Origin: an uncultured bacterium
GTDB taxonomy: Bacteria > Babelota > Babeliae > Babelales > Babelaceae
Length of the DNA stretch: 64,000 nucleotides
Assembly: GCA_963819815.1 (NCBI GenBank)
Contig: CAWFXL010000001.1
Location: 640,001 to 704,000 of the forward strand
Direction: 5' to 3'
This document shows positions 1-64,000 of the stretch, in pieces (positions within the stretch are counted from its first letter, which is position 1; every line of letters starts with the position of its first letter). The notes below the pieces were generated by a model. That model did no database searches. It was given only the letters and a program-made list of their open reading frames with translations, and was not told the origin of the DNA. The position numbers and the translations under genes were made by a program.

Positions 1-1269
1 TGCTCTGAGAGGAGCGTTCAGTGAATCGAAAAGATACATGGTTGAGACACCTTCTTTACGCACAACTGCAAGAAGTACCCAGTGGCAGCCAGCAACATTA
101 TAAATAAAATACGTAACGGGAAGTGTTTGTAATTTTTCTTTGAGATGCTTTATTGCATCGACTTTTTTGCCAGTTTTTAATGCTGTGTGAAGAAAACCGA
201 TTGTTTCAGGACTAACGAGCTCAATGGAGTTCGGGTCAATATTCAGCTGTACCGCTGATGGAATAAGATCAACATCGGCACTATATTCTACTGCACCTCC
301 ACGCTGCAGTTTCTTAAAGGCCGGAAGATTAGTGATAGCTTCAGAAAATACTTTCTCAGCCAGTTCACGTGTCCGCGCAAACGTAATTGGTTGCCCTTGC
401 GATACTTGAGCATTCACCGCAACTAAATTCGCCAGTGCCGAAAATCCACAGGTATCTTCTATTTGGTTAGAGGACACTACGTACACAAAGGGATTCTTAA
501 GAGAAAGCCCAGACAGAGGAGTACCATCATCTAGAGTAGCATAAACAGGACCATGCACATTATTAACGGCTAGTAAGGGATCATATTGTCGACTTGCTAT
601 AGAGCGCCATAATAGGTCGCCCGTATAGAACCAGGGCGATCGGGAAGCCCTTTTTAGTTTTTCTTGCAAGAGCTTTTCTAGCTTCTCCTTTTCAAGAGAA
701 AGTTCTAGATACAGGCTATCATTGCCGGCAGCCACAGCTTGATCTATTTTTTCATCTCGCTCTAAGAGCTTTCCCTGGGCTTTTGTAAAGTCTGCCCGGA
801 CGGGAGATCTTTTGTCAAAATAGTCTTGTATATTCAAGGGCTTGGTAGTTGCTTGAGTTGTAGGTTTTACTGCAGGTCTTGAAAGAGGCGATCTGAAAAC
901 TGCTGGAGCCATATTCGCATTTTGCAGCGATTGGACCGCAGAAACATGCATAGTCTCTGCAACTCGACTCGGTACTGCAGGTGATTTTGTTGCATGCGTT
1001 TGATCGATAATTTGTTGAGTTTCAGCCTCTTCAATAAGCTCGTATGCCTTTCTTCGTGCTATAGGAAGCTCTTCTACATTTTTATCCGCTATGGCAATAA
1101 GTTGTTCTTCAAGCTCGGCTAAATGATATTGATCAATCCCACGTCCTTGGGCTGTTTTTAGAGCATCTTCAAGGAAGATGACATCCGACTGCATGCCTCT
1201 ACACGAGAAGACTAAGAAACCCGCAAACCAAAAGAACAAGCGGATAAAGACTGTGGGGGTTGTTTTCAT
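1..1269 (-). CDS. Secreted papain-fold (Josephin-like) cysteine protease, 3' end runs off the window; paralog of 2706-4046
   Basis: Not in the ORF track. Manual translation from ATG 1269: MKTTPTVFIRLFFWFAGFLVFSCRGMQSDVIFLEDAL...NQIEDTCGFSALANL...YNVAGCHWVLLAVVRKEGVSTMYLFDSLNAPLRA; colinear with the 2706-4082 ORF. Confidence 0.85.
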   Translation of the reverse strand, partial: MKTTPTVFIRLFFWFAGFLVFSCRGMQSDVIFLEDALKTAQGRGIDQYHLAELEEQLIAIADKNVEELPIARRKAYELIEEAETQQIIDQTHATKSPAVPSRVAETMHVSAVQSLQNANMAPAVFRSPLSRPAVKPTTQATTKPLNIQDYFDKRSPVRADFTKAQGKLLERDEKIDQAVAAGNDSLYLELSLEKEKLEKLLQEKLKRASRSPWFYTGDLLWRSIASRQYDPLLAVNNVHGPVYATLDDGTPLSGLSLKNPFVYVVSSNQIEDTCGFSALANLVAVNAQVSQGQPITFARTRELAEKVFSEAITNLPAFKKLQRGGAVEYSADVDLIPSAVQLNIDPNSIELVSPETIGFLHTALKTGKKVDAIKHLKEKLQTLPVTYFIYNVAGCHWVLLAVVRKEGVSTMYLFDSLNAPLRA

Positions 1270-1412
1270 AGCGAATGCCTTTCAATTTGTCAATTAATAG
1301 ACTTATTATGTATTAATATTATCACTAACTGAAAATAAATGCAAGGGTCTGGCGTCTTTCGCCGACCTCAAAGCAGAATCCCTCATCAAAGGGATCAAAG
1401 GGGAGATTTTTG

Positions 1413-1477
1413 AACCAAATGTAGGATGCGTTTGACGTTTGGACTGACCAAATATCAAACGCATCCTACATTTGGTT
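1413..1477. repeat. Perfect 23-bp inverted repeat (REP-like hairpin)
   Basis: AACCAAATGTAGGATGCGTTTGA (1413-1435) pairs with TCAAACGCATCCTACATTTGGTT (1455-1477). Confidence 0.85.
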
Positions 1478-1605
1478 ATTTGTGGGAATAGCTAAATTCT
1501 AGGCGCTTATGCCTTCTTTAAAAGTCGTATATTTCCTGCAGGGAGCCTAGAAAAGTCTCTTGCTTAGATGAAGGATCATACAGATGTCTGCTTCTGAAAG
1601 CCCTT

Positions 1606-2313
1606 TTAAAGGCCCGTTTCAGTAAGATCTACCGCAGTGATGAAAGAAAGCGGTACCTCTAAAGCTTCTTTCTGTGAGGTAAAGCTCATACGATGAAAGA
1701 GCGTCAGTCCATCTTGATCGATACCTTGACGATGTGCCTTGGTACCATAGCCCTTATTATTGGCATAGGCATACCCCGGGGTAACGGCATCTAAGCGGGT
1801 CATAAGCGCATCTCGAGTTACTTTCGCTATAATAGAGGCTGCGGCAATAGATTTCGATTGGCGCTCTCCGTAAATAAAATGGACCACAGGAATATCAAGA
1901 TGATCAAGCTTAATAGGCATTGCATCGACAAGAATGACTGAAGGCTTCGGATCATGAGCTGTTAGTAACTGCATCAGGGCACGCTTCATGGCAATAAGTG
2001 TTGCTTGATAGATATTGCGCGAGTCGATCAAACGATGATGTACTATACCTATGCCGTAAGTTGAATTCTTCATAAGCCACTGAAAGGCTATTACTCGCTC
2101 TTCATGAGTCATCAGCTTAGAATCTTTTATGAGCTTATTGCGCGCTTTAGGTCGCAATATGGCTGCAGCAGCAACCACAGGACCTGCAAAGCAGCTTCTC
2201 CCCACCTCATCAATACCGCACACAAGCTCTGATCGCTCCCATGCCTCATTCTCATAGAGGTTGCGCTTAAAATCGGGCTTACGCTTCGTGGTGACCATGC
2301 AAGTTCTCGGCAA
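1606..2313 (-). CDS. rnhB: Ribonuclease HII
   Basis: GIDEVGR..AGPVVAAA, DSK, SIAAASIIAKVTRD and NKGYGT..H motifs; start uncertain. Confidence 0.95.
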   Translation of the reverse strand: MPRTCMVTTKRKPDFKRNLYENEAWERSELVCGIDEVGRSCFAGPVVAAAAILRPKARNKLIKDSKLMTHEERVIAFQWLMKNSTYGIGIVHHRLIDSRNIYQATLIAMKRALMQLLTAHDPKPSVILVDAMPIKLDHLDIPVVHFIYGERQSKSIAAASIIAKVTRDALMTRLDAVTPGYAYANNKGYGTKAHRQGIDQDGLTLFHRMSFTSQKEALEVPLSFITAVDLTETGL

Positions 2314-2705
2314 AGATTAAAGACTCCGTAATCCAAGAATAGCTCAGTATCATTAGGAGAGCAACCAGCTGAGCTAAAGGCATACTTAGACAAGGAGGCT
2401 TTTTGCAGCCATTTTTAAGTTGGGACCAACCACGAGAATGAAAGCGTCTCTTCAAACAAAAGATTGTAGCACAGGGCATCCCCACTAGCTTTTGAAGCCG
2501 GTTGTGCGTGTTCATTTTTCAAGCAATTAACGAATTAGTAGACTTAGTCGATACTTTGTAGTTTTTGAAGCTGCAGGCACATTCTCATTTGGCAAACCAA
2601 GAGGAATGAATGACTATACAAAAAACCCAGATAACGAAACGGCGGGACCAAGTAAGTTCACCACCGTCGTTTTTTTATCTAAAAGTCAGTTATCTCTACA
2701 GGTAG

Positions 2706-4046
2706 CTAGTTTCTTTGTACCAGAAGATCATCTATATAGGTAACCAATTTCATAACATCATCACCAACTCTGACAGGAGCATTTGATGAATTGAGAAGAT
2801 ACATACTTGGAACGCCATCTTTGCTAACAACTGCAAGAAGTACCCAGTGACAACCTCCTACGTTATAAATGATATATGTAAAGGGAAGTGTATGTAATTT
2901 TTCTTTGAGATGCTCTATAGCATCGATTTTTCGGCCGGTTTTTAATGCATTATGAAGAAAGCTAATCGTTTCATGGCTAACAAGCTCAATGGTATTTGGA
3001 TCAATCTTGAGCCGTGCAGCTGAAGGAATAAGATCAACATCGGCACTGTAGTTCACTGCACCTCCACGCTCTAGATTCTTGAAGGCTGGCAGTGCTGTGA
3101 TAGTTTCAGAGAATGCTTTTTCAGCCAGTTCACGCGTCTGTGAAAAGGTTATCGGTTTTCCCTGAGCCACCTGAGCATTCACCGCAAACAAATTTGCAAG
3201 CGCCGAAAACCCACAGGTGTTTTCTACTTGGTTAAAAGACACAAGGTACACGAAAGGATTCTTCAGAGGAAGAGTAGACAAAGGAGTACCATCATCTAAT
3301 GCAGCATATACAGGACCATGCACGCTACTAATGGCTAGCAAGTGATCAAAGTGTCGAACCGTCATATAACGCCATAATAGATCCCTCGTATAAAACCAGG
3401 GAGACTGAGAAGCTTTTCTCAGTCGTTCTATGAAGGGCGTTTCTATTCCTTCCTTTTCATGAGAAAGTCTTAGATAGAGGCTATCGTTTTGGGCAGCAAC
3501 AGCTCGCTCTATTTTTTCATCGAGTACTCTAAGCTGGCCTTGGGCTTTTGCAAAGTCTGCCTGGAGAGGAGATCTTTTGTCGAAATAGTCTTGTAGATTC
3601 AAGGGCTTGATAGCTGCTTGAGTGCTAGACTTTATTGCAGGTCTTGAAACTGACGTAGATGAATTCGCGTTTCGCTGCGATTGGGATGTAGTAACATCTT
3701 CATCGTCGTCGTTTGAAAAAATGCGCATAGGTCGTGCACCTTGACTTGGCACTACAGCAGTTTTTGGTTCATTCGTTTGATCGATAATTTGTTGAGTTGC
3801 TGCCTCTTCAATAAGCTCGTATGCCTTTGAGCGTGGAATCGGAAGCTCTTCCTTAGCTGTATCGGCTATGGCAAGAAGTTTGTCTGTAAGCTGTATTCTA
3901 TGATCTGCATCAATCCCCAGTTTTTGTGCTCTTGCCAGCGCATCTTCAAGGAAAATTATGTCCGATTGCATAGCTCTGCACGAGAAAGCTGAGAAACTCA
4001 TAAATAAGAGTGCCCATATGGTAGGGCTTGTGAAGGTTATTTTCAT
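2706..4046 (-). CDS. Secreted papain-fold (Josephin-like) cysteine protease
   Basis: Signal peptide from ATG 4046; C-terminal QVENTCGFSALANL...HWVLLAV...YLLNSS gives Cys-His-Asn order. Confidence 0.8.
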   Translation of the reverse strand: MKITFTSPTIWALLFMSFSAFSCRAMQSDIIFLEDALARAQKLGIDADHRIQLTDKLLAIADTAKEELPIPRSKAYELIEEAATQQIIDQTNEPKTAVVPSQGARPMRIFSNDDDEDVTTSQSQRNANSSTSVSRPAIKSSTQAAIKPLNLQDYFDKRSPLQADFAKAQGQLRVLDEKIERAVAAQNDSLYLRLSHEKEGIETPFIERLRKASQSPWFYTRDLLWRYMTVRHFDHLLAISSVHGPVYAALDDGTPLSTLPLKNPFVYLVSFNQVENTCGFSALANLFAVNAQVAQGKPITFSQTRELAEKAFSETITALPAFKNLERGGAVNYSADVDLIPSAARLKIDPNTIELVSHETISFLHNALKTGRKIDAIEHLKEKLHTLPFTYIIYNVGGCHWVLLAVVSKDGVPSMYLLNSSNAPVRVGDDVMKLVTYIDDLLVQRN

Positions 4047-4227
4047 AGCAGTGTGTCCTTTTTTCAATGTGTCATAAATCAAAACATTTAATAGTAATTA
4101 TAACACTTATTGAAAACATGCGCAAGAACCTGCTGCTTTTCCAGCCTCTATTGCAGCCCAGTCAAGCAACGAGCATACAGGCGCCCCTTCAATTGTATAT
4201 TGTAGGACTCCACCATCCCAATAGCGC

Positions 4228-6291
4228 TCATGCAGCTTGTGCATGTTCTTTTTCATGTAGTTGACGCACTAAATGGGCAGCCTTATCAAGAATCACCCCA
4301 GGAAACCCCTGCTGCTTGAGTACCTCAAGCGCAATACACTGATGAGAAACACCAGCTTCAAGCTTAAATGGATACACGTATTCACCCTGATCAGTAGCCT
4401 TAACCGATACTCGGTAATTTTTGAAGGTATCGGTAGCTTCTTCCAATTTGGTAAGCAAAGAGAAGTGGGTTGATATAATACAGATATTATTTTTAAAGGG
4501 GGCCAAATGATGTGCAAAACTATACGCTGCAGCAGAACCTTCTACTGGAGCAGTCCCATTAAATATTTCATCAAAACAGGCAAAACTAAACTCACCCGAT
4601 CCTTGCTGTTCTACTCGCTCAATTAAGCGCTGCGCCTGGCATGCTTCTGCCATAAAGAGAGAGTTGCCTGCACTAATATCATCCACAACATGTAAGGATG
4701 TTTTAATCGTATGGAACGGCGTAAAATGCATTGCAGAAGCGGGGACAATCCCAATGGTTTGCCCTAAGATGATACAAAGTGCTAGTGATCTTAGGATGGT
4801 CGACTTACCACCCGCATTGGGACCAGTTATAATCATATTTTGTCGCTCAGTGCCTCCCAATAAGACATTATTTGAGATAGCGAGTTTTGAATCAATTAGT
4901 GGATGCCACATTTCATGTATATCTAAAAGAGGAGTCTGTTCCGCGGCATAGGTAGCAAAGCAAAACTTGACCTGCTGCGTCTCATGTTCTTTCATAAGCT
5001 TTGCCAAAGACACATACATATCGATTTTACCAATATCAGTTGCGAGTTCTTTAAGCTCATCTTTTACCTGATGCACAAGCTTATGCGCTCGTACCGCATG
5101 TCCCCTATTACTTGTCAATGAAAACTGTTTTTTAAACGTATCTCGCCCCAAAAGATCGATGAGCTCTTTTAACCTCGGTGATGCGGGAACTTTGACCTCA
5201 AAGAAATCAACTATTCCTTTACATTCCTCATAGAGCTCAGGACAGCTTTTCATCTCTTCAGAAAGCTTCCGTGCATTCATCATAAACTGAGCATAATGCG
5301 AGGTCATTGCATGCATATATTCTTCAAGATGATAGCAATCTGAAAGCCATTGAATGCTTTGCTTAGAATGATACCATGAGAGCAATCCTGTACCAAGGGC
5401 AATCCCAATATTCATCCATCTGTTATTCCTATCCCAGAGCATCCCTGACAAGGACCATGCCCCTCCCCCCAATGAGTCTCTAGCTAAAGTTGCCACTCTC
5501 TCTGAAGGTTGCTTGTTAGCTATCCTTTGAATCGCATACCATGATAATACACACATACTTCCACAGCATAATGCTATCCACTTCAATCGCTGTGCATGCC
5601 CAGCAGTACTTCCGCAATTTAAAGCGACCGTGCTTTTATTAAGAAAAGCAAACATGCCCCCATACTGTTCCTCCGAAAATTCAAGCAAATCCTCGACATA
5701 TCTTTTCATGTAGTCAGTCTGGTAAAAAGCAAGAAATACAGGCTCAGCAGTGCGCATGGCACCTAGTGCCTCACTAAAAAGCTTCATTTTCTCTTCATCA
5801 GCCACAAAGCCCCGTATGATATCTTGCCTCTTTTTCAAGCGACTAACATCGGTTAGCGGTGAAGCAAGATGTAAAAAAAGAGATACTTTCCCAAGCTCGG
5901 TCTGAGTGCGACACAGAGCTTGCGCCATATACACATCAGGCTTGGATTGTCCAGAAAAAAGAGTTAGATCAGTCCACGTAGTAGCCGGATCTAACAATAC
6001 GTTACTCTGAAGCTGAAGCCTTTCCTCTGCTCCTTTAAAGAGATCAAATGCGGCAGATCTATACCACTTCTTGAGCGGACTACACTTACGCTTCCATTCA
6101 CCATCTATAAATTCACGACTCGAGGAATAGTTAGCTGGCTCTTCCTGCTCCCAGCTAAACGATGCAAGATTATGCTCTGCAACCGCGGTAACGGTTGCGC
6201 CTCCGGCCGGACGAGGGCAGGGCTCTTCAGCAAGCACACGTGGAAAAAGGAGCACACTAAGAATAATCGATAGCCGAAAAATAGTATTCAT
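4228..6291 (-). CDS. MutS-related ATPase (domains III/V) with signal peptide and hydrophobic segments; no mismatch-binding domain
   Basis: ITGPNAGGKST Walker A, SLFMAE, FDEIFNGT, STHF, GVS..CIAL motifs. Confidence 0.85.
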   Translation of the reverse strand: MNTIFRLSIILSVLLFPRVLAEEPCPRPAGGATVTAVAEHNLASFSWEQEEPANYSSSREFIDGEWKRKCSPLKKWYRSAAFDLFKGAEERLQLQSNVLLDPATTWTDLTLFSGQSKPDVYMAQALCRTQTELGKVSLFLHLASPLTDVSRLKKRQDIIRGFVADEEKMKLFSEALGAMRTAEPVFLAFYQTDYMKRYVEDLLEFSEEQYGGMFAFLNKSTVALNCGSTAGHAQRLKWIALCCGSMCVLSWYAIQRIANKQPSERVATLARDSLGGGAWSLSGMLWDRNNRWMNIGIALGTGLLSWYHSKQSIQWLSDCYHLEEYMHAMTSHYAQFMMNARKLSEEMKSCPELYEECKGIVDFFEVKVPASPRLKELIDLLGRDTFKKQFSLTSNRGHAVRAHKLVHQVKDELKELATDIGKIDMYVSLAKLMKEHETQQVKFCFATYAAEQTPLLDIHEMWHPLIDSKLAISNNVLLGGTERQNMIITGPNAGGKSTILRSLALCIILGQTIGIVPASAMHFTPFHTIKTSLHVVDDISAGNSLFMAEACQAQRLIERVEQQGSGEFSFACFDEIFNGTAPVEGSAAAYSFAHHLAPFKNNICIISTHFSLLTKLEEATDTFKNYRVSVKATDQGEYVYPFKLEAGVSHQCIALEVLKQQGFPGVILDKAAHLVRQLHEKEHAQAA

Positions 6292-6471
6292 GGGTAGCCT
6301 CTGGAACAATTGATACGTGAGCTTTTTTGTGCAATAGCCTGTTAACCCAAGTGTATCATGCTCCTATACTCCCAGCAACACCTTGTATACTGCCTCACCT
6401 TGAACTATGCTTGAACAAGATGATAGGAATATGGTATATCTTAACTCAGTTTTTACGCAGCAAAGTACACT

Positions 6472-6996
6472 ATGAAAAAAAAGATCATGTTCACCATCGG
6501 CCATTCAACAAGAACTCTTGAAGAGCTTCTAGAACTTCTCAAGCACTATGGCGTCACTGAGCTTGTTGATATTCGCTCCATACCAAAATCTCGCCATAAT
6601 CCCCAATTTAATGGACCAGAACTCGCTCATTTTTTACGTAATCACCGTATTGGGTACCATCATCTCAAGAAATTAGGCGGCCTCCGTCATGCACAGTCCG
6701 ATTCGATTAATACTGCTTGGAATAACCTATCATTTCGAGGCTTTGCAGATTATATGCAAACAGAAGAGTTCAAGGAAGGATTAGCAGAACTTATACAGAT
6801 CGGCCATGAAAAAACAGTCGCCATCATGTGCAGTGAGGCTGTACCCTGGAGATGCCATAGATCATTAATTGGAGATGCTCTCCTTGTACATGGTATCCAG
6901 GTAGAGGATATTTTCAGTATCACATCAATAAAGCCTCACGACATGACTCCTTGGGCCATCGTTAAAGGGATGACTATCACCTATCCCGGCTCCTAA
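6472..6996 (+). CDS. DUF488 family protein
   Basis: FTIGHSTR, LVDIRSIPKSR..PQFN, LGGLR and MCSEAVPWRCHRSLI motifs. Confidence 0.9.
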   Translation: MKKKIMFTIGHSTRTLEELLELLKHYGVTELVDIRSIPKSRHNPQFNGPELAHFLRNHRIGYHHLKKLGGLRHAQSDSINTAWNNLSFRGFADYMQTEEFKEGLAELIQIGHEKTVAIMCSEAVPWRCHRSLIGDALLVHGIQVEDIFSITSIKPHDMTPWAIVKGMTITYPGS

Positions 6997-7138
6997 AGTA
7001 TCACCAGAACTCACCTAGAGCCATCTCTAAGGGTGGTACATCTTTCCAGGGACAAAACAGGTTTTTTTTGGTATCCTTTACTCAGAAAATCTGATACAAA
7101 TAGACTCAACCTTGAGCTTAGCCATATTCAGGTGCCCT

Positions 7139-8269
7139 ATGGAAAAAAGAGATTATTACGAAGTGCTCGGCCTTTCAAAATCGGCCACCCCAGAAGAAAT
7201 AAAAGCTTCCTATCGCAAGCTTGCTATGAAATATCATCCTGACCGCAATCCTGATAATAAGGAGGCTGAGGATAAGTTCAAAGAAGCCGCAGAAGCGTAT
7301 GAAGTGCTTTCAAACTCCGAAAAACGTAAACAGTACGATCAATTTGGACACCAAGGTGCCATGGGCGGCTATGGTGGACAGGGGATGGATATGAATGATA
7401 TCTTCAGGAATTTTGAAGATATCTTCGGTGACATTTTTGGGCAGCAGGGACAGCAGCAACGGCGCAAGGGGAAAAAAGCTGGACCTTCTCCAAAGCGAGG
7501 TCATGACCTCGTTAAAGAGATCAACCTTACTTTGCCGGAAGCATTTTCGGGCGTAAAAAAAGATATCAAACTCTATCACTTTGTACCTTGCGCAACCTGT
7601 GACGGACGGGGGATGCCAAAGGGAGCTAAGGCTCCTGAATGTTCAGAATGTCACGGGGCTGGACAAGTAGGATACAGACATGGCATTTTTATGTATTCTC
7701 AAACCTGCCAAGCATGTCATGGAGAAGGATTTACCATAAGTGACCCTTGCCCTACTTGTAAAGGACAAAGTCGCGTTCAACAATATGACACGATCAATGT
7801 TGCAATTCCCCAAGGAATCTTTGATGGTGCAGAGCTTCGCATGCAAGGCCTAGGAGATGCTGGTGTATTTGGAGGATCTGCTGGTGATCTCTATATTCGT
7901 GTACATGTCGCACCTGATAAAAAGTTCAAGCGGATCAATGATGACCTTGAATGCAGTATTACCCTTACCTACCCACAGTTGGTATTTGGGTGTCAATTGG
8001 ACGTAGAAAATATTGATGGTACAAAAGAATCTATCAAGGTAAAACGGGGTACCGCTGTTGGCGAGCGAATCATTATTGCCCATAAAGGATTTCATAAAGT
8101 ACGGGGATCAGGACGTGGCGATCTTATTGTCATCGCCAAATGCCACATCCCTAAAAATCTTTCGCCGGAAGCTGAGAAACTCCTCAAAGAATATTCTGAT
8201 CTTATCGGAACGAGTACGCAGGAAGAAGAAGGTAGCATTACCAGCTTCTTTAAAAAGTTCTTGCGTTAA
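7139..8269 (+). CDS. dnaJ: Chaperone DnaJ
   Basis: J domain with HPD, G/F-rich linker, four CxxCxGxG repeats; ATG at 7139. Confidence 0.97.
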   Translation: MEKRDYYEVLGLSKSATPEEIKASYRKLAMKYHPDRNPDNKEAEDKFKEAAEAYEVLSNSEKRKQYDQFGHQGAMGGYGGQGMDMNDIFRNFEDIFGDIFGQQGQQQRRKGKKAGPSPKRGHDLVKEINLTLPEAFSGVKKDIKLYHFVPCATCDGRGMPKGAKAPECSECHGAGQVGYRHGIFMYSQTCQACHGEGFTISDPCPTCKGQSRVQQYDTINVAIPQGIFDGAELRMQGLGDAGVFGGSAGDLYIRVHVAPDKKFKRINDDLECSITLTYPQLVFGCQLDVENIDGTKESIKVKRGTAVGERIIIAHKGFHKVRGSGRGDLIVIAKCHIPKNLSPEAEKLLKEYSDLIGTSTQEEEGSITSFFKKFLR

Positions 8270-8417
8270 AACTATGTATCGGTTGTTTCAAGCGTACTTT
8301 CAGCTGCATAGGCACATTTTTTCTGCATACCTCTGAGTACACACAGACCTCTGTGCAAGAAAGAACTCTTGACAGGAAAATCCTCCCTTGGTACCGTGTA
8401 ATTGAAAGGAGTATCAG

Positions 8418-9086
8418 ATGTGTTTTTCTGCCCGCATGAGCTTTTTAGCTGCCGGATTATTGGTAAGTATCGCTATTGCCACCTATCGCAAGATACGGGA
8501 ATTTAATGAGATTCCTTTTGCCTCGATTCCTCTTGCCTTTGCAATTCAGCAAGCTCTCGAGGGAGCTCTCTGGCTCTTACTAAACCAAGGTACACATCCT
8601 GGACTCACAGCACTTTGTATGTACGGATTTCTTGGGTTTGCCGTGGTATTTTGGCCTGTCTTTATACCCTTTGCGCTCATTCTTATAGAACATCATCCCC
8701 TAAGACGTGCGATTATGGGATTTTGTCTTATCATGGGAAGTACCTGGTCTTTGGCCAGCTTATGGTATCTCATACATGTCGGTGCCACCGTTCAGATTCA
8801 GTCTCACCATATCGCCTATACGTTGCCCGGCTTTGAAAGTATTACGGGACTCCAGTTGCTCATACTGTATAGCTGTATAGTACTTACACCCTTCCTTGTT
8901 TCAAGCGATTTTGTCTTGAGACTCGTTGGTTGCCTTATTGGGGTTTCCTGCCTTATATCATATCTTGTGTGGTACTATTATTTTACCTCAATCTGGTGCT
9001 TCTTCGCAGCAATAATCAGTCTAGCCATTTACGCTGTCATTATTCATCGTAACCAGAATACTAGACCGAAACAAAACGCTTCTTAA
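8418..9086 (+). CDS. Multi-pass membrane protein (DUF6629-like)
   Basis: MCFSAxMSF N-terminus, QQALEG and SIWCFFAA motifs, about 7 hydrophobic segments. Confidence 0.75.
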   Translation: MCFSARMSFLAAGLLVSIAIATYRKIREFNEIPFASIPLAFAIQQALEGALWLLLNQGTHPGLTALCMYGFLGFAVVFWPVFIPFALILIEHHPLRRAIMGFCLIMGSTWSLASLWYLIHVGATVQIQSHHIAYTLPGFESITGLQLLILYSCIVLTPFLVSSDFVLRLVGCLIGVSCLISYLVWYYYFTSIWCFFAAIISLAIYAVIIHRNQNTRPKQNAS

Positions 9087-10173
9087 GACTTTTTTGTGAG
9101 TAAGCAACTGACTTTGACTGTGAGATGTGCATCTTTCGCAAGAGACTAAAAAAGAATTCTCGCTCATGCCCTTTAATTACCGCCTGCTCATGAGCCTCTG
9201 AAAGAGCAATCGGATAGCCATTCCCTTTAACTGATTGATCACAAAGAATAGATAATACCGTATCTAATAACGCAGGATCTTCAGCAACCCATCGAGGCAT
9301 CTCAACTCGAGCAATTTCATCCCCAACATTGAGATACGCAAAATAGGGAACAAGATGTGGAGGATATTCCTTTGCTAACGGTGAGTTGTGGGTAAATACC
9401 GTAGTGCGTTCAGAGGGCTTGAGAAAGGATCCAATAATATCTGTATCTACCGTAGTAAGCAAAATATCCCCTTCAACGATCGGCCCCTTCTTTTGAGCTA
9501 TACAATTTTTAATCAGTGCAACCAACTCTTTGCTCTTTGGCAGACTAATATATCCTGCTATCGGTACGCGAGCCTGATAAAACTCATCAAGTAACCCCAT
9601 ATACCGTTTTAAAAAGCGTTCTTTAACAACGGGACTTTTAGATTCGAGATGCCAAAATATTAAGGATCCATCACAGAGAAACACAAAAGGAACTTCAGGA
9701 TAGGTGCGCATCACCTCTTTCGATGCTGCGAGTCCTACCTCAAATTCAAGTTCGGCCCGTCGACAATTCACCAGATCTTCAGAAATAAAAGTCTCATCAT
9801 CATTCTGGGTAACAATCAGCGGAGAAGATTCAAGCTTTACCTCTGAAGAATTAGTACCATATACAAATTGAGCAGTACCACTATTTAAAACAAAGCAGGG
9901 AACACCCTGATGTTTATCGGGATAGATTTGCGATCCATCAGTAGCGATAACCGCATAAGGATGCGGCTGTTGGCGTATAGGCACCCTTGCATCCAGAGGA
10001 CCTTCCCAAAGAGGAACTGGATTAGGGCCAACCTTGAGAGCTTCAAGTATCTCAGGATGTTCACGTATAAAGAGAAAGAGCTCATGTGCACGGATATACT
10101 CATGTGAAAGTTCGGCATACAGATCAGGTAACGCGCGAGCTATCTCCTGCATTATTTTTAGGGGATCAAGCAT
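9061..10173 (-). CDS. NurA-domain nuclease
   Basis: ATDGSQI, CDGSL, ARVEMPRW and GYPIALSEAHEQAVI motifs. Confidence 0.85.
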   Translation of the reverse strand: MLDPLKIMQEIARALPDLYAELSHEYIRAHELFLFIREHPEILEALKVGPNPVPLWEGPLDARVPIRQQPHPYAVIATDGSQIYPDKHQGVPCFVLNSGTAQFVYGTNSSEVKLESSPLIVTQNDDETFISEDLVNCRRAELEFEVGLAASKEVMRTYPEVPFVFLCDGSLIFWHLESKSPVVKERFLKRYMGLLDEFYQARVPIAGYISLPKSKELVALIKNCIAQKKGPIVEGDILLTTVDTDIIGSFLKPSERTTVFTHNSPLAKEYPPHLVPYFAYLNVGDEIARVEMPRWVAEDPALLDTVLSILCDQSVKGNGYPIALSEAHEQAVIKGHEREFFFSLLRKMHISQSKSVAYSQKSLKKRFVSV

Positions 10174-10561
10174 TATCGCCTCCTTGTCTATACAGCTCTA
10201 GCGTTTTATGTAATGTTTCCAAAGCCAATAGAGCACAACGCATTCTAGTGGGCCCAAGCGTTATCCCAAGAAGAGCGAGCATTCTTTCTTGGGAAAGATT
10301 CTTAAGCTCCTCAAGCGAGCTGTGTTTGACACGCTCCGTAAGCATCGAAGCCGATGCTTGGCTGATTACACACCCTTTACCTTGAAATGCTATGCCCGTT
10401 AAGCGGCCATCCTCGACACGTATGGAAAGAGCAATTCTATCGCCACATGAAGGATTAAACACTTCAGCAGATATCTGCGCATCTACAAGATCACCATAGT
10501 TGCGCGGATGACGGTAATGTTCAAGTAATTCTTCTCTATAGAGAGGTTCATCCATAAGCAC
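10166..10561 (-). CDS. sufU: SufU/NifU-type Fe-S assembly scaffold/sulfur-transfer protein
   Basis: HYRHPRNYG, NPSCGD, GCVISQASAS and RMRCALL motifs. Confidence 0.92.
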   Translation of the reverse strand: MLMDEPLYREELLEHYRHPRNYGDLVDAQISAEVFNPSCGDRIALSIRVEDGRLTGIAFQGKGCVISQASASMLTERVKHSSLEELKNLSQERMLALLGITLGPTRMRCALLALETLHKTLELYRQGGDNA

Positions 10562-10730
10562 CCATATATCCTGTTAACTCTCTACTAGTGTAGAATATTT
10601 TAAGGATAACCTAAAGCTCAACTATCCCAGTCTTAAGGGTGCGTACTGTTTCCACTCACAGCCTGAGAAAAATGGCTCATCTCTTTTTTTTTCGAGCACA
10701 AATCTTCTATACTTCAAACAAAAGAGGTTT

Positions 10731-11540
10731 ATGATGAAACACGATGCGCCAACACATCTTCTCTGGGACTTAGGAAATACTCTAGTTGCTATAAACTCAT
10801 TCTCTATGGCACGGTATTTGGGACTCACCGATATGATGCTGTATTCACTTATTGAGCGCAAACCGCACAGAGAGATTTTTGATAAGGCTGTTGCGCTGCT
10901 TGCCCTTCTCTCAGACCGGGAAGCTGAAATTAGTCTTGCAACTGCCTATGGAAAGCCTATCCCACCACTCGTCCGCCAGTGGCTCACCGGCGACATCACC
11001 CGTGCTCAAACAAACCGATTCCTCGAGAGAGACTCTCTTGAAAGCTATGTTCCGAAGGGCTTCTTTTCAAGTAAGCGAGAAGCGCGACTTGTTAAGAAAC
11101 TCCTAGAAGCCCTTACTCAACCCGAAACATTTACTGCTGCAACCCGCATGATCAAAGAAGGAATACGCCTCTTAGAAGAATGCGCCGCCCAGTATGACGA
11201 ACAAGGGAACCAAAGAAATACGCTGTTCGTTTTATCAAACTGGGACCCCTACTCATTTAAGACGATGCTTGAAGCCACACACTTACAGGACCTCTTTACC
11301 TACTTTGAACGAAAGAATCTGATTATTTCTGGCGAAGTAGGCCTCATCAAGCCTTACCAAGAAATCTATTCCTATGTCCTTGCTACCTATCAGCTAACTC
11401 CTTCACAGTGCGTTCTCATCGACGACCAAGTAGAAAATATTCTTGGAGCACAGCATATGGGTATGCACGCTATTCTTTTTAAAGAAGGAAACTATGAAGA
11501 AGTAAGGAAAGAGCTCTGTGCCCTCAAGGTTATTCGCTAA
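10731..11540 (+). CDS. HAD-superfamily hydrolase
   Basis: WDLGNTL, LSNW, KP..IY and IDDQVENI.GA..GM motifs. Confidence 0.85.
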   Translation: MMKHDAPTHLLWDLGNTLVAINSFSMARYLGLTDMMLYSLIERKPHREIFDKAVALLALLSDREAEISLATAYGKPIPPLVRQWLTGDITRAQTNRFLERDSLESYVPKGFFSSKREARLVKKLLEALTQPETFTAATRMIKEGIRLLEECAAQYDEQGNQRNTLFVLSNWDPYSFKTMLEATHLQDLFTYFERKNLIISGEVGLIKPYQEIYSYVLATYQLTPSQCVLIDDQVENILGAQHMGMHAILFKEGNYEEVRKELCALKVIR

Positions 11541-11616
11541 ATTCCCCTATTATTGTTTCTCAAAAAATGGCTCGATTGCTATCAAGCTGAGATAAACTTC
11601 CACAGGAGTTATCGAT

Positions 11617-12195
11617 CTAAAACTCGCTAGGCTTCAGTTCTGCTTCATCTTCAAGAGACGGTATCGTGGAGCGAGAGGTTTTAAAGACGGCTATATATAA
11701 GCCTATAAGCCAAAGAGTTATAAAGATATTCCACCCGATAACAAAGCTCGCATGAAGAATGGCGCTATTACCCTCGATCAGGAGATAATACAGGTGTACG
11801 CCTGAACCACCTAAGAGCCATATGCTCGATCCGATGACCGTTGCAAGCCAAAACTCTTTATGAAAAATCGGGCTAATTAGTCCTAAAGCTCCTAAGCTCA
11901 ACTCAGAGAAGGCTAACTCATACTGAAAAGGAGACCAACTCCAGGCAAGACAGGCAGCTATTTCAGGACCATAGAGTATCTGCCCCAAGAACCCCGTTAT
12001 GAACAGGCATCCAACATTAAAAAAGAGGGCATACTTTAAAAGAAGCGCAGGAATGTACCGATGGGTATATCCAACACCAAGTGCAATGATAGCCACGGGA
12101 AATATGAGAGAGAGGCCGAATAGCACAAGCGAAAGGACCGTATTAAGGCACATAAACGACATGGCTTCTTGCATGCTCATTCCTCGGCAGTTCAA
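11617..12195 (-). CDS. Membrane protein (DUF6790-like)
   Basis: About 5 hydrophobic segments, WSPFQYELAF motif; start uncertain. Confidence 0.65.
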   Translation of the reverse strand: MNCRGMSMQEAMSFMCLNTVLSLVLFGLSLIFPVAIIALGVGYTHRYIPALLLKYALFFNVGCLFITGFLGQILYGPEIAACLAWSWSPFQYELAFSELSLGALGLISPIFHKEFWLATVIGSSIWLLGGSGVHLYYLLIEGNSAILHASFVIGWNIFITLWLIGLYIAVFKTSRSTIPSLEDEAELKPSEF

Positions 12196-12259
12196 AATAG
12201 TTCACTTAGGCAATAACAATATTTATTATTATATCATTTTTTTAAAATATCAACAACAA

Positions 12260-13477
12260 TCAGGCCCCTTTTCTCAAGGATCCCTTTTCAAGGTCCTCAA
12301 GGGCCGAAAGTAATCGATCTACATCGTCTAAAGACGAATACCCATAGAAGCTCACTCGTACCGATGCATCAATACCTAAACTCGCATGAAGAGGCTGAGC
12401 ACAATGATTTCCTGCTCGAACACAAATCAACTTTGTATCAAGAAAGGCTGCAATATCATGAGCATGAGCCTTTGAGCTCACAAAACTAACCATATGGCCA
12501 GACCGAGCAAGCTCTTCTTTTGGCCCTAGAATGGTGATACTGGGAAGCTTTGTAAGACCTTCAAGCAAACGAGCACATAGGGCAGCTTCATGCTGTGCAA
12601 GCTCTTCAAAAGAGATTCTGTAAAGGTAGTGTATAGCTGCTTCAAGGCCAATGGCCTGCGCAATGGGTGGCGTTCCCGCCTCATACCTTAAGGGTGCTTT
12701 TGCTACCTGATAGTCATGAAAAGAAACCGATTGAACCATGCCACCACCAAGCTGATAGGATGCGACTTCTGGCTGTACTTGACGAGCAATATAGAGTACC
12801 CCAATACCCGTAGGGCCAAGCATTTTATGACCCGAAAACACCACAAAATCTGCTCCCAAAGCATTCAGTACCAGATGCGTGCGCCCTGCTGCTTGGCAGG
12901 CATCTACCAGAACCTTCGCCCCAACTGCTTTTGCATGTGCGATGATCAAAGGCAGATCTACCTGGGTACCGAGTACATTCGACGTATGAGTAACTGCCAC
13001 GAGCTTTGTTTTTGAGGTTAGCATCGCTGCATAAGCTTCATAATTAAGAACGCCCCGAGCATGTAAGGGAATATATTTAACCACACACCCTTTTTCTGCC
13101 TCCAAACGCAGCCAAGGAAGGATGTTTGCATGGTGCTCAAGCTCTGAGATAATAATTTCATCACCGGGTACTAGCTGCTTTGCAGCCCAGCTTGAAGCAA
13201 TCAGATTAATACCCTCGGTAGCCCCTTTGGTAAAAATTATTTCATCAGGTTGAGCCCCACAATAGACAGCTACAGAGGTTCGTGCCTGTTCATACTGTGT
13301 CGTAGCTTCCTCAGCCAGGGTATAAATACCTCGATGCACCGGAGCATTGTGCGTACTGTAGAAGGTTGTCAGAGCTTCTATAACCTCAAGAGGCTTCTGC
13401 GTGGTTGCAGCATTATCTAAGTAGCTTAAAGCCTTGTGGATTGTAAATAAGGGAAAGTCTTTTTTGGGAAATATCAT
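12260..13477 (-). CDS. sufS: SufS cysteine desulfurase
   Basis: YLDNAATTQKP, EHHAN, FSGHKMLGPTGIG and RAGNHCAQP motifs. Confidence 0.96.
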   Translation of the reverse strand: MIFPKKDFPLFTIHKALSYLDNAATTQKPLEVIEALTTFYSTHNAPVHRGIYTLAEEATTQYEQARTSVAVYCGAQPDEIIFTKGATEGINLIASSWAAKQLVPGDEIIISELEHHANILPWLRLEAEKGCVVKYIPLHARGVLNYEAYAAMLTSKTKLVAVTHTSNVLGTQVDLPLIIAHAKAVGAKVLVDACQAAGRTHLVLNALGADFVVFSGHKMLGPTGIGVLYIARQVQPEVASYQLGGGMVQSVSFHDYQVAKAPLRYEAGTPPIAQAIGLEAAIHYLYRISFEELAQHEAALCARLLEGLTKLPSITILGPKEELARSGHMVSFVSSKAHAHDIAAFLDTKLICVRAGNHCAQPLHASLGIDASVRVSFYGYSSLDDVDRLLSALEDLEKGSLRKGA

Positions 13478-13777
13478 TAAGAAATGCCTCCATAGGTCAA
13501 AGGTACCTTAAATGACCCTATTATACAAGGGTACTTTCCCCCCAAAAGCCGCCTAGAATTTCCAAAAACCACCAATCAATAGCAGTTTTCGATGATTACT
13601 AGGTTAATACATACGTCTAGCAGCCACCACCACCCCCTGCCAAAAAACTTGGACCTCTCCAGATTCTTTGATTCGCTCGTGCCAAAGGCATATTGCCCAC
13701 CAGGGGATCCTATTTGAAAATATTATGATTTTATGATATGCTCTTATAGAGCAAATAAATAAAAAAGGGAATACTCT

Positions 13778-16348
13778 ATGAAAACGTTAAAGCGACTTTT
13801 TAAACTACTTCTTATATGCCTTTTCAGTGCGCAGTCGCAGGTCAACTGGCAGCTTCGTGCCATGAATGTAGATGCACAAGTGCTACAAGAAAATCAACCG
13901 GAAAACAATCCAGTTCTGCCAGAAGGTGTTTTCGCACTACCAGGAAGTCCAGGCAAGTCAAAAAATGGCTGGCATATCAGGAACATTTCAAACCAAGAAC
14001 TCTACGCAGCCTGGTATCTTTTTAAAGATCAACCAAACGGTGTATGGACTCGTATTGATGAACAAATGCACATCCTAAAGTGCGATGAGGAAAAACATAT
14101 CCCCTTTCCCGATAGGCCTAACCTGGAAAAAAGATTCTTCGAGTTCAATCCTCAAAGGCGATTACTGGTCAGCACCAATCGGCATATCCATGCTGATGAA
14201 ATTAAAGTAGATGCCGAAGGGAACCTTCCCCAAGGGATTGTAGCCTTTTCGCAGCATGACCTGGGGACATTTCAAGGCAAATGCACCTTACTTGTTACAC
14301 AGAATGGCCCAGAAGTTCGCCTATTAAACAAGGATATCCGATTAAATAACACAACAAGCAAAGAACTCTATGCCGCCTTATATGATGTAGAGTTACAGGA
14401 TGGAACCGCTACGAAATGTGACTTAGATCAAAAGCTATCGCCACAGCTCAGTGCCATTCTTAAATTACCTCAATGGGGCCTAAGGTTGCAGAAATCTAAG
14501 AAAATCATTCTGCTGCTCTCTGAGACTAAAGAAAAACTACAACCAAAAATGGCCCAGCAGGAATGGTCCAAACTTATCAATAAATCATTTGAATCATCAA
14601 ACTGGTATGATTATTATTGGGTGGGGTCGTATGATATTATTATGAGTGTTGCGGGACACTACTCTATTGTAGGGCAAGGCGGAGGATTCTTCAATGCATG
14701 CCTCCGATCAATTGGGGATATCAATCCCTTTACGGTTAGAGAAATAGAGAATCTTGAAAACAAGCTGCAAGCAGCCCCCCTACCAGAAGCAAATCCTGAT
14801 GTCGTGGTTACAACAGGAAAAACATCAAACTTACAGAGAGAAAAAGCCTATCTTGATGAGCGCATCAAGATAGTACGAAAAGCTTTGAATGACCTTATCA
14901 ATGATCCAGAGTATATGCTTGACGCTGAAGAAGCACCCCCTACGGTAGCCTTTGTTTTTTCAGGCGGCGGCATTCGTGCTCTTACTGCAACTACAGGCTA
15001 TCTCAGAGGAGCTGATAATGATGAGGGTGGAAATATCTTTAACTGCTCAACCCATATGATGGGTCTTTCTGGATCAACATGGGCAATCAATACCCTTGTT
15101 GCTTCAGGCATGAGGCCTAGTGAATTTGCAGAAAAACAACGGACCAAACTCGGAAAAGATATTAAACAGCTCTATTTTGAGCTGATTAATGACAGTATCG
15201 ATTACAGGAAACGCCGTTTTATGCAAAGTCGTTATAATCAATATACAGGGATAATTGGGAACTATGGCCATGCCCTTGGTAATGCCCTATGTAAGGATTT
15301 CTCGGTCAATGGAAAGCAAACCCATGATATTACCCTCTCTGACCTACAAGCTCATCTTGAAAAAGCTGAGTACCCCTTACCCATAAGTGTTGCCACATAT
15401 TCAGGTGAAACTGACACCTTAAGGACCTGGTACGAGTTCAGCCCTTATACGGTAGGTACTGCCCAACATGGCGGAGGATGGGTCGATACAAAATATTTTG
15501 GCTCACATTTTAAAGCTGGCAGTCTTCAGCAAGCCATTCCAGAGCTTCCACTTACCTATTATTTTGGAGTATGGGGATCAGCTTTTGCCCTTGCACCGCA
15601 AGATATAGCTAAGTCATCAACCCTAGGCGGCATTGCCGCGTATACTGTCAGTACATTAAGCTGGCTATCCAATCAGATTTGTGCACTTATGGCACGAAAG
15701 GTCTCAAAGACCGAAAGTGATAGACTCACCGAGGCACATATAGCGAACTTCTTCTATCAGATGAAGGATGGAAACGGTATGCATAGCATATTGGCGAATA
15801 AAGAAACAATTCCTCTCATTGATGGCGGAATTACCAAAGACGCCTCTCATCGGCACAACTTCGCTTCAGTCCCTGCACTTTGCCGAGAGATTGACGTTCT
15901 CATAATGTGTGATGCACATGAACATCCTAATAAGGATAAAGCATCTCACTTGGTAGCCGCTGCCAAAGAAGCTCGTCGCCTTGGGTTACCCTTCCCCGAA
16001 ATAAAAGAGGAAGGACCTCAAGCAGAAGCCCTCAAAAAGCAGGTCTCCACGCTCATTATGCCGACTCATGATAATGAACCAATGGTACTCTATATGACCA
16101 TCAAAAGGAACGCCATATATGATGAGAAGATAAAAGAGAACCTACATGAAGGATTTGATCCAGATTCAAGTGCTCCTTTTAAAGGTGGGAAACATTTTAC
16201 TCCCACGGTCAACTTTAGTTATACAGAGGAACAGTATGACCTTCTTACAGGCCTATCTGAAGAGATCTTTATGCAAAGTAAGGAGCAGATAAAAGATGCA
16301 CTTAAAAAAGCCATTAAAAGAAAAAGAAGCGCTCGTAAAAAAGCGTAG
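13778..16348 (+). CDS. Secreted cytosolic-PLA2/phospholipase-B-like lipase
   Basis: Signal peptide; FSGGGIRA oxyanion motif, GLSGSTW nucleophile, WYEFSPY, GVWGSAF, IDGG catalytic Asp. Confidence 0.88.
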   Translation: MKTLKRLFKLLLICLFSAQSQVNWQLRAMNVDAQVLQENQPENNPVLPEGVFALPGSPGKSKNGWHIRNISNQELYAAWYLFKDQPNGVWTRIDEQMHILKCDEEKHIPFPDRPNLEKRFFEFNPQRRLLVSTNRHIHADEIKVDAEGNLPQGIVAFSQHDLGTFQGKCTLLVTQNGPEVRLLNKDIRLNNTTSKELYAALYDVELQDGTATKCDLDQKLSPQLSAILKLPQWGLRLQKSKKIILLLSETKEKLQPKMAQQEWSKLINKSFESSNWYDYYWVGSYDIIMSVAGHYSIVGQGGGFFNACLRSIGDINPFTVREIENLENKLQAAPLPEANPDVVVTTGKTSNLQREKAYLDERIKIVRKALNDLINDPEYMLDAEEAPPTVAFVFSGGGIRALTATTGYLRGADNDEGGNIFNCSTHMMGLSGSTWAINTLVASGMRPSEFAEKQRTKLGKDIKQLYFELINDSIDYRKRRFMQSRYNQYTGIIGNYGHALGNALCKDFSVNGKQTHDITLSDLQAHLEKAEYPLPISVATYSGETDTLRTWYEFSPYTVGTAQHGGGWVDTKYFGSHFKAGSLQQAIPELPLTYYFGVWGSAFALAPQDIAKSSTLGGIAAYTVSTLSWLSNQICALMARKVSKTESDRLTEAHIANFFYQMKDGNGMHSILANKETIPLIDGGITKDASHRHNFASVPALCREIDVLIMCDAHEHPNKDKASHLVAAAKEARRLGLPFPEIKEEGPQAEALKKQVSTLIMPTHDNEPMVLYMTIKRNAIYDEKIKENLHEGFDPDSSAPFKGGKHFTPTVNFSYTEEQYDLLTGLSEEIFMQSKEQIKDALKKAIKRKRSARKKA

Positions 16349-16427
16349 ACTATTTTGCACAAAGGCGTACAATAATTTCTGAAGGGTATGCATAGTAGAT
16401 GTATAACCGATTTCGGGAGTTTTCAAT

Positions 16428-18428
16428 ATGGACTATCGACTATCCCTTATTTCTCTTATATGGATAGGTACTCTCTGGAGTAGTCAAACAGCAGTAGTCG
16501 TTCCTATCATTAAAGAGCTTGCAACAACTTGTGCATCTGAGACTCATGAAGTATCAGATCTTTTAAAAACTTTCTCTAAACTTCCTGAACCCGTTCAAGA
16601 GCAGCTCATCACAACTGATTATCTCAGTAAAGGCTATGTAGAATCCAAAGGTCTCATAAATGCAAAACCGCTGTTTATCGCAAAGACTGAAGTGGTCGAA
16701 CTTAAAAGCCCGTACGATGCCCACGGTCACAGGCGACCAACGCGTCACCCTTTGAACCCTTTTATCATAGGTCAAACAGAAAAAGAGCCTGTGTGCTTTG
16801 CCTACACCTACGATGCTGTAGTAAAAGTTCCCAAAGAAGAAGCGTACTTTGTTCCCCATTTTTTTGATCACTCCACCGGCAAAAAATATTTGATGCACCC
16901 TGATCATGCCAATGAAGATTCAGTGCGTCAGTTCATAGGGCCTAATAAACATGGAGTCATCGTATTCTTCGATCATAATGAAGGCCAGATGCATATTGGG
17001 AGACTCTATGAAGAGATATACAATCGCAAGGCTTCCTGTTGGGATCCTGAATGCCATAAGGCAAAAATGCTAGAAGGCTTCAATCGGCCTGACCTTGTCA
17101 ATGATTTCGCACCTGAGTTTGATCCCGCCGATCCTGTTACAGCAATTTCGCTGGATGCTGGAGAATTAGGCGAACCAATCGATGTCTCTTCCCATGATGC
17201 CCGCACTTTGGTGAAGGTGCTCATATATGGCTATGTACAGCATCTTTATAAGAATTATATCTTAGAGGGAAGGAAATCCGGCCGTGTGTTGCTTCATGAG
17301 TTCAACGAACGCGCAATGGGCTTATGTAACAGTTTTCTGTTTACTCCAAACCTTTCTACTAAGGAACTCCCTGTGCATCTAGAAGGTTCGGCAAGAGATC
17401 TTATTCTCGGCAAGGATCGATCAACTGCATGGATCCTCGATGGTCGAGCTTTGTATACCTACAGCATACCAACAAAAAAACAAACGACCGTTTGTACACT
17501 TCCCAATCTGGGATGCCGACAAGAGAGTGTCAAGGCAAGTCCGGATTATGAAAAGAACGATACGTCTGAAAAGATCACACGCTTTATCCTCGCTCCGGAT
17601 GAACAGTATGCACTCCTTGGAGGAGATCAAGGCTCGGTATTGTTAGTCGATGTTGCGAGCAACAATTGTCATGTGATTGAAGCGATGTCCGGTCATGCGA
17701 TTGTAGATATGTGGTGGAGTGAAAAAAATCGCATCGTGCTATTAAGTAGATCTGGAGTGGTTAAAGCCTATACTCTTAAGATCGGTACACAAGATGCGTA
17801 CGTAGAAACACTCATGAATGGTAACCAAAGTAACGAACGTGCAACAGTTTCTCAAGAATCCACCCAAGACGAAAATAGTACATCAGCTATACACAAACCT
17901 CGAATACAGCTCGCAGGTAATGCACGCCAAATTAATCTTACCAAAGATAATGTAGTTGCCTGGATACTCGACAAAGAAGCGCTCTATACCTATAGCCTAA
18001 AAACCCTCGAGCAAAAGCTTGTAGCCAAAATGCCGCAGTTACCTCCACGAAAAGATACCTATGTGTATGACTCTCAAACAGAGGAACATCTGCTAACTAC
18101 TGAGTGTGAACTTATTGACTGTTTTGTCGTATCTCCCCATGAACAGTATGCCCTCTTAGGAGGTAGCCAAGGGTCAGTACTCTTGTTCGATTTTGCACGT
18201 AATACTCATCATGAAATCGATGTACTAGCCGATGATGGCATCAAAGCGATAGTCTGGAGCCAAGAAGATCGTATACACATAGACTGCATATCTGGCTCGT
18301 ATAAAGAATTTACTCTTCACGTACTTCCCGATGGGAGTTTCACCAAAACAGATGAGCATTTTAGGTCAAGTAAGTTCGAATCTTGGGAAATAGATGAACT
18401 TATTGCTGCTTCCAAACCGCTAGCATGA
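16428..18428 (+). CDS. Secreted WD40-like beta-propeller protein with internal duplication
   Basis: Signal-like N-terminus; two copies of AWILD..ALYTYS...EQYALLGGxQGSVLLxD. Confidence 0.7.
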   Translation: MDYRLSLISLIWIGTLWSSQTAVVVPIIKELATTCASETHEVSDLLKTFSKLPEPVQEQLITTDYLSKGYVESKGLINAKPLFIAKTEVVELKSPYDAHGHRRPTRHPLNPFIIGQTEKEPVCFAYTYDAVVKVPKEEAYFVPHFFDHSTGKKYLMHPDHANEDSVRQFIGPNKHGVIVFFDHNEGQMHIGRLYEEIYNRKASCWDPECHKAKMLEGFNRPDLVNDFAPEFDPADPVTAISLDAGELGEPIDVSSHDARTLVKVLIYGYVQHLYKNYILEGRKSGRVLLHEFNERAMGLCNSFLFTPNLSTKELPVHLEGSARDLILGKDRSTAWILDGRALYTYSIPTKKQTTVCTLPNLGCRQESVKASPDYEKNDTSEKITRFILAPDEQYALLGGDQGSVLLVDVASNNCHVIEAMSGHAIVDMWWSEKNRIVLLSRSGVVKAYTLKIGTQDAYVETLMNGNQSNERATVSQESTQDENSTSAIHKPRIQLAGNARQINLTKDNVVAWILDKEALYTYSLKTLEQKLVAKMPQLPPRKDTYVYDSQTEEHLLTTECELIDCFVVSPHEQYALLGGSQGSVLLFDFARNTHHEIDVLADDGIKAIVWSQEDRIHIDCISGSYKEFTLHVLPDGSFTKTDEHFRSSKFESWEIDELIAASKPLA

Positions 18429-19536
18429 GTCGCTTATGTATCTCAGGATGAGCTACACATAAAGGCTCGTTAAAGAACCCCTCAATCAAAAGATGCTTTG
18501 CACACTCGACACTCATCCCTCTTGATCGCAAGTACTGGAGCTTTTCCTCATCAAATTGCCCTACAGCGCTACCGTGGGAACACTGTACCTCATGAGTCGC
18601 TACCTCTAAGGAAGGAATCGCACAGGTACGAGCTCCTGGACTTAACAGAAGAGCCCGCTGCTGTTGTAAGGCGACCGATTTGTGGGCATCTTTGAAAATG
18701 GCAATCGTTCCTCGATAAAAGGATTTTGCTTGATCCGTTCCCACTGTTTTTACCAATACAGAACTCGAACTTGAAAGTCCACGATGTTCCTGAACAGTCG
18801 TTAAAGCGCTCTGCTCAGTACCTCGCAAAGAACCTAGAAACGTATATTTCATGTGTGCTTCATCGTTCAACACATACTCCTTGCGTAGCCAAGATTGCCG
18901 AGCACCGGTAAGAACTTGCAACATCTCAAGATGGGACCCTTTTTCAAGATGCCAACTATCATGCTGGAGTATTACACCCCCCGTATGCTCACTCACCCAT
19001 ACAAGATCAGAGTGAGACGCAAGAGAACCTACAATAACTCGCGCTGAAAGCTCAGGAGAATTTACGCTATCTTGGACCTTTACTGAAATACCCTTTTCAA
19101 GAATCATAAAAAGTACCTCTTTACCACCAAGAGAGTCCTCAAGAGCTACATGCTCAAGAGATTCAGCGCAGTACATAATACGTACCCTATGAAAAGTGGC
19201 ACCGATAAGATGCATGAGAGAGCGGGGTCCGTTCATGGAGCTATGTAAAAGATCGTAGCATGCGGAAGGAATATGAGGAGCTCTATCTAGGGTAGCGATC
19301 CACGACCGTTCTCCAAGTTGCCGATAACTCGAAGCTGCACCTTTTTCGACTCCCCATGAAATCATGGGCGTCATAAAACGGGTAAGCTCTTTATCCGGTT
19401 TGCCTACCTGCGAATATCCTAAAAAAGCTTTGGCACGTAGCTCCTCCTCAAAAGGAGTCCAGGAGCCTTCTTTATTCAAGTGGCCGATAAGCTCCGTGGG
19501 AGGAAAAAGATCATGAGGAAATGCATATTGGGCCAC
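18400..19536 (-). CDS. sufD: SufD-like Fe-S assembly protein
   Basis: PSLEV..HEVQCSHGSAVGQ and YLRSRGM...LLIEGF C-terminal motifs; GTG start. Confidence 0.88.
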   Translation of the reverse strand: MAQYAFPHDLFPPTELIGHLNKEGSWTPFEEELRAKAFLGYSQVGKPDKELTRFMTPMISWGVEKGAASSYRQLGERSWIATLDRAPHIPSACYDLLHSSMNGPRSLMHLIGATFHRVRIMYCAESLEHVALEDSLGGKEVLFMILEKGISVKVQDSVNSPELSARVIVGSLASHSDLVWVSEHTGGVILQHDSWHLEKGSHLEMLQVLTGARQSWLRKEYVLNDEAHMKYTFLGSLRGTEQSALTTVQEHRGLSSSSSVLVKTVGTDQAKSFYRGTIAIFKDAHKSVALQQQRALLLSPGARTCAIPSLEVATHEVQCSHGSAVGQFDEEKLQYLRSRGMSVECAKHLLIEGFFNEPLCVAHPEIHKRLMLAVWKQQ

Positions 19537-19851
19537 CAGTGATCACCTTTATGTAGTCGATATCTCTCTCATGTGGAAGTCACCTGAGCAAACATATCGA
19601 ATGTACTGTTTAAGAGTACCTTAAACGTCTCTATCAATCAAAAAAAGGCCCGTTACACTATCTTAAAATCTTCAACGATCCTCCTTTTCTTGCTCAAGTT
19701 CTGATAACTGGAGAACAACTCATACAATCGAAGAAAGTTCTTATAGGAAGGTCCATCGAAAGCCGAGCAATCATTGACTGCCGCTGAGAATACATGATAT
19801 AACCTTACCACTAACAGAATTTTCTTGGCAATCACCTCATAAAGGAACCAT

Positions 19852-20877
19852 ATGTTTAAAGAAATAGTACCCTTAGGACTCTTAGTGATGTCTTTTTCAC
19901 TATTTCCTATGAATAAGACCAAGGTTGATACAGTACTTATTGTTCCTATGCAGTTCCGAGCAGACACAAAAGAGTGGTATCTCTTACTTGGCCAAGATAC
20001 GGGAGAGGCATACGGTGGGTTTAAGAAAAAACTAGTGCGTGAAACCCCCGATCAGGCAACAGTAAAGACCCTAGTTAACCAAACTAATGGTGTATATAAT
20101 GATAAGAACTTTACCCTAGATACTGCTTATAAAGTGGAAACTCCCCTGGGAGAGATGCTTTATTTTGTGAACGTGCCTTTTATTCCTGATGCAGACTTGA
20201 AGAAAAAAGGTGCGACTAAGCGATTTAAATCTGACTTTAGGTGGGTTCGTGTAGAAACACTACTCAAATCCAAGGGAGACTTTACTCCTTCAGGAAGCAC
20301 CAAGCCTGTGTACCCTGGGTTTGTAGAGAAACTCAAGAAGTATTTGCCGGATGCTCTGCAGAGTTTACCAAAACCCATTCCGGCAACTTCATCACAATCC
20401 GTTAGTGCTTCTGTACCCATAACAACCAAAGCCGTCCAGTCATCAAGCTCAGCAACTGCAACTTCATCAAAAGCGCATCATGTTACGAACTATACACATT
20501 TGGCTCAGTTTGTACTTGATAATAATCCACATGAGCCGAGTGAGAAGGAGTCGTTAGCAATCACTCCGATGTATGAAGACCTAGTGGACCGAGGTATTAT
20601 CGACAACTTTTTGATACGATATGAAGACTTACGACATCAAGATGGATCGACCTTAACCGAGAAAGAAAAGAAAGAGATTATCGATTATTTGGAAGCTAAC
20701 GACCATCATGCAGATGATATGACTTTAAGACTTGCCAACAACAATATTCATGTTCTCGCGCAAGGAACGCACAACCCTCAATTAAAAAATAAAGTATGGA
20801 GTTATGTGCATCGTTATATGAGAAGCCTACCAAAACTCGTTGAAGAGCTAAAACAACAAAATACCAAGGCTCGCTAA
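19852..20877 (+). CDS. Secreted hypothetical protein with degenerate Nudix-like N-terminal domain
   Basis: Signal-like N-terminus; YLLLG...GG..E.PDQA...NQTNG resembles a Nudix box; S/T-rich linker. Confidence 0.6.
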   Translation: MFKEIVPLGLLVMSFSLFPMNKTKVDTVLIVPMQFRADTKEWYLLLGQDTGEAYGGFKKKLVRETPDQATVKTLVNQTNGVYNDKNFTLDTAYKVETPLGEMLYFVNVPFIPDADLKKKGATKRFKSDFRWVRVETLLKSKGDFTPSGSTKPVYPGFVEKLKKYLPDALQSLPKPIPATSSQSVSASVPITTKAVQSSSSATATSSKAHHVTNYTHLAQFVLDNNPHEPSEKESLAITPMYEDLVDRGIIDNFLIRYEDLRHQDGSTLTEKEKKEIIDYLEANDHHADDMTLRLANNNIHVLAQGTHNPQLKNKVWSYVHRYMRSLPKLVEELKQQNTKAR

Positions 20878-21081
20878 GGCAGGTAATAGCTAGAGTCCCT
20901 GTTAATATAGAGCCCCCCACCCTCAATGCAATATCTAGGATTCGCAGGTTAATGCAAACGCTATTAGGGACAAAAATGTTGTGGATACAGTTTTCGCAAC
21001 CTAAACCATTGTTTTTTGTAGAAAGCACTTGCTATCCTATCGCTATCGCTAACTATGCAAACCCATTACCTGAGACCATCT

Positions 21082-21699
21082 ATGGCAAAATATCAACGTA
21101 TTGATAAAGACAATTCCCTCGTCCTCTTTGTTGATCACCAGACAGGACTCATAAGCCTTGTTCATGACTTTTCACCAAGCGAATTTAAGAACAATATACT
21201 GGCACTTGCCGATATTGCCCTGTATTTTAAACTTCCGGTAATCTTAACAACGAGTTTTGAAAATGGTCCGAATGGTCCAATAGTTCCTGAGTTGAAAGAG
21301 ATATTACCCCACGCTACTTTTATACCCCGTCCTGGACAAATTAATGCTTGGGACAACGAAGATTTTGTGAACGCAATCAAAGCGAGCGGCAAGAAACAAC
21401 TTATCATCGCAGGGATTGTAACAGACGTATGCGTTGCCTTCCCCACTCTTTCCGCCCTCGAAGCTGGTTATGAAGTTTTTGTAGTAACCGATGCTGCAGG
21501 AACAACCAGTGCTGCCGTACGTGATGCTGCACATCTTCGAATGAGCCAAGCAGGGGCCCAACTCATGAATTGGTTTAGCGTGGCCTCTGAATTGCAACGA
21601 GACTGGCGTAATGACGTTAAAGGGTTTGGTGAATTACTTATTAAACATGAACCAAACTACAAAGCTCTCATGGCAAGCTATAATGCCCTTAAAAAATAA
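21082..21699 (+). CDS. ycaC: Isochorismatase-family hydrolase (YcaC-like)
   Basis: VDHQTGL, TTSFENGPNGP, RPGQINAWDN, AGIVTDVCV and ELQRDWR motifs. Confidence 0.92.
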   Translation: MAKYQRIDKDNSLVLFVDHQTGLISLVHDFSPSEFKNNILALADIALYFKLPVILTTSFENGPNGPIVPELKEILPHATFIPRPGQINAWDNEDFVNAIKASGKKQLIIAGIVTDVCVAFPTLSALEAGYEVFVVTDAAGTTSAAVRDAAHLRMSQAGAQLMNWFSVASELQRDWRNDVKGFGELLIKHEPNYKALMASYNALKK

Positions 21700-21755
21700 T
21701 TTCGCCAAGCAAGCTCGTCACTAGTGAGAGCACTTTGCATTATGAATTCATGAAG

Positions 21756-21795
21756 ATTACCTGCAATTGCACCAGTCGTTAAAATTGCAGGTAAT
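21756..21795. terminator. 13-bp inverted repeat after ycaC, probable terminator
   Basis: ATTACCTGCAATT-N14-AATTGCAGGTAAT; no clear U-tract. Confidence 0.5.
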
Positions 21796-21857
21796 GTGTT
21801 CATTCCCTCCTCTGTCTTTGCGCCACTGAAGCAATTTTTCTTTTTTTGTTCACCAGT

Positions 21858-21886
21858 TTGACAAGCAATGCCTTTTATGGTATATT
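21858..21886 (+). promoter_or_regulatory. Sigma70-type promoter upstream of the carrier gene
   Basis: TTGACA-17 nt-TATATT with an extended TG. Confidence 0.65.
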
Positions 21887-22213
21887 TTTTCTGTTGAGGT
21901 ATAACATCGTGTTATGCCATATGCTAAAAGAGTTAAAAAGATGAAAAGCACATACAACAGTTTTGCTTCTAATCAAGGTTCATGGGTCAATCCCATGAGC
22001 AGCTCTCATAGCGCTCTTTTGGCATTCCCTCTCAACGCTCTCATTATTACTTCTATTCTGTCCTACGGGACTAAACATATAAAATAAACACTTACCCTCA
22101 TTTTTGTTGTCTATTTTTCAAATCACCTGATCATGGTGTGAGAATCACCTGCAGTCATGTGGAAAATAGTCATTGGATAGAATAATTACATCAATTACTT
22201 GATTGGAATTACT

Positions 22214-23095
22214 ATGTTAATACATTGTATAGTAAGCATGATGATGCTTACATTTACATGCACCGCATTCTGCATGGAGGATGATTCCTCTGTTCGTGTG
22301 CTTGCAAAGGAAGCTGCAATTGGTACAGTTGCTGGAGCCGCAGAGGTAACTGCTAACTCTCCACTTATCTATTTCAAGAATGCTATGCAGCAGGGCCATA
22401 AAATATCTATGGATCCAAAGGTATGGTACCGTGGGTACGGAATGAATGTCACCGCAATGGGACCTACAACTGCTATCCAAATCTGCACAGATAGAGGACT
22501 TGAAACAGTTGTGCCGGGAACCGATTTGTACAGCAAAGTAGCTCGTGCATTTACTGCCGGAGCTCTTTCTGCAACGGTAAATGGGCCCATTGAGTTGGTC
22601 ATCAGAGATCAACAGGAACATAATGGAACTGCACTAGCAACCTGCAAAAAAGTGCTTTCGGGTGGTGGATTGCGTGCGTTTGGTCGCGGATGGGCAGCAA
22701 CCGCGTTGCGTGAAGGCGGATTTGCCACGGGGTACTTGGTTGCTTTCCCTATGGCTGAAGAAGCAATAAAGAAAGCACAAGATGCCGCTCAAAGCAATAT
22801 AGAGGATCCATGGGTAAAAGCGATAGTATCACACCCTGCCTGCTCCTATGTTGGTGCTGGAGCTGCGACGGGTATCGCTTTTGCCGTGGCAACACATCCT
22901 TGTGATACGGTGAAAACAAAGCTCCAAGCGGATTACCAAGGTGCTTTATTCAAGAACACCCAAGATGTGGTACGAACTGTGATTGCTCAGAAAGGCGTCG
23001 CTGGTCTTTTCGCAGGCGCATCACCACGAGCAGTACGTGCTGGATTAGCAATTCCCTTGATAGGTACTATAAAAAAGTATTTTTCAGAGGAATAA
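22214..23095 (+). CDS. Mitochondrial carrier family (SLC25-like) protein with N-terminal signal-like leader
   Basis: Three ~100-aa repeats with Px[DE]xx[KR]-type signatures (PLIYFKNAMQ, PIELVIRDQQ, PCDTVKTKLQ) and YRG/GRG/FAG motifs. Confidence 0.9.
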   Translation: MLIHCIVSMMMLTFTCTAFCMEDDSSVRVLAKEAAIGTVAGAAEVTANSPLIYFKNAMQQGHKISMDPKVWYRGYGMNVTAMGPTTAIQICTDRGLETVVPGTDLYSKVARAFTAGALSATVNGPIELVIRDQQEHNGTALATCKKVLSGGGLRAFGRGWAATALREGGFATGYLVAFPMAEEAIKKAQDAAQSNIEDPWVKAIVSHPACSYVGAGAATGIAFAVATHPCDTVKTKLQADYQGALFKNTQDVVRTVIAQKGVAGLFAGASPRAVRAGLAIPLIGTIKKYFSEE

Positions 23096-23340
23096 AGGCT
23101 GAAGTGCATACGTAGGTAAGATGTCTGGTATCGGGTCGTCGTACATTGATACAACGGCCTGGTACCAGATAGTGTCATATTTGATGCTTTATGACCAACA
23201 TCCACTTGAAATTCATTAATAAGTATCGTCGTATAGGTATCCGTTATTAAAACCGATCATCCAATTGACTTTGGCTTGGAAGGCTCTATATTGAGTGCCA
23301 ATTCCAGTTATACCTAAGGCCTGTATTGAGGGGGCATCAG

Positions 23341-25614
23341 ATGCTGCATAGAAAACTATTTCTTGGTGGATTTCTTGTATGTGAGATAATCTGTAGTGCC
23401 GCTTCACACAGTCGTAGCATTGAACCACAGGTCGTTGCCATACTACCTCCTGAGAAAACGTTCTTTTTCGGGACTAGACAATGGCCTCTCAAAGTAGAAC
23501 CACATTTGCTGCATTTCATGGAAAATTATACCGAAGAAAATGGGTACGTATATTTACCAAAAATTTCGTATCATACAGGACTTCTGGTAACCGACCTCCT
23601 TCATTTGCTGCATCGTCTTGAATCTGAAGATGCGCGCCATCACCAAGAATTTAAAGACGAGCTCATAGAGCGTATTGGTAGTCTTGAAAATGGAGAATTG
23701 CTTGAGGCCTTCTATGCTACTCATCATTTAAAGATCTCTGCTCTTAAGGAAGCTATTAAAAAAGCTATTAGAGAACGATCCTTCCTGGGAAAGAAGAAAA
23801 TCAAAGTATCTAACATCCTACTTCACTTACAACACTCTCGGCCAGAAATCATGTTTTTACACTGGGCAGAACCACTTCAGAACTGCACCATGCAAGAGGG
23901 CGTTATTGATGTAACTGCATTTCCCCGCTCTACAATAGAGTTTATCCTTACGCAACTAGACTTGGTCAATGAGACAATCGTCACACGTGGGAACGAAGAT
24001 TCAGTTAGCAAAAAAATTAAAGCGCATATTAAAAAACTTGAAGGCAACGATCTCGTAAAGCTTTTCAATGCTTCACGTGTCTTACATATCTCTACTATCC
24101 ATTGGTTAGCCGAAGAAGCTCTCCGAGAACTTGAACAGCCCACGAGTATTACTGCTCAAAACCTCCTAGATTTACCAACTGATACTCGTAATACGTTCCT
24201 TAAAGAAACGATACGCAAGTTGTTTGAAATAAGGACCCGTTTGGTCGATAACGGTATTGCTAGTGGTACACTTCATGTGCCACCTGATGGGTCATTAGTC
24301 CTTGCTGGTTGTTGTTATGATTGTACTATGATTGCTCTTACGACGGAGAGCACTCACCGTCAATCTTTCGTGGGTCATGAAAGACCTGTAACAGCTATCT
24401 GTATAACATCCGACAATCAGACTTTGGTAAGCGGTTCTGATGATGGTACAGTGCGTGTTTGGGATAGGCAGGGAGAGCAGCGTGCTGCTTATTCGCATCC
24501 TCAACCTGTAAGTACTCTATGCCTTTCACCCGATGGAAAAACAATCGTTGCAAGCTTTGATGACGGGATTATGCTCATTTGGAATTTCCCCGATGCTCCA
24601 AACCTGATTTCTGGTAATGCACTAGCTACTGCACGCGATTTATCAGGTACAAAAACATGGGAAGCTGATCCAGCATGGTTAGCAAAAGAACAAGGCCACT
24701 CAAAGATTACAGCAACCTGCGTCTCATCAACTGGCAAGATAATCATTACGGGCACCGAAGATGGTGTTGTACGTATATGGGATATGAATGGTAGGCTAAA
24801 AGCAGTTTGCCATTGTGCACTGAAAAAAAAGATTCTTGCCGTGTCTACGACGCCTGATGATATTCTTAAAGTGTCCACGAGTCCTGATGATACGGTCATG
24901 GCAGTTACAGGCGATGGGATGGTGCTTATGTGGGAACAGTCTACACACTTTGTGAGGGGAGTATACCCATACATTGAAGGGTTATCACTCATCGATTTTT
25001 TTGTAGCTAAAGAAGGAGCCCAGGTGCCTACCTTAGTACAATGCGAAGTATCTCCTAATGGTTCTTTGGGCGCAACAGGAGTTCATGCAGCTTATATTGC
25101 GCCAAATGGCAGCATAGTCATTTTAGGAACGAATAAAGGAACGGTGAATATCTGGGACATCATAAATACCACAGCATGCAGAGTCTGCAGAGGCCATGAA
25201 GGTTGTATTAACTCGGTAAGCATGTCGCCCGATATGACCTCTATTATTTCAACTGCAGAAGATGGAACGGTACGTATTTGGAGCAAAGATGGTCAGTTGC
25301 TGGCAATATGTGATCATGATGACGATCAAGAGGCTACCAAGGCAGTCCACGTAACAGGAAATGGTAAGATTGTTGCCAATTCTGATGATGGAAGCATATA
25401 TGCTTGGAATATACAAAAAAACATACAATGGAACTTCAATTTCGGTACTGTGCGAAGCTATATTGCACAAGCGAGCAGCAATCAAGTGAGAGGAATCTGG
25501 TCTCTGTTGCAGCGCCACTCTAAAGAATATGGCATCGCTGATCAAGAAGAATGTTGGGAAGAAATACAAAGGCTTATAGCTAGAAGCACATCTAGAACTA
25601 GCTCAAGAACCTAA
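23341..25614 (+). CDS. WD40-repeat protein with N-terminal tandem Skp1/BTB-like segments
   Basis: GHERPV..SGSDDGTVRVWD and GHEGCINSV..DGTVRIWS repeats; two N-terminal helical L.E..A...L.I..L segments. Confidence 0.85.
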   Translation: MLHRKLFLGGFLVCEIICSAASHSRSIEPQVVAILPPEKTFFFGTRQWPLKVEPHLLHFMENYTEENGYVYLPKISYHTGLLVTDLLHLLHRLESEDARHHQEFKDELIERIGSLENGELLEAFYATHHLKISALKEAIKKAIRERSFLGKKKIKVSNILLHLQHSRPEIMFLHWAEPLQNCTMQEGVIDVTAFPRSTIEFILTQLDLVNETIVTRGNEDSVSKKIKAHIKKLEGNDLVKLFNASRVLHISTIHWLAEEALRELEQPTSITAQNLLDLPTDTRNTFLKETIRKLFEIRTRLVDNGIASGTLHVPPDGSLVLAGCCYDCTMIALTTESTHRQSFVGHERPVTAICITSDNQTLVSGSDDGTVRVWDRQGEQRAAYSHPQPVSTLCLSPDGKTIVASFDDGIMLIWNFPDAPNLISGNALATARDLSGTKTWEADPAWLAKEQGHSKITATCVSSTGKIIITGTEDGVVRIWDMNGRLKAVCHCALKKKILAVSTTPDDILKVSTSPDDTVMAVTGDGMVLMWEQSTHFVRGVYPYIEGLSLIDFFVAKEGAQVPTLVQCEVSPNGSLGATGVHAAYIAPNGSIVILGTNKGTVNIWDIINTTACRVCRGHEGCINSVSMSPDMTSIISTAEDGTVRIWSKDGQLLAICDHDDDQEATKAVHVTGNGKIVANSDDGSIYAWNIQKNIQWNFNFGTVRSYIAQASSNQVRGIWSLLQRHSKEYGIADQEECWEEIQRLIARSTSRTSSRT

Positions 25615-25694
25615 TCCACCTATCTTATGTAATACCGGTTGCAACTGATACATGCTGAAACTCATACAGAATATTCCATGATCTCCTACCTTCC

Positions 25695-27053
25695 TTAATC
25701 TAATAATCTGTGCAGCTCACTCATAAGATAGAATGGGATAGAACGCAATTCATACTCAATCTGGCCTCCTTGAACATCAGCAACACTTACCTGATTTTTT
25801 ACGGGCCGTCCAGAACAAATTCTGGCAGCCAGGGAACCCTTTCTTTTTTTCATAAACTGATGTAAAGAACGCAATGATCCACTTTTCCCTGACTTAACTT
25901 CCAGGGGAATAACAGTAGTTCGATGCTGAATTACATAATCAACTTCTGCACTTGAGTACTTTTCATGTCGCATCCAGTAATACAATTCCGGCTCAAAGCT
26001 TACCCCCTGCAAGGTCCGTAATAATTGTCCTACAACTTGCTCTGCAATGCCACCATCATTTATGAGAGTTACATCATCAACATTCTCAATAAGCTGTAAT
26101 GAAAGTTTCAAAGATGCTGAGCACAAACCAACATCGAGAAGAATCACTTTAAAAAAGCGATCATCATCAACCACCAGTGGCACACCGATAGCGTCAACCG
26201 CCATAACCTTATGACAAATTAAAGCCTTACATAACATATTTAAAGCTTTTTTTACCTTATCACCGCTGACATTTGCGTCTACCTGACGATAGACAAACTT
26301 TTTTCCAAGACTTCGTGGAACCCTATTAAAAGTGGCTTCAAGATTCTGTGGTTCTATGCGCTTACCATATTTTGGGAAGTCTTCTGAGTATGATTTGATA
26401 ATATTTCTATGAACCCTACTCACTTCGGAGAGTGATCGATTTTCAATCCAACTTAAAACAGCTGCCGGCATCCCACCGATTATAAGGTACTCTCGGAAGA
26501 ATTTTGTCAGCTCTTCATGAAAATGATCTGACATTTCATCCTCCCATGAAAACTTATGAATGACTCGAACAAGATTTGGTTTATCTTTTGCAAGCAAAAA
26601 TTCCTCAAAAGAAAGAGGCTCTAAATAGACATATTCTATGCGTCCTACTGGCATGCTCATTGAGTGATCAGCTAAAACAAATTCAAGAAGCGATCCTGCA
26701 GCAATAACCGGCAGTTCAGCCATTCTTTCAGCAAACCACCTGAGTTTTGCAAAAAGCTCTGGATATGCCTGTATTTCATCGATAAACAAAATCATCTTTT
26801 GGGGATCGACTTTAATATTGAAGGTATCCTCAATTTTTTCAATAACCTTCATTGGATCATTACTCGAGAACAGGGTACTGTAATGCTTTTCAAACTCAAG
26901 GTTTATTTCGATGAGCTCTTTTCCCTCTAATCTCGCTAGCTCCCTAACAAGCCATGTCTTACCTACCTGCCTAGCTCCCCGTATAATAAGAGGTAACCGT
27001 CGTGGGCTATGAAGCCATTTCTGTAGAAAAGGCATTCCAGTTCTTTGCATCAA
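25695..27053 (-). CDS. AAA_14 ATPase + DUF4143 (COG1373-type)
   Basis: GARQVGKT, FIDEIQ, GSLL, GGMP and EVDYV..PLEVKSG motifs. Confidence 0.92.
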   Translation of the reverse strand: MMQRTGMPFLQKWLHSPRRLPLIIRGARQVGKTWLVRELARLEGKELIEINLEFEKHYSTLFSSNDPMKVIEKIEDTFNIKVDPQKMILFIDEIQAYPELFAKLRWFAERMAELPVIAAGSLLEFVLADHSMSMPVGRIEYVYLEPLSFEEFLLAKDKPNLVRVIHKFSWEDEMSDHFHEELTKFFREYLIIGGMPAAVLSWIENRSLSEVSRVHRNIIKSYSEDFPKYGKRIEPQNLEATFNRVPRSLGKKFVYRQVDANVSGDKVKKALNMLCKALICHKVMAVDAIGVPLVVDDDRFFKVILLDVGLCSASLKLSLQLIENVDDVTLINDGGIAEQVVGQLLRTLQGVSFEPELYYWMRHEKYSSAEVDYVIQHRTTVIPLEVKSGKSGSLRSLHQFMKKRKGSLAARICSGRPVKNQVSVADVQGGQIEYELRSIPFYLMSELHRLLD

Positions 27054-27073
27054 GTCCTCCTGTGTTTAATTGA

Positions 27074-27102
27074 ATTATACTCAATCCTGATCAATTTGTC
27101 AA
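27074..27102 (-). promoter_or_regulatory. Consensus sigma70 promoter of the AAA/DUF4143 gene
   Basis: Minus strand reads TTGACA-17 nt-TATAAT. Confidence 0.8.
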
Positions 27103-27184
27103 AATTGGGGGCAATTTTTGCCACTTTTCATTTAAATTGCCCCCAATTTTAATGACTTATGTGGTAAATTTGGGGGCAATTTTT
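27101..27184. repeat. Three copies of (A)AATTGGGGGCAATTTT, middle copy inverted
   Basis: 27101-27119 (+), 27134-27150 (inverted), 27166-27184 (+). Confidence 0.85.
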
Positions 27185-27271
27185 CTCACTATCTATCCGA
27201 TTATTAAAAAACTGAAAAAGACCGAATAGTTATGGTAAAAGCCTAAATGGGCTCAAATGTTTTTTCAAAGA

Positions 27272-27310
27272 CTCTGGCTCGGGAATACCTAAGGTGATCC
27301 CGAGCCAGAG
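27272..27310 (-). terminator. Hairpin downstream of sufB
   Basis: CTCTGGCTCGGGA-N13-TCCCGAGCCAGAG. Confidence 0.7.
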
Positions 27311-27329
27311 CATATTTTAAAATCTTGCC

Positions 27330-28673
27330 TTATCCGATTGAGCCTTCCATCTCTGCTTCTATGAGGCGATTCAATTCAACTGCATACTCAAGAGGAAGTG
27401 TTTTTACAAATGGTTCGATGAATCCATTAACAATCATGGCACTTGCTGCCGCTTTAGAAATACCTCGTGAGGCAAGGTAAAGAAGCTGCTCATCTTGAAT
27501 CATAGAAACAGATGCTTCATGACCTACATCCACCTGAGATTCATTAATAAGCATCGTAGGATAGGTATCCGTTTTAGAGAAGCTATCAACAAGAAGCGCA
27601 TCACATTGCACCCGCGAGCGTACATTTTTTGCACCTTGTACCACCTTTAACAGCCCCCTATAGCTTGAACGTCCACCATCTTTACTAATCGATTTGGCTA
27701 CAATCGTCGAATGAGTATTTGGAGCAAGATGAATAATCTTCCCCCCAGAATCTTGATGCTGCCCTTTGCCCGCTACGGCAATAGAAAGAACTTCACCCTG
27801 AGCACCCTCCTCTTTGAGAATAACTGAAGGATACTTCATCGTAACTTTACTCCCAAAGTTACCATCAATCCACGAAACCCGCGCATCCCTATAAGCAAGC
27901 GCCCGCTTCGTCACTAAATTATAGACGTTCGAAGCCCAGTTCTGGATAGTAGTATACGTAACCTGCGCACCTCGATGAGCAATAATCTCAACAACGGCAC
28001 TATGCAAAGAGCTTGAGCTATACACAGGAGCACTGCACCCTTCAATATAGTGAACTGAAGAGCCTTCATCAGCAATAATTAAGGTCCGTTCAAATTGACC
28101 CATCTGCGCGGCTTCAATCCGAAAGTATGCCTGTAACGGCAAATCGATCTGTACTCCTTTGGGGACATAGATAAAACTTCCTCCGCTCCATACCGCCGAA
28201 TTAAGCGCTGCGAAAGGATTATCGTTTGGTGGAACTAATGTCGCAAAATACTTTTTAAAAAGCTCTGGATGCTGAGCAAGGCCAGTATTCATATCACAAA
28301 AGATAACACCTTTATCAACCCACTCTTTTTTTAAGCTTTTATAAATTACCTCAGACTCAAACTGAGCACCTACGCCGGCAAGCAATGCCTGCTCTGCTTG
28401 AGGAATCCCGAGTTTTACAAACGTTTGCTTTATATTCTCAGGAACATCTTCCCAGTTGCGCTTCTGCTCCTCAAGAGGGCGTACATAATAGTAGATATCA
28501 TCGAGCTTCAATTCAGAAAGATCGGGGCCCCAATCAGGTAACGGCATCTCTTTGTAGAGATGTAGTGCTTGTACCCGAAAGTCGGTCATCCAAGCTGGCT
28601 CTGACTTCCTACTTGATATCTCGCGCACCACCCCTTCATCAAGTCCTAGTTTGGCTTTAAAGGCATAGTCCAT
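27330..28673 (-). CDS. sufB: Fe-S cluster assembly protein SufB
   Basis: [25 protein letters not shown] and MEGSIG terminus; ATG 28673 overlaps the sufC end. Confidence 0.97.
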
Positions 28674-29388
28674 CGTAACCCTCCTGATCAATTTTCTGAG
28701 CTAAGGAATAGGAGCCGGTAGCTCTGATGGATCCTTGAGAAAGAACATGGACATACTCAGGCATAACATACTCAAGAAGTCTCCGATAATGAGTAATGAC
28801 AAGCAGAGAAAACGAACTTCGCTGTTGCTCTAAAGTAAGCACCTTGCTCACCTGTTTTAATGCATCAACATCAAGCCCTGAATCGATCTCATCAAGAATC
28901 GCTAACTTCGGCTTAAAAAGGAGAATTTGCGCAACTTCAAAGCGCTTTTTTTCACCGCCTGAAAACCCTTCATGCACATTGCGGTAGACAAAGCTGTGAT
29001 CAAGCTGAACAGCATCAAAAGCTTCATAGACGCGCTCCTTGAAAGCAGTAACCGAAACCTCTTCTTGAGTAAGCATACGATGCGCTTCTTTTAAAAAGGT
29101 AAACACCTGTACGCCAGGAATTGCGGGTGGCTGCTGGGGCGCTAAGAAAAGACCACTACGAGCACGATGCTCAATCGGCATCGTAAGCAACTCTTTGCCT
29201 TCAAAGCGGCATGACCCTGCCACGATGTCATACTGAGGATACCCCATAAGAGCAGATGCTAACGTGCTTTTTCCTGAGCCATTTGAACCCATCAAAGCAT
29301 GCACTGTTCCTGGAGCAATCGTTAAGGAAAGATTTTTGATTATAGGACGATTCTGAAAACAGATCGTAAGATCAGCAATCTCGAGCAT
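28657..29388 (-). CDS. sufC: Fe-S assembly ATPase SufC
   Basis: [31 protein letters not shown] and ITHY motifs. Confidence 0.97.
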
Positions 29389-29536
29389 CAGCTACCTAGT
29401 GTTGGAGGACTAGAAAAGATTATGTACTAAGCTTATCAGAGAGCCCCCTAATACACAACATCGCATGCTCGTTCAACACGGGCCTACGGCCTTGCGCGAA
29501 ATAGTATGCAGCAATACTTAGCGAAATTGTCTGTCC

Positions 29537-30706
29537 CTATCGTAAGCCAAGTGCTTTCCGGACTTTTTGTCCGATACCCACCAGTCTCTCTTTTGGCTCG
29601 TTTGAAAATACAAATCGTACATAGTGAGCAGCATTGGGTCCCCAACCAACCATCGGAGTTACGGCGATTTTTGCATCCTTAAAAAGTTTCTCTACCATAA
29701 TAGGTGCAGTCATACCAAGCTCGTGAGCATTAACTAACAAAGACCATCCTCCATGGGGAGGAATAACAGGAAGTCCTTCAAGCTCAGTAAGCAACACATC
29801 TCGTCTTTCTTGCCATACCGAAAGTGCTTCTTGTAAACCATCATCCTGTGCTGTAAGCCCAGCGGCAACTCCAGCCATACTAATGCCCGTTTGGCAGACA
29901 ACGTTTGCTATGCTTACCAGTCCAATATCATTCATAATTTCTTCAGGACCAACAACCCAGCCTACGCGCCAACCGATCATTCGTAATTCTTTCGAAGCTG
30001 CTCCTACCGTTATTGTTCGCTCCTTCATACCCGGATATGTAGCAGGATGGAGCACCGTACGCCCATCATAGAGAATGCGTTCCATGGCAGCATCATATAA
30101 GAGCCATGCGTCAACTTTTGTTACTACTCTAGCGACAGCTTCCCATTCAGCATGAGTAAGCACATGCCCCGTTGGCATACCAGGACTGATTACCACCATG
30201 CGTGTACGAGATGATGCTGCCTGTTCTAAAGCCGCGATATCTAATCGCCAACCAGAGGCAGAAGGAATGAGCGGAACAAATACTACATTTCCACCAGCAA
30301 TCCGAATCCGATTGATAATTCCCGCATACGTAGGATCGGTAACAATTACTTCATCTCCAGGCTCAAGTGTTGCGAGTAAGCAATTGAGAATTCCGGACAT
30401 ACCACCTGCAGTAATAATGCACTGGCTACGCCAATCATAGTCTACACCACTCACCGAAGATACTCTTCGAGCCGCTGCTTTCCTCAGCTCATCTTGTCCA
30501 AGAAAAGGGAGATAACTATTGTTTTCATCACGCCCTATTGCCTCCTTGGTTGCTTTTAGAGCAACCGCTGGTGGCATGATATCGGTATCAAGATTTTCAA
30601 GACGTAGCATCTCTGGATCATGCGCTGCATCAGCTGCACTACCCATCCTCTCAACACCAATGCCCGGAACATGAGCTAGTCGTGATACTTTTTTTAAACG
30701 TGGCAT
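29537..30706 (-). CDS. PLP-dependent class I/II aminotransferase
   Basis: TAGG, DPTY, YDAAME and SKELRMIGWRVGW (PLP lysine) motifs. Confidence 0.9.
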   Translation of the reverse strand: MPRLKKVSRLAHVPGIGVERMGSAADAAHDPEMLRLENLDTDIMPPAVALKATKEAIGRDENNSYLPFLGQDELRKAAARRVSSVSGVDYDWRSQCIITAGGMSGILNCLLATLEPGDEVIVTDPTYAGIINRIRIAGGNVVFVPLIPSASGWRLDIAALEQAASSRTRMVVISPGMPTGHVLTHAEWEAVARVVTKVDAWLLYDAAMERILYDGRTVLHPATYPGMKERTITVGAASKELRMIGWRVGWVVGPEEIMNDIGLVSIANVVCQTGISMAGVAAGLTAQDDGLQEALSVWQERRDVLLTELEGLPVIPPHGGWSLLVNAHELGMTAPIMVEKLFKDAKIAVTPMVGWGPNAAHYVRFVFSNEPKERLVGIGQKVRKALGLR

Positions 30707-30761
30707 ACGAGTTCCTTTCTATCGTAAAAAGTAGTGAATGGTTTTACCACCATGCACCTTC

Positions 30762-30829
30762 ATACTAAGCAAGTCTCACAACTTTGTCAATTGGTTCATT
30801 ATTGACAAAGTGTCTAAATAAATTATACT
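30762..30829. promoter_or_regulatory. Back-to-back divergent sigma70 promoters within an 11-bp inverted repeat
   Basis: ACTTTGTCAAT-N9-ATTGACAAAGT; + strand TTGACA-16-TATACT, - strand TTGACA-17-TAGTAT. Confidence 0.7.
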
Positions 30830-30887
30830 CACTAGTAACTTGTTTAAGAGAACCTGTTTGAGCAGGTTTAAATACCTAGAGGACTCT

Positions 30888-31511
30888 ATGCAGAATCAGT
30901 TTACGACGATATGGAAAAACTATGAGCCCATAATTAAAGCCATTGTAGAACTCTTTCACCCTTTTGTTGAAGTGGCCGTACATGATCTTGAGCAGGGCAC
31001 AATTGTTGCTCTCTATAACAACATATCACGCCGCAAAGTCGGCCAACCCTCTCCTCTTAAAGAATTACACATCACAAGTGAAAAGTTCCCGCCCTATTTT
31101 GCACCGTACTATAAGCAAAACTGGGATGGCCGCCCCTTAAAATGTACCTCCATAACCTTACGAAATAGCAAAGGAAAGGCAATTGGATTGATATGCATAA
31201 ATTCAGATGTGAGCGTACTCTACGAAACGCAGCGCGTTATTGACGCTTTTCTTCGTATCAAAGATACTGCAGAGAATCCTGTGGAAATCTTTGGAGGACA
31301 AGCAAAATCACATATAGATGCTTTGATCGAGGAGTACCTACATGAAAACAAGCTATCACTTGCGCACCTTGACCGCGAGGGGAAAAAGCGCCTCGTACAC
31401 CATCTGTACCAAAAGGGTAGCTTCAATTTCAAGAATGCCGCTCCTCTCATTGCTAAAAAACTTGGAAGCTCTCGAGCAAGCATCTATAACTATATCAAGC
31501 AGCTCGACTAG
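30888..31511 (+). CDS. YheO-like regulator (PAS_6 + HTH_22)
   Basis: EVAVHDL, R.VG.P, IGLICIN and LYQKGSFNFKNAA..IA..LG.SRASIYNYI motifs. Confidence 0.92.
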   Translation: MQNQFTTIWKNYEPIIKAIVELFHPFVEVAVHDLEQGTIVALYNNISRRKVGQPSPLKELHITSEKFPPYFAPYYKQNWDGRPLKCTSITLRNSKGKAIGLICINSDVSVLYETQRVIDAFLRIKDTAENPVEIFGGQAKSHIDALIEEYLHENKLSLAHLDREGKKRLVHHLYQKGSFNFKNAAPLIAKKLGSSRASIYNYIKQLD

Positions 31512-31716
31512 AAATGAGCATGCAAACAATCTCTCAAAAAATGCATTTGTCGACATTCTCTGTATGCCCTACAGACACACTATAGCAGCAACACCATATC
31601 GAAAATATCCTGCTGGCCATCACATTTAAAAAAGATTGCTTTTTGTATAAAAGTTTAGTATACTTTTTAGTATATACTTATCATAGTCAGATCAAATTCA
31701 ACGAAAGGAATGTATC

Positions 31717-31836
31717 ATGACTTTGTGCAGCACCTCAAGGTGTTTTTTTACTTTAAATAGCACACGCCCTTCTCAAGCTTTCTCTTCAGTGGCAGTTCAT
31801 GCCCATTCTGTTCATCATTGCCATCACGTGGCATAA
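31717..31836 (+). CDS. Putative His-rich leader (attenuator) peptide, 39 aa
   Basis: AAAGGA SD 7 nt upstream; MTLCSTSRCFFTLNSTRPSQAFSSVAVHAHSVHHCHHVA*; 6 His in the last 12 codons. Confidence 0.75.
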   Translation: MTLCSTSRCFFTLNSTRPSQAFSSVAVHAHSVHHCHHVA

Positions 31837-31876
31837 CTCATTCCCCACTTTTCTTACATAATTACGAATTTTTGAC

Positions 31877-31906
31877 ACGTACCTCAGGTACGTAGGTGCT
31901 TTTTTT
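31877..31906 (+). terminator. Attenuator-type intrinsic terminator in the ABC operon leader
   Basis: ACGTACC-TCA-GGTACGT hairpin, then AGGTGC and T7. Confidence 0.6.
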
Positions 31907-31937
31907 GTATATGCACCCAACCCTAAAAGGATTTCTC

Positions 31938-32723
31938 ATGTTTAAAAAACTTGCCATAGGCGCATTTTGTGTGGCTCTTGTCAGCATTGCTGGACTACGT
32001 TATATGACCACTATCTCTCAAGATGATCAAACTCTCATCTTAGGAACCATGAGTGGCTGGCCTCCCTTTGTACAACTAGCCACTGATGGCTCGTATGAAG
32101 GGTTTGATATCGATATCGCAAATATTATTGCTCAACGGCTTGGTAAAAAGTTGGTCATTAAGGATATGGACACCGCAATGCTCATCAGTGCCCTCAATCA
32201 GGGGCAGGTAGATTTCTTGATGACAGGACTCGACATCACTCCCGAACGGCTTCAGCAAATCACCATGATACCCTATCAAGGAGAGCCAATCACTTCGTAT
32301 CCTCTTATTTTCTTTAAAGAAATTCCTGACGGGATTGAAACACTTGCTGATCTTAAAAAGCTTCCCAATGCTATCTTATGCGTTGAAGCAGGTTCAAGCC
32401 AAGAAGAGATACTTCGTGGCTATGAAGGATTTGAGATTAAGCAGGTAGATCCACTTGTCTCTCTTTTAGAGCTAAAAAATGGGCGTGCAACAGCAACTCT
32501 CCTTGATGAGAAGATGTTCAAGTCTCTTCAACAAAAAGAGCCCAATCTCAAAGCTAAGATGGTACCGTTACGGCCTGAAGAGGTCATCCTTGGATGTGGT
32601 ATAGGTATCAAAAAAGAGAATGCCGACCTCATAGCAAAGATTACGGCTATCATCGACGATCTCAAGAAAACCGGTCTTCTTAAGAAGTTAGAACAACGGT
32701 GGATTGCGAAGGAGCCATCATGA
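31938..32723 (+). CDS. Polar amino-acid ABC transporter substrate-binding protein
   Basis: WPPF, GFDIDIA and ITPER motifs (SBP family 3); N-terminal membrane anchor. Confidence 0.92.
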   Translation: MFKKLAIGAFCVALVSIAGLRYMTTISQDDQTLILGTMSGWPPFVQLATDGSYEGFDIDIANIIAQRLGKKLVIKDMDTAMLISALNQGQVDFLMTGLDITPERLQQITMIPYQGEPITSYPLIFFKEIPDGIETLADLKKLPNAILCVEAGSSQEEILRGYEGFEIKQVDPLVSLLELKNGRATATLLDEKMFKSLQQKEPNLKAKMVPLRPEEVILGCGIGIKKENADLIAKITAIIDDLKKTGLLKKLEQRWIAKEPS

Positions 32724-33364
32724 CACAGTATACTACCCTCTTTCTCAAAGGTACGGGAATGACTCTTTTGCTCTGGGTATCATGCTCATTGCTCAGTCTC
32801 ATGCTTGGCCTTTTTGCGGGAACTCTGCGTAGCACTCAGCTACGCATACCCCTTATTTCTCCCCTACTTGACGGCATTACTCTCTTGTTGCGAGGAATAC
32901 CCTTATATTCACAGCTTATGATCGCCTACTTTGCCGTACCTCAGCTCATCGGGTTTGCACCTTCAGCACTTCTGACAGGCATCCTCACACTAGGATTCTG
33001 TTCTGGTGCTTACGCAAGTGAGCTGATACGTAATGGCTATAATACGATCGATAAGGGTCAATGGCTTGCTGCTCAAGCACTTGGTTATGCTCGCTGGCAA
33101 CAGGTGCGCTATATTATAGGGCCTCAAATGCTACAGAAAACATTTCCTGCTCTTGTAAATGAATATTTGATGGTACTGAAGAGTACTGCACTGTTGGGAG
33201 CGATAGGAATTATCGAAGTTACGAAGATAGGAACTAATGTGATGTATAAGACCTTTCAGCCGATCCCGGTCTGTCTTGCAGTTGCAGCTATCTATCTTAT
33301 ACTTGCTGCTCTACTGACACTTTTTGCTAACTGGATCGAAAGGAGCTATGCATGCTCTCAGTAA
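32720..33364 (+). CDS. Amino-acid ABC transporter permease
   Basis: RGIPL, AYASELIR.G, GQW.AA.ALG and LKSTALL motifs. Confidence 0.93.
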   Translation: MTQYTTLFLKGTGMTLLLWVSCSLLSLMLGLFAGTLRSTQLRIPLISPLLDGITLLLRGIPLYSQLMIAYFAVPQLIGFAPSALLTGILTLGFCSGAYASELIRNGYNTIDKGQWLAAQALGYARWQQVRYIIGPQMLQKTFPALVNEYLMVLKSTALLGAIGIIEVTKIGTNVMYKTFQPIPVCLAVAAIYLILAALLTLFANWIERSYACSQ

Positions 33365-34011
33365 CCAACCTTACATTCAAACGGGGCTCCCAAACGATTC
33401 TAGACCAGGTAACCTATACGTTTGCCCCAGGGACGATTACCTGTATTGTTGGCCCGAGTGGCTCTGGCAAGTCTACATTGCTTGCTTGCCTTACTCAGTT
33501 ATATACGTCCTATGAAGGAACTATTAGGAGTAACGACCTGGTTTTGTCGAGTCTTACAGCCCAAGAACGGGCCCAGACTATCGGCATCGTCTTTCAAACA
33601 TGGCATCTTTTTCCTTTGCTCACTGCTCAAGAGAATATCTCTCAGCCACTCATGCTTATAGGTGGCTTGAGTAAAGAACAGGCTCGCGAAAAAGCAGCAG
33701 AATTGCTTCGTACATTTGATATGCAAGACTATGCGCATGCTTACAGCTCGCAACTATCGGGAGGTCAACAACAGCGCATTGCTCTCGCTCGTGCTCTTGG
33801 GCTCAAGCCAAAGATTCTTTGTCTTGATGAGCCAACCTCAGCTTTAGATGCTGGCAATAGCCAGCTACTTATTGAAGAGCTCAAGCAACTCAAACTGACG
33901 GGCATAACGGTCATAATCACGAGTCATGATAGAGAGTTTGTCGCCTCAGTGGCAGATACTGTGCTAGAGCTTGAGGAAGGCAAACTCAAATCGACATCTT
34001 TAAAAAACTAG
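33352..34011 (+). CDS. Amino-acid ABC transporter ATP-binding protein
   Basis: GPSGSGKST, LSGGQQQR and DEPTSALD motifs. Confidence 0.93.
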   Translation: MLSVTNLTFKRGSQTILDQVTYTFAPGTITCIVGPSGSGKSTLLACLTQLYTSYEGTIRSNDLVLSSLTAQERAQTIGIVFQTWHLFPLLTAQENISQPLMLIGGLSKEQAREKAAELLRTFDMQDYAHAYSSQLSGGQQQRIALARALGLKPKILCLDEPTSALDAGNSQLLIEELKQLKLTGITVIITSHDREFVASVADTVLELEEGKLKSTSLKN

Positions 34012-34055
34012 TTTCAGACGGGCTTCTCAACAAAATGTGAAAAAACGCCTATTGC

Positions 34056-34084
34056 TTGACAATTTTTCAAGGAATTTTTACTAT
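34056..34084 (+). promoter_or_regulatory. Sigma70-type promoter
   Basis: TTGACA-17 nt-TACTAT. Confidence 0.6.
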
Positions 34085-34127
34085 GGTCGTATGAATTTTT
34101 CACAAAATTAGGTATATGGGGAGTGCT

Positions 34128-35444
34128 ATGTATGTTATAAGATCAAACGAGAAGTTTATTTTCGAATCCTTCGAACGACCTTTCATTAGCGCACTCCTTG
34201 GACCTCGAAGGGTCGGGAAAACAACTTTGGTTGAGTATTATAAGCGCCAACATCCTGAGAGGAAATGGATCACTCTTAATATGGACATATTGAGCCAGCG
34301 AAATCGCATCGCCCAAGAAGAGCTCGAGTTAATGATCGAAGAAGCAGCCCTCCAAAGAATTGGAGGAGAAAAAAAGATCTGGGTATTCATTGATGAAGCC
34401 CAAAAAAGTCCTGAATTGTTCGACCAAATAAAAATAATCTACGACACCTATAAGGATCGAGATGCTGTTAAGTTTTTGCTCACCGGCTCTGCGCACCTTA
34501 ACTTACATAAACTAACCACTGAATCTCTTGCTGGCCGCGTAGAGCTCTTAAATCTTCGCGAATTTAATCTCAAAGAACTGGTCCTGCTTCAGCACAATGA
34601 GCTCCATTTTCCCAAAGACAACATTTTAGATGTTATAATTAATGGAAAGCAAAAAAATTTACTTGAGGATATAGTTCTTACCGTACGACCTTTTCAAAAA
34701 TTATTAGAAGAGTCCTTATTCGAGCATATGCTCTGGGGAGGTCTTCCAGAGGTTATTAAAGAGCCTTCAGCAGGCTACCGGCTCAAATATCTTGGAGATT
34801 ACTTACAAACCTATTTAGAAAAAGACATTCGTGCGATCGACTCCATAGGAGATATAAACCTTTACAACAATCTCCTAAGAATCTCCGCTGAAAAAACCGG
34901 ATCAATTCGTGACGACGCAAAGGTCATCGAAGCACTTCACTGCTCACGCGACACTCTTGTGAAATATAGAGGATACTTAAGCGCTACTTTGCAGTACATG
35001 GAGCTGTTTCCTTATATCAAAAGCTCATTAAAAAGACTCGTTAAATCTCCCAAAGGATATGTCATAAATAATGGTCTCGTAAGCTATTTAACAGGAATAC
35101 ATGATATTGCCCTCTTAAAAAACACTGGCCTGATAGGGCATCGCTTTGAGAATTGGTTCCTCAACGAAATACAAACCTGGCTTGATACCCAACAACAAAG
35201 AAATGCTCTCTATTACTGGCGAACCCATTCAGGTGCAGAAATAGATGTTGTTATCGAGATAGGAAGACATATAGTTCCAGTTGAAATCACCTACTCTCCG
35301 TACATAGACTCCAAAAAACTTAATAACCTGAAAGGTTTTCTCAAGGATTATCCGGAAGCGTCAATTGGTATCTTTTGCTATATGGGAAAACTATCATTTG
35401 ACGAGAACAATAATATTCTGTATCTACCAGCCTGGCTTATCTAA
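34128..35444 (+). CDS. AAA_14 ATPase + DUF4143 (COG1373-type)
   Basis: GPRRVGKTT, IDEAQ, TGS, ESLAGR, GGLP, LVKSPK and YWRT.SGAEIDVV motifs; start 34116 or 34128. Confidence 0.92.
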   Translation: MYVIRSNEKFIFESFERPFISALLGPRRVGKTTLVEYYKRQHPERKWITLNMDILSQRNRIAQEELELMIEEAALQRIGGEKKIWVFIDEAQKSPELFDQIKIIYDTYKDRDAVKFLLTGSAHLNLHKLTTESLAGRVELLNLREFNLKELVLLQHNELHFPKDNILDVIINGKQKNLLEDIVLTVRPFQKLLEESLFEHMLWGGLPEVIKEPSAGYRLKYLGDYLQTYLEKDIRAIDSIGDINLYNNLLRISAEKTGSIRDDAKVIEALHCSRDTLVKYRGYLSATLQYMELFPYIKSSLKRLVKSPKGYVINNGLVSYLTGIHDIALLKNTGLIGHRFENWFLNEIQTWLDTQQQRNALYYWRTHSGAEIDVVIEIGRHIVPVEITYSPYIDSKKLNNLKGFLKDYPEASIGIFCYMGKLSFDENNNILYLPAWLI

Positions 35445-35537
35445 GCAGTCGTATCGTTACAAAAAACCAATGCCGTTTATGTTTATGGGCGCACCTCAAT
35501 TATGTAGAGCTCTAACCAGAGCTCTTTGTCCAGCAGA

Positions 35538-36593
35538 TTATGAAGCGAGCTGTTTGAGAGCATCTTCCGTAACGCCCTGTTTACGAAGCCACGAAACTGC
35601 ATCAATTGCAGCAGCAGCACCCCGTCCAGCAGCAACAATAGCTTGGCGATAGATGTCATCTTCTACATCACCGGCTGCAAATACACCCGGAACTGAAGTC
35701 GCCTGGGTCCGACCCTCAACGAGAATATGGCCATTTTCAGAAAGGGCAAGCTGCCCTACAAAGAGATCGGTATTCGGATGATGTCCTATGGCTAAGAAGA
35801 CGCCATCTGCGTCTAAAACCTCTGTTTTGTTCGTCTCAAAGTTCTGAATTTCAATCCCCGTAACTCCTTCGTTGTTACCAAGAATACTCTTTACCTGGAC
35901 CCCATACCGAGGAGGTTTGATCGTCGGATATCCCTGCAGTTTCTGTTGCATTGAATGAGCAGCGCGCATATGCTGCCTCCGCACCAAACAGGTAACGCTT
36001 TTAACATGAGGAGCAAGCTGGAGAGCCTCTTCAACTGCTGAATCTCCACCACCTATAACAAAAACATCTTTCCCCTTAAAAAATAGCCCATCACAGAGGG
36101 CACATGATGATACCCCGTTGCCATAGTGGGTTTCTTCTCCCGGGACATTAAGCATTTTGGGAGTGGCACCCGTTGCAATAACCAAAGAGAGCACTCGGTA
36201 CATGATACCTTCTTCTGTTCCTATTACAAAAGGCCATTGGCTAAGGTCTACTGACACAATGGTCTCATCAAGAATTTTTACACCCGCCTGACGGGTCTGC
36301 TCAATCATAGTATCCATGAATATATCACCTGCAACCTTCATAACGCCGGGATAATTGTCAATGAATGATGTTTTAGTAAGCAATCCACCAGATGTCTGCC
36401 CCATAAAGAGAGTCGTTGGCATTCCAAGACGAACACTATATTGCGCAGCAGCTAACCCAGCAGGGCCCGATCCGAGAATCACCATAGGAAGTAGGTCAGG
36501 CACTTTAGCTTTAGAAAGTTCCTCACCCATAAGGCTCGAAAAGCACAATCCCATCACTGCTACAAAAAGAATAGATATATAATTTTTCATCAC
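35538..36593 (-). CDS. trxB: Thioredoxin reductase with an N-terminal signal-peptide-like extension
   Basis: GSGPAG, CALCDG active site, GGGDSA and GVFAAGDV..YRQAI motifs. Confidence 0.93.
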   Translation of the reverse strand: MMKNYISILFVAVMGLCFSSLMGEELSKAKVPDLLPMVILGSGPAGLAAAQYSVRLGMPTTLFMGQTSGGLLTKTSFIDNYPGVMKVAGDIFMDTMIEQTRQAGVKILDETIVSVDLSQWPFVIGTEEGIMYRVLSLVIATGATPKMLNVPGEETHYGNGVSSCALCDGLFFKGKDVFVIGGGDSAVEEALQLAPHVKSVTCLVRRQHMRAAHSMQQKLQGYPTIKPPRYGVQVKSILGNNEGVTGIEIQNFETNKTEVLDADGVFLAIGHHPNTDLFVGQLALSENGHILVEGRTQATSVPGVFAAGDVEDDIYRQAIVAAGRGAAAAIDAVSWLRKQGVTEDALKQLAS

Positions 36594-36740
36594 AATAACC
36601 TCATCATAGTTTTCTGATACCCTTTATACTCCATATAGCATACCGAAACTAGTCACTGCCAGTCAAAGGGTCATGCCCCTTGCATCAAAGATCACTTCAA
36701 AGAAAGCGCTGGACCAAACTTTATGATAGTTACTAACCGG

Positions 36741-37595
36741 TTAGCCATGGGTTTCTTCACTATTCATAACAAAATCATCAAAAAGACTCAAGGGATCTGC
36801 TTCATTTCTATATTTTTCCACAGCTTTACCAAGAAGCTCTTTCTGATGCTCATGTAAATGGACCGTGAAATGATCATGATCTATAAGTGCTGCAGGGTTT
36901 TCATGAGCTTTATCCATAAGCTCAAGAAGCGCCCGATCAGAAGAGATAATCTCTTTTTGTTGGCTGGTTAACGAACGTTTAAACCGTTCCATGATTGGTA
37001 AATTGAGAGCTGATTTGATAAGTAAGCCAAGTATACCAAGTGTCCCCAAGCCAAGAGCTATTCGCCCCTTATGATTCCAAAACCATCCCGCATCCTTCGA
37101 TAATGACTCGCGAGTAGAAGCAAGGTCTCCTCGCAAAGCCGTGCCAAGGTGATAACGATCGGCACTTTTCTTAGCCCCATACAGTACGAGTAAAGCTACT
37201 CCCATTGCCGCGAAGTCCTTCTTAGATGGCCCTTCACGCTTAATGCGATCATAGACTATATACATAGGAACCCCAACATTTTCAATAAGGTAATCTTTAA
37301 GATAGTGTCTCAAGGACTTCTGTTCACTTTTTTGGGCACTTTCTAAAGATTTGAGAGCTAGTAAGGTGAGTACCCAGACCCCGATAATTGGACTGGTAAC
37401 GTAGGACACGTCAGCAGCACCGTTCATAAGAAGAATAGCTAGCTCTTCAGATGATTCCGCGATTTTATGTGAAGTGCATTTGTGCTCAATGAACATCTTT
37501 TGAGCATCAGGCTCTGGTGTTGGGGCCATACCATATAGAGGAGCCAGTGACGCACTCATTAGGATTCCCCAAAAAAACGTAGTCACTTTTTTCAT
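36741..37595 (-). CDS. Hypothetical secreted/membrane protein
   Basis: 284-aa ORF, signal peptide plus three hydrophobic segments. Confidence 0.7.
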   Translation of the reverse strand: MKKVTTFFWGILMSASLAPLYGMAPTPEPDAQKMFIEHKCTSHKIAESSEELAILLMNGAADVSYVTSPIIGVWVLTLLALKSLESAQKSEQKSLRHYLKDYLIENVGVPMYIVYDRIKREGPSKKDFAAMGVALLVLYGAKKSADRYHLGTALRGDLASTRESLSKDAGWFWNHKGRIALGLGTLGILGLLIKSALNLPIMERFKRSLTSQQKEIISSDRALLELMDKAHENPAALIDHDHFTVHLHEHQKELLGKAVEKYRNEADPLSLFDDFVMNSEETHG

Positions 37596-37707
37596 AGTTA
37601 TTCTCTAGAATACTGATTCTAATATACCCTTAGGGTGCCATAATACCCCTCATTGTCAACAGCCTGCATGATCTCAAGCTCAGATTTTGCAGCCTATTAC
37701 ATAAGAA

Positions 37708-37737
37708 GTAGGAGGACCCTAGAGAGAGCCCTCCTAC
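37708..37737 (-). terminator. Hairpin after the 37763-38758 gene
   Basis: GTAGGAGG...CCTCCTAC. Confidence 0.5.
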
Positions 37738-37762
37738 CTGTAGCTTCATAGCTTCATACATG

Positions 37763-38758
37763 TTACCTGCGAGCGCGTGCCATCATTCGAGGCTGTTGCT
37801 TAGACTTTGTCGGCATGGAAGCCCGTTGTACATTGCGTCGAGTTGGCTTTGTTTGAGCGTTCGTTACATTAAGTTTGTAGATTTCGCGAAAGTTCTCTTG
37901 TTTCTCTTTACAATCTTTGATGATCTCAAGTTCACCTTCGATAAACTTCACTTGTTTACGAGAAATAGCCCTTTTACCGGTCATATTCTCAAGATCTCCT
38001 AAGATATCAACTACCTTATCAGCATCTTCTGCTGCAAGAGCTTCAGTAAGCTCAGGGTGCCAAGTACCAAGAGAATCAGACAACAATTGACCAGCTTGCA
38101 TGATTCGATCGTTCGTATAGGCTACAAAGATTTGTAGCAGCATGAACTTTTGTTCAAGATCTAAACGATCAATAAGCCTTGTATCACGCAAGAGTTGATG
38201 TGGGTCTCTTGTGGCTACTTGAATATAAGGCTTTATAATTTTACGACGCTGTTCTGTATCTCTAATATTGCTAAACACTTCCCAGAATAAGGACCCTGCA
38301 GCCTGCAACCATCCAGGAAATTCAGCAGTTTCTTCTACGTCATTCACACGAGCGCCTGGCTTTCTTGGGGTCACTTTTTTCCCAAGATTGTTCAAAAAAT
38401 CTTCTGAATCTGGAGTTTCAACCGCAAGTTCATCTTGGCCTTGGAAGAAGAGCTTATAGGCTAGCCAACCCGCTGCAGCTGCGCCTAAAACACCGTATCC
38501 CAAGGTACGAGAATCAGCATTTTTTACGTAGTCGCGAGCCTCACTCAATTTCTTCTTTGCATCTTCAAATTTCTGCTTTGCGTCTACTGGATCATACGTA
38601 TAGTATGCCCCAGCACCCGCACCAGCTAATCCTAGAGCTGCGAGAACGTTACCCGCAGTAAAATATGATTCGGATTTCTTTGGTTTTACTGCATCGAGAC
38701 CCGACACTGCACATCCCATCACCGCAAGGAGAAGGATAGAAGTATAACGATTCATCAT
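37763..38758 (-). CDS. Hypothetical secreted/membrane protein
   Basis: GAGG SD, signal peptide, two Gly/Ala-rich hydrophobic segments, basic C-terminal tail. Confidence 0.75.
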   Translation of the reverse strand: MMNRYTSILLLAVMGCAVSGLDAVKPKKSESYFTAGNVLAALGLAGAGAGAYYTYDPVDAKQKFEDAKKKLSEARDYVKNADSRTLGYGVLGAAAAGWLAYKLFFQGQDELAVETPDSEDFLNNLGKKVTPRKPGARVNDVEETAEFPGWLQAAGSLFWEVFSNIRDTEQRRKIIKPYIQVATRDPHQLLRDTRLIDRLDLEQKFMLLQIFVAYTNDRIMQAGQLLSDSLGTWHPELTEALAAEDADKVVDILGDLENMTGKRAISRKQVKFIEGELEIIKDCKEKQENFREIYKLNVTNAQTKPTRRNVQRASMPTKSKQQPRMMARARR

Positions 38759-39043
38759 AATAACCTCATAATAGTTTTTTCTTATTATATTCAACTATTT
38801 ATAGCGTATCGCGAATACGCAACCCCGTCAAAAGGGTCCCTTTTTTTGCGCTGTAGACCTCAGGTTAAAGCATGCCACATAACACAAGCAATCATTTAAT
38901 CGATACATTGGCAAAGAAATAGAGGAATGACGGCGTCTGGAGAGACGCTATAGCTTGGCCAGCCAACGACAAGCATGCATTCATTAAAAAAAGCTCTCCT
39001 TTGGAGCTTTTGGGCCCTTAAGCTAGCCTAATTGCAAAACATT

Positions 39044-39676
39044 TTATTGCATTGCCCCTTGAATAGCCTCACCAGAGGATAACAAATTATAATAGCCAAC
39101 AATGGCAGCAGCAACACTTACTATGCCGATTTGAGCATTACGACGAGCATTTCCATTGCCATCTTTTATATCATTGATGAAGTCGGATGCAGACTGGACA
39201 GAGCTATCAATCATACCCTTGAATGCTGGTATAGTTTTGTATGCACTTCCAACCATTTTGCCTGCTAAACTAATCAACGCACCCAGTGCAGCGACTTGGG
39301 TTGTTGGGTTAGTTATGTATGACGCGACGGCAATGCCCGTGAATCCCGGTATAGGGTTGTATGTACTTCCAACCATTTTGCCTGCTAAACCAGCCAATGC
39401 ACCCAGTGCAATGGCAATGCCCACTCTTGACTTCCAGCTAGCTCTTTCACCGAGCCAGTCATTCAAAATATTTTTAACAACAGCAATTATGCCAGGTGCT
39501 TGATAAATAGGCACATCAGGTTCCGGTTGAACACGCATGCCAGGTGCTTGATGTATAGGAGCAACTACATTAAAAATAGGCTCCCCAGCCTTAACTACTG
39601 AAAGAACAGACCCTATGTTAAGAAATATTGTTCCTAATACCAAAAGTGCCTTACCTACGCGGTTTACATAAGTCAT
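39044..39676 (-). CDS. Tandem paralog family member 3 (secreted, Gly/Ala-rich hydrophobic hairpins)
   Basis: MTYVNRVGKALLVLG start after GGAG; shares WLG..ASWK.R and DGNGNARRNA with 40506-41084. Confidence 0.8.
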   Translation of the reverse strand: MTYVNRVGKALLVLGTIFLNIGSVLSVVKAGEPIFNVVAPIHQAPGMRVQPEPDVPIYQAPGIIAVVKNILNDWLGERASWKSRVGIAIALGALAGLAGKMVGSTYNPIPGFTGIAVASYITNPTTQVAALGALISLAGKMVGSAYKTIPAFKGMIDSSVQSASDFINDIKDGNGNARRNAQIGIVSVAAAIVGYYNLLSSGEAIQGAMQ

Positions 39677-39782
39677 AGTTTTTTTCTCCATAGTATTAGG
39701 TATTACCAATAACACATTCATCATCAAATTCTTCGTTACAAGTAAAAGATGGTTGGACCAGCTAAACTGCAAGGATATTCAA

Positions 39783-39845
39783 AAAGAGCTCTCTTCTGAG
39801 GAGAGCTCTATAAATACTTAAAAGATCTTAATTTTGCAACTAAGA
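39783..39845. repeat. Duplicated intergenic unit with terminator-like hairpin (second copy 40440-40505)
   Basis: AAAGAGCTCTC..GAGAGCTCTA..ATCTTAATTTTGCAACTAAGA in both copies. Confidence 0.85.
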
Positions 39846-39861
39846 GTAATAGTCATCTAGC

Positions 39862-40335
39862 TTAGTAAAGCGAGTATAGGGTAGTTTCCTTAGAAGGATA
39901 ACGCCCAGCTACGAAACCAGCCGCGACTTGTTCGTTTGCCAGCATAGCATTATATGCAATGGCAGCAAGAACAGCAACCGTTGATGTAATGACGGCTCTT
40001 GATTTCCAGGTAGCTTTGTCACCCATATAGTTATGCCAAATATCTTTCAACTTTGAGATCAAACTAGGTGCTTCATAGACGGGCTCAAGTTTTACGCGGG
40101 CGGTTGTCGAATCCCTAAGAACCGGTGCATCAAAGGTGCCCTCTACCGCGCACTTTGCCCTTTTCCCACCAGCTTTAATGTCTGGATGGGCCCAACCATC
40201 GGCTACAAGTGCTGTTCCTCCTGGAGTTGTCCAACCTATAATCTTAGGGGCTGGCGCTGCAGCATCCACAGAGGTGTTAAGAGACGCTATTCCTAGCACA
40301 ACAAGTACTTTACTTACGTGTTTTATATAATTCAT
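39862..40335 (-). CDS. Tandem paralog family member 2
   Basis: MNYIKHVSK..., PAPKIIGWTTPGGTALVAD, KATWKSR. Confidence 0.85.
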   Translation of the reverse strand: MNYIKHVSKVLVVLGIASLNTSVDAAAPAPKIIGWTTPGGTALVADGWAHPDIKAGGKRAKCAVEGTFDAPVLRDSTTARVKLEPVYEAPSLISKLKDIWHNYMGDKATWKSRAVITSTVAVLAAIAYNAMLANEQVAAGFVAGRYPSKETTLYSLY

Positions 40336-40439
40336 ATTTGCTCCTTAGTTAGGAAATACCTGTGACATGTTCCTCATCAAGTTTTTCGTTACCGCTAAAA
40401 GAAAGTTGGACACGCCAACTGCAAAGACGTTCATAATAG

Positions 40440-40505
40440 AAAGAGCTCTCCTTTTGGGGGAGAGCTCTATGAATTCTTAAAACAATCTTAATTTTGCAAC
40501 TAAGA
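40440..40505. repeat. Duplicated intergenic unit with terminator-like hairpin (copy of 39783-39845)
   Basis: Near-identical to 39783-39845. Confidence 0.85.
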
Positions 40506-41084
40506 CTACTTGTTGAATGGCCATTTTTCGCAATAATAGAGAGCGCCAGCAACACCAGTAGCAGCAACTGCACCGACGATAGCAGCGTTACGACGAGCGT
40601 TTCCGTTACCATCTTTTACATCATTAACGAAGTCAGCAGCTGACTGAGCAGCACTGTCAACACCGTCTTTGAATGTAGGTATAGTTTTGTATGCAATACC
40701 AGCAAGAACAGCAGCACCTACTGCAACGCCAGTTCTTTCTTTCCAGCTAGCTTTGTTACCTAGCCAGTTATCAAAAACATCTTTAGCTTTTGCAACCAAG
40801 CCTTTTGATTCATGAATAGGTTCAAGTTTAACGTTCTCTTTCTTTACAGTATCATAAAGAACTGGTACGTCAAAGTTGCCCCTTATTTCGAATTTTTCCC
40901 TTTTACCGCCAGCTTTGGCTTCAGGATGGGTCCATTTGTCTTTATCAGCCACAAGAGCTGTTCCACCTGGAGTTTTCCAACCTACAATCTTTGGAGCTGG
41001 GGCTGCTGGAGCAGTTGCAGCTGCGTTAAGAGACGCTGATCCTAGCACCAATAGTGCTATACTTAAGTGTTTTACATAATTCAT
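40506..41084 (-). CDS. Tandem paralog family member 1
   Basis: GGAGG SD; MNYVKHLS..., PAPKIVGWKTPGGTALVAD, KASWKER, DGNGNARRNA. Confidence 0.88.
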   Translation of the reverse strand: MNYVKHLSIALLVLGSASLNAAATAPAAPAPKIVGWKTPGGTALVADKDKWTHPEAKAGGKREKFEIRGNFDVPVLYDTVKKENVKLEPIHESKGLVAKAKDVFDNWLGNKASWKERTGVAVGAAVLAGIAYKTIPTFKDGVDSAAQSAADFVNDVKDGNGNARRNAAIVGAVAATGVAGALYYCEKWPFNK

Positions 41085-41621
41085 AGTTTTTCCTCCATAG
41101 TATTATGTAATAAATGTAACATATCCATCATCAAACAAATTCTTCGTTAAAGTTTACATCCTTAGCTTCAAATCTACAGAATGTTTTTCTGTTGTCAACA
41201 GCTAAGGTCATAAGGTTTTGCTTCATCTCACATTTTGTGAACTTTTTATGCAACCTTATTAACCCTAGTATATCATTCACATTCTCGTAAGCAAAACCCC
41301 CCCCTCATGTTTGATAGTTTTACTGATTTGATCAAACGATCTTTAAACGTTTGAACGATTCTTTTTTCCACTCTTTCTTTACCCTTGGTAAGGTATAAAG
41401 CCTTCTACTAAAACATTCTAATCTTATACCGCATTTCTTGAGGTATTACAAGTATTTTCTTATAAAAGCCATTCTAATAGTGCACATCCTACCATATAGA
41501 GAGCAAATATACAATCTATCATTACTGTCACAATAACCTAGGTCCCAATGCACTGTCAAGAGTTAGCCTCATTTCCTTTTTACAATAGCAGGAAGTATTC
41601 ACTTTTATTCACATTCTTGCA

Positions 41622-41855
41622 TCAGTCAACACTTCTCACCTCTAGTAGGCCAGGAACTTCTTCCTTAAGACGCTGCTCTATACCCAGCTTAAGCGTATAA
41701 CGGGATAAGGGACAAGTTGCGCAGGCACCTATAAGACGTAATGAAACGATTCCCTCTTGATACGAGACAAGCTCTATGTCACCGCCATCCATTTGAATAG
41801 CAGGACGCATTTCATTAAGAAGCGCTTCAATTTTTATAAGCTCAGAAGAACTCAT
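41622..41855 (-). CDS. NifU C-terminal (Nfu) domain protein
   Basis: RPAIQMDGGDIELV and GACATCP motifs. Confidence 0.92.
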   Translation of the reverse strand: MSSSELIKIEALLNEMRPAIQMDGGDIELVSYQEGIVSLRLIGACATCPLSRYTLKLGIEQRLKEEVPGLLEVRSVD

Positions 41856-41858
41856 CCC

Positions 41859-42218
41859 TTAGATTACCCATTCAAGCTTAGCCATCGAAGCAGTATCACT
41901 TGCACGACGCCCTAAGGGGATAATGCGGGTATAACCACCAGGACGATGAATATAGCGAGGAGCAATCTCAGTAAAGAGCTTTCCTACGACTGCCACATTA
42001 TACGGCAATATACTTTGCGCACGTCGACGGAATTCAAAGGTGTTACCTTTGCGAGCCAACGTAACTAGCTTTTCCGCCATACGCCTAACTTCACGCGCAC
42101 GCGCTTTCGTCGTGATAAGTTGACCCGTTTCAATTAACGTCAATACCTGATTACGGAGTAAAGCGCGTCTATGCGGGCCAGGAAGATTGAGTTTGCTTCG
42201 ACCTGATTGATGATTCAT
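41859..42218 (-). CDS. rplQ: 50S ribosomal protein L17
   Basis: HRRALLRN, ITTKARA and RPGGYTRII motifs. Confidence 0.97.
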   Translation of the reverse strand: MNHQSGRSKLNLPGPHRRALLRNQVLTLIETGQLITTKARAREVRRMAEKLVTLARKGNTFEFRRRAQSILPYNVAVVGKLFTEIAPRYIHRPGGYTRIIPLGRRASDTASMAKLEWVI

Positions 42219-42227
42219 TTTTCTACC

Positions 42228-43274
42228 TTACTGTTCTAAAAGTTTCCTAATATCATCTTCATTAATATTCATGCCAAAGGATAATCCGAAGGACTGCATA
42301 GCATCTTTGACCTCATTGAGAGACTTACGGCCAAAGTTTTTGATCTTAAGCCCTTCATCCTCAGAAAGATTCACTAAATCAATCACACGCTTAATCCCTG
42401 CATTAACAAGACAATTATGAGCACGTACTGACAGTTCAAGTTCATCAATAGGCTTAAGAAGGAGTTCAAGCGGAATCCCTTTCAATGGAGAATCCTCAAG
42501 AGACATTTTTGGTTTAACAGGCACATCTACCGGAATATGAGAAATTTCATTAAACGGAATCTCATCAGTTACCAGAAAATGTTCAAGTTGTGTCCTTAAT
42601 ACCGAAACGGCATAGTTCACTACCTCAACAGGTGCCATGGAACCGTTAGTCGAAACGGCAAGAGTAAGTTTATCATAGTCGATCTCTTTTCCCACACGCG
42701 TTTTTTCAACGTCGAAGGTAACTTTAGTCACCGGGGAGAATAATGCATCGATATGAATACGATTATCTTCTTGAAGTGCCATCCCAATAGGCCATTTTGC
42801 CGGGAGATATCCTCTGCCTGACTCAACAAAAAATTCAATAGAGAGTACCCCATCCTTTGCCACATGTGCAAGCACAAGATCCTTATTAATAATCTCAAGG
42901 TGTTTATCTGCCTCAATATCTGCAGCCGTTACCGTATGAGGGCCCGTAATGTTTAGTCGCATTGTTCCTGGCTGACCAGTACTATTGCTCACCACAAGTT
43001 GCTTGATATTCAGCACAAGTTGCATGGTATCTTCAACAACCCCCTGCAAAGGAGAAAATTCATTGTTCACTCCGTCAATAATAACTGAAGTAACAGATGA
43101 ACCTTCAATACCACCGAGCAATATACGACGTAACGCATTACCGAGTGTAATACCAAAGCCCGGCTCCAACGGTTGTGCAACGATTTCTGCAAAGGTTGCT
43201 TTCAACGTTTCTTTATTCCAACTTAATCGAGGTATCGTTAACGGTTGATATATTTTCTCTGACTTTTCTGGCAT
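42228..43274 (-). CDS. rpoA: RNA polymerase alpha subunit
   Basis: PLEPGFGITLGNALRRILL, ELSVRAHNCL and NFGRKSLNE motifs. Confidence 0.98.
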   Translation of the reverse strand: MPEKSEKIYQPLTIPRLSWNKETLKATFAEIVAQPLEPGFGITLGNALRRILLGGIEGSSVTSVIIDGVNNEFSPLQGVVEDTMQLVLNIKQLVVSNSTGQPGTMRLNITGPHTVTAADIEADKHLEIINKDLVLAHVAKDGVLSIEFFVESGRGYLPAKWPIGMALQEDNRIHIDALFSPVTKVTFDVEKTRVGKEIDYDKLTLAVSTNGSMAPVEVVNYAVSVLRTQLEHFLVTDEIPFNEISHIPVDVPVKPKMSLEDSPLKGIPLELLLKPIDELELSVRAHNCLVNAGIKRVIDLVNLSEDEGLKIKNFGRKSLNEVKDAMQSFGLSFGMNINEDDIRKLLEQ

Positions 43275-43371
43275 GCGTTTTCTCCTCACCTAGCCGGTTG
43301 GGCATCGTATTTCATTGTCTATTTTTACACCATTCATAAGACCAGGGAGCAGAGCTCCCTTGGCACCTATA

Positions 43372-43980
43372 TTATTTAGAGTACAACTCAACAATAAGAT
43401 GTTCCTCAATAGGTGTTGTAATATCAGCACGCACAGGGAAACGTAATACACGCCCCTTACGATCATTTTTACTTAATTCTACCCAGTCAGGAACCTTAAT
43501 ACCCGTACTAAGTCGCTTATCGATTACTTCCTCAATGAACACTTTCTTCTCAAGAACCTTCGGCTTATATGAAATAACATCATTAATGCCTACTAAATAT
43601 GAGGGCGAGCTCACTTTCTTACCATTCACGATGACCAATCCGTGCACAATCGCTTGACGTGCTTGAGGACGTGTCGACGCCAATTTGAGACGATAAAGCA
43701 CATTGTCAAGACGACGCTCAAGCAAGCTCAAAAGACTCTCACCTGTAGCTGCTTCACTCTTGACGGCCATCTTAAAGATACGCTTAAACTGAGCCTCACG
43801 CATCCCGTACATCTTTTTAACTTTTTGTTTTTCTTGAAGCTGTTTACCATATTCTGACAGCTTCTTCATACTGGTTTTCTTTTTTTCAACTTTAGCACCG
43901 GCCTCAGCGTTCGCTCCGCCTGGGCGAGTGCCTGGACGAGCTGAACGAGGACCACCAGATTTCATTGTCTTTTTTTCCAT
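43372..43980 (-). CDS. rpsD: 30S ribosomal protein S4 (atypical N-terminus)
   Basis: SEYGKQLQEKQK, LERRLDNV and IVELYSK motifs. Confidence 0.96.
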   Translation of the reverse strand: MEKKTMKSGGPRSARPGTRPGGANAEAGAKVEKKKTSMKKLSEYGKQLQEKQKVKKMYGMREAQFKRIFKMAVKSEAATGESLLSLLERRLDNVLYRLKLASTRPQARQAIVHGLVIVNGKKVSSPSYLVGINDVISYKPKVLEKKVFIEEVIDKRLSTGIKVPDWVELSKNDRKGRVLRFPVRADITTPIEEHLIVELYSK

Positions 43981-44004
43981 TGCATCAACCTTCGAATCTA
44001 TACC

Positions 44005-44388
44005 TTATACCCGACGTTTTTTCGCTGCACGTGTACCATTATGTGGTAAGGGTGTCACATCTCGTAAGATACTAATGTGCAAACCTGAACCCTGTAAAGC
44101 TCGAACCACCGCATCCCTACCTGAGCCCGGACCACACAGATTAACCTCCAGAGTTCTCACACCCAAATCACTCATCTCTTTTGCAAGAGTAGATCCTATC
44201 TGGGTAGCTGCAAAGGGGGTACTCTTACGTGATCCTTTAAATCCAAGAGCTCCCGCGCTCTTGCGTAAGAGGACATCACCATCTGTAGTGGTGATTGAAA
44301 CAAGCGTATTATTAAACGTTGAGGTAATATGCGCTACCGCATTCTCAACGTGACGCTTTGCTTTTTTCGACTTTTTCTTATAGGCCAT
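44005..44388 (-). CDS. rpsK: 30S ribosomal protein S11
   Basis: TFNNT, GFKGSRKSTPFAA and DVTPLPHNG motifs. Confidence 0.98.
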   Translation of the reverse strand: MAYKKKSKKAKRHVENAVAHITSTFNNTLVSITTTDGDVLLRKSAGALGFKGSRKSTPFAATQIGSTLAKEMSDLGVRTLEVNLCGPGSGRDAVVRALQGSGLHISILRDVTPLPHNGTRAAKKRRV

Positions 44389-44415
44389 AGGTAAATTCCT
44401 CAGGTAGTATCCGAA

Positions 44416-44808
44416 CTATTTCTTTGTCACCTTTTTCTTCAATGCAATAGCTGATCCAGCGCGTTTTGGACCCTTACGCGTACGTGCATTGGTTTTGGTT
44501 CGTTGTCCACGGGCGGGAAGTGATTTTTTGTGACGTGAGCCACGGTAGCTTCCAATATCCTGTAAACGCTTAATATTCAAACGAATCTCTTTGCGCAAAT
44601 CACCCTCAGTAAGGTAGCCTGCGGTCACTTCACTCTGAATTGCCGCAATTTCCTCATCAGAAAGATCTTTAACTCGCTTATCAAAGTTTATTTTAAGCTT
44701 CGTCAGAATGTCACGAGAGAGCTTGAGCCCTAAGCCAAATACGTAGGGTAATGCATACTCAATTCGTTTGTTATTAGGAAGATTAACTCCCTCAATTCGT
44801 GCTGCCAT
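44416..44808 (-). CDS. rpsM: 30S ribosomal protein S13
   Basis: ARIEGVNLP and [14 protein letters not shown] motifs. Confidence 0.98.
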
Positions 44809-44818
44809 TTAGGTCCTC

Positions 44819-44935
44819 TTAGCCTTGTCGTTGCTTATGACGTGGGTTCGTTTTGCAAAGCACACGAACAACACGTTTGCGTTTAATAATTTCACAATCA
44901 CGACATATTTTTTTAACTGATGTTCTTACTTTCAT
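44819..44935 (-). CDS. rpmJ: 50S ribosomal protein L36
   Basis: Manual translation [38 protein letters not shown]. Confidence 0.97.
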
Positions 44936-44950
44936 AGTACACCTTCTATA

Positions 44951-45181
44951 TTAATTTTTATACCGTAAAACAATACGCCCTCGCGTTAAGTCATACGGTG
45001 ATAGTTCTAAAGCTACTCTATCTCCAGGCAAAATACGGATGTAAAACATACGCATCTTTCCCGATACATGCCCCAATACTACGTGCCCACCCTCAATTTC
45101 CACACGAAACATAGCATTGGGCAACGTTTCTTTGACAATTCCATCTACGCGAATAACATCTTCCTTAGATTTCACAGTCAC
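44951..45181 (-). CDS. infA: Translation initiation factor IF-1
   Basis: [13 protein letters not shown] and [10 protein letters not shown] motifs. Confidence 0.98.
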
Positions 45182-45190
45182 TTTTTTTCC

Positions 45191-45940
45191 TTATAACCTT
45201 GTAATAATCTTTGGCCCCTGATCGGTTACAATCACCGTATCTTCCACATGAGCCGCCAAACTTTTATCAACCGTTTTCACTGTCCAGCCATCATCGTCTA
45301 CGTAGACATGGTAATCACCCATGGTAATCATCGGTTCTATAGCAAAAGCCATACCAGATTTAATTACCGGTCCACAGTCAACTTTTCCATAATTCAATAT
45401 CTCAGGGTCTTCATGCATCTTTTTACCAATACCATGCCCCGCAAATTCTCTTACTACGCCATAGCCATGACTTTCAACAACCTGCTGAATAGTGGCCGAG
45501 AGTGTTCCCAGCCGCTCCCCTTGGCGAGCACATTTAATGCCTTCATCAAGAGCTCCTTGTGCCGCTTCCAAAAATTTAGAAACCTCTTTCGAAGGGGTTC
45601 CTAGAAAAAAGGGTCGCGCCATATCAGCACAGTACCCATCATAGGAAGCACACACATCAACCTTTACTAGGTCACCTACTGTAAGTTTTGAGTTCTCAGC
45701 AGGGACTCCATGCACCACTTCATCATTAACCGAAATGCAACTTGCATGTCGATAGCCATGGTACCCTTTGGTACAGGATATCATCTTATTTTTTTGTGTA
45801 TACTGATCGATATAGCTATCTATCTGCAAGGTTGTCATACCCGGTTCAATCCAAATCTTAAGGATTTCAAAGAGCTCTGCAAGTAGTTTACCTGCAATCG
45901 CCATGCGTTCTTGCGCGTGACTATTTTTTATCGTTATCAT
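45191..45940 (-). CDS. map: Methionine aminopeptidase type I
   Basis: CISVNDEVVHGVP, GHGIG..MHEDP, AIEPMI and AHVEDT motifs. Confidence 0.97.
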   Translation of the reverse strand: MITIKNSHAQERMAIAGKLLAELFEILKIWIEPGMTTLQIDSYIDQYTQKNKMISCTKGYHGYRHASCISVNDEVVHGVPAENSKLTVGDLVKVDVCASYDGYCADMARPFFLGTPSKEVSKFLEAAQGALDEGIKCARQGERLGTLSATIQQVVESHGYGVVREFAGHGIGKKMHEDPEILNYGKVDCGPVIKSGMAFAIEPMITMGDYHVYVDDDGWTVKTVDKSLAAHVEDTVIVTDQGPKIITRL

Positions 45941-46623
45941 GTGCGCATGAAACCTGTTGTTTCCAATAAGCGCTCATACACTTCTTCTAGGGGCATATGA
46001 GCCTGAACAACGCTCACCGGATGCCCAGACTTTTCATAAAACTCATGCAATCCCTTCTCATGCTCATGATAAATCCTTAGCCGCTCCATTATTGCAGACT
46101 CTTCATCATCAGTACGCCTTACTAAAGGACTACTACATTCATTACAAATATTTACCTGAGTAGGAGTATTTCCAGATCCCTTATGTAGGGAATAAACCAT
46201 CTGGCACGAATTATTTTGGCAAATAGACCGGGCTAATAAACGATAGACTAAATCTTCGTCAGGAATTACCAAGCGCACTAAATGCAATGTCATATCTCCA
46301 CGTGACTCCAAAAGCTCATGTAATGTCTCGGCTTGGGGCACTGTTCGGGGAAACCCATCAAATATTACCGTTTGACCTTTCATAGACTGAGCTAGCCACT
46401 CATCGACCATAGTCATCACAAGAGTGTCTGAAATTAGTTTACCAGATTTGATAGCAAAATCTATCTTCTTACCGATCTCAGTCCCTTGGGCTATATTTTC
46501 CCTGCAGAGATTCCCGGTAGATAACTGCTGCCAGCCAAGGCGCTTAATACATAACTGAGAAAGTGATCCCTTTCCAGCCCCAGGTGGGCCAAGGAACAGG
46601 ACAATATTTCTTTGAGTCTTCAA
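45937..46623 (-). CDS. adk: Adenylate kinase
   Basis: GPPGAGKG, DGFPRT, Cys-containing LID, RxDD. Confidence 0.96.
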   Translation of the reverse strand: MKTQRNIVLFLGPPGAGKGSLSQLCIKRLGWQQLSTGNLCRENIAQGTEIGKKIDFAIKSGKLISDTLVMTMVDEWLAQSMKGQTVIFDGFPRTVPQAETLHELLESRGDMTLHLVRLVIPDEDLVYRLLARSICQNNSCQMVYSLHKGSGNTPTQVNICNECSSPLVRRTDDEESAIMERLRIYHEHEKGLHEFYEKSGHPVSVVQAHMPLEEVYERLLETTGFMRT

Positions 46624-47936
46624 CGTGTAACCTTACTTTTCATTCGTCCTGATGATAAGAAAGACCCATATTTATATTCAATTAAATAGGATTCTATCTG
46701 AGCCGAAGTCTCAAGAGCAACACCCACCATAATAAGAAGTGAAGTACCTCCAATAAAAATAGGCAAATGCAGCATCGTACCCAACAAGATAGCCGGGGCG
46801 ATCGCTAATAAACCTAAATAGATAGCTCCCACAAGACCTATACGGGTCAAAATATAATCAAAGTAATCGGCCGTCTGTTTCCCTGGACGAAGTCCCGGAA
46901 TAAAGCCACCACCCTTCTTCATATTATCAGCTAATTCCGTTGGATTGAAGGCGATAGCTGTGTAAAAGAAGGTAAAGAATATAATCAAACCAAATTCAAG
47001 TGCAAGATACAGTGCACCATTGCTTGAAAGTGCGTTAACTACTTTCTGAAGCCAAGGAACCCACCCGGCAAGTACCCCAATAAAAAAGGTGGGAATGTTC
47101 AAGAAGGACCCTGCAAAAATTACAGGCATCACCCCAGCAGTATTAATCTTAAAAGGTATGTAGGTACTCTGCCCACCATAGACGCGCTGTCCAATAATCC
47201 GTCGAGCATACTGCACAGGAATTTTGCGCTCACCTTTCTCAAGAAACACAATAAGACCCGCAATAACGATCAAGACAAGTATCGCTACGAGGGCTTTAAG
47301 CGGACTTACGGTAAACAGAGCCGCAAAACTTCTTGGAAAGGTGGCTACGATACCTGCAAAAATCAGCATCGAAGCTCCATTGCCTATACCAAAAAGAGAA
47401 ATTTGTTCGCCAAGCCACATCACAAACATCGCACCTGCAGTTAAGGAAAGAACAAACAGGAAAATAAAGCCGTACCCTGGAGATACGACCAATCCGGGCG
47501 TTTGAGTTGCATTTTGATGTAACAAGGCAAGCGCCATAGAAAGACTATAGCCAACAGCAAGGACAAGGGCTACATACCGAGTGTACTGGTTAATTAGGCG
47601 ACGTCCGTAGTCACCCTCTTTCATAAGAGCCTCCAATGAAGGAACGGTCATGCTCAACATCTGCATAATAATCGATGCAGTAATATAGGGACCAACTCCA
47701 AGGGAGAATATGGTACTTTGCGTCAGAGATCCCCCTGAAAATGTATCAAAGTAACTCAAAAAGCCCTTAAAAGCCGATTGTTTCGCCAAAAATTCTGTAA
47801 GCATGACGACATTAACCCCAATTGCAGGGATCATTCGTCCAATCATAAAGATAACAAGAACCCCTAAGGTAAATGCTATTTTCTTGGTGAGCTCAGGAAT
47901 CTTAAAAATGTTCGCAAAATTCATTAACAAAACCAC
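46620..47936 (-). CDS. secY: Preprotein translocase SecY
   Basis: GVGPYITASII, GIGNG.S, GVMPVIFA, FIPGLRPG and GGTSLLI motifs. Confidence 0.98.
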   Translation of the reverse strand: MVLLMNFANIFKIPELTKKIAFTLGVLVIFMIGRMIPAIGVNVVMLTEFLAKQSAFKGFLSYFDTFSGGSLTQSTIFSLGVGPYITASIIMQMLSMTVPSLEALMKEGDYGRRLINQYTRYVALVLAVGYSLSMALALLHQNATQTPGLVVSPGYGFIFLFVLSLTAGAMFVMWLGEQISLFGIGNGASMLIFAGIVATFPRSFAALFTVSPLKALVAILVLIVIAGLIVFLEKGERKIPVQYARRIIGQRVYGGQSTYIPFKINTAGVMPVIFAGSFLNIPTFFIGVLAGWVPWLQKVVNALSSNGALYLALEFGLIIFFTFFYTAIAFNPTELADNMKKGGGFIPGLRPGKQTADYFDYILTRIGLVGAIYLGLLAIAPAILLGTMLHLPIFIGGTSLLIMVGVALETSAQIESYLIEYKYGSFLSSGRMKSKVTR

Positions 47937-47952
47937 AGCTTATCTCTCCTAT

Positions 47953-48450
47953 TTATGCAGCTTTCGAGCGAGCTTTTACCTTTTTCTTTTCAGCATCCAT
48001 CGATACTTTCTTTGGTTCAATGTGATGCACTTCGCCACCAGAATTCAATATACGGTCAGCAGCAGTTTTACTAAATTTATCTGCATGAACCACAAGCTTT
48101 TTCGATAAGGTACCGTCACCTAAAATTTTAAGAAGTCGACGACCACCTTTAATAAGACCCTTTTCAAAAAGAGCTTGTGCAGTAACTACCTCACCATGTT
48201 CAAAACGAACATCGAGCTCCTTGATATTTACTAATTCATAGGATGTTCTAAAGGGTGCATTATTAAACCCATGCTTAGGGAAACGTCTCGTAAGAGGCAT
48301 CTGGCCACCTTCGTATTGTGTACGAATTTTTGGTCCTGAACGAGCCTTTTGCCCTTTATGACCTTTACCTGAGGTACCACCTCGGCCACCGCTACGACCA
48401 ATACGTTTTCTTTTTTTCCCTGAGGACGTTAACGAATCTAGAGAAATCAT
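47953..48450 (-). CDS. rplO: 50S ribosomal protein L15
   Basis: GKGHKGQKARSG and EGGQMPL motifs. Confidence 0.97.
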   Translation of the reverse strand: MISLDSLTSSGKKRKRIGRSGGRGGTSGKGHKGQKARSGPKIRTQYEGGQMPLTRRFPKHGFNNAPFRTSYELVNIKELDVRFEHGEVVTAQALFEKGLIKGGRRLLKILGDGTLSKKLVVHADKFSKTAADRILNSGGEVHHIEPKKVSMDAEKKKVKARSKAA

Positions 48451-48451
48451 A

Positions 48452-48946
48452 TTATTCCTTTACCACTTCTTTAACTGATTTACCACGAAGGTGCGCTATA
48501 TGTTCAGCCGAACGAAGCTTTGCTAGTGCATTCAGGGTCGCTTTGACCAGATTTTGTCCACAGCCTGAAGTTCCAATCGATTTAGCAAGAACATCTTTAA
48601 TACCAAGCGCCTCCATAACTAAACGAACTGCACCACCCGCAATAACACCCGTACCTTTACAGGCTGAGTTGATAACTACGGTTGAAGCTCCATGCTTACC
48701 CATCACATTATAGGGTATCGTATCTCCACGCATGGAAACGGTAATCATATTTTTACGAGCCCGCATCGTAGCCTTAGCGATTGCCGCAGAAACTTCACGA
48801 CTCTTACCAAGCCCGATCCCAATACGACCCTTTTGGTCTCCCGATACTACAAACGCAGAGAAGGAAAATCGCTTTCCACCTTTTGTTACCTTGGTGACAC
48901 GATTGACGCTTACTACGTTATCTACAAAATCTTTTTGCTCTGCCAT
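48452..48946 (-). CDS. rpsE: 30S ribosomal protein S5
   Basis: [14 protein letters not shown] and GTGVIAGG motifs. Confidence 0.98.
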
Positions 48947-48962
48947 GCTCTTACCTTACTTG

Positions 48963-49316
48963 CTAAATGCGTAATCCACCTTCTCTCAACCCCTCTGCAA
49001 TCGCCGCAATGCGGCCATGATAGAGAAATCTTCCACGATCGAAAATAACCGACTCAATACCTGCTTTCAAAGCACGTTGCGCTAACTCTTTACCCACTTG
49101 ATGAGCACGCTCTTTCTTCGACCCTTTAAGCTCTTTAAGCTCAAGAGTTGAGCAGCTCACGATGGTCTTGTTATGCGCATCGTCTATGACTTGCGCATAA
49201 ATATTTCGTGCGCTCCTAAAGATCGATACTCGGGGAACTCCCGCATTTCTTACTTTACTTCGTACATGCAGCGCTCGTCTTTTCCGTGCTGCAGCTATTT
49301 TTTTGATTATTGACAC
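48963..49316 (-). CDS. rplR: 50S ribosomal protein L18
   Basis: [14 protein letters not shown] and FDRG.FLYHGR motifs. Confidence 0.97.
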
Positions 49317-49340
49317 ATCTATCCTTTATGAGGTTTCTAT

Positions 49341-49877
49341 CTATGCTTTAGCTTTACCTGCTTTACGTCTAATTGTTTCATCGACGTACTTAATCCCTGT
49401 TCCTTTATACGGTTCTGGGGGGCGCAATGCACGTATATGACTACATACATGGCCTAATAAATCTTTATCAAATGAACTAAAGCTCAGCTTTTGGCCGGTT
49501 TTATCAACTTCCAAGGTAACCTCTTTGGGAAGCTCATAATCGATTTTATGGCTATAGCCCAATGAAAACTGTATTTTAGGTCCCTGAATGATCGCCTTAA
49601 AACCAAGGCCATTTATCTCTAATTTTTTAACAAACCCGGTATCAGCCCCAATAATTCTATTATTGATAAGCGCTCTATGTAGGCCCCAAAGTCTGTTGGT
49701 ATCACTCGTCTTACGCACGGCAGTGATACGAAGCATTTTATCTTCAATTTCAGCTTTTAGGTGATCATCAAGATGATACACACCACTCGCCTTTTTGCCC
49801 TTATAGTGGACTTCCTGGCCTTTAACCTCAACAGTTGTACCACCTAGAGGTATCGGTTTTCTTCCAATCTTTGACAT
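49341..49877 (-). CDS. rplF: 50S ribosomal protein L6
   Basis: MSKIGRKPI, LGYSH and RPPEPYKGTGI motifs. Confidence 0.97.
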   Translation of the reverse strand: MSKIGRKPIPLGGTTVEVKGQEVHYKGKKASGVYHLDDHLKAEIEDKMLRITAVRKTSDTNRLWGLHRALINNRIIGADTGFVKKLEINGLGFKAIIQGPKIQFSLGYSHKIDYELPKEVTLEVDKTGQKLSFSSFDKDLLGHVCSHIRALRPPEPYKGTGIKYVDETIRRKAGKAKA

Positions 49878-49888
49878 ACGTTCCTCCG

Positions 49889-50284
49889 TTACCAAACCGT
49901 GCAGAGTAATTCACCGCCAACAGAAAGACTGCGAGCTTTCTTATTTGACATAACTCCACGATTTGTCGTCACAATTGAAATCCCTAAATTACCAATAACT
50001 GGCTTCATAGAACCAAATCCATAGTACTGACGCAAACCGGGAGTACTCACGCGGTCAATTTCATGAATCACTGACTCACCTTTAACGTACTTAAGACCAA
50101 TAACAAGATTTTTTTTCGTCGCATCAAGGTCTATTACATTCACGTGACGAATAAATCCTTCATCAAGAAGTACCTTAGCTATCTCATGCTTTAAACGAGA
50201 ATATGGCGCGGTTACTTCACGCTTGCCAACCATTACTCCATTACGGATGATGGTGAGAAAATTTCCTACTGCATCTACTGACAT
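49889..50284 (-). CDS. rpsH: 30S ribosomal protein S8
   Basis: LTIIRNG, RVSTPGLR and GGELLC motifs. Confidence 0.97.
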   Translation of the reverse strand: MSVDAVGNFLTIIRNGVMVGKREVTAPYSRLKHEIAKVLLDEGFIRHVNVIDLDATKKNLVIGLKYVKGESVIHEIDRVSTPGLRQYYGFGSMKPVIGNLGISIVTTNRGVMSNKKARSLSVGGELLCTVW

Positions 50285-50299
50285 GTTCAGCCCTTTACC

Positions 50300-50482
50300 T
50301 TACCAACTTGTTTTCTTCACACCAGGTAACACGCCCTTAAGAGCAAGTGTCCTGAAACAGAGACGACACAGTTCAAACATACGTATAAACCCTCGAGGTC
50401 GTCCACAGAGCTTACATCTATTTCTCTTTCTTACCGCAAACTTTGGGTGCATCGATTTTTCAATTAGTGCTTTACGAGCCAT
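50300..50482 (-). CDS. rpsN: 30S ribosomal protein S14 (Zn-binding type)
   Basis: [22 protein letters not shown]. Confidence 0.97.
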
Positions 50483-50485
50483 TTT

Positions 50486-51109
50486 TTATGATTCCTTCCT
50501 AAAAGGCATTCCAAAACTTCTTAAGAGCTCTCTGGCCTGCTCATCAGAGTCAGTTGAGGTATGAATCGTAATATTCATACCAAACGTTTTTTCCACATTC
50601 GTATCAACTTCAGGGAAAATAGACCACTCTTTTATACCCACATTATAGTTTCCACGTCCATCTAACTTTGTTGGCAACCCCTGGAAATCACGAACTTTAG
50701 GTAATGCCAAATTAACAAACTTATCAAGAAATACATACATCTGACGGCCGCGCAGGGTTACACAGGTTCCAATAGCCATACCCTCACGAATCTTAAATCC
50801 TGCAATAGACTTTGTCGCCTCAGTCTTAACCGACTTTTGCCCTGCAATATTATCGAGCGTTTTCATCACCGTGGCAAGCACTTTACTATCACTCACAGCC
50901 TCCTTGACCCCAACGTTGATCACAATTTTTAAGAGGCGAGGAACTTGCATGATATTACTCAGCCCAAATTTTTTCTGTAAGGCGGGGCGTATCGTCTCTA
51001 CATACGTAACTCCAAGGCGGGCCTTAGAATCAGATGAAGAAGTCGCGGCTTTAGGAGCCTTTGCCTTCGTAGCCTGTGTCGCTGTTTTTTGAGTAACCGT
51101 TGCCATCAA
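50486..51109 (-). CDS. rplE: 50S ribosomal protein L5 with N-terminal extension
   Basis: KIVINVG, FKIREG, PKVRDFQG and DGRGNY motifs. Confidence 0.97.
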   Translation of the reverse strand: MMATVTQKTATQATKAKAPKAATSSSDSKARLGVTYVETIRPALQKKFGLSNIMQVPRLLKIVINVGVKEAVSDSKVLATVMKTLDNIAGQKSVKTEATKSIAGFKIREGMAIGTCVTLRGRQMYVFLDKFVNLALPKVRDFQGLPTKLDGRGNYNVGIKEWSIFPEVDTNVEKTFGMNITIHTSTDSDEQARELLRSFGMPFRKES

Positions 51110-51138
51110 TAATCCTTATTGTATTTCTTACTACAAAC

Positions 51139-51444
51139 TTACAGTACTTTCTTGGTACGCTTATCTATGCGTACTCGTTTACCATCTTCTTGCACTTGAA
51201 TTCCCACTCGCGTTGGCTTTGAATCGGAAACAAGCATGACATTGGAGAGATTAATAAAGCTTTCCATCTTTCTAATCGTAGGAGTTTCTCCTTGACGACG
51301 AGCTTTTTGATGCTTCGTAACCATGCCTAGACCTGCGACCTTCACAAGCCCCTTATCCCTATCCACTTCAAGAACCAGTCCTCTTTTTCCTTTATCTCGG
51401 CCCGTCATAATTTGAACCGTATCATTTCTTCGTATGCGCATCAT
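51139..51444 (-). CDS. rplX: 50S ribosomal protein L24
   Basis: DTV...GRDKGKRG KOW motif, SNVML. Confidence 0.95.
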   Translation of the reverse strand: MMRIRRNDTVQIMTGRDKGKRGLVLEVDRDKGLVKVAGLGMVTKHQKARRQGETPTIRKMESFINLSNVMLVSDSKPTRVGIQVQEDGKRVRIDKRTKKVL

Positions 51445-51462
51445 GGTCTTTGTATCCTTTAC

Positions 51463-51840
51463 TTAAATAACTTCAGGAGCTAGAGATACAATCTTAGCAA
51501 ATTCTTTTGCTCGAAGCTCACGTGCTACAGGACCAAAAATACGGGTCCCTACAAGCGTATTAAATTCATCAACCGATTTAACAATAACGCCCGCATTATC
51601 GCCAAAACGAATATAGCTTCCATCAGCACGACGTAACTCTTTTCTGGTGCGCACGATCACGGCGGTTATCACATCACCCTTCTTCACCGCGCCACCGGGA
51701 ATTGCTTTTTTTACCGCACATCTCACCATATCACCGATAAAGGCATACCGTTTTCGGGTACTCCCCACTAAGTGAATAATTTTTAATAACTGCGCACCGG
51801 AATTATCGGCGACGGTTAACATTGTTTCTTTTTGGACCAT
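51463..51840 (-). CDS. rplN: 50S ribosomal protein L14
   Basis: VADNSGA and [13 protein letters not shown] motifs. Confidence 0.98.
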
Positions 51841-51852
51841 TGTTACTTACCT

Positions 51853-52131
51853 TTACTCTTTATGCGACGTTACAATGCGCGCAAGATACATATATTTTGT
51901 TTTGGAGACAGGGCGTCCTTCATAAATCTCAACAATATCACCAACGGACGTTGTTCCTGCTTCATCATGCACTTTATATTTTCTTGCACTACGCATTACT
52001 TTCTTAAGTCGAGGATGGGTAAAAGTACGCTCAACACGAACCACGACCGTTTTATCCATCTTATCAGAAATTACTTCGCCTGTCAGTACTCGACGACCAC
52101 TTCTTGCAGAAACTGTTTCTTTTCTTACCAT
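51853..52131 (-). CDS. rpsQ: 30S ribosomal protein S17
   Basis: SDKMDKTVVV, HDE and RPVSKTK motifs. Confidence 0.97.
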   Translation of the reverse strand: MVRKETVSARSGRRVLTGEVISDKMDKTVVVRVERTFTHPRLKKVMRSARKYKVHDEAGTTSVGDIVEIYEGRPVSKTKYMYLARIVTSHKE

Positions 52132-52143
52132 CAGTTAACCCTC

Positions 52144-52347
52144 TTATACGTTGCCATGCTTCTGTTGCATAACGGTGAGCACACGCGCAATATTTTTCTT
52201 AAGCTTTTTAGCACTTTGATTATCTTTGATCGGTTTTGTCGCGCTATGAAGACGTTGAGTAAAATACTCTTGGCGTAACTCATTCTCCTTAGCGAGCAGC
52301 TCATCGATTGAAAGATTTTTTAATTTGTCTAATTCATTCTTTTTCAT
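52144..52347 (-). CDS. rpmC: 50S ribosomal protein L29
   Basis: Position between rplP and rpsQ; KKNIARVLT. Confidence 0.9.
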   Translation of the reverse strand: MKKNELDKLKNLSIDELLAKENELRQEYFTQRLHSATKPIKDNQSAKKLKKNIARVLTVMQQKHGNV

Positions 52348-52774
52348 AAACCTTCTTCCTTCGCCACTTCTTTCTTAACAATTCTTGTCTTCATAGGAAG
52401 CTTATACGCTGCTGCTTGCAAAGCACTCTTTGAGGTAACCTCATCAAGACCACTAATCTCAAACATAATACGCTCACGCTTCACTACGCAAACCCATTGT
52501 TCAACGTTACCTTTACCTTTACCCATACGTGTTTCCGCAGGTTTTTTGGTTACAGGCTTATCTGGGAATACACGTAAGAAGAATCTTCCCAGCTTTTTTC
52601 AGTTACGACGAGCAAGGGTTACACGAATCGCTTCAATCTGCTGAGCAGTGAGCCAGGCAGGTTCAACAGCTTGCAAGCCATATTCGCCAAAAGAAATGTC
52701 ACGAGCACCCTTTGACAAGCCTTTCCGGCGACCTCTTTGAACTTTACGAAACTTAATTTTTTTGGCATCAACAT
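52344..52774 (-). CDS. rplP: 50S ribosomal protein L16 (apparent frameshifts, likely sequence error)
   Basis: MLMPKK start and MGKGKG...YKLPMKT in different frames. Confidence 0.9.
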
Positions 52775-52776
52775 GA

Positions 52777-53425
52777 TTAACTCTTCTGCTATCAGTTGAT
52801 ATTCACCACGACAAATCCACACCTTGACCCCAATAATTCCGTAGGTCGTTAGTGCTTCAACAAGAGCCATAATCAATATCTGACCGTAAGGTATGCAATG
52901 GAGTCGACCCAACCCGTATCCATTCATCACGAGCAATTTCAGCACCACCTAAACGACCGGAACAACGAATCTTAATTCCGAGCGCACCCGCCTTCATAGT
53001 TGCCATGGCAGCTTTTTTCATTGCTTTTTTAAAGCTTACTCGTTTTTCAAGCTGTTCAGCAATGCTCTTTGCAACCACAATCGCATCAAGATCAGGTTTT
53101 TCAACTTCCTTAACGGAAACTTCTACATTAGCACGTTTAAGCAGTTTAGAAAGATCATTTCGTAACAATTCAATTTCTTTGCCCTGCTTACCAATGACTA
53201 ACACCAGGACGAGCTGAATGAATATCAACGCGGATATTATCACCCGCTTTTGCAATTTTAATCGAAGAAATTTCAGCCCCGGGAAGTTTATTTTCAATAT
53301 AACTTACGAATTTTAAAATCTTCAAGCAATAACTTGCCATAATTGCCACGACGAGCAAACCATCTTGAATCCCAATCTCGATAAATTCCTATTCTAAACC
53401 CTATTGGGTGAACCTTCTGTCCCAC
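52777..53425 (-). CDS. rpsC: 30S ribosomal protein S3 (apparent frameshifts)
   Basis: [24 protein letters not shown] and [12 protein letters not shown] across frames; ends approximate. Confidence 0.9.
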
Positions 53426-53432
53426 AGATCAC

Positions 53433-53823
53433 CTACTTACTGTTTTTGGTTTGTAATGTAACTTTAATATGACACATCCGCGTACGTTGCGGTTTAGCAC
53501 GACCTTGTGCTCCTGGTTTAAAATACCGTCTTATAGGACCTTGATCAACCCGAATATCTTTAACGATAAGTAAACTTGCTTCAACATTCTGCAAGTTCTT
53601 CGCATTAGCAACCGCTGATTCAAACAATTTTTTTATAGGCTCAACTCGCTGAGTTTTATAAGTCGTAAGCCAATTAAGCGCATAATCAACATCTTTACCA
53701 CGCACAACATCGACAATCGGTCTTAGCTTATAGGGCGAATAGTGCACATAACCGAGCAATCGCGCCAAACTGCTCAGCAGATGGTTCAGCTGTTATTTTT
53801 GCTGTTTTTAATGTCTTATCCAT
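53433..53823 (-). CDS. rplV: 50S ribosomal protein L22 (5' part frameshifted)
   Basis: SPYKLRPIVDVVRGK, SAVANA and PGAQGRA motifs. Confidence 0.9.
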
Positions 53824-53877
53824 GTATACGCTACCTTGTTATTATGCGGTACCTTTGCCCTCGCCTATTAATGCCTA

Positions 53878-54168
53878 TTACTTAGCAGGAGCTGCCCCAG
53901 CTTTACGCTGACCACTATGCAATCTGAAAGTTCTTGTCGGAGCAAATTCACCTAAGACGATGACCAACCATATTTTCAGTAACAAAAACCGAAACAAACT
54001 TTCTTCCATTATGTACTGCAATAGTTAAGTCCCACAAATTCAGGGGATACCATACTTCGACGAGACCATGTCTTAATAACTTCTCGTTTTCCACCAGCTT
54101 TCACTCGATCAACTTTTTTCAAGAAGATGATCATCAACAAATGGACCTTTTTTAGCAGATCGTGCCAT
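53878..54168 (-). CDS. rpsS: 30S ribosomal protein S19 (apparent frameshifts)
   Basis: [18 protein letters not shown] and [10 protein letters not shown] read manually. Confidence 0.9.
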
Positions 54169-54182
54169 ACTTATTCCTTACC

Positions 54183-55008
54183 TTATGGTTTTCTTCGCTT
54201 TAAAATAAGCGGATTTTTACGTGTTCTTGTACGGGTACCTTTAGCACCTTTACCCCATGGAGTCATTGGATGTGAACCAGATTTAGAACGACCTTCACCA
54301 CCACCATGTGGGTGATCAACAGGGTTCATAGCCATACCACGAACCGTAGGACGTAATGCCACGATGTCGTGTTCTTCCCGCTTTACCAATCGTAATATTT
54401 TTATAATCAGCATTACCTAATACACCAACGGTAGCCCAACAATCTAAGATGAACCATTCGAATTTCACCAGAAGGCATCTTTAATGTTGCATGATTCATC
54501 AGCTTTTGCCACAAATTGAACCGAAGTTCCTGCACTTCGTGCAAACTTTCCACCCGAACCAGGAGTAATTTCAACATTATGTACCATAAAACCAACCGGA
54601 ATATTGCGTAATCGGTAAACAATTTCCAACGTTTGCTTCAACTTCTACACCTGCAATACCGTATCACCAACAGCTAAGTCCTTCAGGCATCAGCATATAA
54701 TGTTTTTGCACCATTTTCATAAACAACAAGACCAATGCGTACATTACGATTTGGATCATATTCAATTGAAATAATTTTACCAGGAACATCACGTTGCTCT
54801 GCTTGAAAATCGATAATTCGATATTTTCGAGCAGCACCACCACCACGATGACGAACCGTAATACGTCCATAGGCATTTCGCCCACCTTGTTTTCTTAAGC
54901 CAACAGCTAAGACTTTTTTCTGGCTTTTTCTTAGTTAAGATCTCTGTATCAACAAACGTTTGAAAACGTAATGATGAATTTCGCGGTTTTCTTGTTACTA
55001 ATTGCCAT
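54183..55008 (-). CDS. rplB: 50S ribosomal protein L2 (apparent frameshifts)
   Basis: [28 protein letters not shown] and EYDPNR fragments. Confidence 0.92.
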
Positions 55009-55019
55009 AATCTATTTCC

Positions 55020-55372
55020 TTATTACTTCCTTATAGCTTCAGACTACTCAGTCGCTTGACCAGCATACTGGCAGTATCCGTAACCCCATCAAGATCAACT
55101 GAATATCCTTCTTTTAAGGTAATAATCGCTTTTTTCTTGTTTTGCCAACAGTAGAATGCGCGACCTGAACGTCTTTCTTTTACCTTTTAACACGATATAC
55201 TACTATCTTTTCAACTTTAACATTAAAAAGCTTTTTTAATGCTTCTGCAATCAAGAGGCTTATTTGCATCAGGATGAACTTCAAGCACTAGCTTTTTTAA
55301 ATTCTTATTTAAGCTATATGCTTTTTCAGTAATCCGCGGACCTTTAATAATATCATAAATTGTTAAATCCAT
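55020..55372 (-). CDS. rplW: 50S ribosomal protein L23 (apparent frameshifts)
   Basis: [24 protein letters not shown] and KKAIITLKEG fragments. Confidence 0.85.
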
Positions 55373-56038
55373 GTGCTCACCATTTCTTTAAAAGCATCTA
55401 AATCTTTTTTTAAAACCACCCACATGTTTACCATTGGAAAGATCATACGCATTTCGTTGATCAAAAAGAAGCATACGTACATTAGGAATATTGGCAAATG
55501 ATGCATGAGTCATATCTATCATGCTGGCGACTACAAAAAGAATAATATTTTTTGTCATGCAAACCCGCATGCTTGCAATGCATTAAATGCATGTGCTGTT
55601 TTTGGTGCACCATCTGAGTGGTTCCCAATCTAAGACATTACAATATTATTATTATCCAAACAATCCCAAAGAAGATTTATCATACACTACGTTTCGACGA
55701 TTTTTTGGTAACTTTCAAGGTACGTGTACGCTGGTTGTGGACCAAAAATAACACCACCTTTTCGCCAAATGGAGAACGCGAGACTACCTGCACGTGCTCG
55801 ACCTGTACCTTTTTGTTTCCAAGGTTTCTTATTAGAAAAAGCAACATCAGAACGACCTTTACAAGCAACTGTTCCTTGACGCCAATTTTGTAACAATGCA
55901 CGGATATAGGTCGAAAATGCTTCACTATGTACTGTCTGTACGCTGCTCTTCGGTCAGACCAATATCTGCTGGAGTCATCAGTCTGTAGCATCCTTCACCA
56001 GAACTCGTTAGCTTTGTAGCAGTTTTTCTTGTAGCCAT
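55363..56038 (-). CDS. rplD: 50S ribosomal protein L4 (apparent frameshifts)
   Basis: [28 protein letters not shown] and GGVIFGPQP; ends approximate. Confidence 0.9.
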
Positions 56039-56046
56039 GTGTTTAC

Positions 56047-56694
56047 CTACACCTTTCTCACAAAAACCAAGGATCCAGATTTGCCAGGAACCGAACCTTT
56101 TACTAACACAACATGTGCATCTGGCTCAATGTCTACTACTTCAAGATTTTTCATCGTACACGTTGATCAACACCCATATGACCAGGCATTCTTTTACCTT
56201 TAATAACACGACCACGACTTCTCATAAAGCTTAAAGCTCCGGGAATGCGTACCAAATGTAGCACCGTGACTTGCAGGACCACCAGAAAATCCATGTCGTT
56301 TAACAACACCTTGAAATCCACGTACCTTTGGTAATACCAGAAACATCAACACGATCACCTTTTGCCAAGCTAAGAATTGAGTCAGCAGCTGACCAATCTC
56401 GATTCCTTGCCAACGCTTCTGTTCACCCGCATTAGCTTGCTCAGTTAGGCACTTCTTTAAAGGCACTAAAATATTTCTTGGTCTTTTTCAACCAATCAGG
56501 TGAAAAAGTACTGATCTGCATATTTTTTCTTTACATAGCCTAATTTGAACCGCATCATACCCATCGCTTTCCTTGGTTTTAACTTGAGTTACATACCAGT
56601 TAGCAACATCAATAACGGTAACAGGAACCACTTTATTCTCCTGCGAAAAACTTGGGTCATTCCTATTTTTTTACCCCAGAGACCGTTTCACCAT
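56047..56694 (-). CDS. rplC: 50S ribosomal protein L3 (apparent frameshifts)
   Basis: [29 protein letters not shown] and KGSVPG fragments. Confidence 0.9.
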
Positions 56695-56708
56695 GTGATA
56701 TACCTTTC

Positions 56709-57014
56709 TTACTTAATTTCAACATCAACACCAGATGAAATATTTAACTTCATAAGCGCATCCATTGTTGCATCTGATGGAGAAACAATATCTAAAATGC
56801 GTCTATGCGTTGTTAATTCAAATTGCTCACGTGATTTTTTATCAATATGCGGCGATCTCAAAACCGTAAAACAACGCTTTTATTCGGCAGAGGAACAGGT
56901 CCCACTAATTGGGATCCTGTTCTTTTTACTGTCAAAACAATTTGCTTAACTGCTTTATCCAAGCAATTGATGATCATATGATTTAAGCGTTAAACGAATT
57001 TTTTGTTTTTTCAT
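56709..57014 (-). CDS. rpsJ: 30S ribosomal protein S10 (apparent frameshifts)
   Basis: [25 protein letters not shown] and GVDVEIK fragments. Confidence 0.92.
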
Positions 57015-57026
57015 CTATCAACCCAA

Positions 57027-58224
57027 TTACTCAATAATTTCAGTAACAACACCAGAACCAACAGTTCTGCCACCTTCACGAATTGCAAAACGTAGATCTT
57101 TTTCCATAGCAATAGGTGAAATCAATTCAACTGTCAACTCTAACATTATCACCAGGCATTACCATTTCACGACCAGCTGGCAAGTGTTACAACACCAGTA
57201 ACGTCAGTTGTTCTGAAATAGAATTGTGGACGATATCCATTGAAGAATGGACTATGACGTCCACCTTCATCTTTGCATAATACATAAACTTCACATTTAA
57301 ATTTCTTATGCGGAGTTAACTGAACCAGGTTTAGCAAGAACCATACCACGTTCAATTTCTTCTTTCTTAGCACCACGAAGAAGAAGACCAACGTTATCAC
57401 CAGCTTGACCTTCATTCAAGTTCTTTTCTGAACATTTCAACACCAGTAACAGTTGTTTTGATGTTGTACCAAAACCAACAATTTCAACTTCTTCACCAAC
57501 TTTAACTTTACCACGTTCAATACTACCTGTAGCAACTGTACCACGACCAGAAATAGAGAATACATCTTCAACAGGCATTAAGAATGGTTTATCAATTTCA
57601 CGTACTGGTTCTGGAATATAGGTATCAAGAGCATCCATTAATTTCATAATTGCTTGTAGCACCAATTTCACCTTTATCACCTTCAAGTGCTTTTAAAGCT
57701 GAACCACGAATAACAGGAATTTTATCACCAGGGAAATCATATTTTGTTAACAAGATCACGAATTTCTTCTTCAACCATGTCAATCATTTCTGGATCATCA
57801 ACCATATCTACTTTATTCAAGAAAACAACAAGTGCTGGAACACCAACGTTTTTTGCAAGCAAAATATGTTCACGTGTTTGAGGCATAGCACCATCAGCAG
57901 CAGATACAACTAAAATAGCACCATCCATTTGCGCAGCACCGGTGATCATGTTTTTTACATAGTCAGCATGACCAGGACAGTCAACGTGTGCATAGTGACG
58001 CTTTTCTGTTTCATATTCAACGTGAGAAGTTGCAATGGTAATACCACGTGCTTTTTCTTCTGGAGCATTATCAATCTGATCAAATGCTTTTAGCTTCTGC
58101 CAAACCTTTTTTTGCTAAATACTTTTGTAATTGCAGCTGTTAATGTTGTTTTACCATGGTCAACGTGACCAATAGTACCCACGTTTACATGCGGTTTTTT
58201 TCGCTCAAATATACCTTTTGCCAT
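57027..58224 (-). CDS. tuf: Elongation factor Tu (apparent frameshifts)
   Basis: [45 protein letters not shown] and [11 protein letters not shown] fragments. Confidence 0.95.
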
Positions 58225-58265
58225 CGTTATCTCCTAACAACTATAATTAATACTATACATACTAA

Positions 58266-60361
58266 CTATTTACTTCTTCAACAATTGCTTCTTGAACATT
58301 CTTTGGCACTTCTCGATAACATTCAAATTCCATCGAATAGGTTGCTCGTCCTTTAGTCATAGAACGCAAATCAGTTGCATAACCAAACATTTCACGCAAG
58401 TGGAACTTCAGCAGTAATAACTTGTTTACCCACTCTTAGCATTCCATACCTAAGAATTCTGCCACGTCGAGAGTTTAAGATCACCCATCACATCACCCAT
58501 ATATTCTTCAGGTGTTTCAACTTCAACTTTCATAATTGGTTCAAGCAATACAGGAGATGCTTTTGCCATACCATCTTTAAATGCCATAGAAGCAGCAATT
58601 TTAAATGCTATTTCAGATGAGTCAACATCATGGTATGAACCATCAAATAAGGTTACTTTAACATCAACAACTGGATATCCACCCAAAACACCTGTATTAA
58701 TTGCTTCTTCAAGACCTTTTTCAACCGCAGGAATAAATTCTCTTGGAATAGAACCACCAACAATTTCATTTTCAAACTCATAACCTTTACCACGCTCAAG
58801 AGGTTCAATCTTAATCCAAACATGACCATATTGACCACGACCACCAGATTGCTTAATAAATTTACCTTCAGCATCAACAGGTTTTTGAATTGTTTCTTTA
58901 TAAGCAACTTGCAGCTTACCTTGAACAACTTCAACTTTATGTTCACGCTTTAAACGATCAACAATAATTTCAAGATGCAATTCACCCATACCCTCAATAA
59001 CTGTTTGACCTGTTTCTTCATCATAAGATAAACTGAAATGATGGATCTTCTTGCATCATTTTTCGCAAAGCCAATAGTCATTTTTTCATAATCAGCTTTA
59101 TTTTTTGGCTCAACTGAAGCAGAAATAACTGGCGCTGGAATATCAATTGTTTTCAAGCAATATATTGATGACCTTCATCACACAGTGTATCACCTGTGAT
59201 AGCATCTTTAACACCAACAACTGCAGCAATATCACCTGCTCGTAACTCTTCAATTTCTTCACGCTTATTTGCATGCATTTTAACCAAACGACTTACACGT
59301 TCTTTAGTTCCTGTACGTAGAATTATAAACATAAGAACCAGACTTTAATTCACCTGAATAAACACGAATAAAGTTCAAGACACCAACAAATGGATCGGTC
59401 ATAATTTTAAAAACTAAGGCCTGAAAATGGTTCATCTAGGATCAGCTTTACGCAATCTCAGCTTCATCAGTTCCAGGCACTATACCCTCAACCGGAGGAA
59501 TATCCAGTGGTGATGGCAAATAATCAACAACAGCATCAAGCACTAAGCTGAACACCTTTATTTTTAAAAGCAGTACCACAAAATGCAGGAACTACTTTTA
59601 TGCTCAATAACGTACCTTTACGTAAAGCTGCTTTAATTTCTTCAATCGAAATTTCTTCTTCATTTAAAAATTTTTCAGCCAAGCTGCATCATCAAAATCA
59701 GCATGCTTTTTCAACAATCTTAGCACGCAACTCTTCAATCTTGATCTTTATATTCTGCAGGAACATCAGACCATATTACATGTCAACCCATTATCACCCT
59801 CACTAAATGTTGCCATTTTACGAGTTAATACATCAATAATGCCACGTAAAATTTTCTGATTCACCAACAGGCAATTTGCATAGCAACTGCATTAGCCTTT
59901 AAGCTTTATATTAACATCATCAACTACACTGTGAAATAATCAGCACCAATACGATCAAGTTTATTAACAAAAATAATACGTGGAACTTTATAACGATTTG
60001 CTTGACGCCATACTGTTTCAGATTGAGGCTGAACACCACCAACACCACAAAAAACTGCTATCACACCATCAAGAACACGCAATGAACGTCCTACTTCAAT
60101 AGTAAAATCAACGTGTCCGGAGTATCAATAATATTAATATGATAATCTTTCCAGCTACAAGTTGATTGCAGCTGAGGTAATGGTAATACCACGCTCACGC
60201 TCTTGCTCCATCCAGTCCATAATAGTTTCACCTTCATGAACTTCACCAATTTTATGGATAATACCGGTATAAAAAAGAATACGCTCAGTAACGGTAGTTT
60301 TACCCGCATCAATATGAGCAGCAATTCCTATATTTCTATATTTCTCTAATGGATTACTCAT
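58266..60361 (-). CDS. fusA: Elongation factor G (apparent frameshifts)
   Basis: [50 protein letters not shown] and [11 protein letters not shown] fragments. Confidence 0.95.
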
Positions 60362-60374
60362 TACTACACCTTAC

Positions 60375-60865
60375 CTACCAAGCATAATGAGAGAAGGCAC
60401 GATTAGCTTCTGCCATTCTATGAACATCTAATCTTTTTCTTAACCGCACCACCACGACCTTCAGCAGCATCCAATAAGCTCATGTGCCAAACGTAATACC
60501 CATAGTTTTATCTGAACGTTCTGCTGCAGCTGCTAATAAGCCAACGCATTGCAAGCGCTCGCGCTCTATCAGGATCTACTTCCATAGGAATTTGATAAAC
60601 ACTACCACCAACACGACGCGGACGAACTTCAACAGCAGGAATCACTTGCTCAAATGCTTTATAAAAAAGATCTAACGCTTTATTCTTGATCACCTTCGCT
60701 TTTTTCACTAAATACATCAATTGCATCATACACAATTGTACGAGCAATATTTTTTTTGCCACGCCCCATAACAACATTAATAAATTTTTGAACTGATCTC
60801 GAGATCCATAACGAGGATCAACTCCAATTATCTCGTCTAATATTTACTGATTTACGTCTTGGCAT
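60375..60865 (-). CDS. rpsG: 30S ribosomal protein S7 (apparent frameshifts)
   Basis: [20 protein letters not shown] and [15 protein letters not shown] fragments. Confidence 0.93.
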
Positions 60866-60880
60866 ATCTTACCTTCCTAC

Positions 60881-61254
60881 TTACTTTGGACGCTTAGCAC
60901 CATACAGTGAACGGACTCTGTCTTTCTATTTTCAACACCAGCAGAATCAAGTGCACCACGAACAATATGATATTTAACACCGGCAAGATCTTTTACTCTA
61001 CCACCACGAACAAGCACCACAGAGTGCTCTTGCAAGTTATGGCCTTCACCAGGAATATAAGCAGTTACTTCAATACCGGTTGAAAGCTTAACACGAGCAA
61101 CTTTACGTAATGCTGAGTTTGGTTTTTTAGGCGTTGTCGTAAATACACGAGTACATACACCACGGACCTGAGGATTTGCCTTCAGGGCCGCACTTTTTGA
61201 TTTGACTTTGGCTTTAGTGCGCTCAAAGCGCGCTAATTGATTAATCGTGGGCAT
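60881..61254 (-). CDS. rpsL: 30S ribosomal protein S12 (frameshift near the 3' end)
   Basis: [18 protein letters not shown] and [16 protein letters not shown] lies in a shifted frame. Confidence 0.96.
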
Positions 61255-61578
61255 ACGTTACCATTCCATTAAAGTTATAGATTCCATCTTTAATTCCAAC
61301 ATGCATGAGGCTTCTTCATTCAAAGAGAGACCTCTTAAAAACAGTGCTCCCTAAGGGAAGCTATTTCTTTTCAATGTTCTGACTCATTAAGGCTTTACCT
61401 GATTTTGGGAAAATCTTTTCAGCCCTAATTTTCGATAGATTACTTCAGTAGTATAGCTTCTTTGCTCTTTTTTTCAAGATCAAAAGACAAAAGAATTTGC
61501 CTCTTAGAACAAATAAAGTAAGCTAGTGTTCTAACTATACTACAGAAGTTTCATTTGTCAATTTTTCAAGGAGAATCT

Positions 61579-62700
61579 ATGTTGCTGCATGCGCTTTTCA
61601 CTAAAGTTACCCTAGCTCTGGGACTCTTATGGTCCAACCTGCCCCTTATTATCCTAGCACTTTTTGGATTAGGCTTTGTGATAGCTTTTCATGAGCTTGG
61701 GCACCTTCTTACTGCAAAGCTCTTTAATGTCTATGCACCCTCCTTTTCAATCGGTTTTGGGCCCAGGATTTTTCAGAAAAAGATCGGCGAAACTACCTAT
61801 GCGCTCTCTGCCATACCCTTAGGAGGCTATGTGGAGTTAGCAGGATCGGCTGAAATGGGACAAGGAGAGCAGGCTCATGCTCAAGATACGGGCGATCGTT
61901 CCTTTAATTCTAAGCCCTACTGGCAAAAGTTTCTCATTATGCTTGGAGGAATAGGGTTTAATATCATCTTTGCCTACTTTGCGCTAAGCATTCTTTTTAG
62001 CTCAGGAGCCCCTTGTATAGGTTCATGGTGTAACGATAAACCTGCAAACATAGGATCGGTCTATCCAAAAACCCCTGCTGAAAAAGCTGGCCTACATGAA
62101 AACGACACGATTGTTAGCGTTGATGATAAGCCCACAGCCACTATCGGTGAAGTTGTAGCTGCCCTTGAACCCTTCATAAAAAAACCGGTACGTCTTGGAG
62201 TACAAAGAGCTAACGAAGCCCTTACAATAGAGATTACTCCCGATGAGCAGACAGTAGGAAGTCACGCGAAGCCCCTAATCGGTGTAGCATGGCACATCAC
62301 AAAAATGGGCTTTTTTGAGGCATTCAAAGAAGGCTGGCTGGCAACCTGGTCACTGATGAAGCAGGTAGGCAATGCTCTACTGCATCTTACAAAAAGTAGA
62401 GAAGGTCTTGGTGGGCCGCTCATGCTTATTACTCAGGTTACTCAATTTGCGGGCATGGGCATAAAAATGTTCCTCTTTATGCTAGCTTTTATCAGTGTCA
62501 ACCTTGCTATATTTAATCTTCTTCCTCTTCCTATCTTTGATGGTGGTCAGGTACTCTTTTTCACGATTGAAGCACTTTCAGGCCGCCCACTCTCAGATAC
62601 AGCGCGTGAAAACGTTCACTATTATACCTGGATAGGAGTCATACTCTTGTTCATTTATCTTACGTTCCGCGATGTCATTAAATTAAGTTCATGGTTTTAG
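61579..62700 (+). CDS. rseP: RIP metalloprotease RseP (M50, PDZ)
   Basis: HELGH, FSIGFGP, PLGGYV, PDZ domain, NLLPLPIFDGG. Confidence 0.95.
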   Translation: MLLHALFTKVTLALGLLWSNLPLIILALFGLGFVIAFHELGHLLTAKLFNVYAPSFSIGFGPRIFQKKIGETTYALSAIPLGGYVELAGSAEMGQGEQAHAQDTGDRSFNSKPYWQKFLIMLGGIGFNIIFAYFALSILFSSGAPCIGSWCNDKPANIGSVYPKTPAEKAGLHENDTIVSVDDKPTATIGEVVAALEPFIKKPVRLGVQRANEALTIEITPDEQTVGSHAKPLIGVAWHITKMGFFEAFKEGWLATWSLMKQVGNALLHLTKSREGLGGPLMLITQVTQFAGMGIKMFLFMLAFISVNLAIFNLLPLPIFDGGQVLFFTIEALSGRPLSDTARENVHYYTWIGVILLFIYLTFRDVIKLSSWF

Positions 62701-62719
62701 CTTTAAATCCTTAAGAAAC

Positions 62720-62747
62720 TAAGGGGCGCCCTTCTGGGTGCCCCTTA
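62720..62747 (+). terminator. Intrinsic terminator after rseP
   Basis: TAAGGGGCGCCC-TTCT-GGGTGCCCCTTA. Confidence 0.75.
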
Positions 62748-63206
62748 TACTTTCAAAAAGAAATTCTATTTCATGCAGCGGAACCGACAGGTACCGTACA
62801 GCTCTGCAAAACACAGCTACAGTATTTGTTAAATATATAGGCTTTTAGGGCGTTCGATATGCCTTGCGGTAAGGGAAACTCGATTGCAAAGAAACCACCC
62901 AATCAATAGCTATTACAAAAGTAGCGAGCAGTGCGACATACTTGAAACAGGCAGAACGGAAAACGTCTGCGCAAACACTGTCTTCGCAATGGCTGTTCCA
63001 ACAAATGGAGTAATTGAAAAGGTAACTACCTCATCGGTCCCAGCCGGCTCAACCACCGTTAACGTTATGCATCCTCGACCATCCCCTAGCGGCAATGAAT
63101 CAATGCTCATGCTTACTGAGGTAGCCCACTGATTGCTATTAACTACTGCCGGACAGCTCATATCCCGCACAAAGACAAGTTGCTTAGCATTCTTTTGGGC
63201 ACTGAA

Positions 63207-63229
63207 AAGGCCGGCTCAGAGCCGGCCTT
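63207..63229 (-). terminator. Intrinsic terminator after the thioredoxin-domain gene
   Basis: AAGGCCGGCT-CAG-AGCCGGCCTT. Confidence 0.7.
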
Positions 63230-63249
63230 CTAGAAACTAGTAAGCAACA

Positions 63250-64000
63250 CTATAGACTAGAAAAGTCTATGTCTGCAAGAATCTCATACGTCAGGAGCTT
63301 CATTCTTTTCTGAATCAGTTCGGCTATCTTCATCTGCCGACTCAAATAAGTAGCGTAGTCTGGTGAAGCAAGCACCATATCAAATGAATGCATACTATAT
63401 CGAATGATCGAATCTTGTGGATTTATACTTTGGAATTTGTACCCTTCCAGAGCTTTTTTCGCTCCACGACTATAGTTTTTATAATTTTCAAAAGGCTTCT
63501 TATTCGACGCGCTCGATGGATCATCTATGGAGAAGTCTTTGAAGATTTCAGCAGAAGCTTCATCAAATAATGCTGCCTCTAATCCTGCTATATCAAAGTC
63601 TTTCTTTTGGCAGATCTCTATGATCTTCTTATAATGCGCCAGTCCTCTAGCATAGCAATCATCTGCGGTCAGTTCTGGAGCTTTTTGTACAGCAGCTTTT
63701 GGTTGTCCTGTTACCTCAGCTTTAAAAGTCTCAATCATATCTTGAAGCTGGGTACGAGTCATACCTCCAGCCTTATGGATAACTTCTTGACCTTTATGGT
63801 TAGCTATGAAGGTCGGGACTCCCTTGATACCTTTGGTAATTGAAGAAAGACCTTTGTTGTCGATATCTACGACACAAAAGGTAATGTCAGGATATGCTTG
63901 AGCGAGTTCCAAGAAATAAGGTTTTGTCTGTTTGCAGGGTCCACACCAACTTGCCGTAAACATTGCAAGCACAGGCTTTGGTCCTTGTACATGTTTTGTA
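63250..64000 (-). CDS. Thioredoxin-domain protein with extra helical C-terminal domain, 5' end outside the window
   Basis: FTASWCGPCK and GVPTF motifs; frame open to the window edge. Confidence 0.88.
   Translation of the reverse strand, partial: TKHVQGPKPVLAMFTASWCGPCKQTKPYFLELAQAYPDITFCVVDIDNKGLSSITKGIKGVPTFIANHKGQEVIHKAGGMTRTQLQDMIETFKAEVTGQPKAAVQKAPELTADDCYARGLAHYKKIIEICQKKDFDIAGLEAALFDEASAEIFKDFSIDDPSSASNKKPFENYKNYSRGAKKALEGYKFQSINPQDSIIRYSMHSFDMVLASPDYATYLSRQMKIAELIQKRMKLLTYEILADIDFSSL

What the first reader, a model, noticed from the sequence alone, without database searches (positions are those of the whole stretch)
1..37595. Shared 'signal peptide then Met' N-terminal code on unrelated effector-like proteins
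Seen: six predicted exported proteins, of five unrelated types, have a Met directly after the likely cleavage site: FSCRG|MQSD (ATG 1269), FSCRA|MQSD (4046), QLRA|MNVD (13778), SLFP|MNKT (19852; Pro at -1 is atypical), TAFC|MEDD (22214) and PLYG|MAPT (37595). Established: SPase I cleaves after small -3/-1 residues; eukaryotic NatB acetylates Met-Glu/Asp/Asn/Gln termini; N-terminal Met is generally stabilising in Arg/N-degron pathways. Inference: mature effectors may start like native host proteins (5 of 6 match NatB substrates), or the motif is a sorting tag for an unknown outer export route. It could also mark host-derived genes that were fitted with a signal cassette.
Basis: partly seen in the sequence, partly recalled or inferred. 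Interest (0 to 1): 0.72.

Follow-up and report, generated by a model that had tools for sequence, protein, structure and literature searches.

The report
Methionine rule for exported parasite effectors
In a phylum of bacteria that parasitise protists, the exported proteins that look aimed at the host are predicted to begin with methionine (or alanine, serine, glycine) once their export signal is cut off, while cell-envelope proteins are not; most likely this keeps the host from destroying them.

Summary
The pattern is real and wider than the window. The genome belongs to Dependentiae (Babelota). A cleavage predictor blind to the +1 residue puts Met at +1 in 57 of 513 signal-peptide proteins, against 3.1% in shuffles. 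The bias depends on protein class: 43 of 86 ankyrin/eukaryote-like proteins versus 1 of 33 envelope proteins (blind model 34/86 vs 1/33). The non-Met effector-like proteins mostly start with Ala, Ser or Gly. Residues that the eukaryotic Arg/N-degron pathway recognises fill +1 in 6% of effector-like and 67% of envelope proteins, with no gap at +2. The bias recurs in 13 of 14 relatives; Bacteroidia (2/73) and E. coli (2/46) controls lack it. The second Met has no ribosome-binding site.

Best reading: Sec export, signal peptidase I cleavage, type II secretion, and selection for host-stable N-termini. A type II sorting tag is not excluded, and NatB mimicry is unproven.

Cleavage sites are predicted with home-made models, not measured. 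One of the six (13778) is doubtful, and some families tolerate destabilising residues. I found no description in print or in earlier scan notes.

The parts
1..1269 (-). Exported circularly permuted Ulp1/C48-like cysteine peptidase (485 aa in the genome; runs off the window start). Signal peptide 1195-1269, Met(+1) codon 1192-1194
   Evidence: weak PF02902 hit E=0.0026, below Pfam cut-off; C-G...H-W...D-S motif order as in the Babela permuted Ulp1 alignment
2706..4046 (-). Paralog of the above (446 aa, 66% identical). Signal peptide 3972-4046, Met(+1) codon 3969-3971
   Evidence: no Pfam hit at E<=0.05
13778..16348 (+). Exported PLA2_B lysophospholipase (856 aa). Met at residue 29 (13862-13864); cleavage just before it is doubtful
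   Evidence: PF01735 E=1.3e-27; models prefer earlier sites; Met at the junction in 8 of 17 homolog N-termini read by eye
16428..18428 (+).
   Evidence: weak beta-propeller hits; site
19852..20877 (+). Exported Nudix-fold protein with a degenerate Nudix box (341 aa). Signal peptide 19852-19908 ending in Pro, Met(+1) codon 19909-19911
   Evidence: model of residues 1-200 pLDDT 79.8; Foldseek Dcp2/RppH/NUDT7, E about 1e-5; blind matrix P=0.92
22214..23095 (+). Mitochondrial-carrier-family protein with signal peptide (22214-22273), Met(+1) codon 22274-22276
   Evidence: PF00153 E=4e-23; Met at the junction in 18 of 22 family members, 16 in one alignment column
23341..25614 (+). Exported WD40 protein with predicted Ala(+1); fits the wider rule
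   Evidence: PF00400 E=2.5e-40; site
36741..37595 (-). Exported protein of unknown family with two predicted TM segments (284 aa). Signal peptide 37530-37595, Met(+1) codon 37527-37529
   Evidence: no Pfam or useful Atlas hit; Met in 3 of 8 homologs

Best explanation
Dependentiae export host-directed proteins with ordinary Sec signal peptides (sequence shows). Signal peptidase I removes the peptide after a small -1 residue, here also Cys or Pro (predicted). The proteins then cross the outer membrane, most likely through the type II secretion system (genes shown; use inferred). Cleavage exposes a new first residue that host cytosolic ubiquitin ligases read. Lineage-wide selection has therefore removed Arg/N-degron residues (R, K, H, L, F, Y, W, I, N, Q, D, E) from +1 of effectors but not of periplasmic or outer-membrane proteins (pattern shown; cause inferred). 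Met, often followed by D/E/N/Q, is the favoured solution because it is not an Arg/N-degron, is poorly trimmed by host Met-aminopeptidases and is not a Gly/Ala/Ser/Thr/Cys terminus (inferred). Ala/Ser/Gly are the fallback.
For: Class contrast in G000: Met 43/97 vs 3/63 (blind model 35/97 vs 1/63). Under a strict filter applied equally to both classes, 43/86 vs 1/33 (blind model 34/86 vs 1/33). Arg/N-degron termini: 10/86 vs 22/33; among non-Met proteins 5/43 vs 22/32.

The effect sits on the first residue only. Degron-type residue frequencies at +1..+6 are .06 .62 .45 .30 .63 .57 in effector-like and .67 .64 .52 .55 .48 .55 in envelope proteins (blind model .15 vs .64 at +1).

It survives collapsing paralogs: 28 of 66 vs 1 of 43 families for Met; 0.05 vs 7.8 for K/R/H. 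Relatives: 64 of 359 Met in 14 genomes, ankyrins 27 of 65. Seven of seven full-length Babela permuted-Ulp1 proteins in a published alignment have Met at the junction.

The degron set, MetAP rule and need for an unstructured N-terminus are from PMC11441550 passages. Precedent for Sec-secreted bacterial proteins being N-end-rule substrates: titles of Moors 1999 and Schnupf 2007, seen only in a reference list. Type II genes are present (secretins in 14 of 14 relatives); VirB4, FHIPEP and VipB were not found in this 88%-complete genome.
Against: No cleavage site or half-life was measured, and SignalP was not available. The model that sees +1 was trained on this genome and over-calls Met (4 of 46 in E. 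coli vs 2 of 46 by the blind rule).

Exceptions exist. 22 of 89 signal-bearing carriers have degron-type +1. Two of 7 USP deubiquitinases have E or Q. Six of 7 Nudix-domain relatives of 19852 have W/Y/Q, although there W starts the first strand. [quoted passage not shown] In relatives the ankyrin-versus-rest contrast for degron termini is modest (7/42 vs 68/195, p=0.027).

Ala is a generic SPase I +1 residue (15 of 46 in E. coli). Host identity and its N-degron machinery are unknown. The same data fit a sorting tag. Fisher tests over paralogs and kin overstate significance.
Confidence: 0.55

Rival explanations
1. Sorting tag: the first residue of the mature protein is read in the periplasm. 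Uncharged Met/Ala/Ser/Gly termini are taken by the type II system (or a chaperone) and K/R/E/D/Q termini are retained, which gives hundreds of unrelated cargos one simple export signal.
For: The same class and position specificity. Envelope proteins are unusually poor in Ala at +1 (3 of 33 vs 15 of 46 in E. coli) and rich in K/R/E (15 of 33), as if retention were also coded. Every one of 14 relatives has 2-3 secretin matches. Paralogs that differ at +1 keep the same class more often than chance (mixed pairs 0.44 vs 0.54, p=0.036).
Against: The excluded set matches the eukaryotic Arg/N-degron list, which a bacterial receptor has no reason to follow. Orthologous carriers and USPs switch between Met and D/E/Q/N/H (at least 22 changes among 90 carriers). 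Large probable surface proteins (SprB-repeat, collagen) start with Q and E, though their route is unknown. No reader protein was identified.
Confidence: 0.2
2. Vestigial start codon: signal peptides were added upstream of formerly cytosolic or host-derived genes and the old ATG simply persists, with little selection on it.
For: In carriers the Met lies 8-48 residues before helix 1, overlapping the 4-36 residues (two outliers longer) seen for the initiator Met of signal-less relatives. Many Met(+1) proteins carry eukaryote-like domains.
Against: Non-Met effector-like proteins have Ala/Ser/Gly (35 of 43) rather than one-step neighbours of ATG (I/L/V/T/K/R, 7 of 43). +2 is D/E in 25 of 37 signal-bearing Met carriers but 6 of 47 signal-less ones (p=3e-7). 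Met stays at the junction while the linker length varies and flanking columns have diverged. It does not explain the missing degron residues.
Confidence: 0.1
3. Processing preference: the Dependentiae signal peptidase (or a dedicated paralog) cuts fastest before Met/Ala/Ser, and abundant cargos that must be released quickly have adapted to it.
For: The lineage's cleavage motif is unusual (Leu at -3 in about a third, Pro/Cys tolerated at -1). G000 has two S26-family genes.
Against: Envelope proteins use the same peptidase yet lack Met (1 of 33). Many relatives have one S26 match only, including G011 and G013 with strong Met bias. The second G000 copy lacks the catalytic Ser/Lys (motif recalled).
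Confidence: 0.08
4. Prediction artefact or a second translation start at the Met that makes a cytosolic isoform.
For: Home-made predictors; they disagree on individual sites. Met is common in hydrophobic signal regions.
Against: Composition-keeping shuffles never reached the observed rate in 500 tries. The same pipeline recovers the known Gln rule in Bacteroidia (20 of 73 Q, 2 of 73 M) and gives 2 of 46 in E. coli. Anti-SD pairing <= -5 kcal precedes 50% of first ATGs (n=535), 5% of Met(+1) codons (n=97) and 4% of non-Met +1 codons (n=385; p=0.29).
Confidence: 0.07

Closest known systems
Bacteroidetes Q-rule (Bochtler et al. 2018, PMC5837995; passages and section 16 read; PMC10653852 listing and abstract start only)
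   Same: A phylum-wide preferred residue exposed by signal peptidase I; linked to protein stability according to the title of the 2023 paper.
   Different: The Q-rule covers about 71% of all SPase I substrates, is not compartment-specific and needs a periplasmic glutaminyl cyclase. Here the residue is Met (or Ala/Ser/Gly), it is confined to host-directed classes, and no modifying enzyme was identified.
N-end-rule control of Sec-secreted Listeria proteins ActA and listeriolysin O (Moors 1999, Schnupf 2007; titles only)
   Same: A bacterial protein matured by signal peptidase meets the host N-degron pathway in the cytosol.
   Different: Those are single proteins. Here it is a statistical, proteome- and phylum-wide shaping of +1 across unrelated families.
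Signal-peptide-bearing ankyrin, USP and permuted Ulp1 effectors with type II secretion in Babela massiliensis and Chromulinavorax (PMC4378268, PMC6561590)
   Same: Same phylum, same protein classes, same export machinery; 7 of 7 full-length Babela Ulp1-like proteins show the Met.
   Different: Neither main text contains the word 'methionine'; the Babela paper only calls these signal peptides 'somewhat atypical'.
Sorting codes at processed N-termini: the lipoprotein +2 rule and Plasmodium PEXEL x-E/Q/D (both recalled, no call)
   Same: Information carried by the first residues left after cleavage; acidic or amide +2 residue.
   Different: No lipid Cys and no RxL motif here; sorting is not shown.

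Membership tests
Sec/SPase I substrates | Basic n-region, hydrophobic h-region, small -3/-1 residues | tested here: met
   Architecture in all six; genome-wide motif learnt blind to +1 has A/G/S at -1 in 70%. Site of 13778 inconclusive.
Sec/SPase I substrates | Cleavage actually occurs immediately before the Met | not testable with these tools
   Needs N-terminomics; blind predictors rank the Met site first for 2 of 6 window proteins each.
Q-rule-type +1 rule | One residue strongly enriched at +1 across a phylum | tested here: met
   57/513 in G000; 64/359 in 14 relatives from 9 families.
Q-rule-type +1 rule | Applies to most SPase I substrates regardless of compartment | tested here: not met
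   43/86 effector-like vs 1/33 envelope.
Q-rule-type +1 rule | A dedicated periplasmic enzyme modifies the exposed residue | not tested
   No search for a modifying enzyme; two signal-bearing GNATs noticed, not followed.
Arg/N-degron-avoiding termini | R,K,H,L,F,Y,W,I,N,Q,D,E and Met-bulky depleted specifically at the first residue | tested here: met
   10/86 vs 22/33; no depletion at +2; list from PMC11441550.
Arg/N-degron-avoiding termini | First residue governs half-life in host cytosol | not testable with these tools
   Needs reporter assays in a protist host.
NatB substrates (specificity recalled) | Met followed by D/E/N/Q | tested here: inconclusive
   49/97 vs 114/385 in G000; 65/97 vs 116/275 in relatives: enriched, but far from general.
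NatB substrates (specificity recalled) | N-terminal acetylation occurs | not testable with these tools
   Needs mass spectrometry; Nt-acetylases are described as ribosome-associated.
Dual-start (two isoform) genes | Ribosome-binding site before the second ATG | tested here: not met
   5% vs 50% for first ATGs; same as non-Met controls.
Permuted Ulp1/C48-like peptidases of Babela (1269, 4046) | Catalytic motifs in order Cys, His-Trp, Asp-Ser | tested here: met
   4046 has Asn for Asp. The AAA domain fused in Babela gave no Pfam hit here.
Type II secretion substrates | Sec signal plus T2SS genes (GspD, E, F, G) in the genome | tested here: met
   passage through the system not testable.

The most novel reading that the evidence does not exclude
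The first residue left by signal peptidase is itself the address. A periplasmic or secretin-associated reader passes Met/Ala/Ser/Gly-start proteins into the type II system and retains K/R/E/D/Q-start proteins, so one residue both sorts hundreds of unrelated cargos and protects them from the host N-degron pathway. This would be a simple linear type II secretion signal; I know of none described (recalled).
Probability: 0.2. Interest if true: 0.9.

Novelty: new variant of a known kind. Interest (0 to 1): 0.7.

Why it matters
Dependentiae export a third or more of their proteome through Sec, mostly proteins of unknown function, and there has been no way to tell host-directed from envelope proteins. 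The +1 residue gives a sequence-only predictor: 39 of 237 unlabelled exported proteins here carry Met. If the best reading holds, a host degradation pathway has shaped the N-termini of a whole bacterial phylum's effector set, so far known only for single proteins. If the rival holds, it is a simple type II secretion signal. Practically, gene callers may start such genes at the second Met and hide the signal peptide (suspected for a few carriers).

Tried and rejected
Second start at the Met: rejected. A dedicated second signal peptidase: not supported. A strict Met-only tag: rejected, half of effector-like proteins start A/S/G/V. An RNA element in the window: no Rfam match.

Convergence in other endosymbiont lineages could not be tested. 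The plasmid ankyrin search gave only distant hits that I did not fetch. The Bacteroidota ankyrin search found 0 of 301 at too strict a threshold, with a silent control. Only 2 of 10 carrier homologs looked up had a name, so the taxonomy of the 89 signal-bearing carriers is unverified, and the profile that ranked them contained the Met column.

Single-sequence fold of 19852 was useless (pLDDT 39) and a PDB sequence search with its alignment found nothing. Atlas searches for 4046 and 37595 gave only leads under 0.9. The carrier tree (FastTree, midpoint root, weak support) shows at least 22 Met/non-Met changes vs 29.6+-2.4 shuffled but no direction. Blind rule-based sites in 15 carriers were inconsistent. 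Papers on Holospora and on the Ciliophrys endosymbiont held nothing on this (passages).
Full report
Source. The window is G000:C1:640001-704000 of a 1.64 Mb, 88%-complete genome. RpoA relatives at 55-80% identity make up 44 of 49 loci; 19 of the 49 titles name Dependentiae, TM6, Babeliales or Babelota, the best named one at 78%. Passages of PMC6561590 and PMC4378268 describe this phylum as protist parasites: 44% of CDS with signal peptides in Chromulinavorax, 79 of 126 ankyrins with signal peptides in Babela, and type II secretion the only system detected in Babela.

Observation. The six N-termini are real. 13778 is a PLA2_B phospholipase and 22214 a mitochondrial carrier. 1269 and 4046 are 66% identical and carry Cys, His-Trp and Asp/Asn-Ser motifs in the permuted order published for Babela Ulp1-like peptidases. 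19852 has a Nudix fold. 37595 is unknown. Individual cleavage sites are uncertain, and 13778 is doubtful.

Genome-wide test. SignalP was not available, so I built three predictors: a rule blind to +1, a weight matrix blind to +1, and a matrix that sees +1. The first 45-55 kb of C1 (61-66% GC) was dropped as foreign. Of 1378 ORFs, 558 looked signal-bearing. The blind rule gave Met in 57 of 513 scored sites (11.1%) vs 3.1+-0.8% in 500 shuffles of the cleavage region. The matrices gave 59-62 (blind) and 96 (full) of 558; Met background is 1.6-2.5%. On a revised set of 535 the counts were 69 and 103, or 8.1% and 14.7% after weighting 298 paralog clusters. Controls: Bacteroidia gave Gln as top residue (20 of 73) and Met in 2 of 73, recovering the published Q-rule (PMC5837995). 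Forty-six annotated E. coli exported proteins, chosen by me from five regions, gave Met in 2, 3 and 4 by the three models, so the full model over-calls somewhat.

Not a start codon. Anti-SD pairing of -5 kcal or stronger precedes 50% of first ATGs (n=535), 5% of Met(+1) codons (n=97) and 4% of other +1 codons (n=385).

Class specificity. Labels came from Pfam and a local ankyrin profile, extended to paralogs. I sent 319 non-ankyrin representatives to Pfam; 52 of the 535 lay outside fetched loci, and the hits of the last batch were not added to the labels. Met(+1): ankyrins 33/75, other eukaryote-like 10/22, envelope 3/63, Sel1/TPR 2/9, cytosol-type enzymes 2/24, unlabelled 53/342; blind model 35/97 vs 1/63. 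For one search I added three secretins, three permuted Ulp1 proteins and one USP by motif, after seeing their termini, and applied one strict filter to both classes. Effector-like n=86: M43 A20 S12 V3 G3 I2 L1 E1 K1. Envelope n=33: K7 E4 R4 A3 G3 Q2 S2 D2 and one each of T, L, V, W, M, Y. Where blind and full models agree, Met is 33/69 vs 1/28. Collapsing to families gives 28/66 vs 1/43.

What is really excluded. With the Arg/N-degron list from PMC11441550, 10 of 86 effector-like and 22 of 33 envelope termini are degrons; among non-Met proteins 5 of 43 vs 22 of 32. The depletion is at +1 only (6% vs 67%; at +2, 62% vs 64%). E. coli lies between (16 of 46, counted). After Met, D/E/N/Q is enriched (49/97 vs 114/385; relatives 65/97 vs 116/275), and bulky hydrophobics are depleted in relatives (6/97 vs 46/275) but not significantly in G000.

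Phylum. In about 16-100 kb samples of 14 relatives from 9 families, the blind rule gave 64 of 359 Met (shuffles 1-5%), with at least one in 13 of 14 and 0 of 7 in G035. Several regions were picked near ankyrin hits, which raises the effector share. RpoA-flanking loci, not so picked, gave 20 of 123. Relatives' ankyrins: 27 of 65 (blind 20). In the Babela supplement (Additional file 13, part 1 of 2), 7 of 7 full-length proteins have Met right after the signal-like segment. Within families: carriers 18 of 22 close members and 37 of 89 more distant representatives (blind 24-26); USPs 5 of 7; PLA2_B 8 of 17; 37595 3 of 8; 19852 Nudix domain 1 of 7.

Mechanism. Shown: signal peptides, one canonical SPase I, type II genes (GspF and GspG; GspE-type ATPases; three tandem secretins; secretins in 14 of 14 relatives), no VirB4, FHIPEP or VipB match, and the class- and position-specific +1 pattern. 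Inferred: cleavage before Met, passage through the type II system, arrival in host cytosol, and selection by host N-degron ligases (0.55). The sorting-tag rival (0.2) predicts the same statistics and needs experiment. A vestigial start may be the origin in carriers, where Met sits about where signal-less relatives start, but +2 differs (D/E 25/37 vs 6/47) and the alternatives to Met are not mutational neighbours of ATG.

Against. Degron-type termini occur in 22 of 89 carriers, 2 of 7 USPs and 6 of 7 Nudix relatives. In the last, Trp begins the first strand, which could shield it (inference). The ankyrin-versus-rest contrast in relatives is modest (7/42 vs 68/195). Tests over kin and paralogs overstate significance.

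Novelty. Ten literature searches returned no description of this rule, and 'methionine' does not occur in the main text of the two isolate papers. The library lacks most subscription journals. The comparative TM6 papers of Yeoh 2016 and Weisse 2023 (recalled) did not appear and were not checked, and eight other Babela supplementary files, including the ankyrin table, were not read. It is best filed as a new, effector-restricted variant of +1 rules such as the Q-rule.

Noticed in passing
G000:C1:1 to about 55000 (outside the window): GC 61-66% against 42% elsewhere; looks like foreign DNA in the assembly and holds a further secretin match at 22164.
   Followed up: partly
L061 (G000:C1:973986-974453): Short second signal-peptidase-family protein lacking the catalytic Ser and Lys (motif recalled); short forms seen only in G000, G001 and G016 of 41 genomes.
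   Followed up: partly
L232, L235, L236, L237, L238: Relatives of 19852 are signal-bearing Nudix-like plus NADAR fusions (PF08719, E about 1e-32): exported candidates for reversing ADP-ribosylation. The window protein has a different C-terminal domain.
   Followed up: partly
G000:C1:1178086-1187508: Three tandem secretin genes of 790-940 aa; 2-3 secretin matches in each of 14 relatives.
   Followed up: partly
window 4228-6291 (-): MutS domain III/V protein that appears to carry a cleavable signal peptide.
   Followed up: no
L122, L126 (G073): Ankyrin family with Pro at -1 and alternating Met/Ala at +1, supporting Pro(-1) cleavage in this lineage.
   Followed up: partly
P0073, P0082, P0108: Signal-less carriers starting Met-Glu/Asp and nested among signal-bearing ones; possibly genes called at the second Met.
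   Followed up: no
L113:31-693 (-), L103:31-573 (-), L074:18475-19104 (-): Signal-bearing GNAT acetyltransferases and a DnaJ-domain protein; they need cytosolic cofactors or partners, so may be host-directed.
   Followed up: no
window 9061-13477, 18400-19536, 27330-29388: SUF iron-sulfur genes (SufU, SufS, SufD, SufB, SufC types) are scattered among effector-like genes.
   Followed up: no
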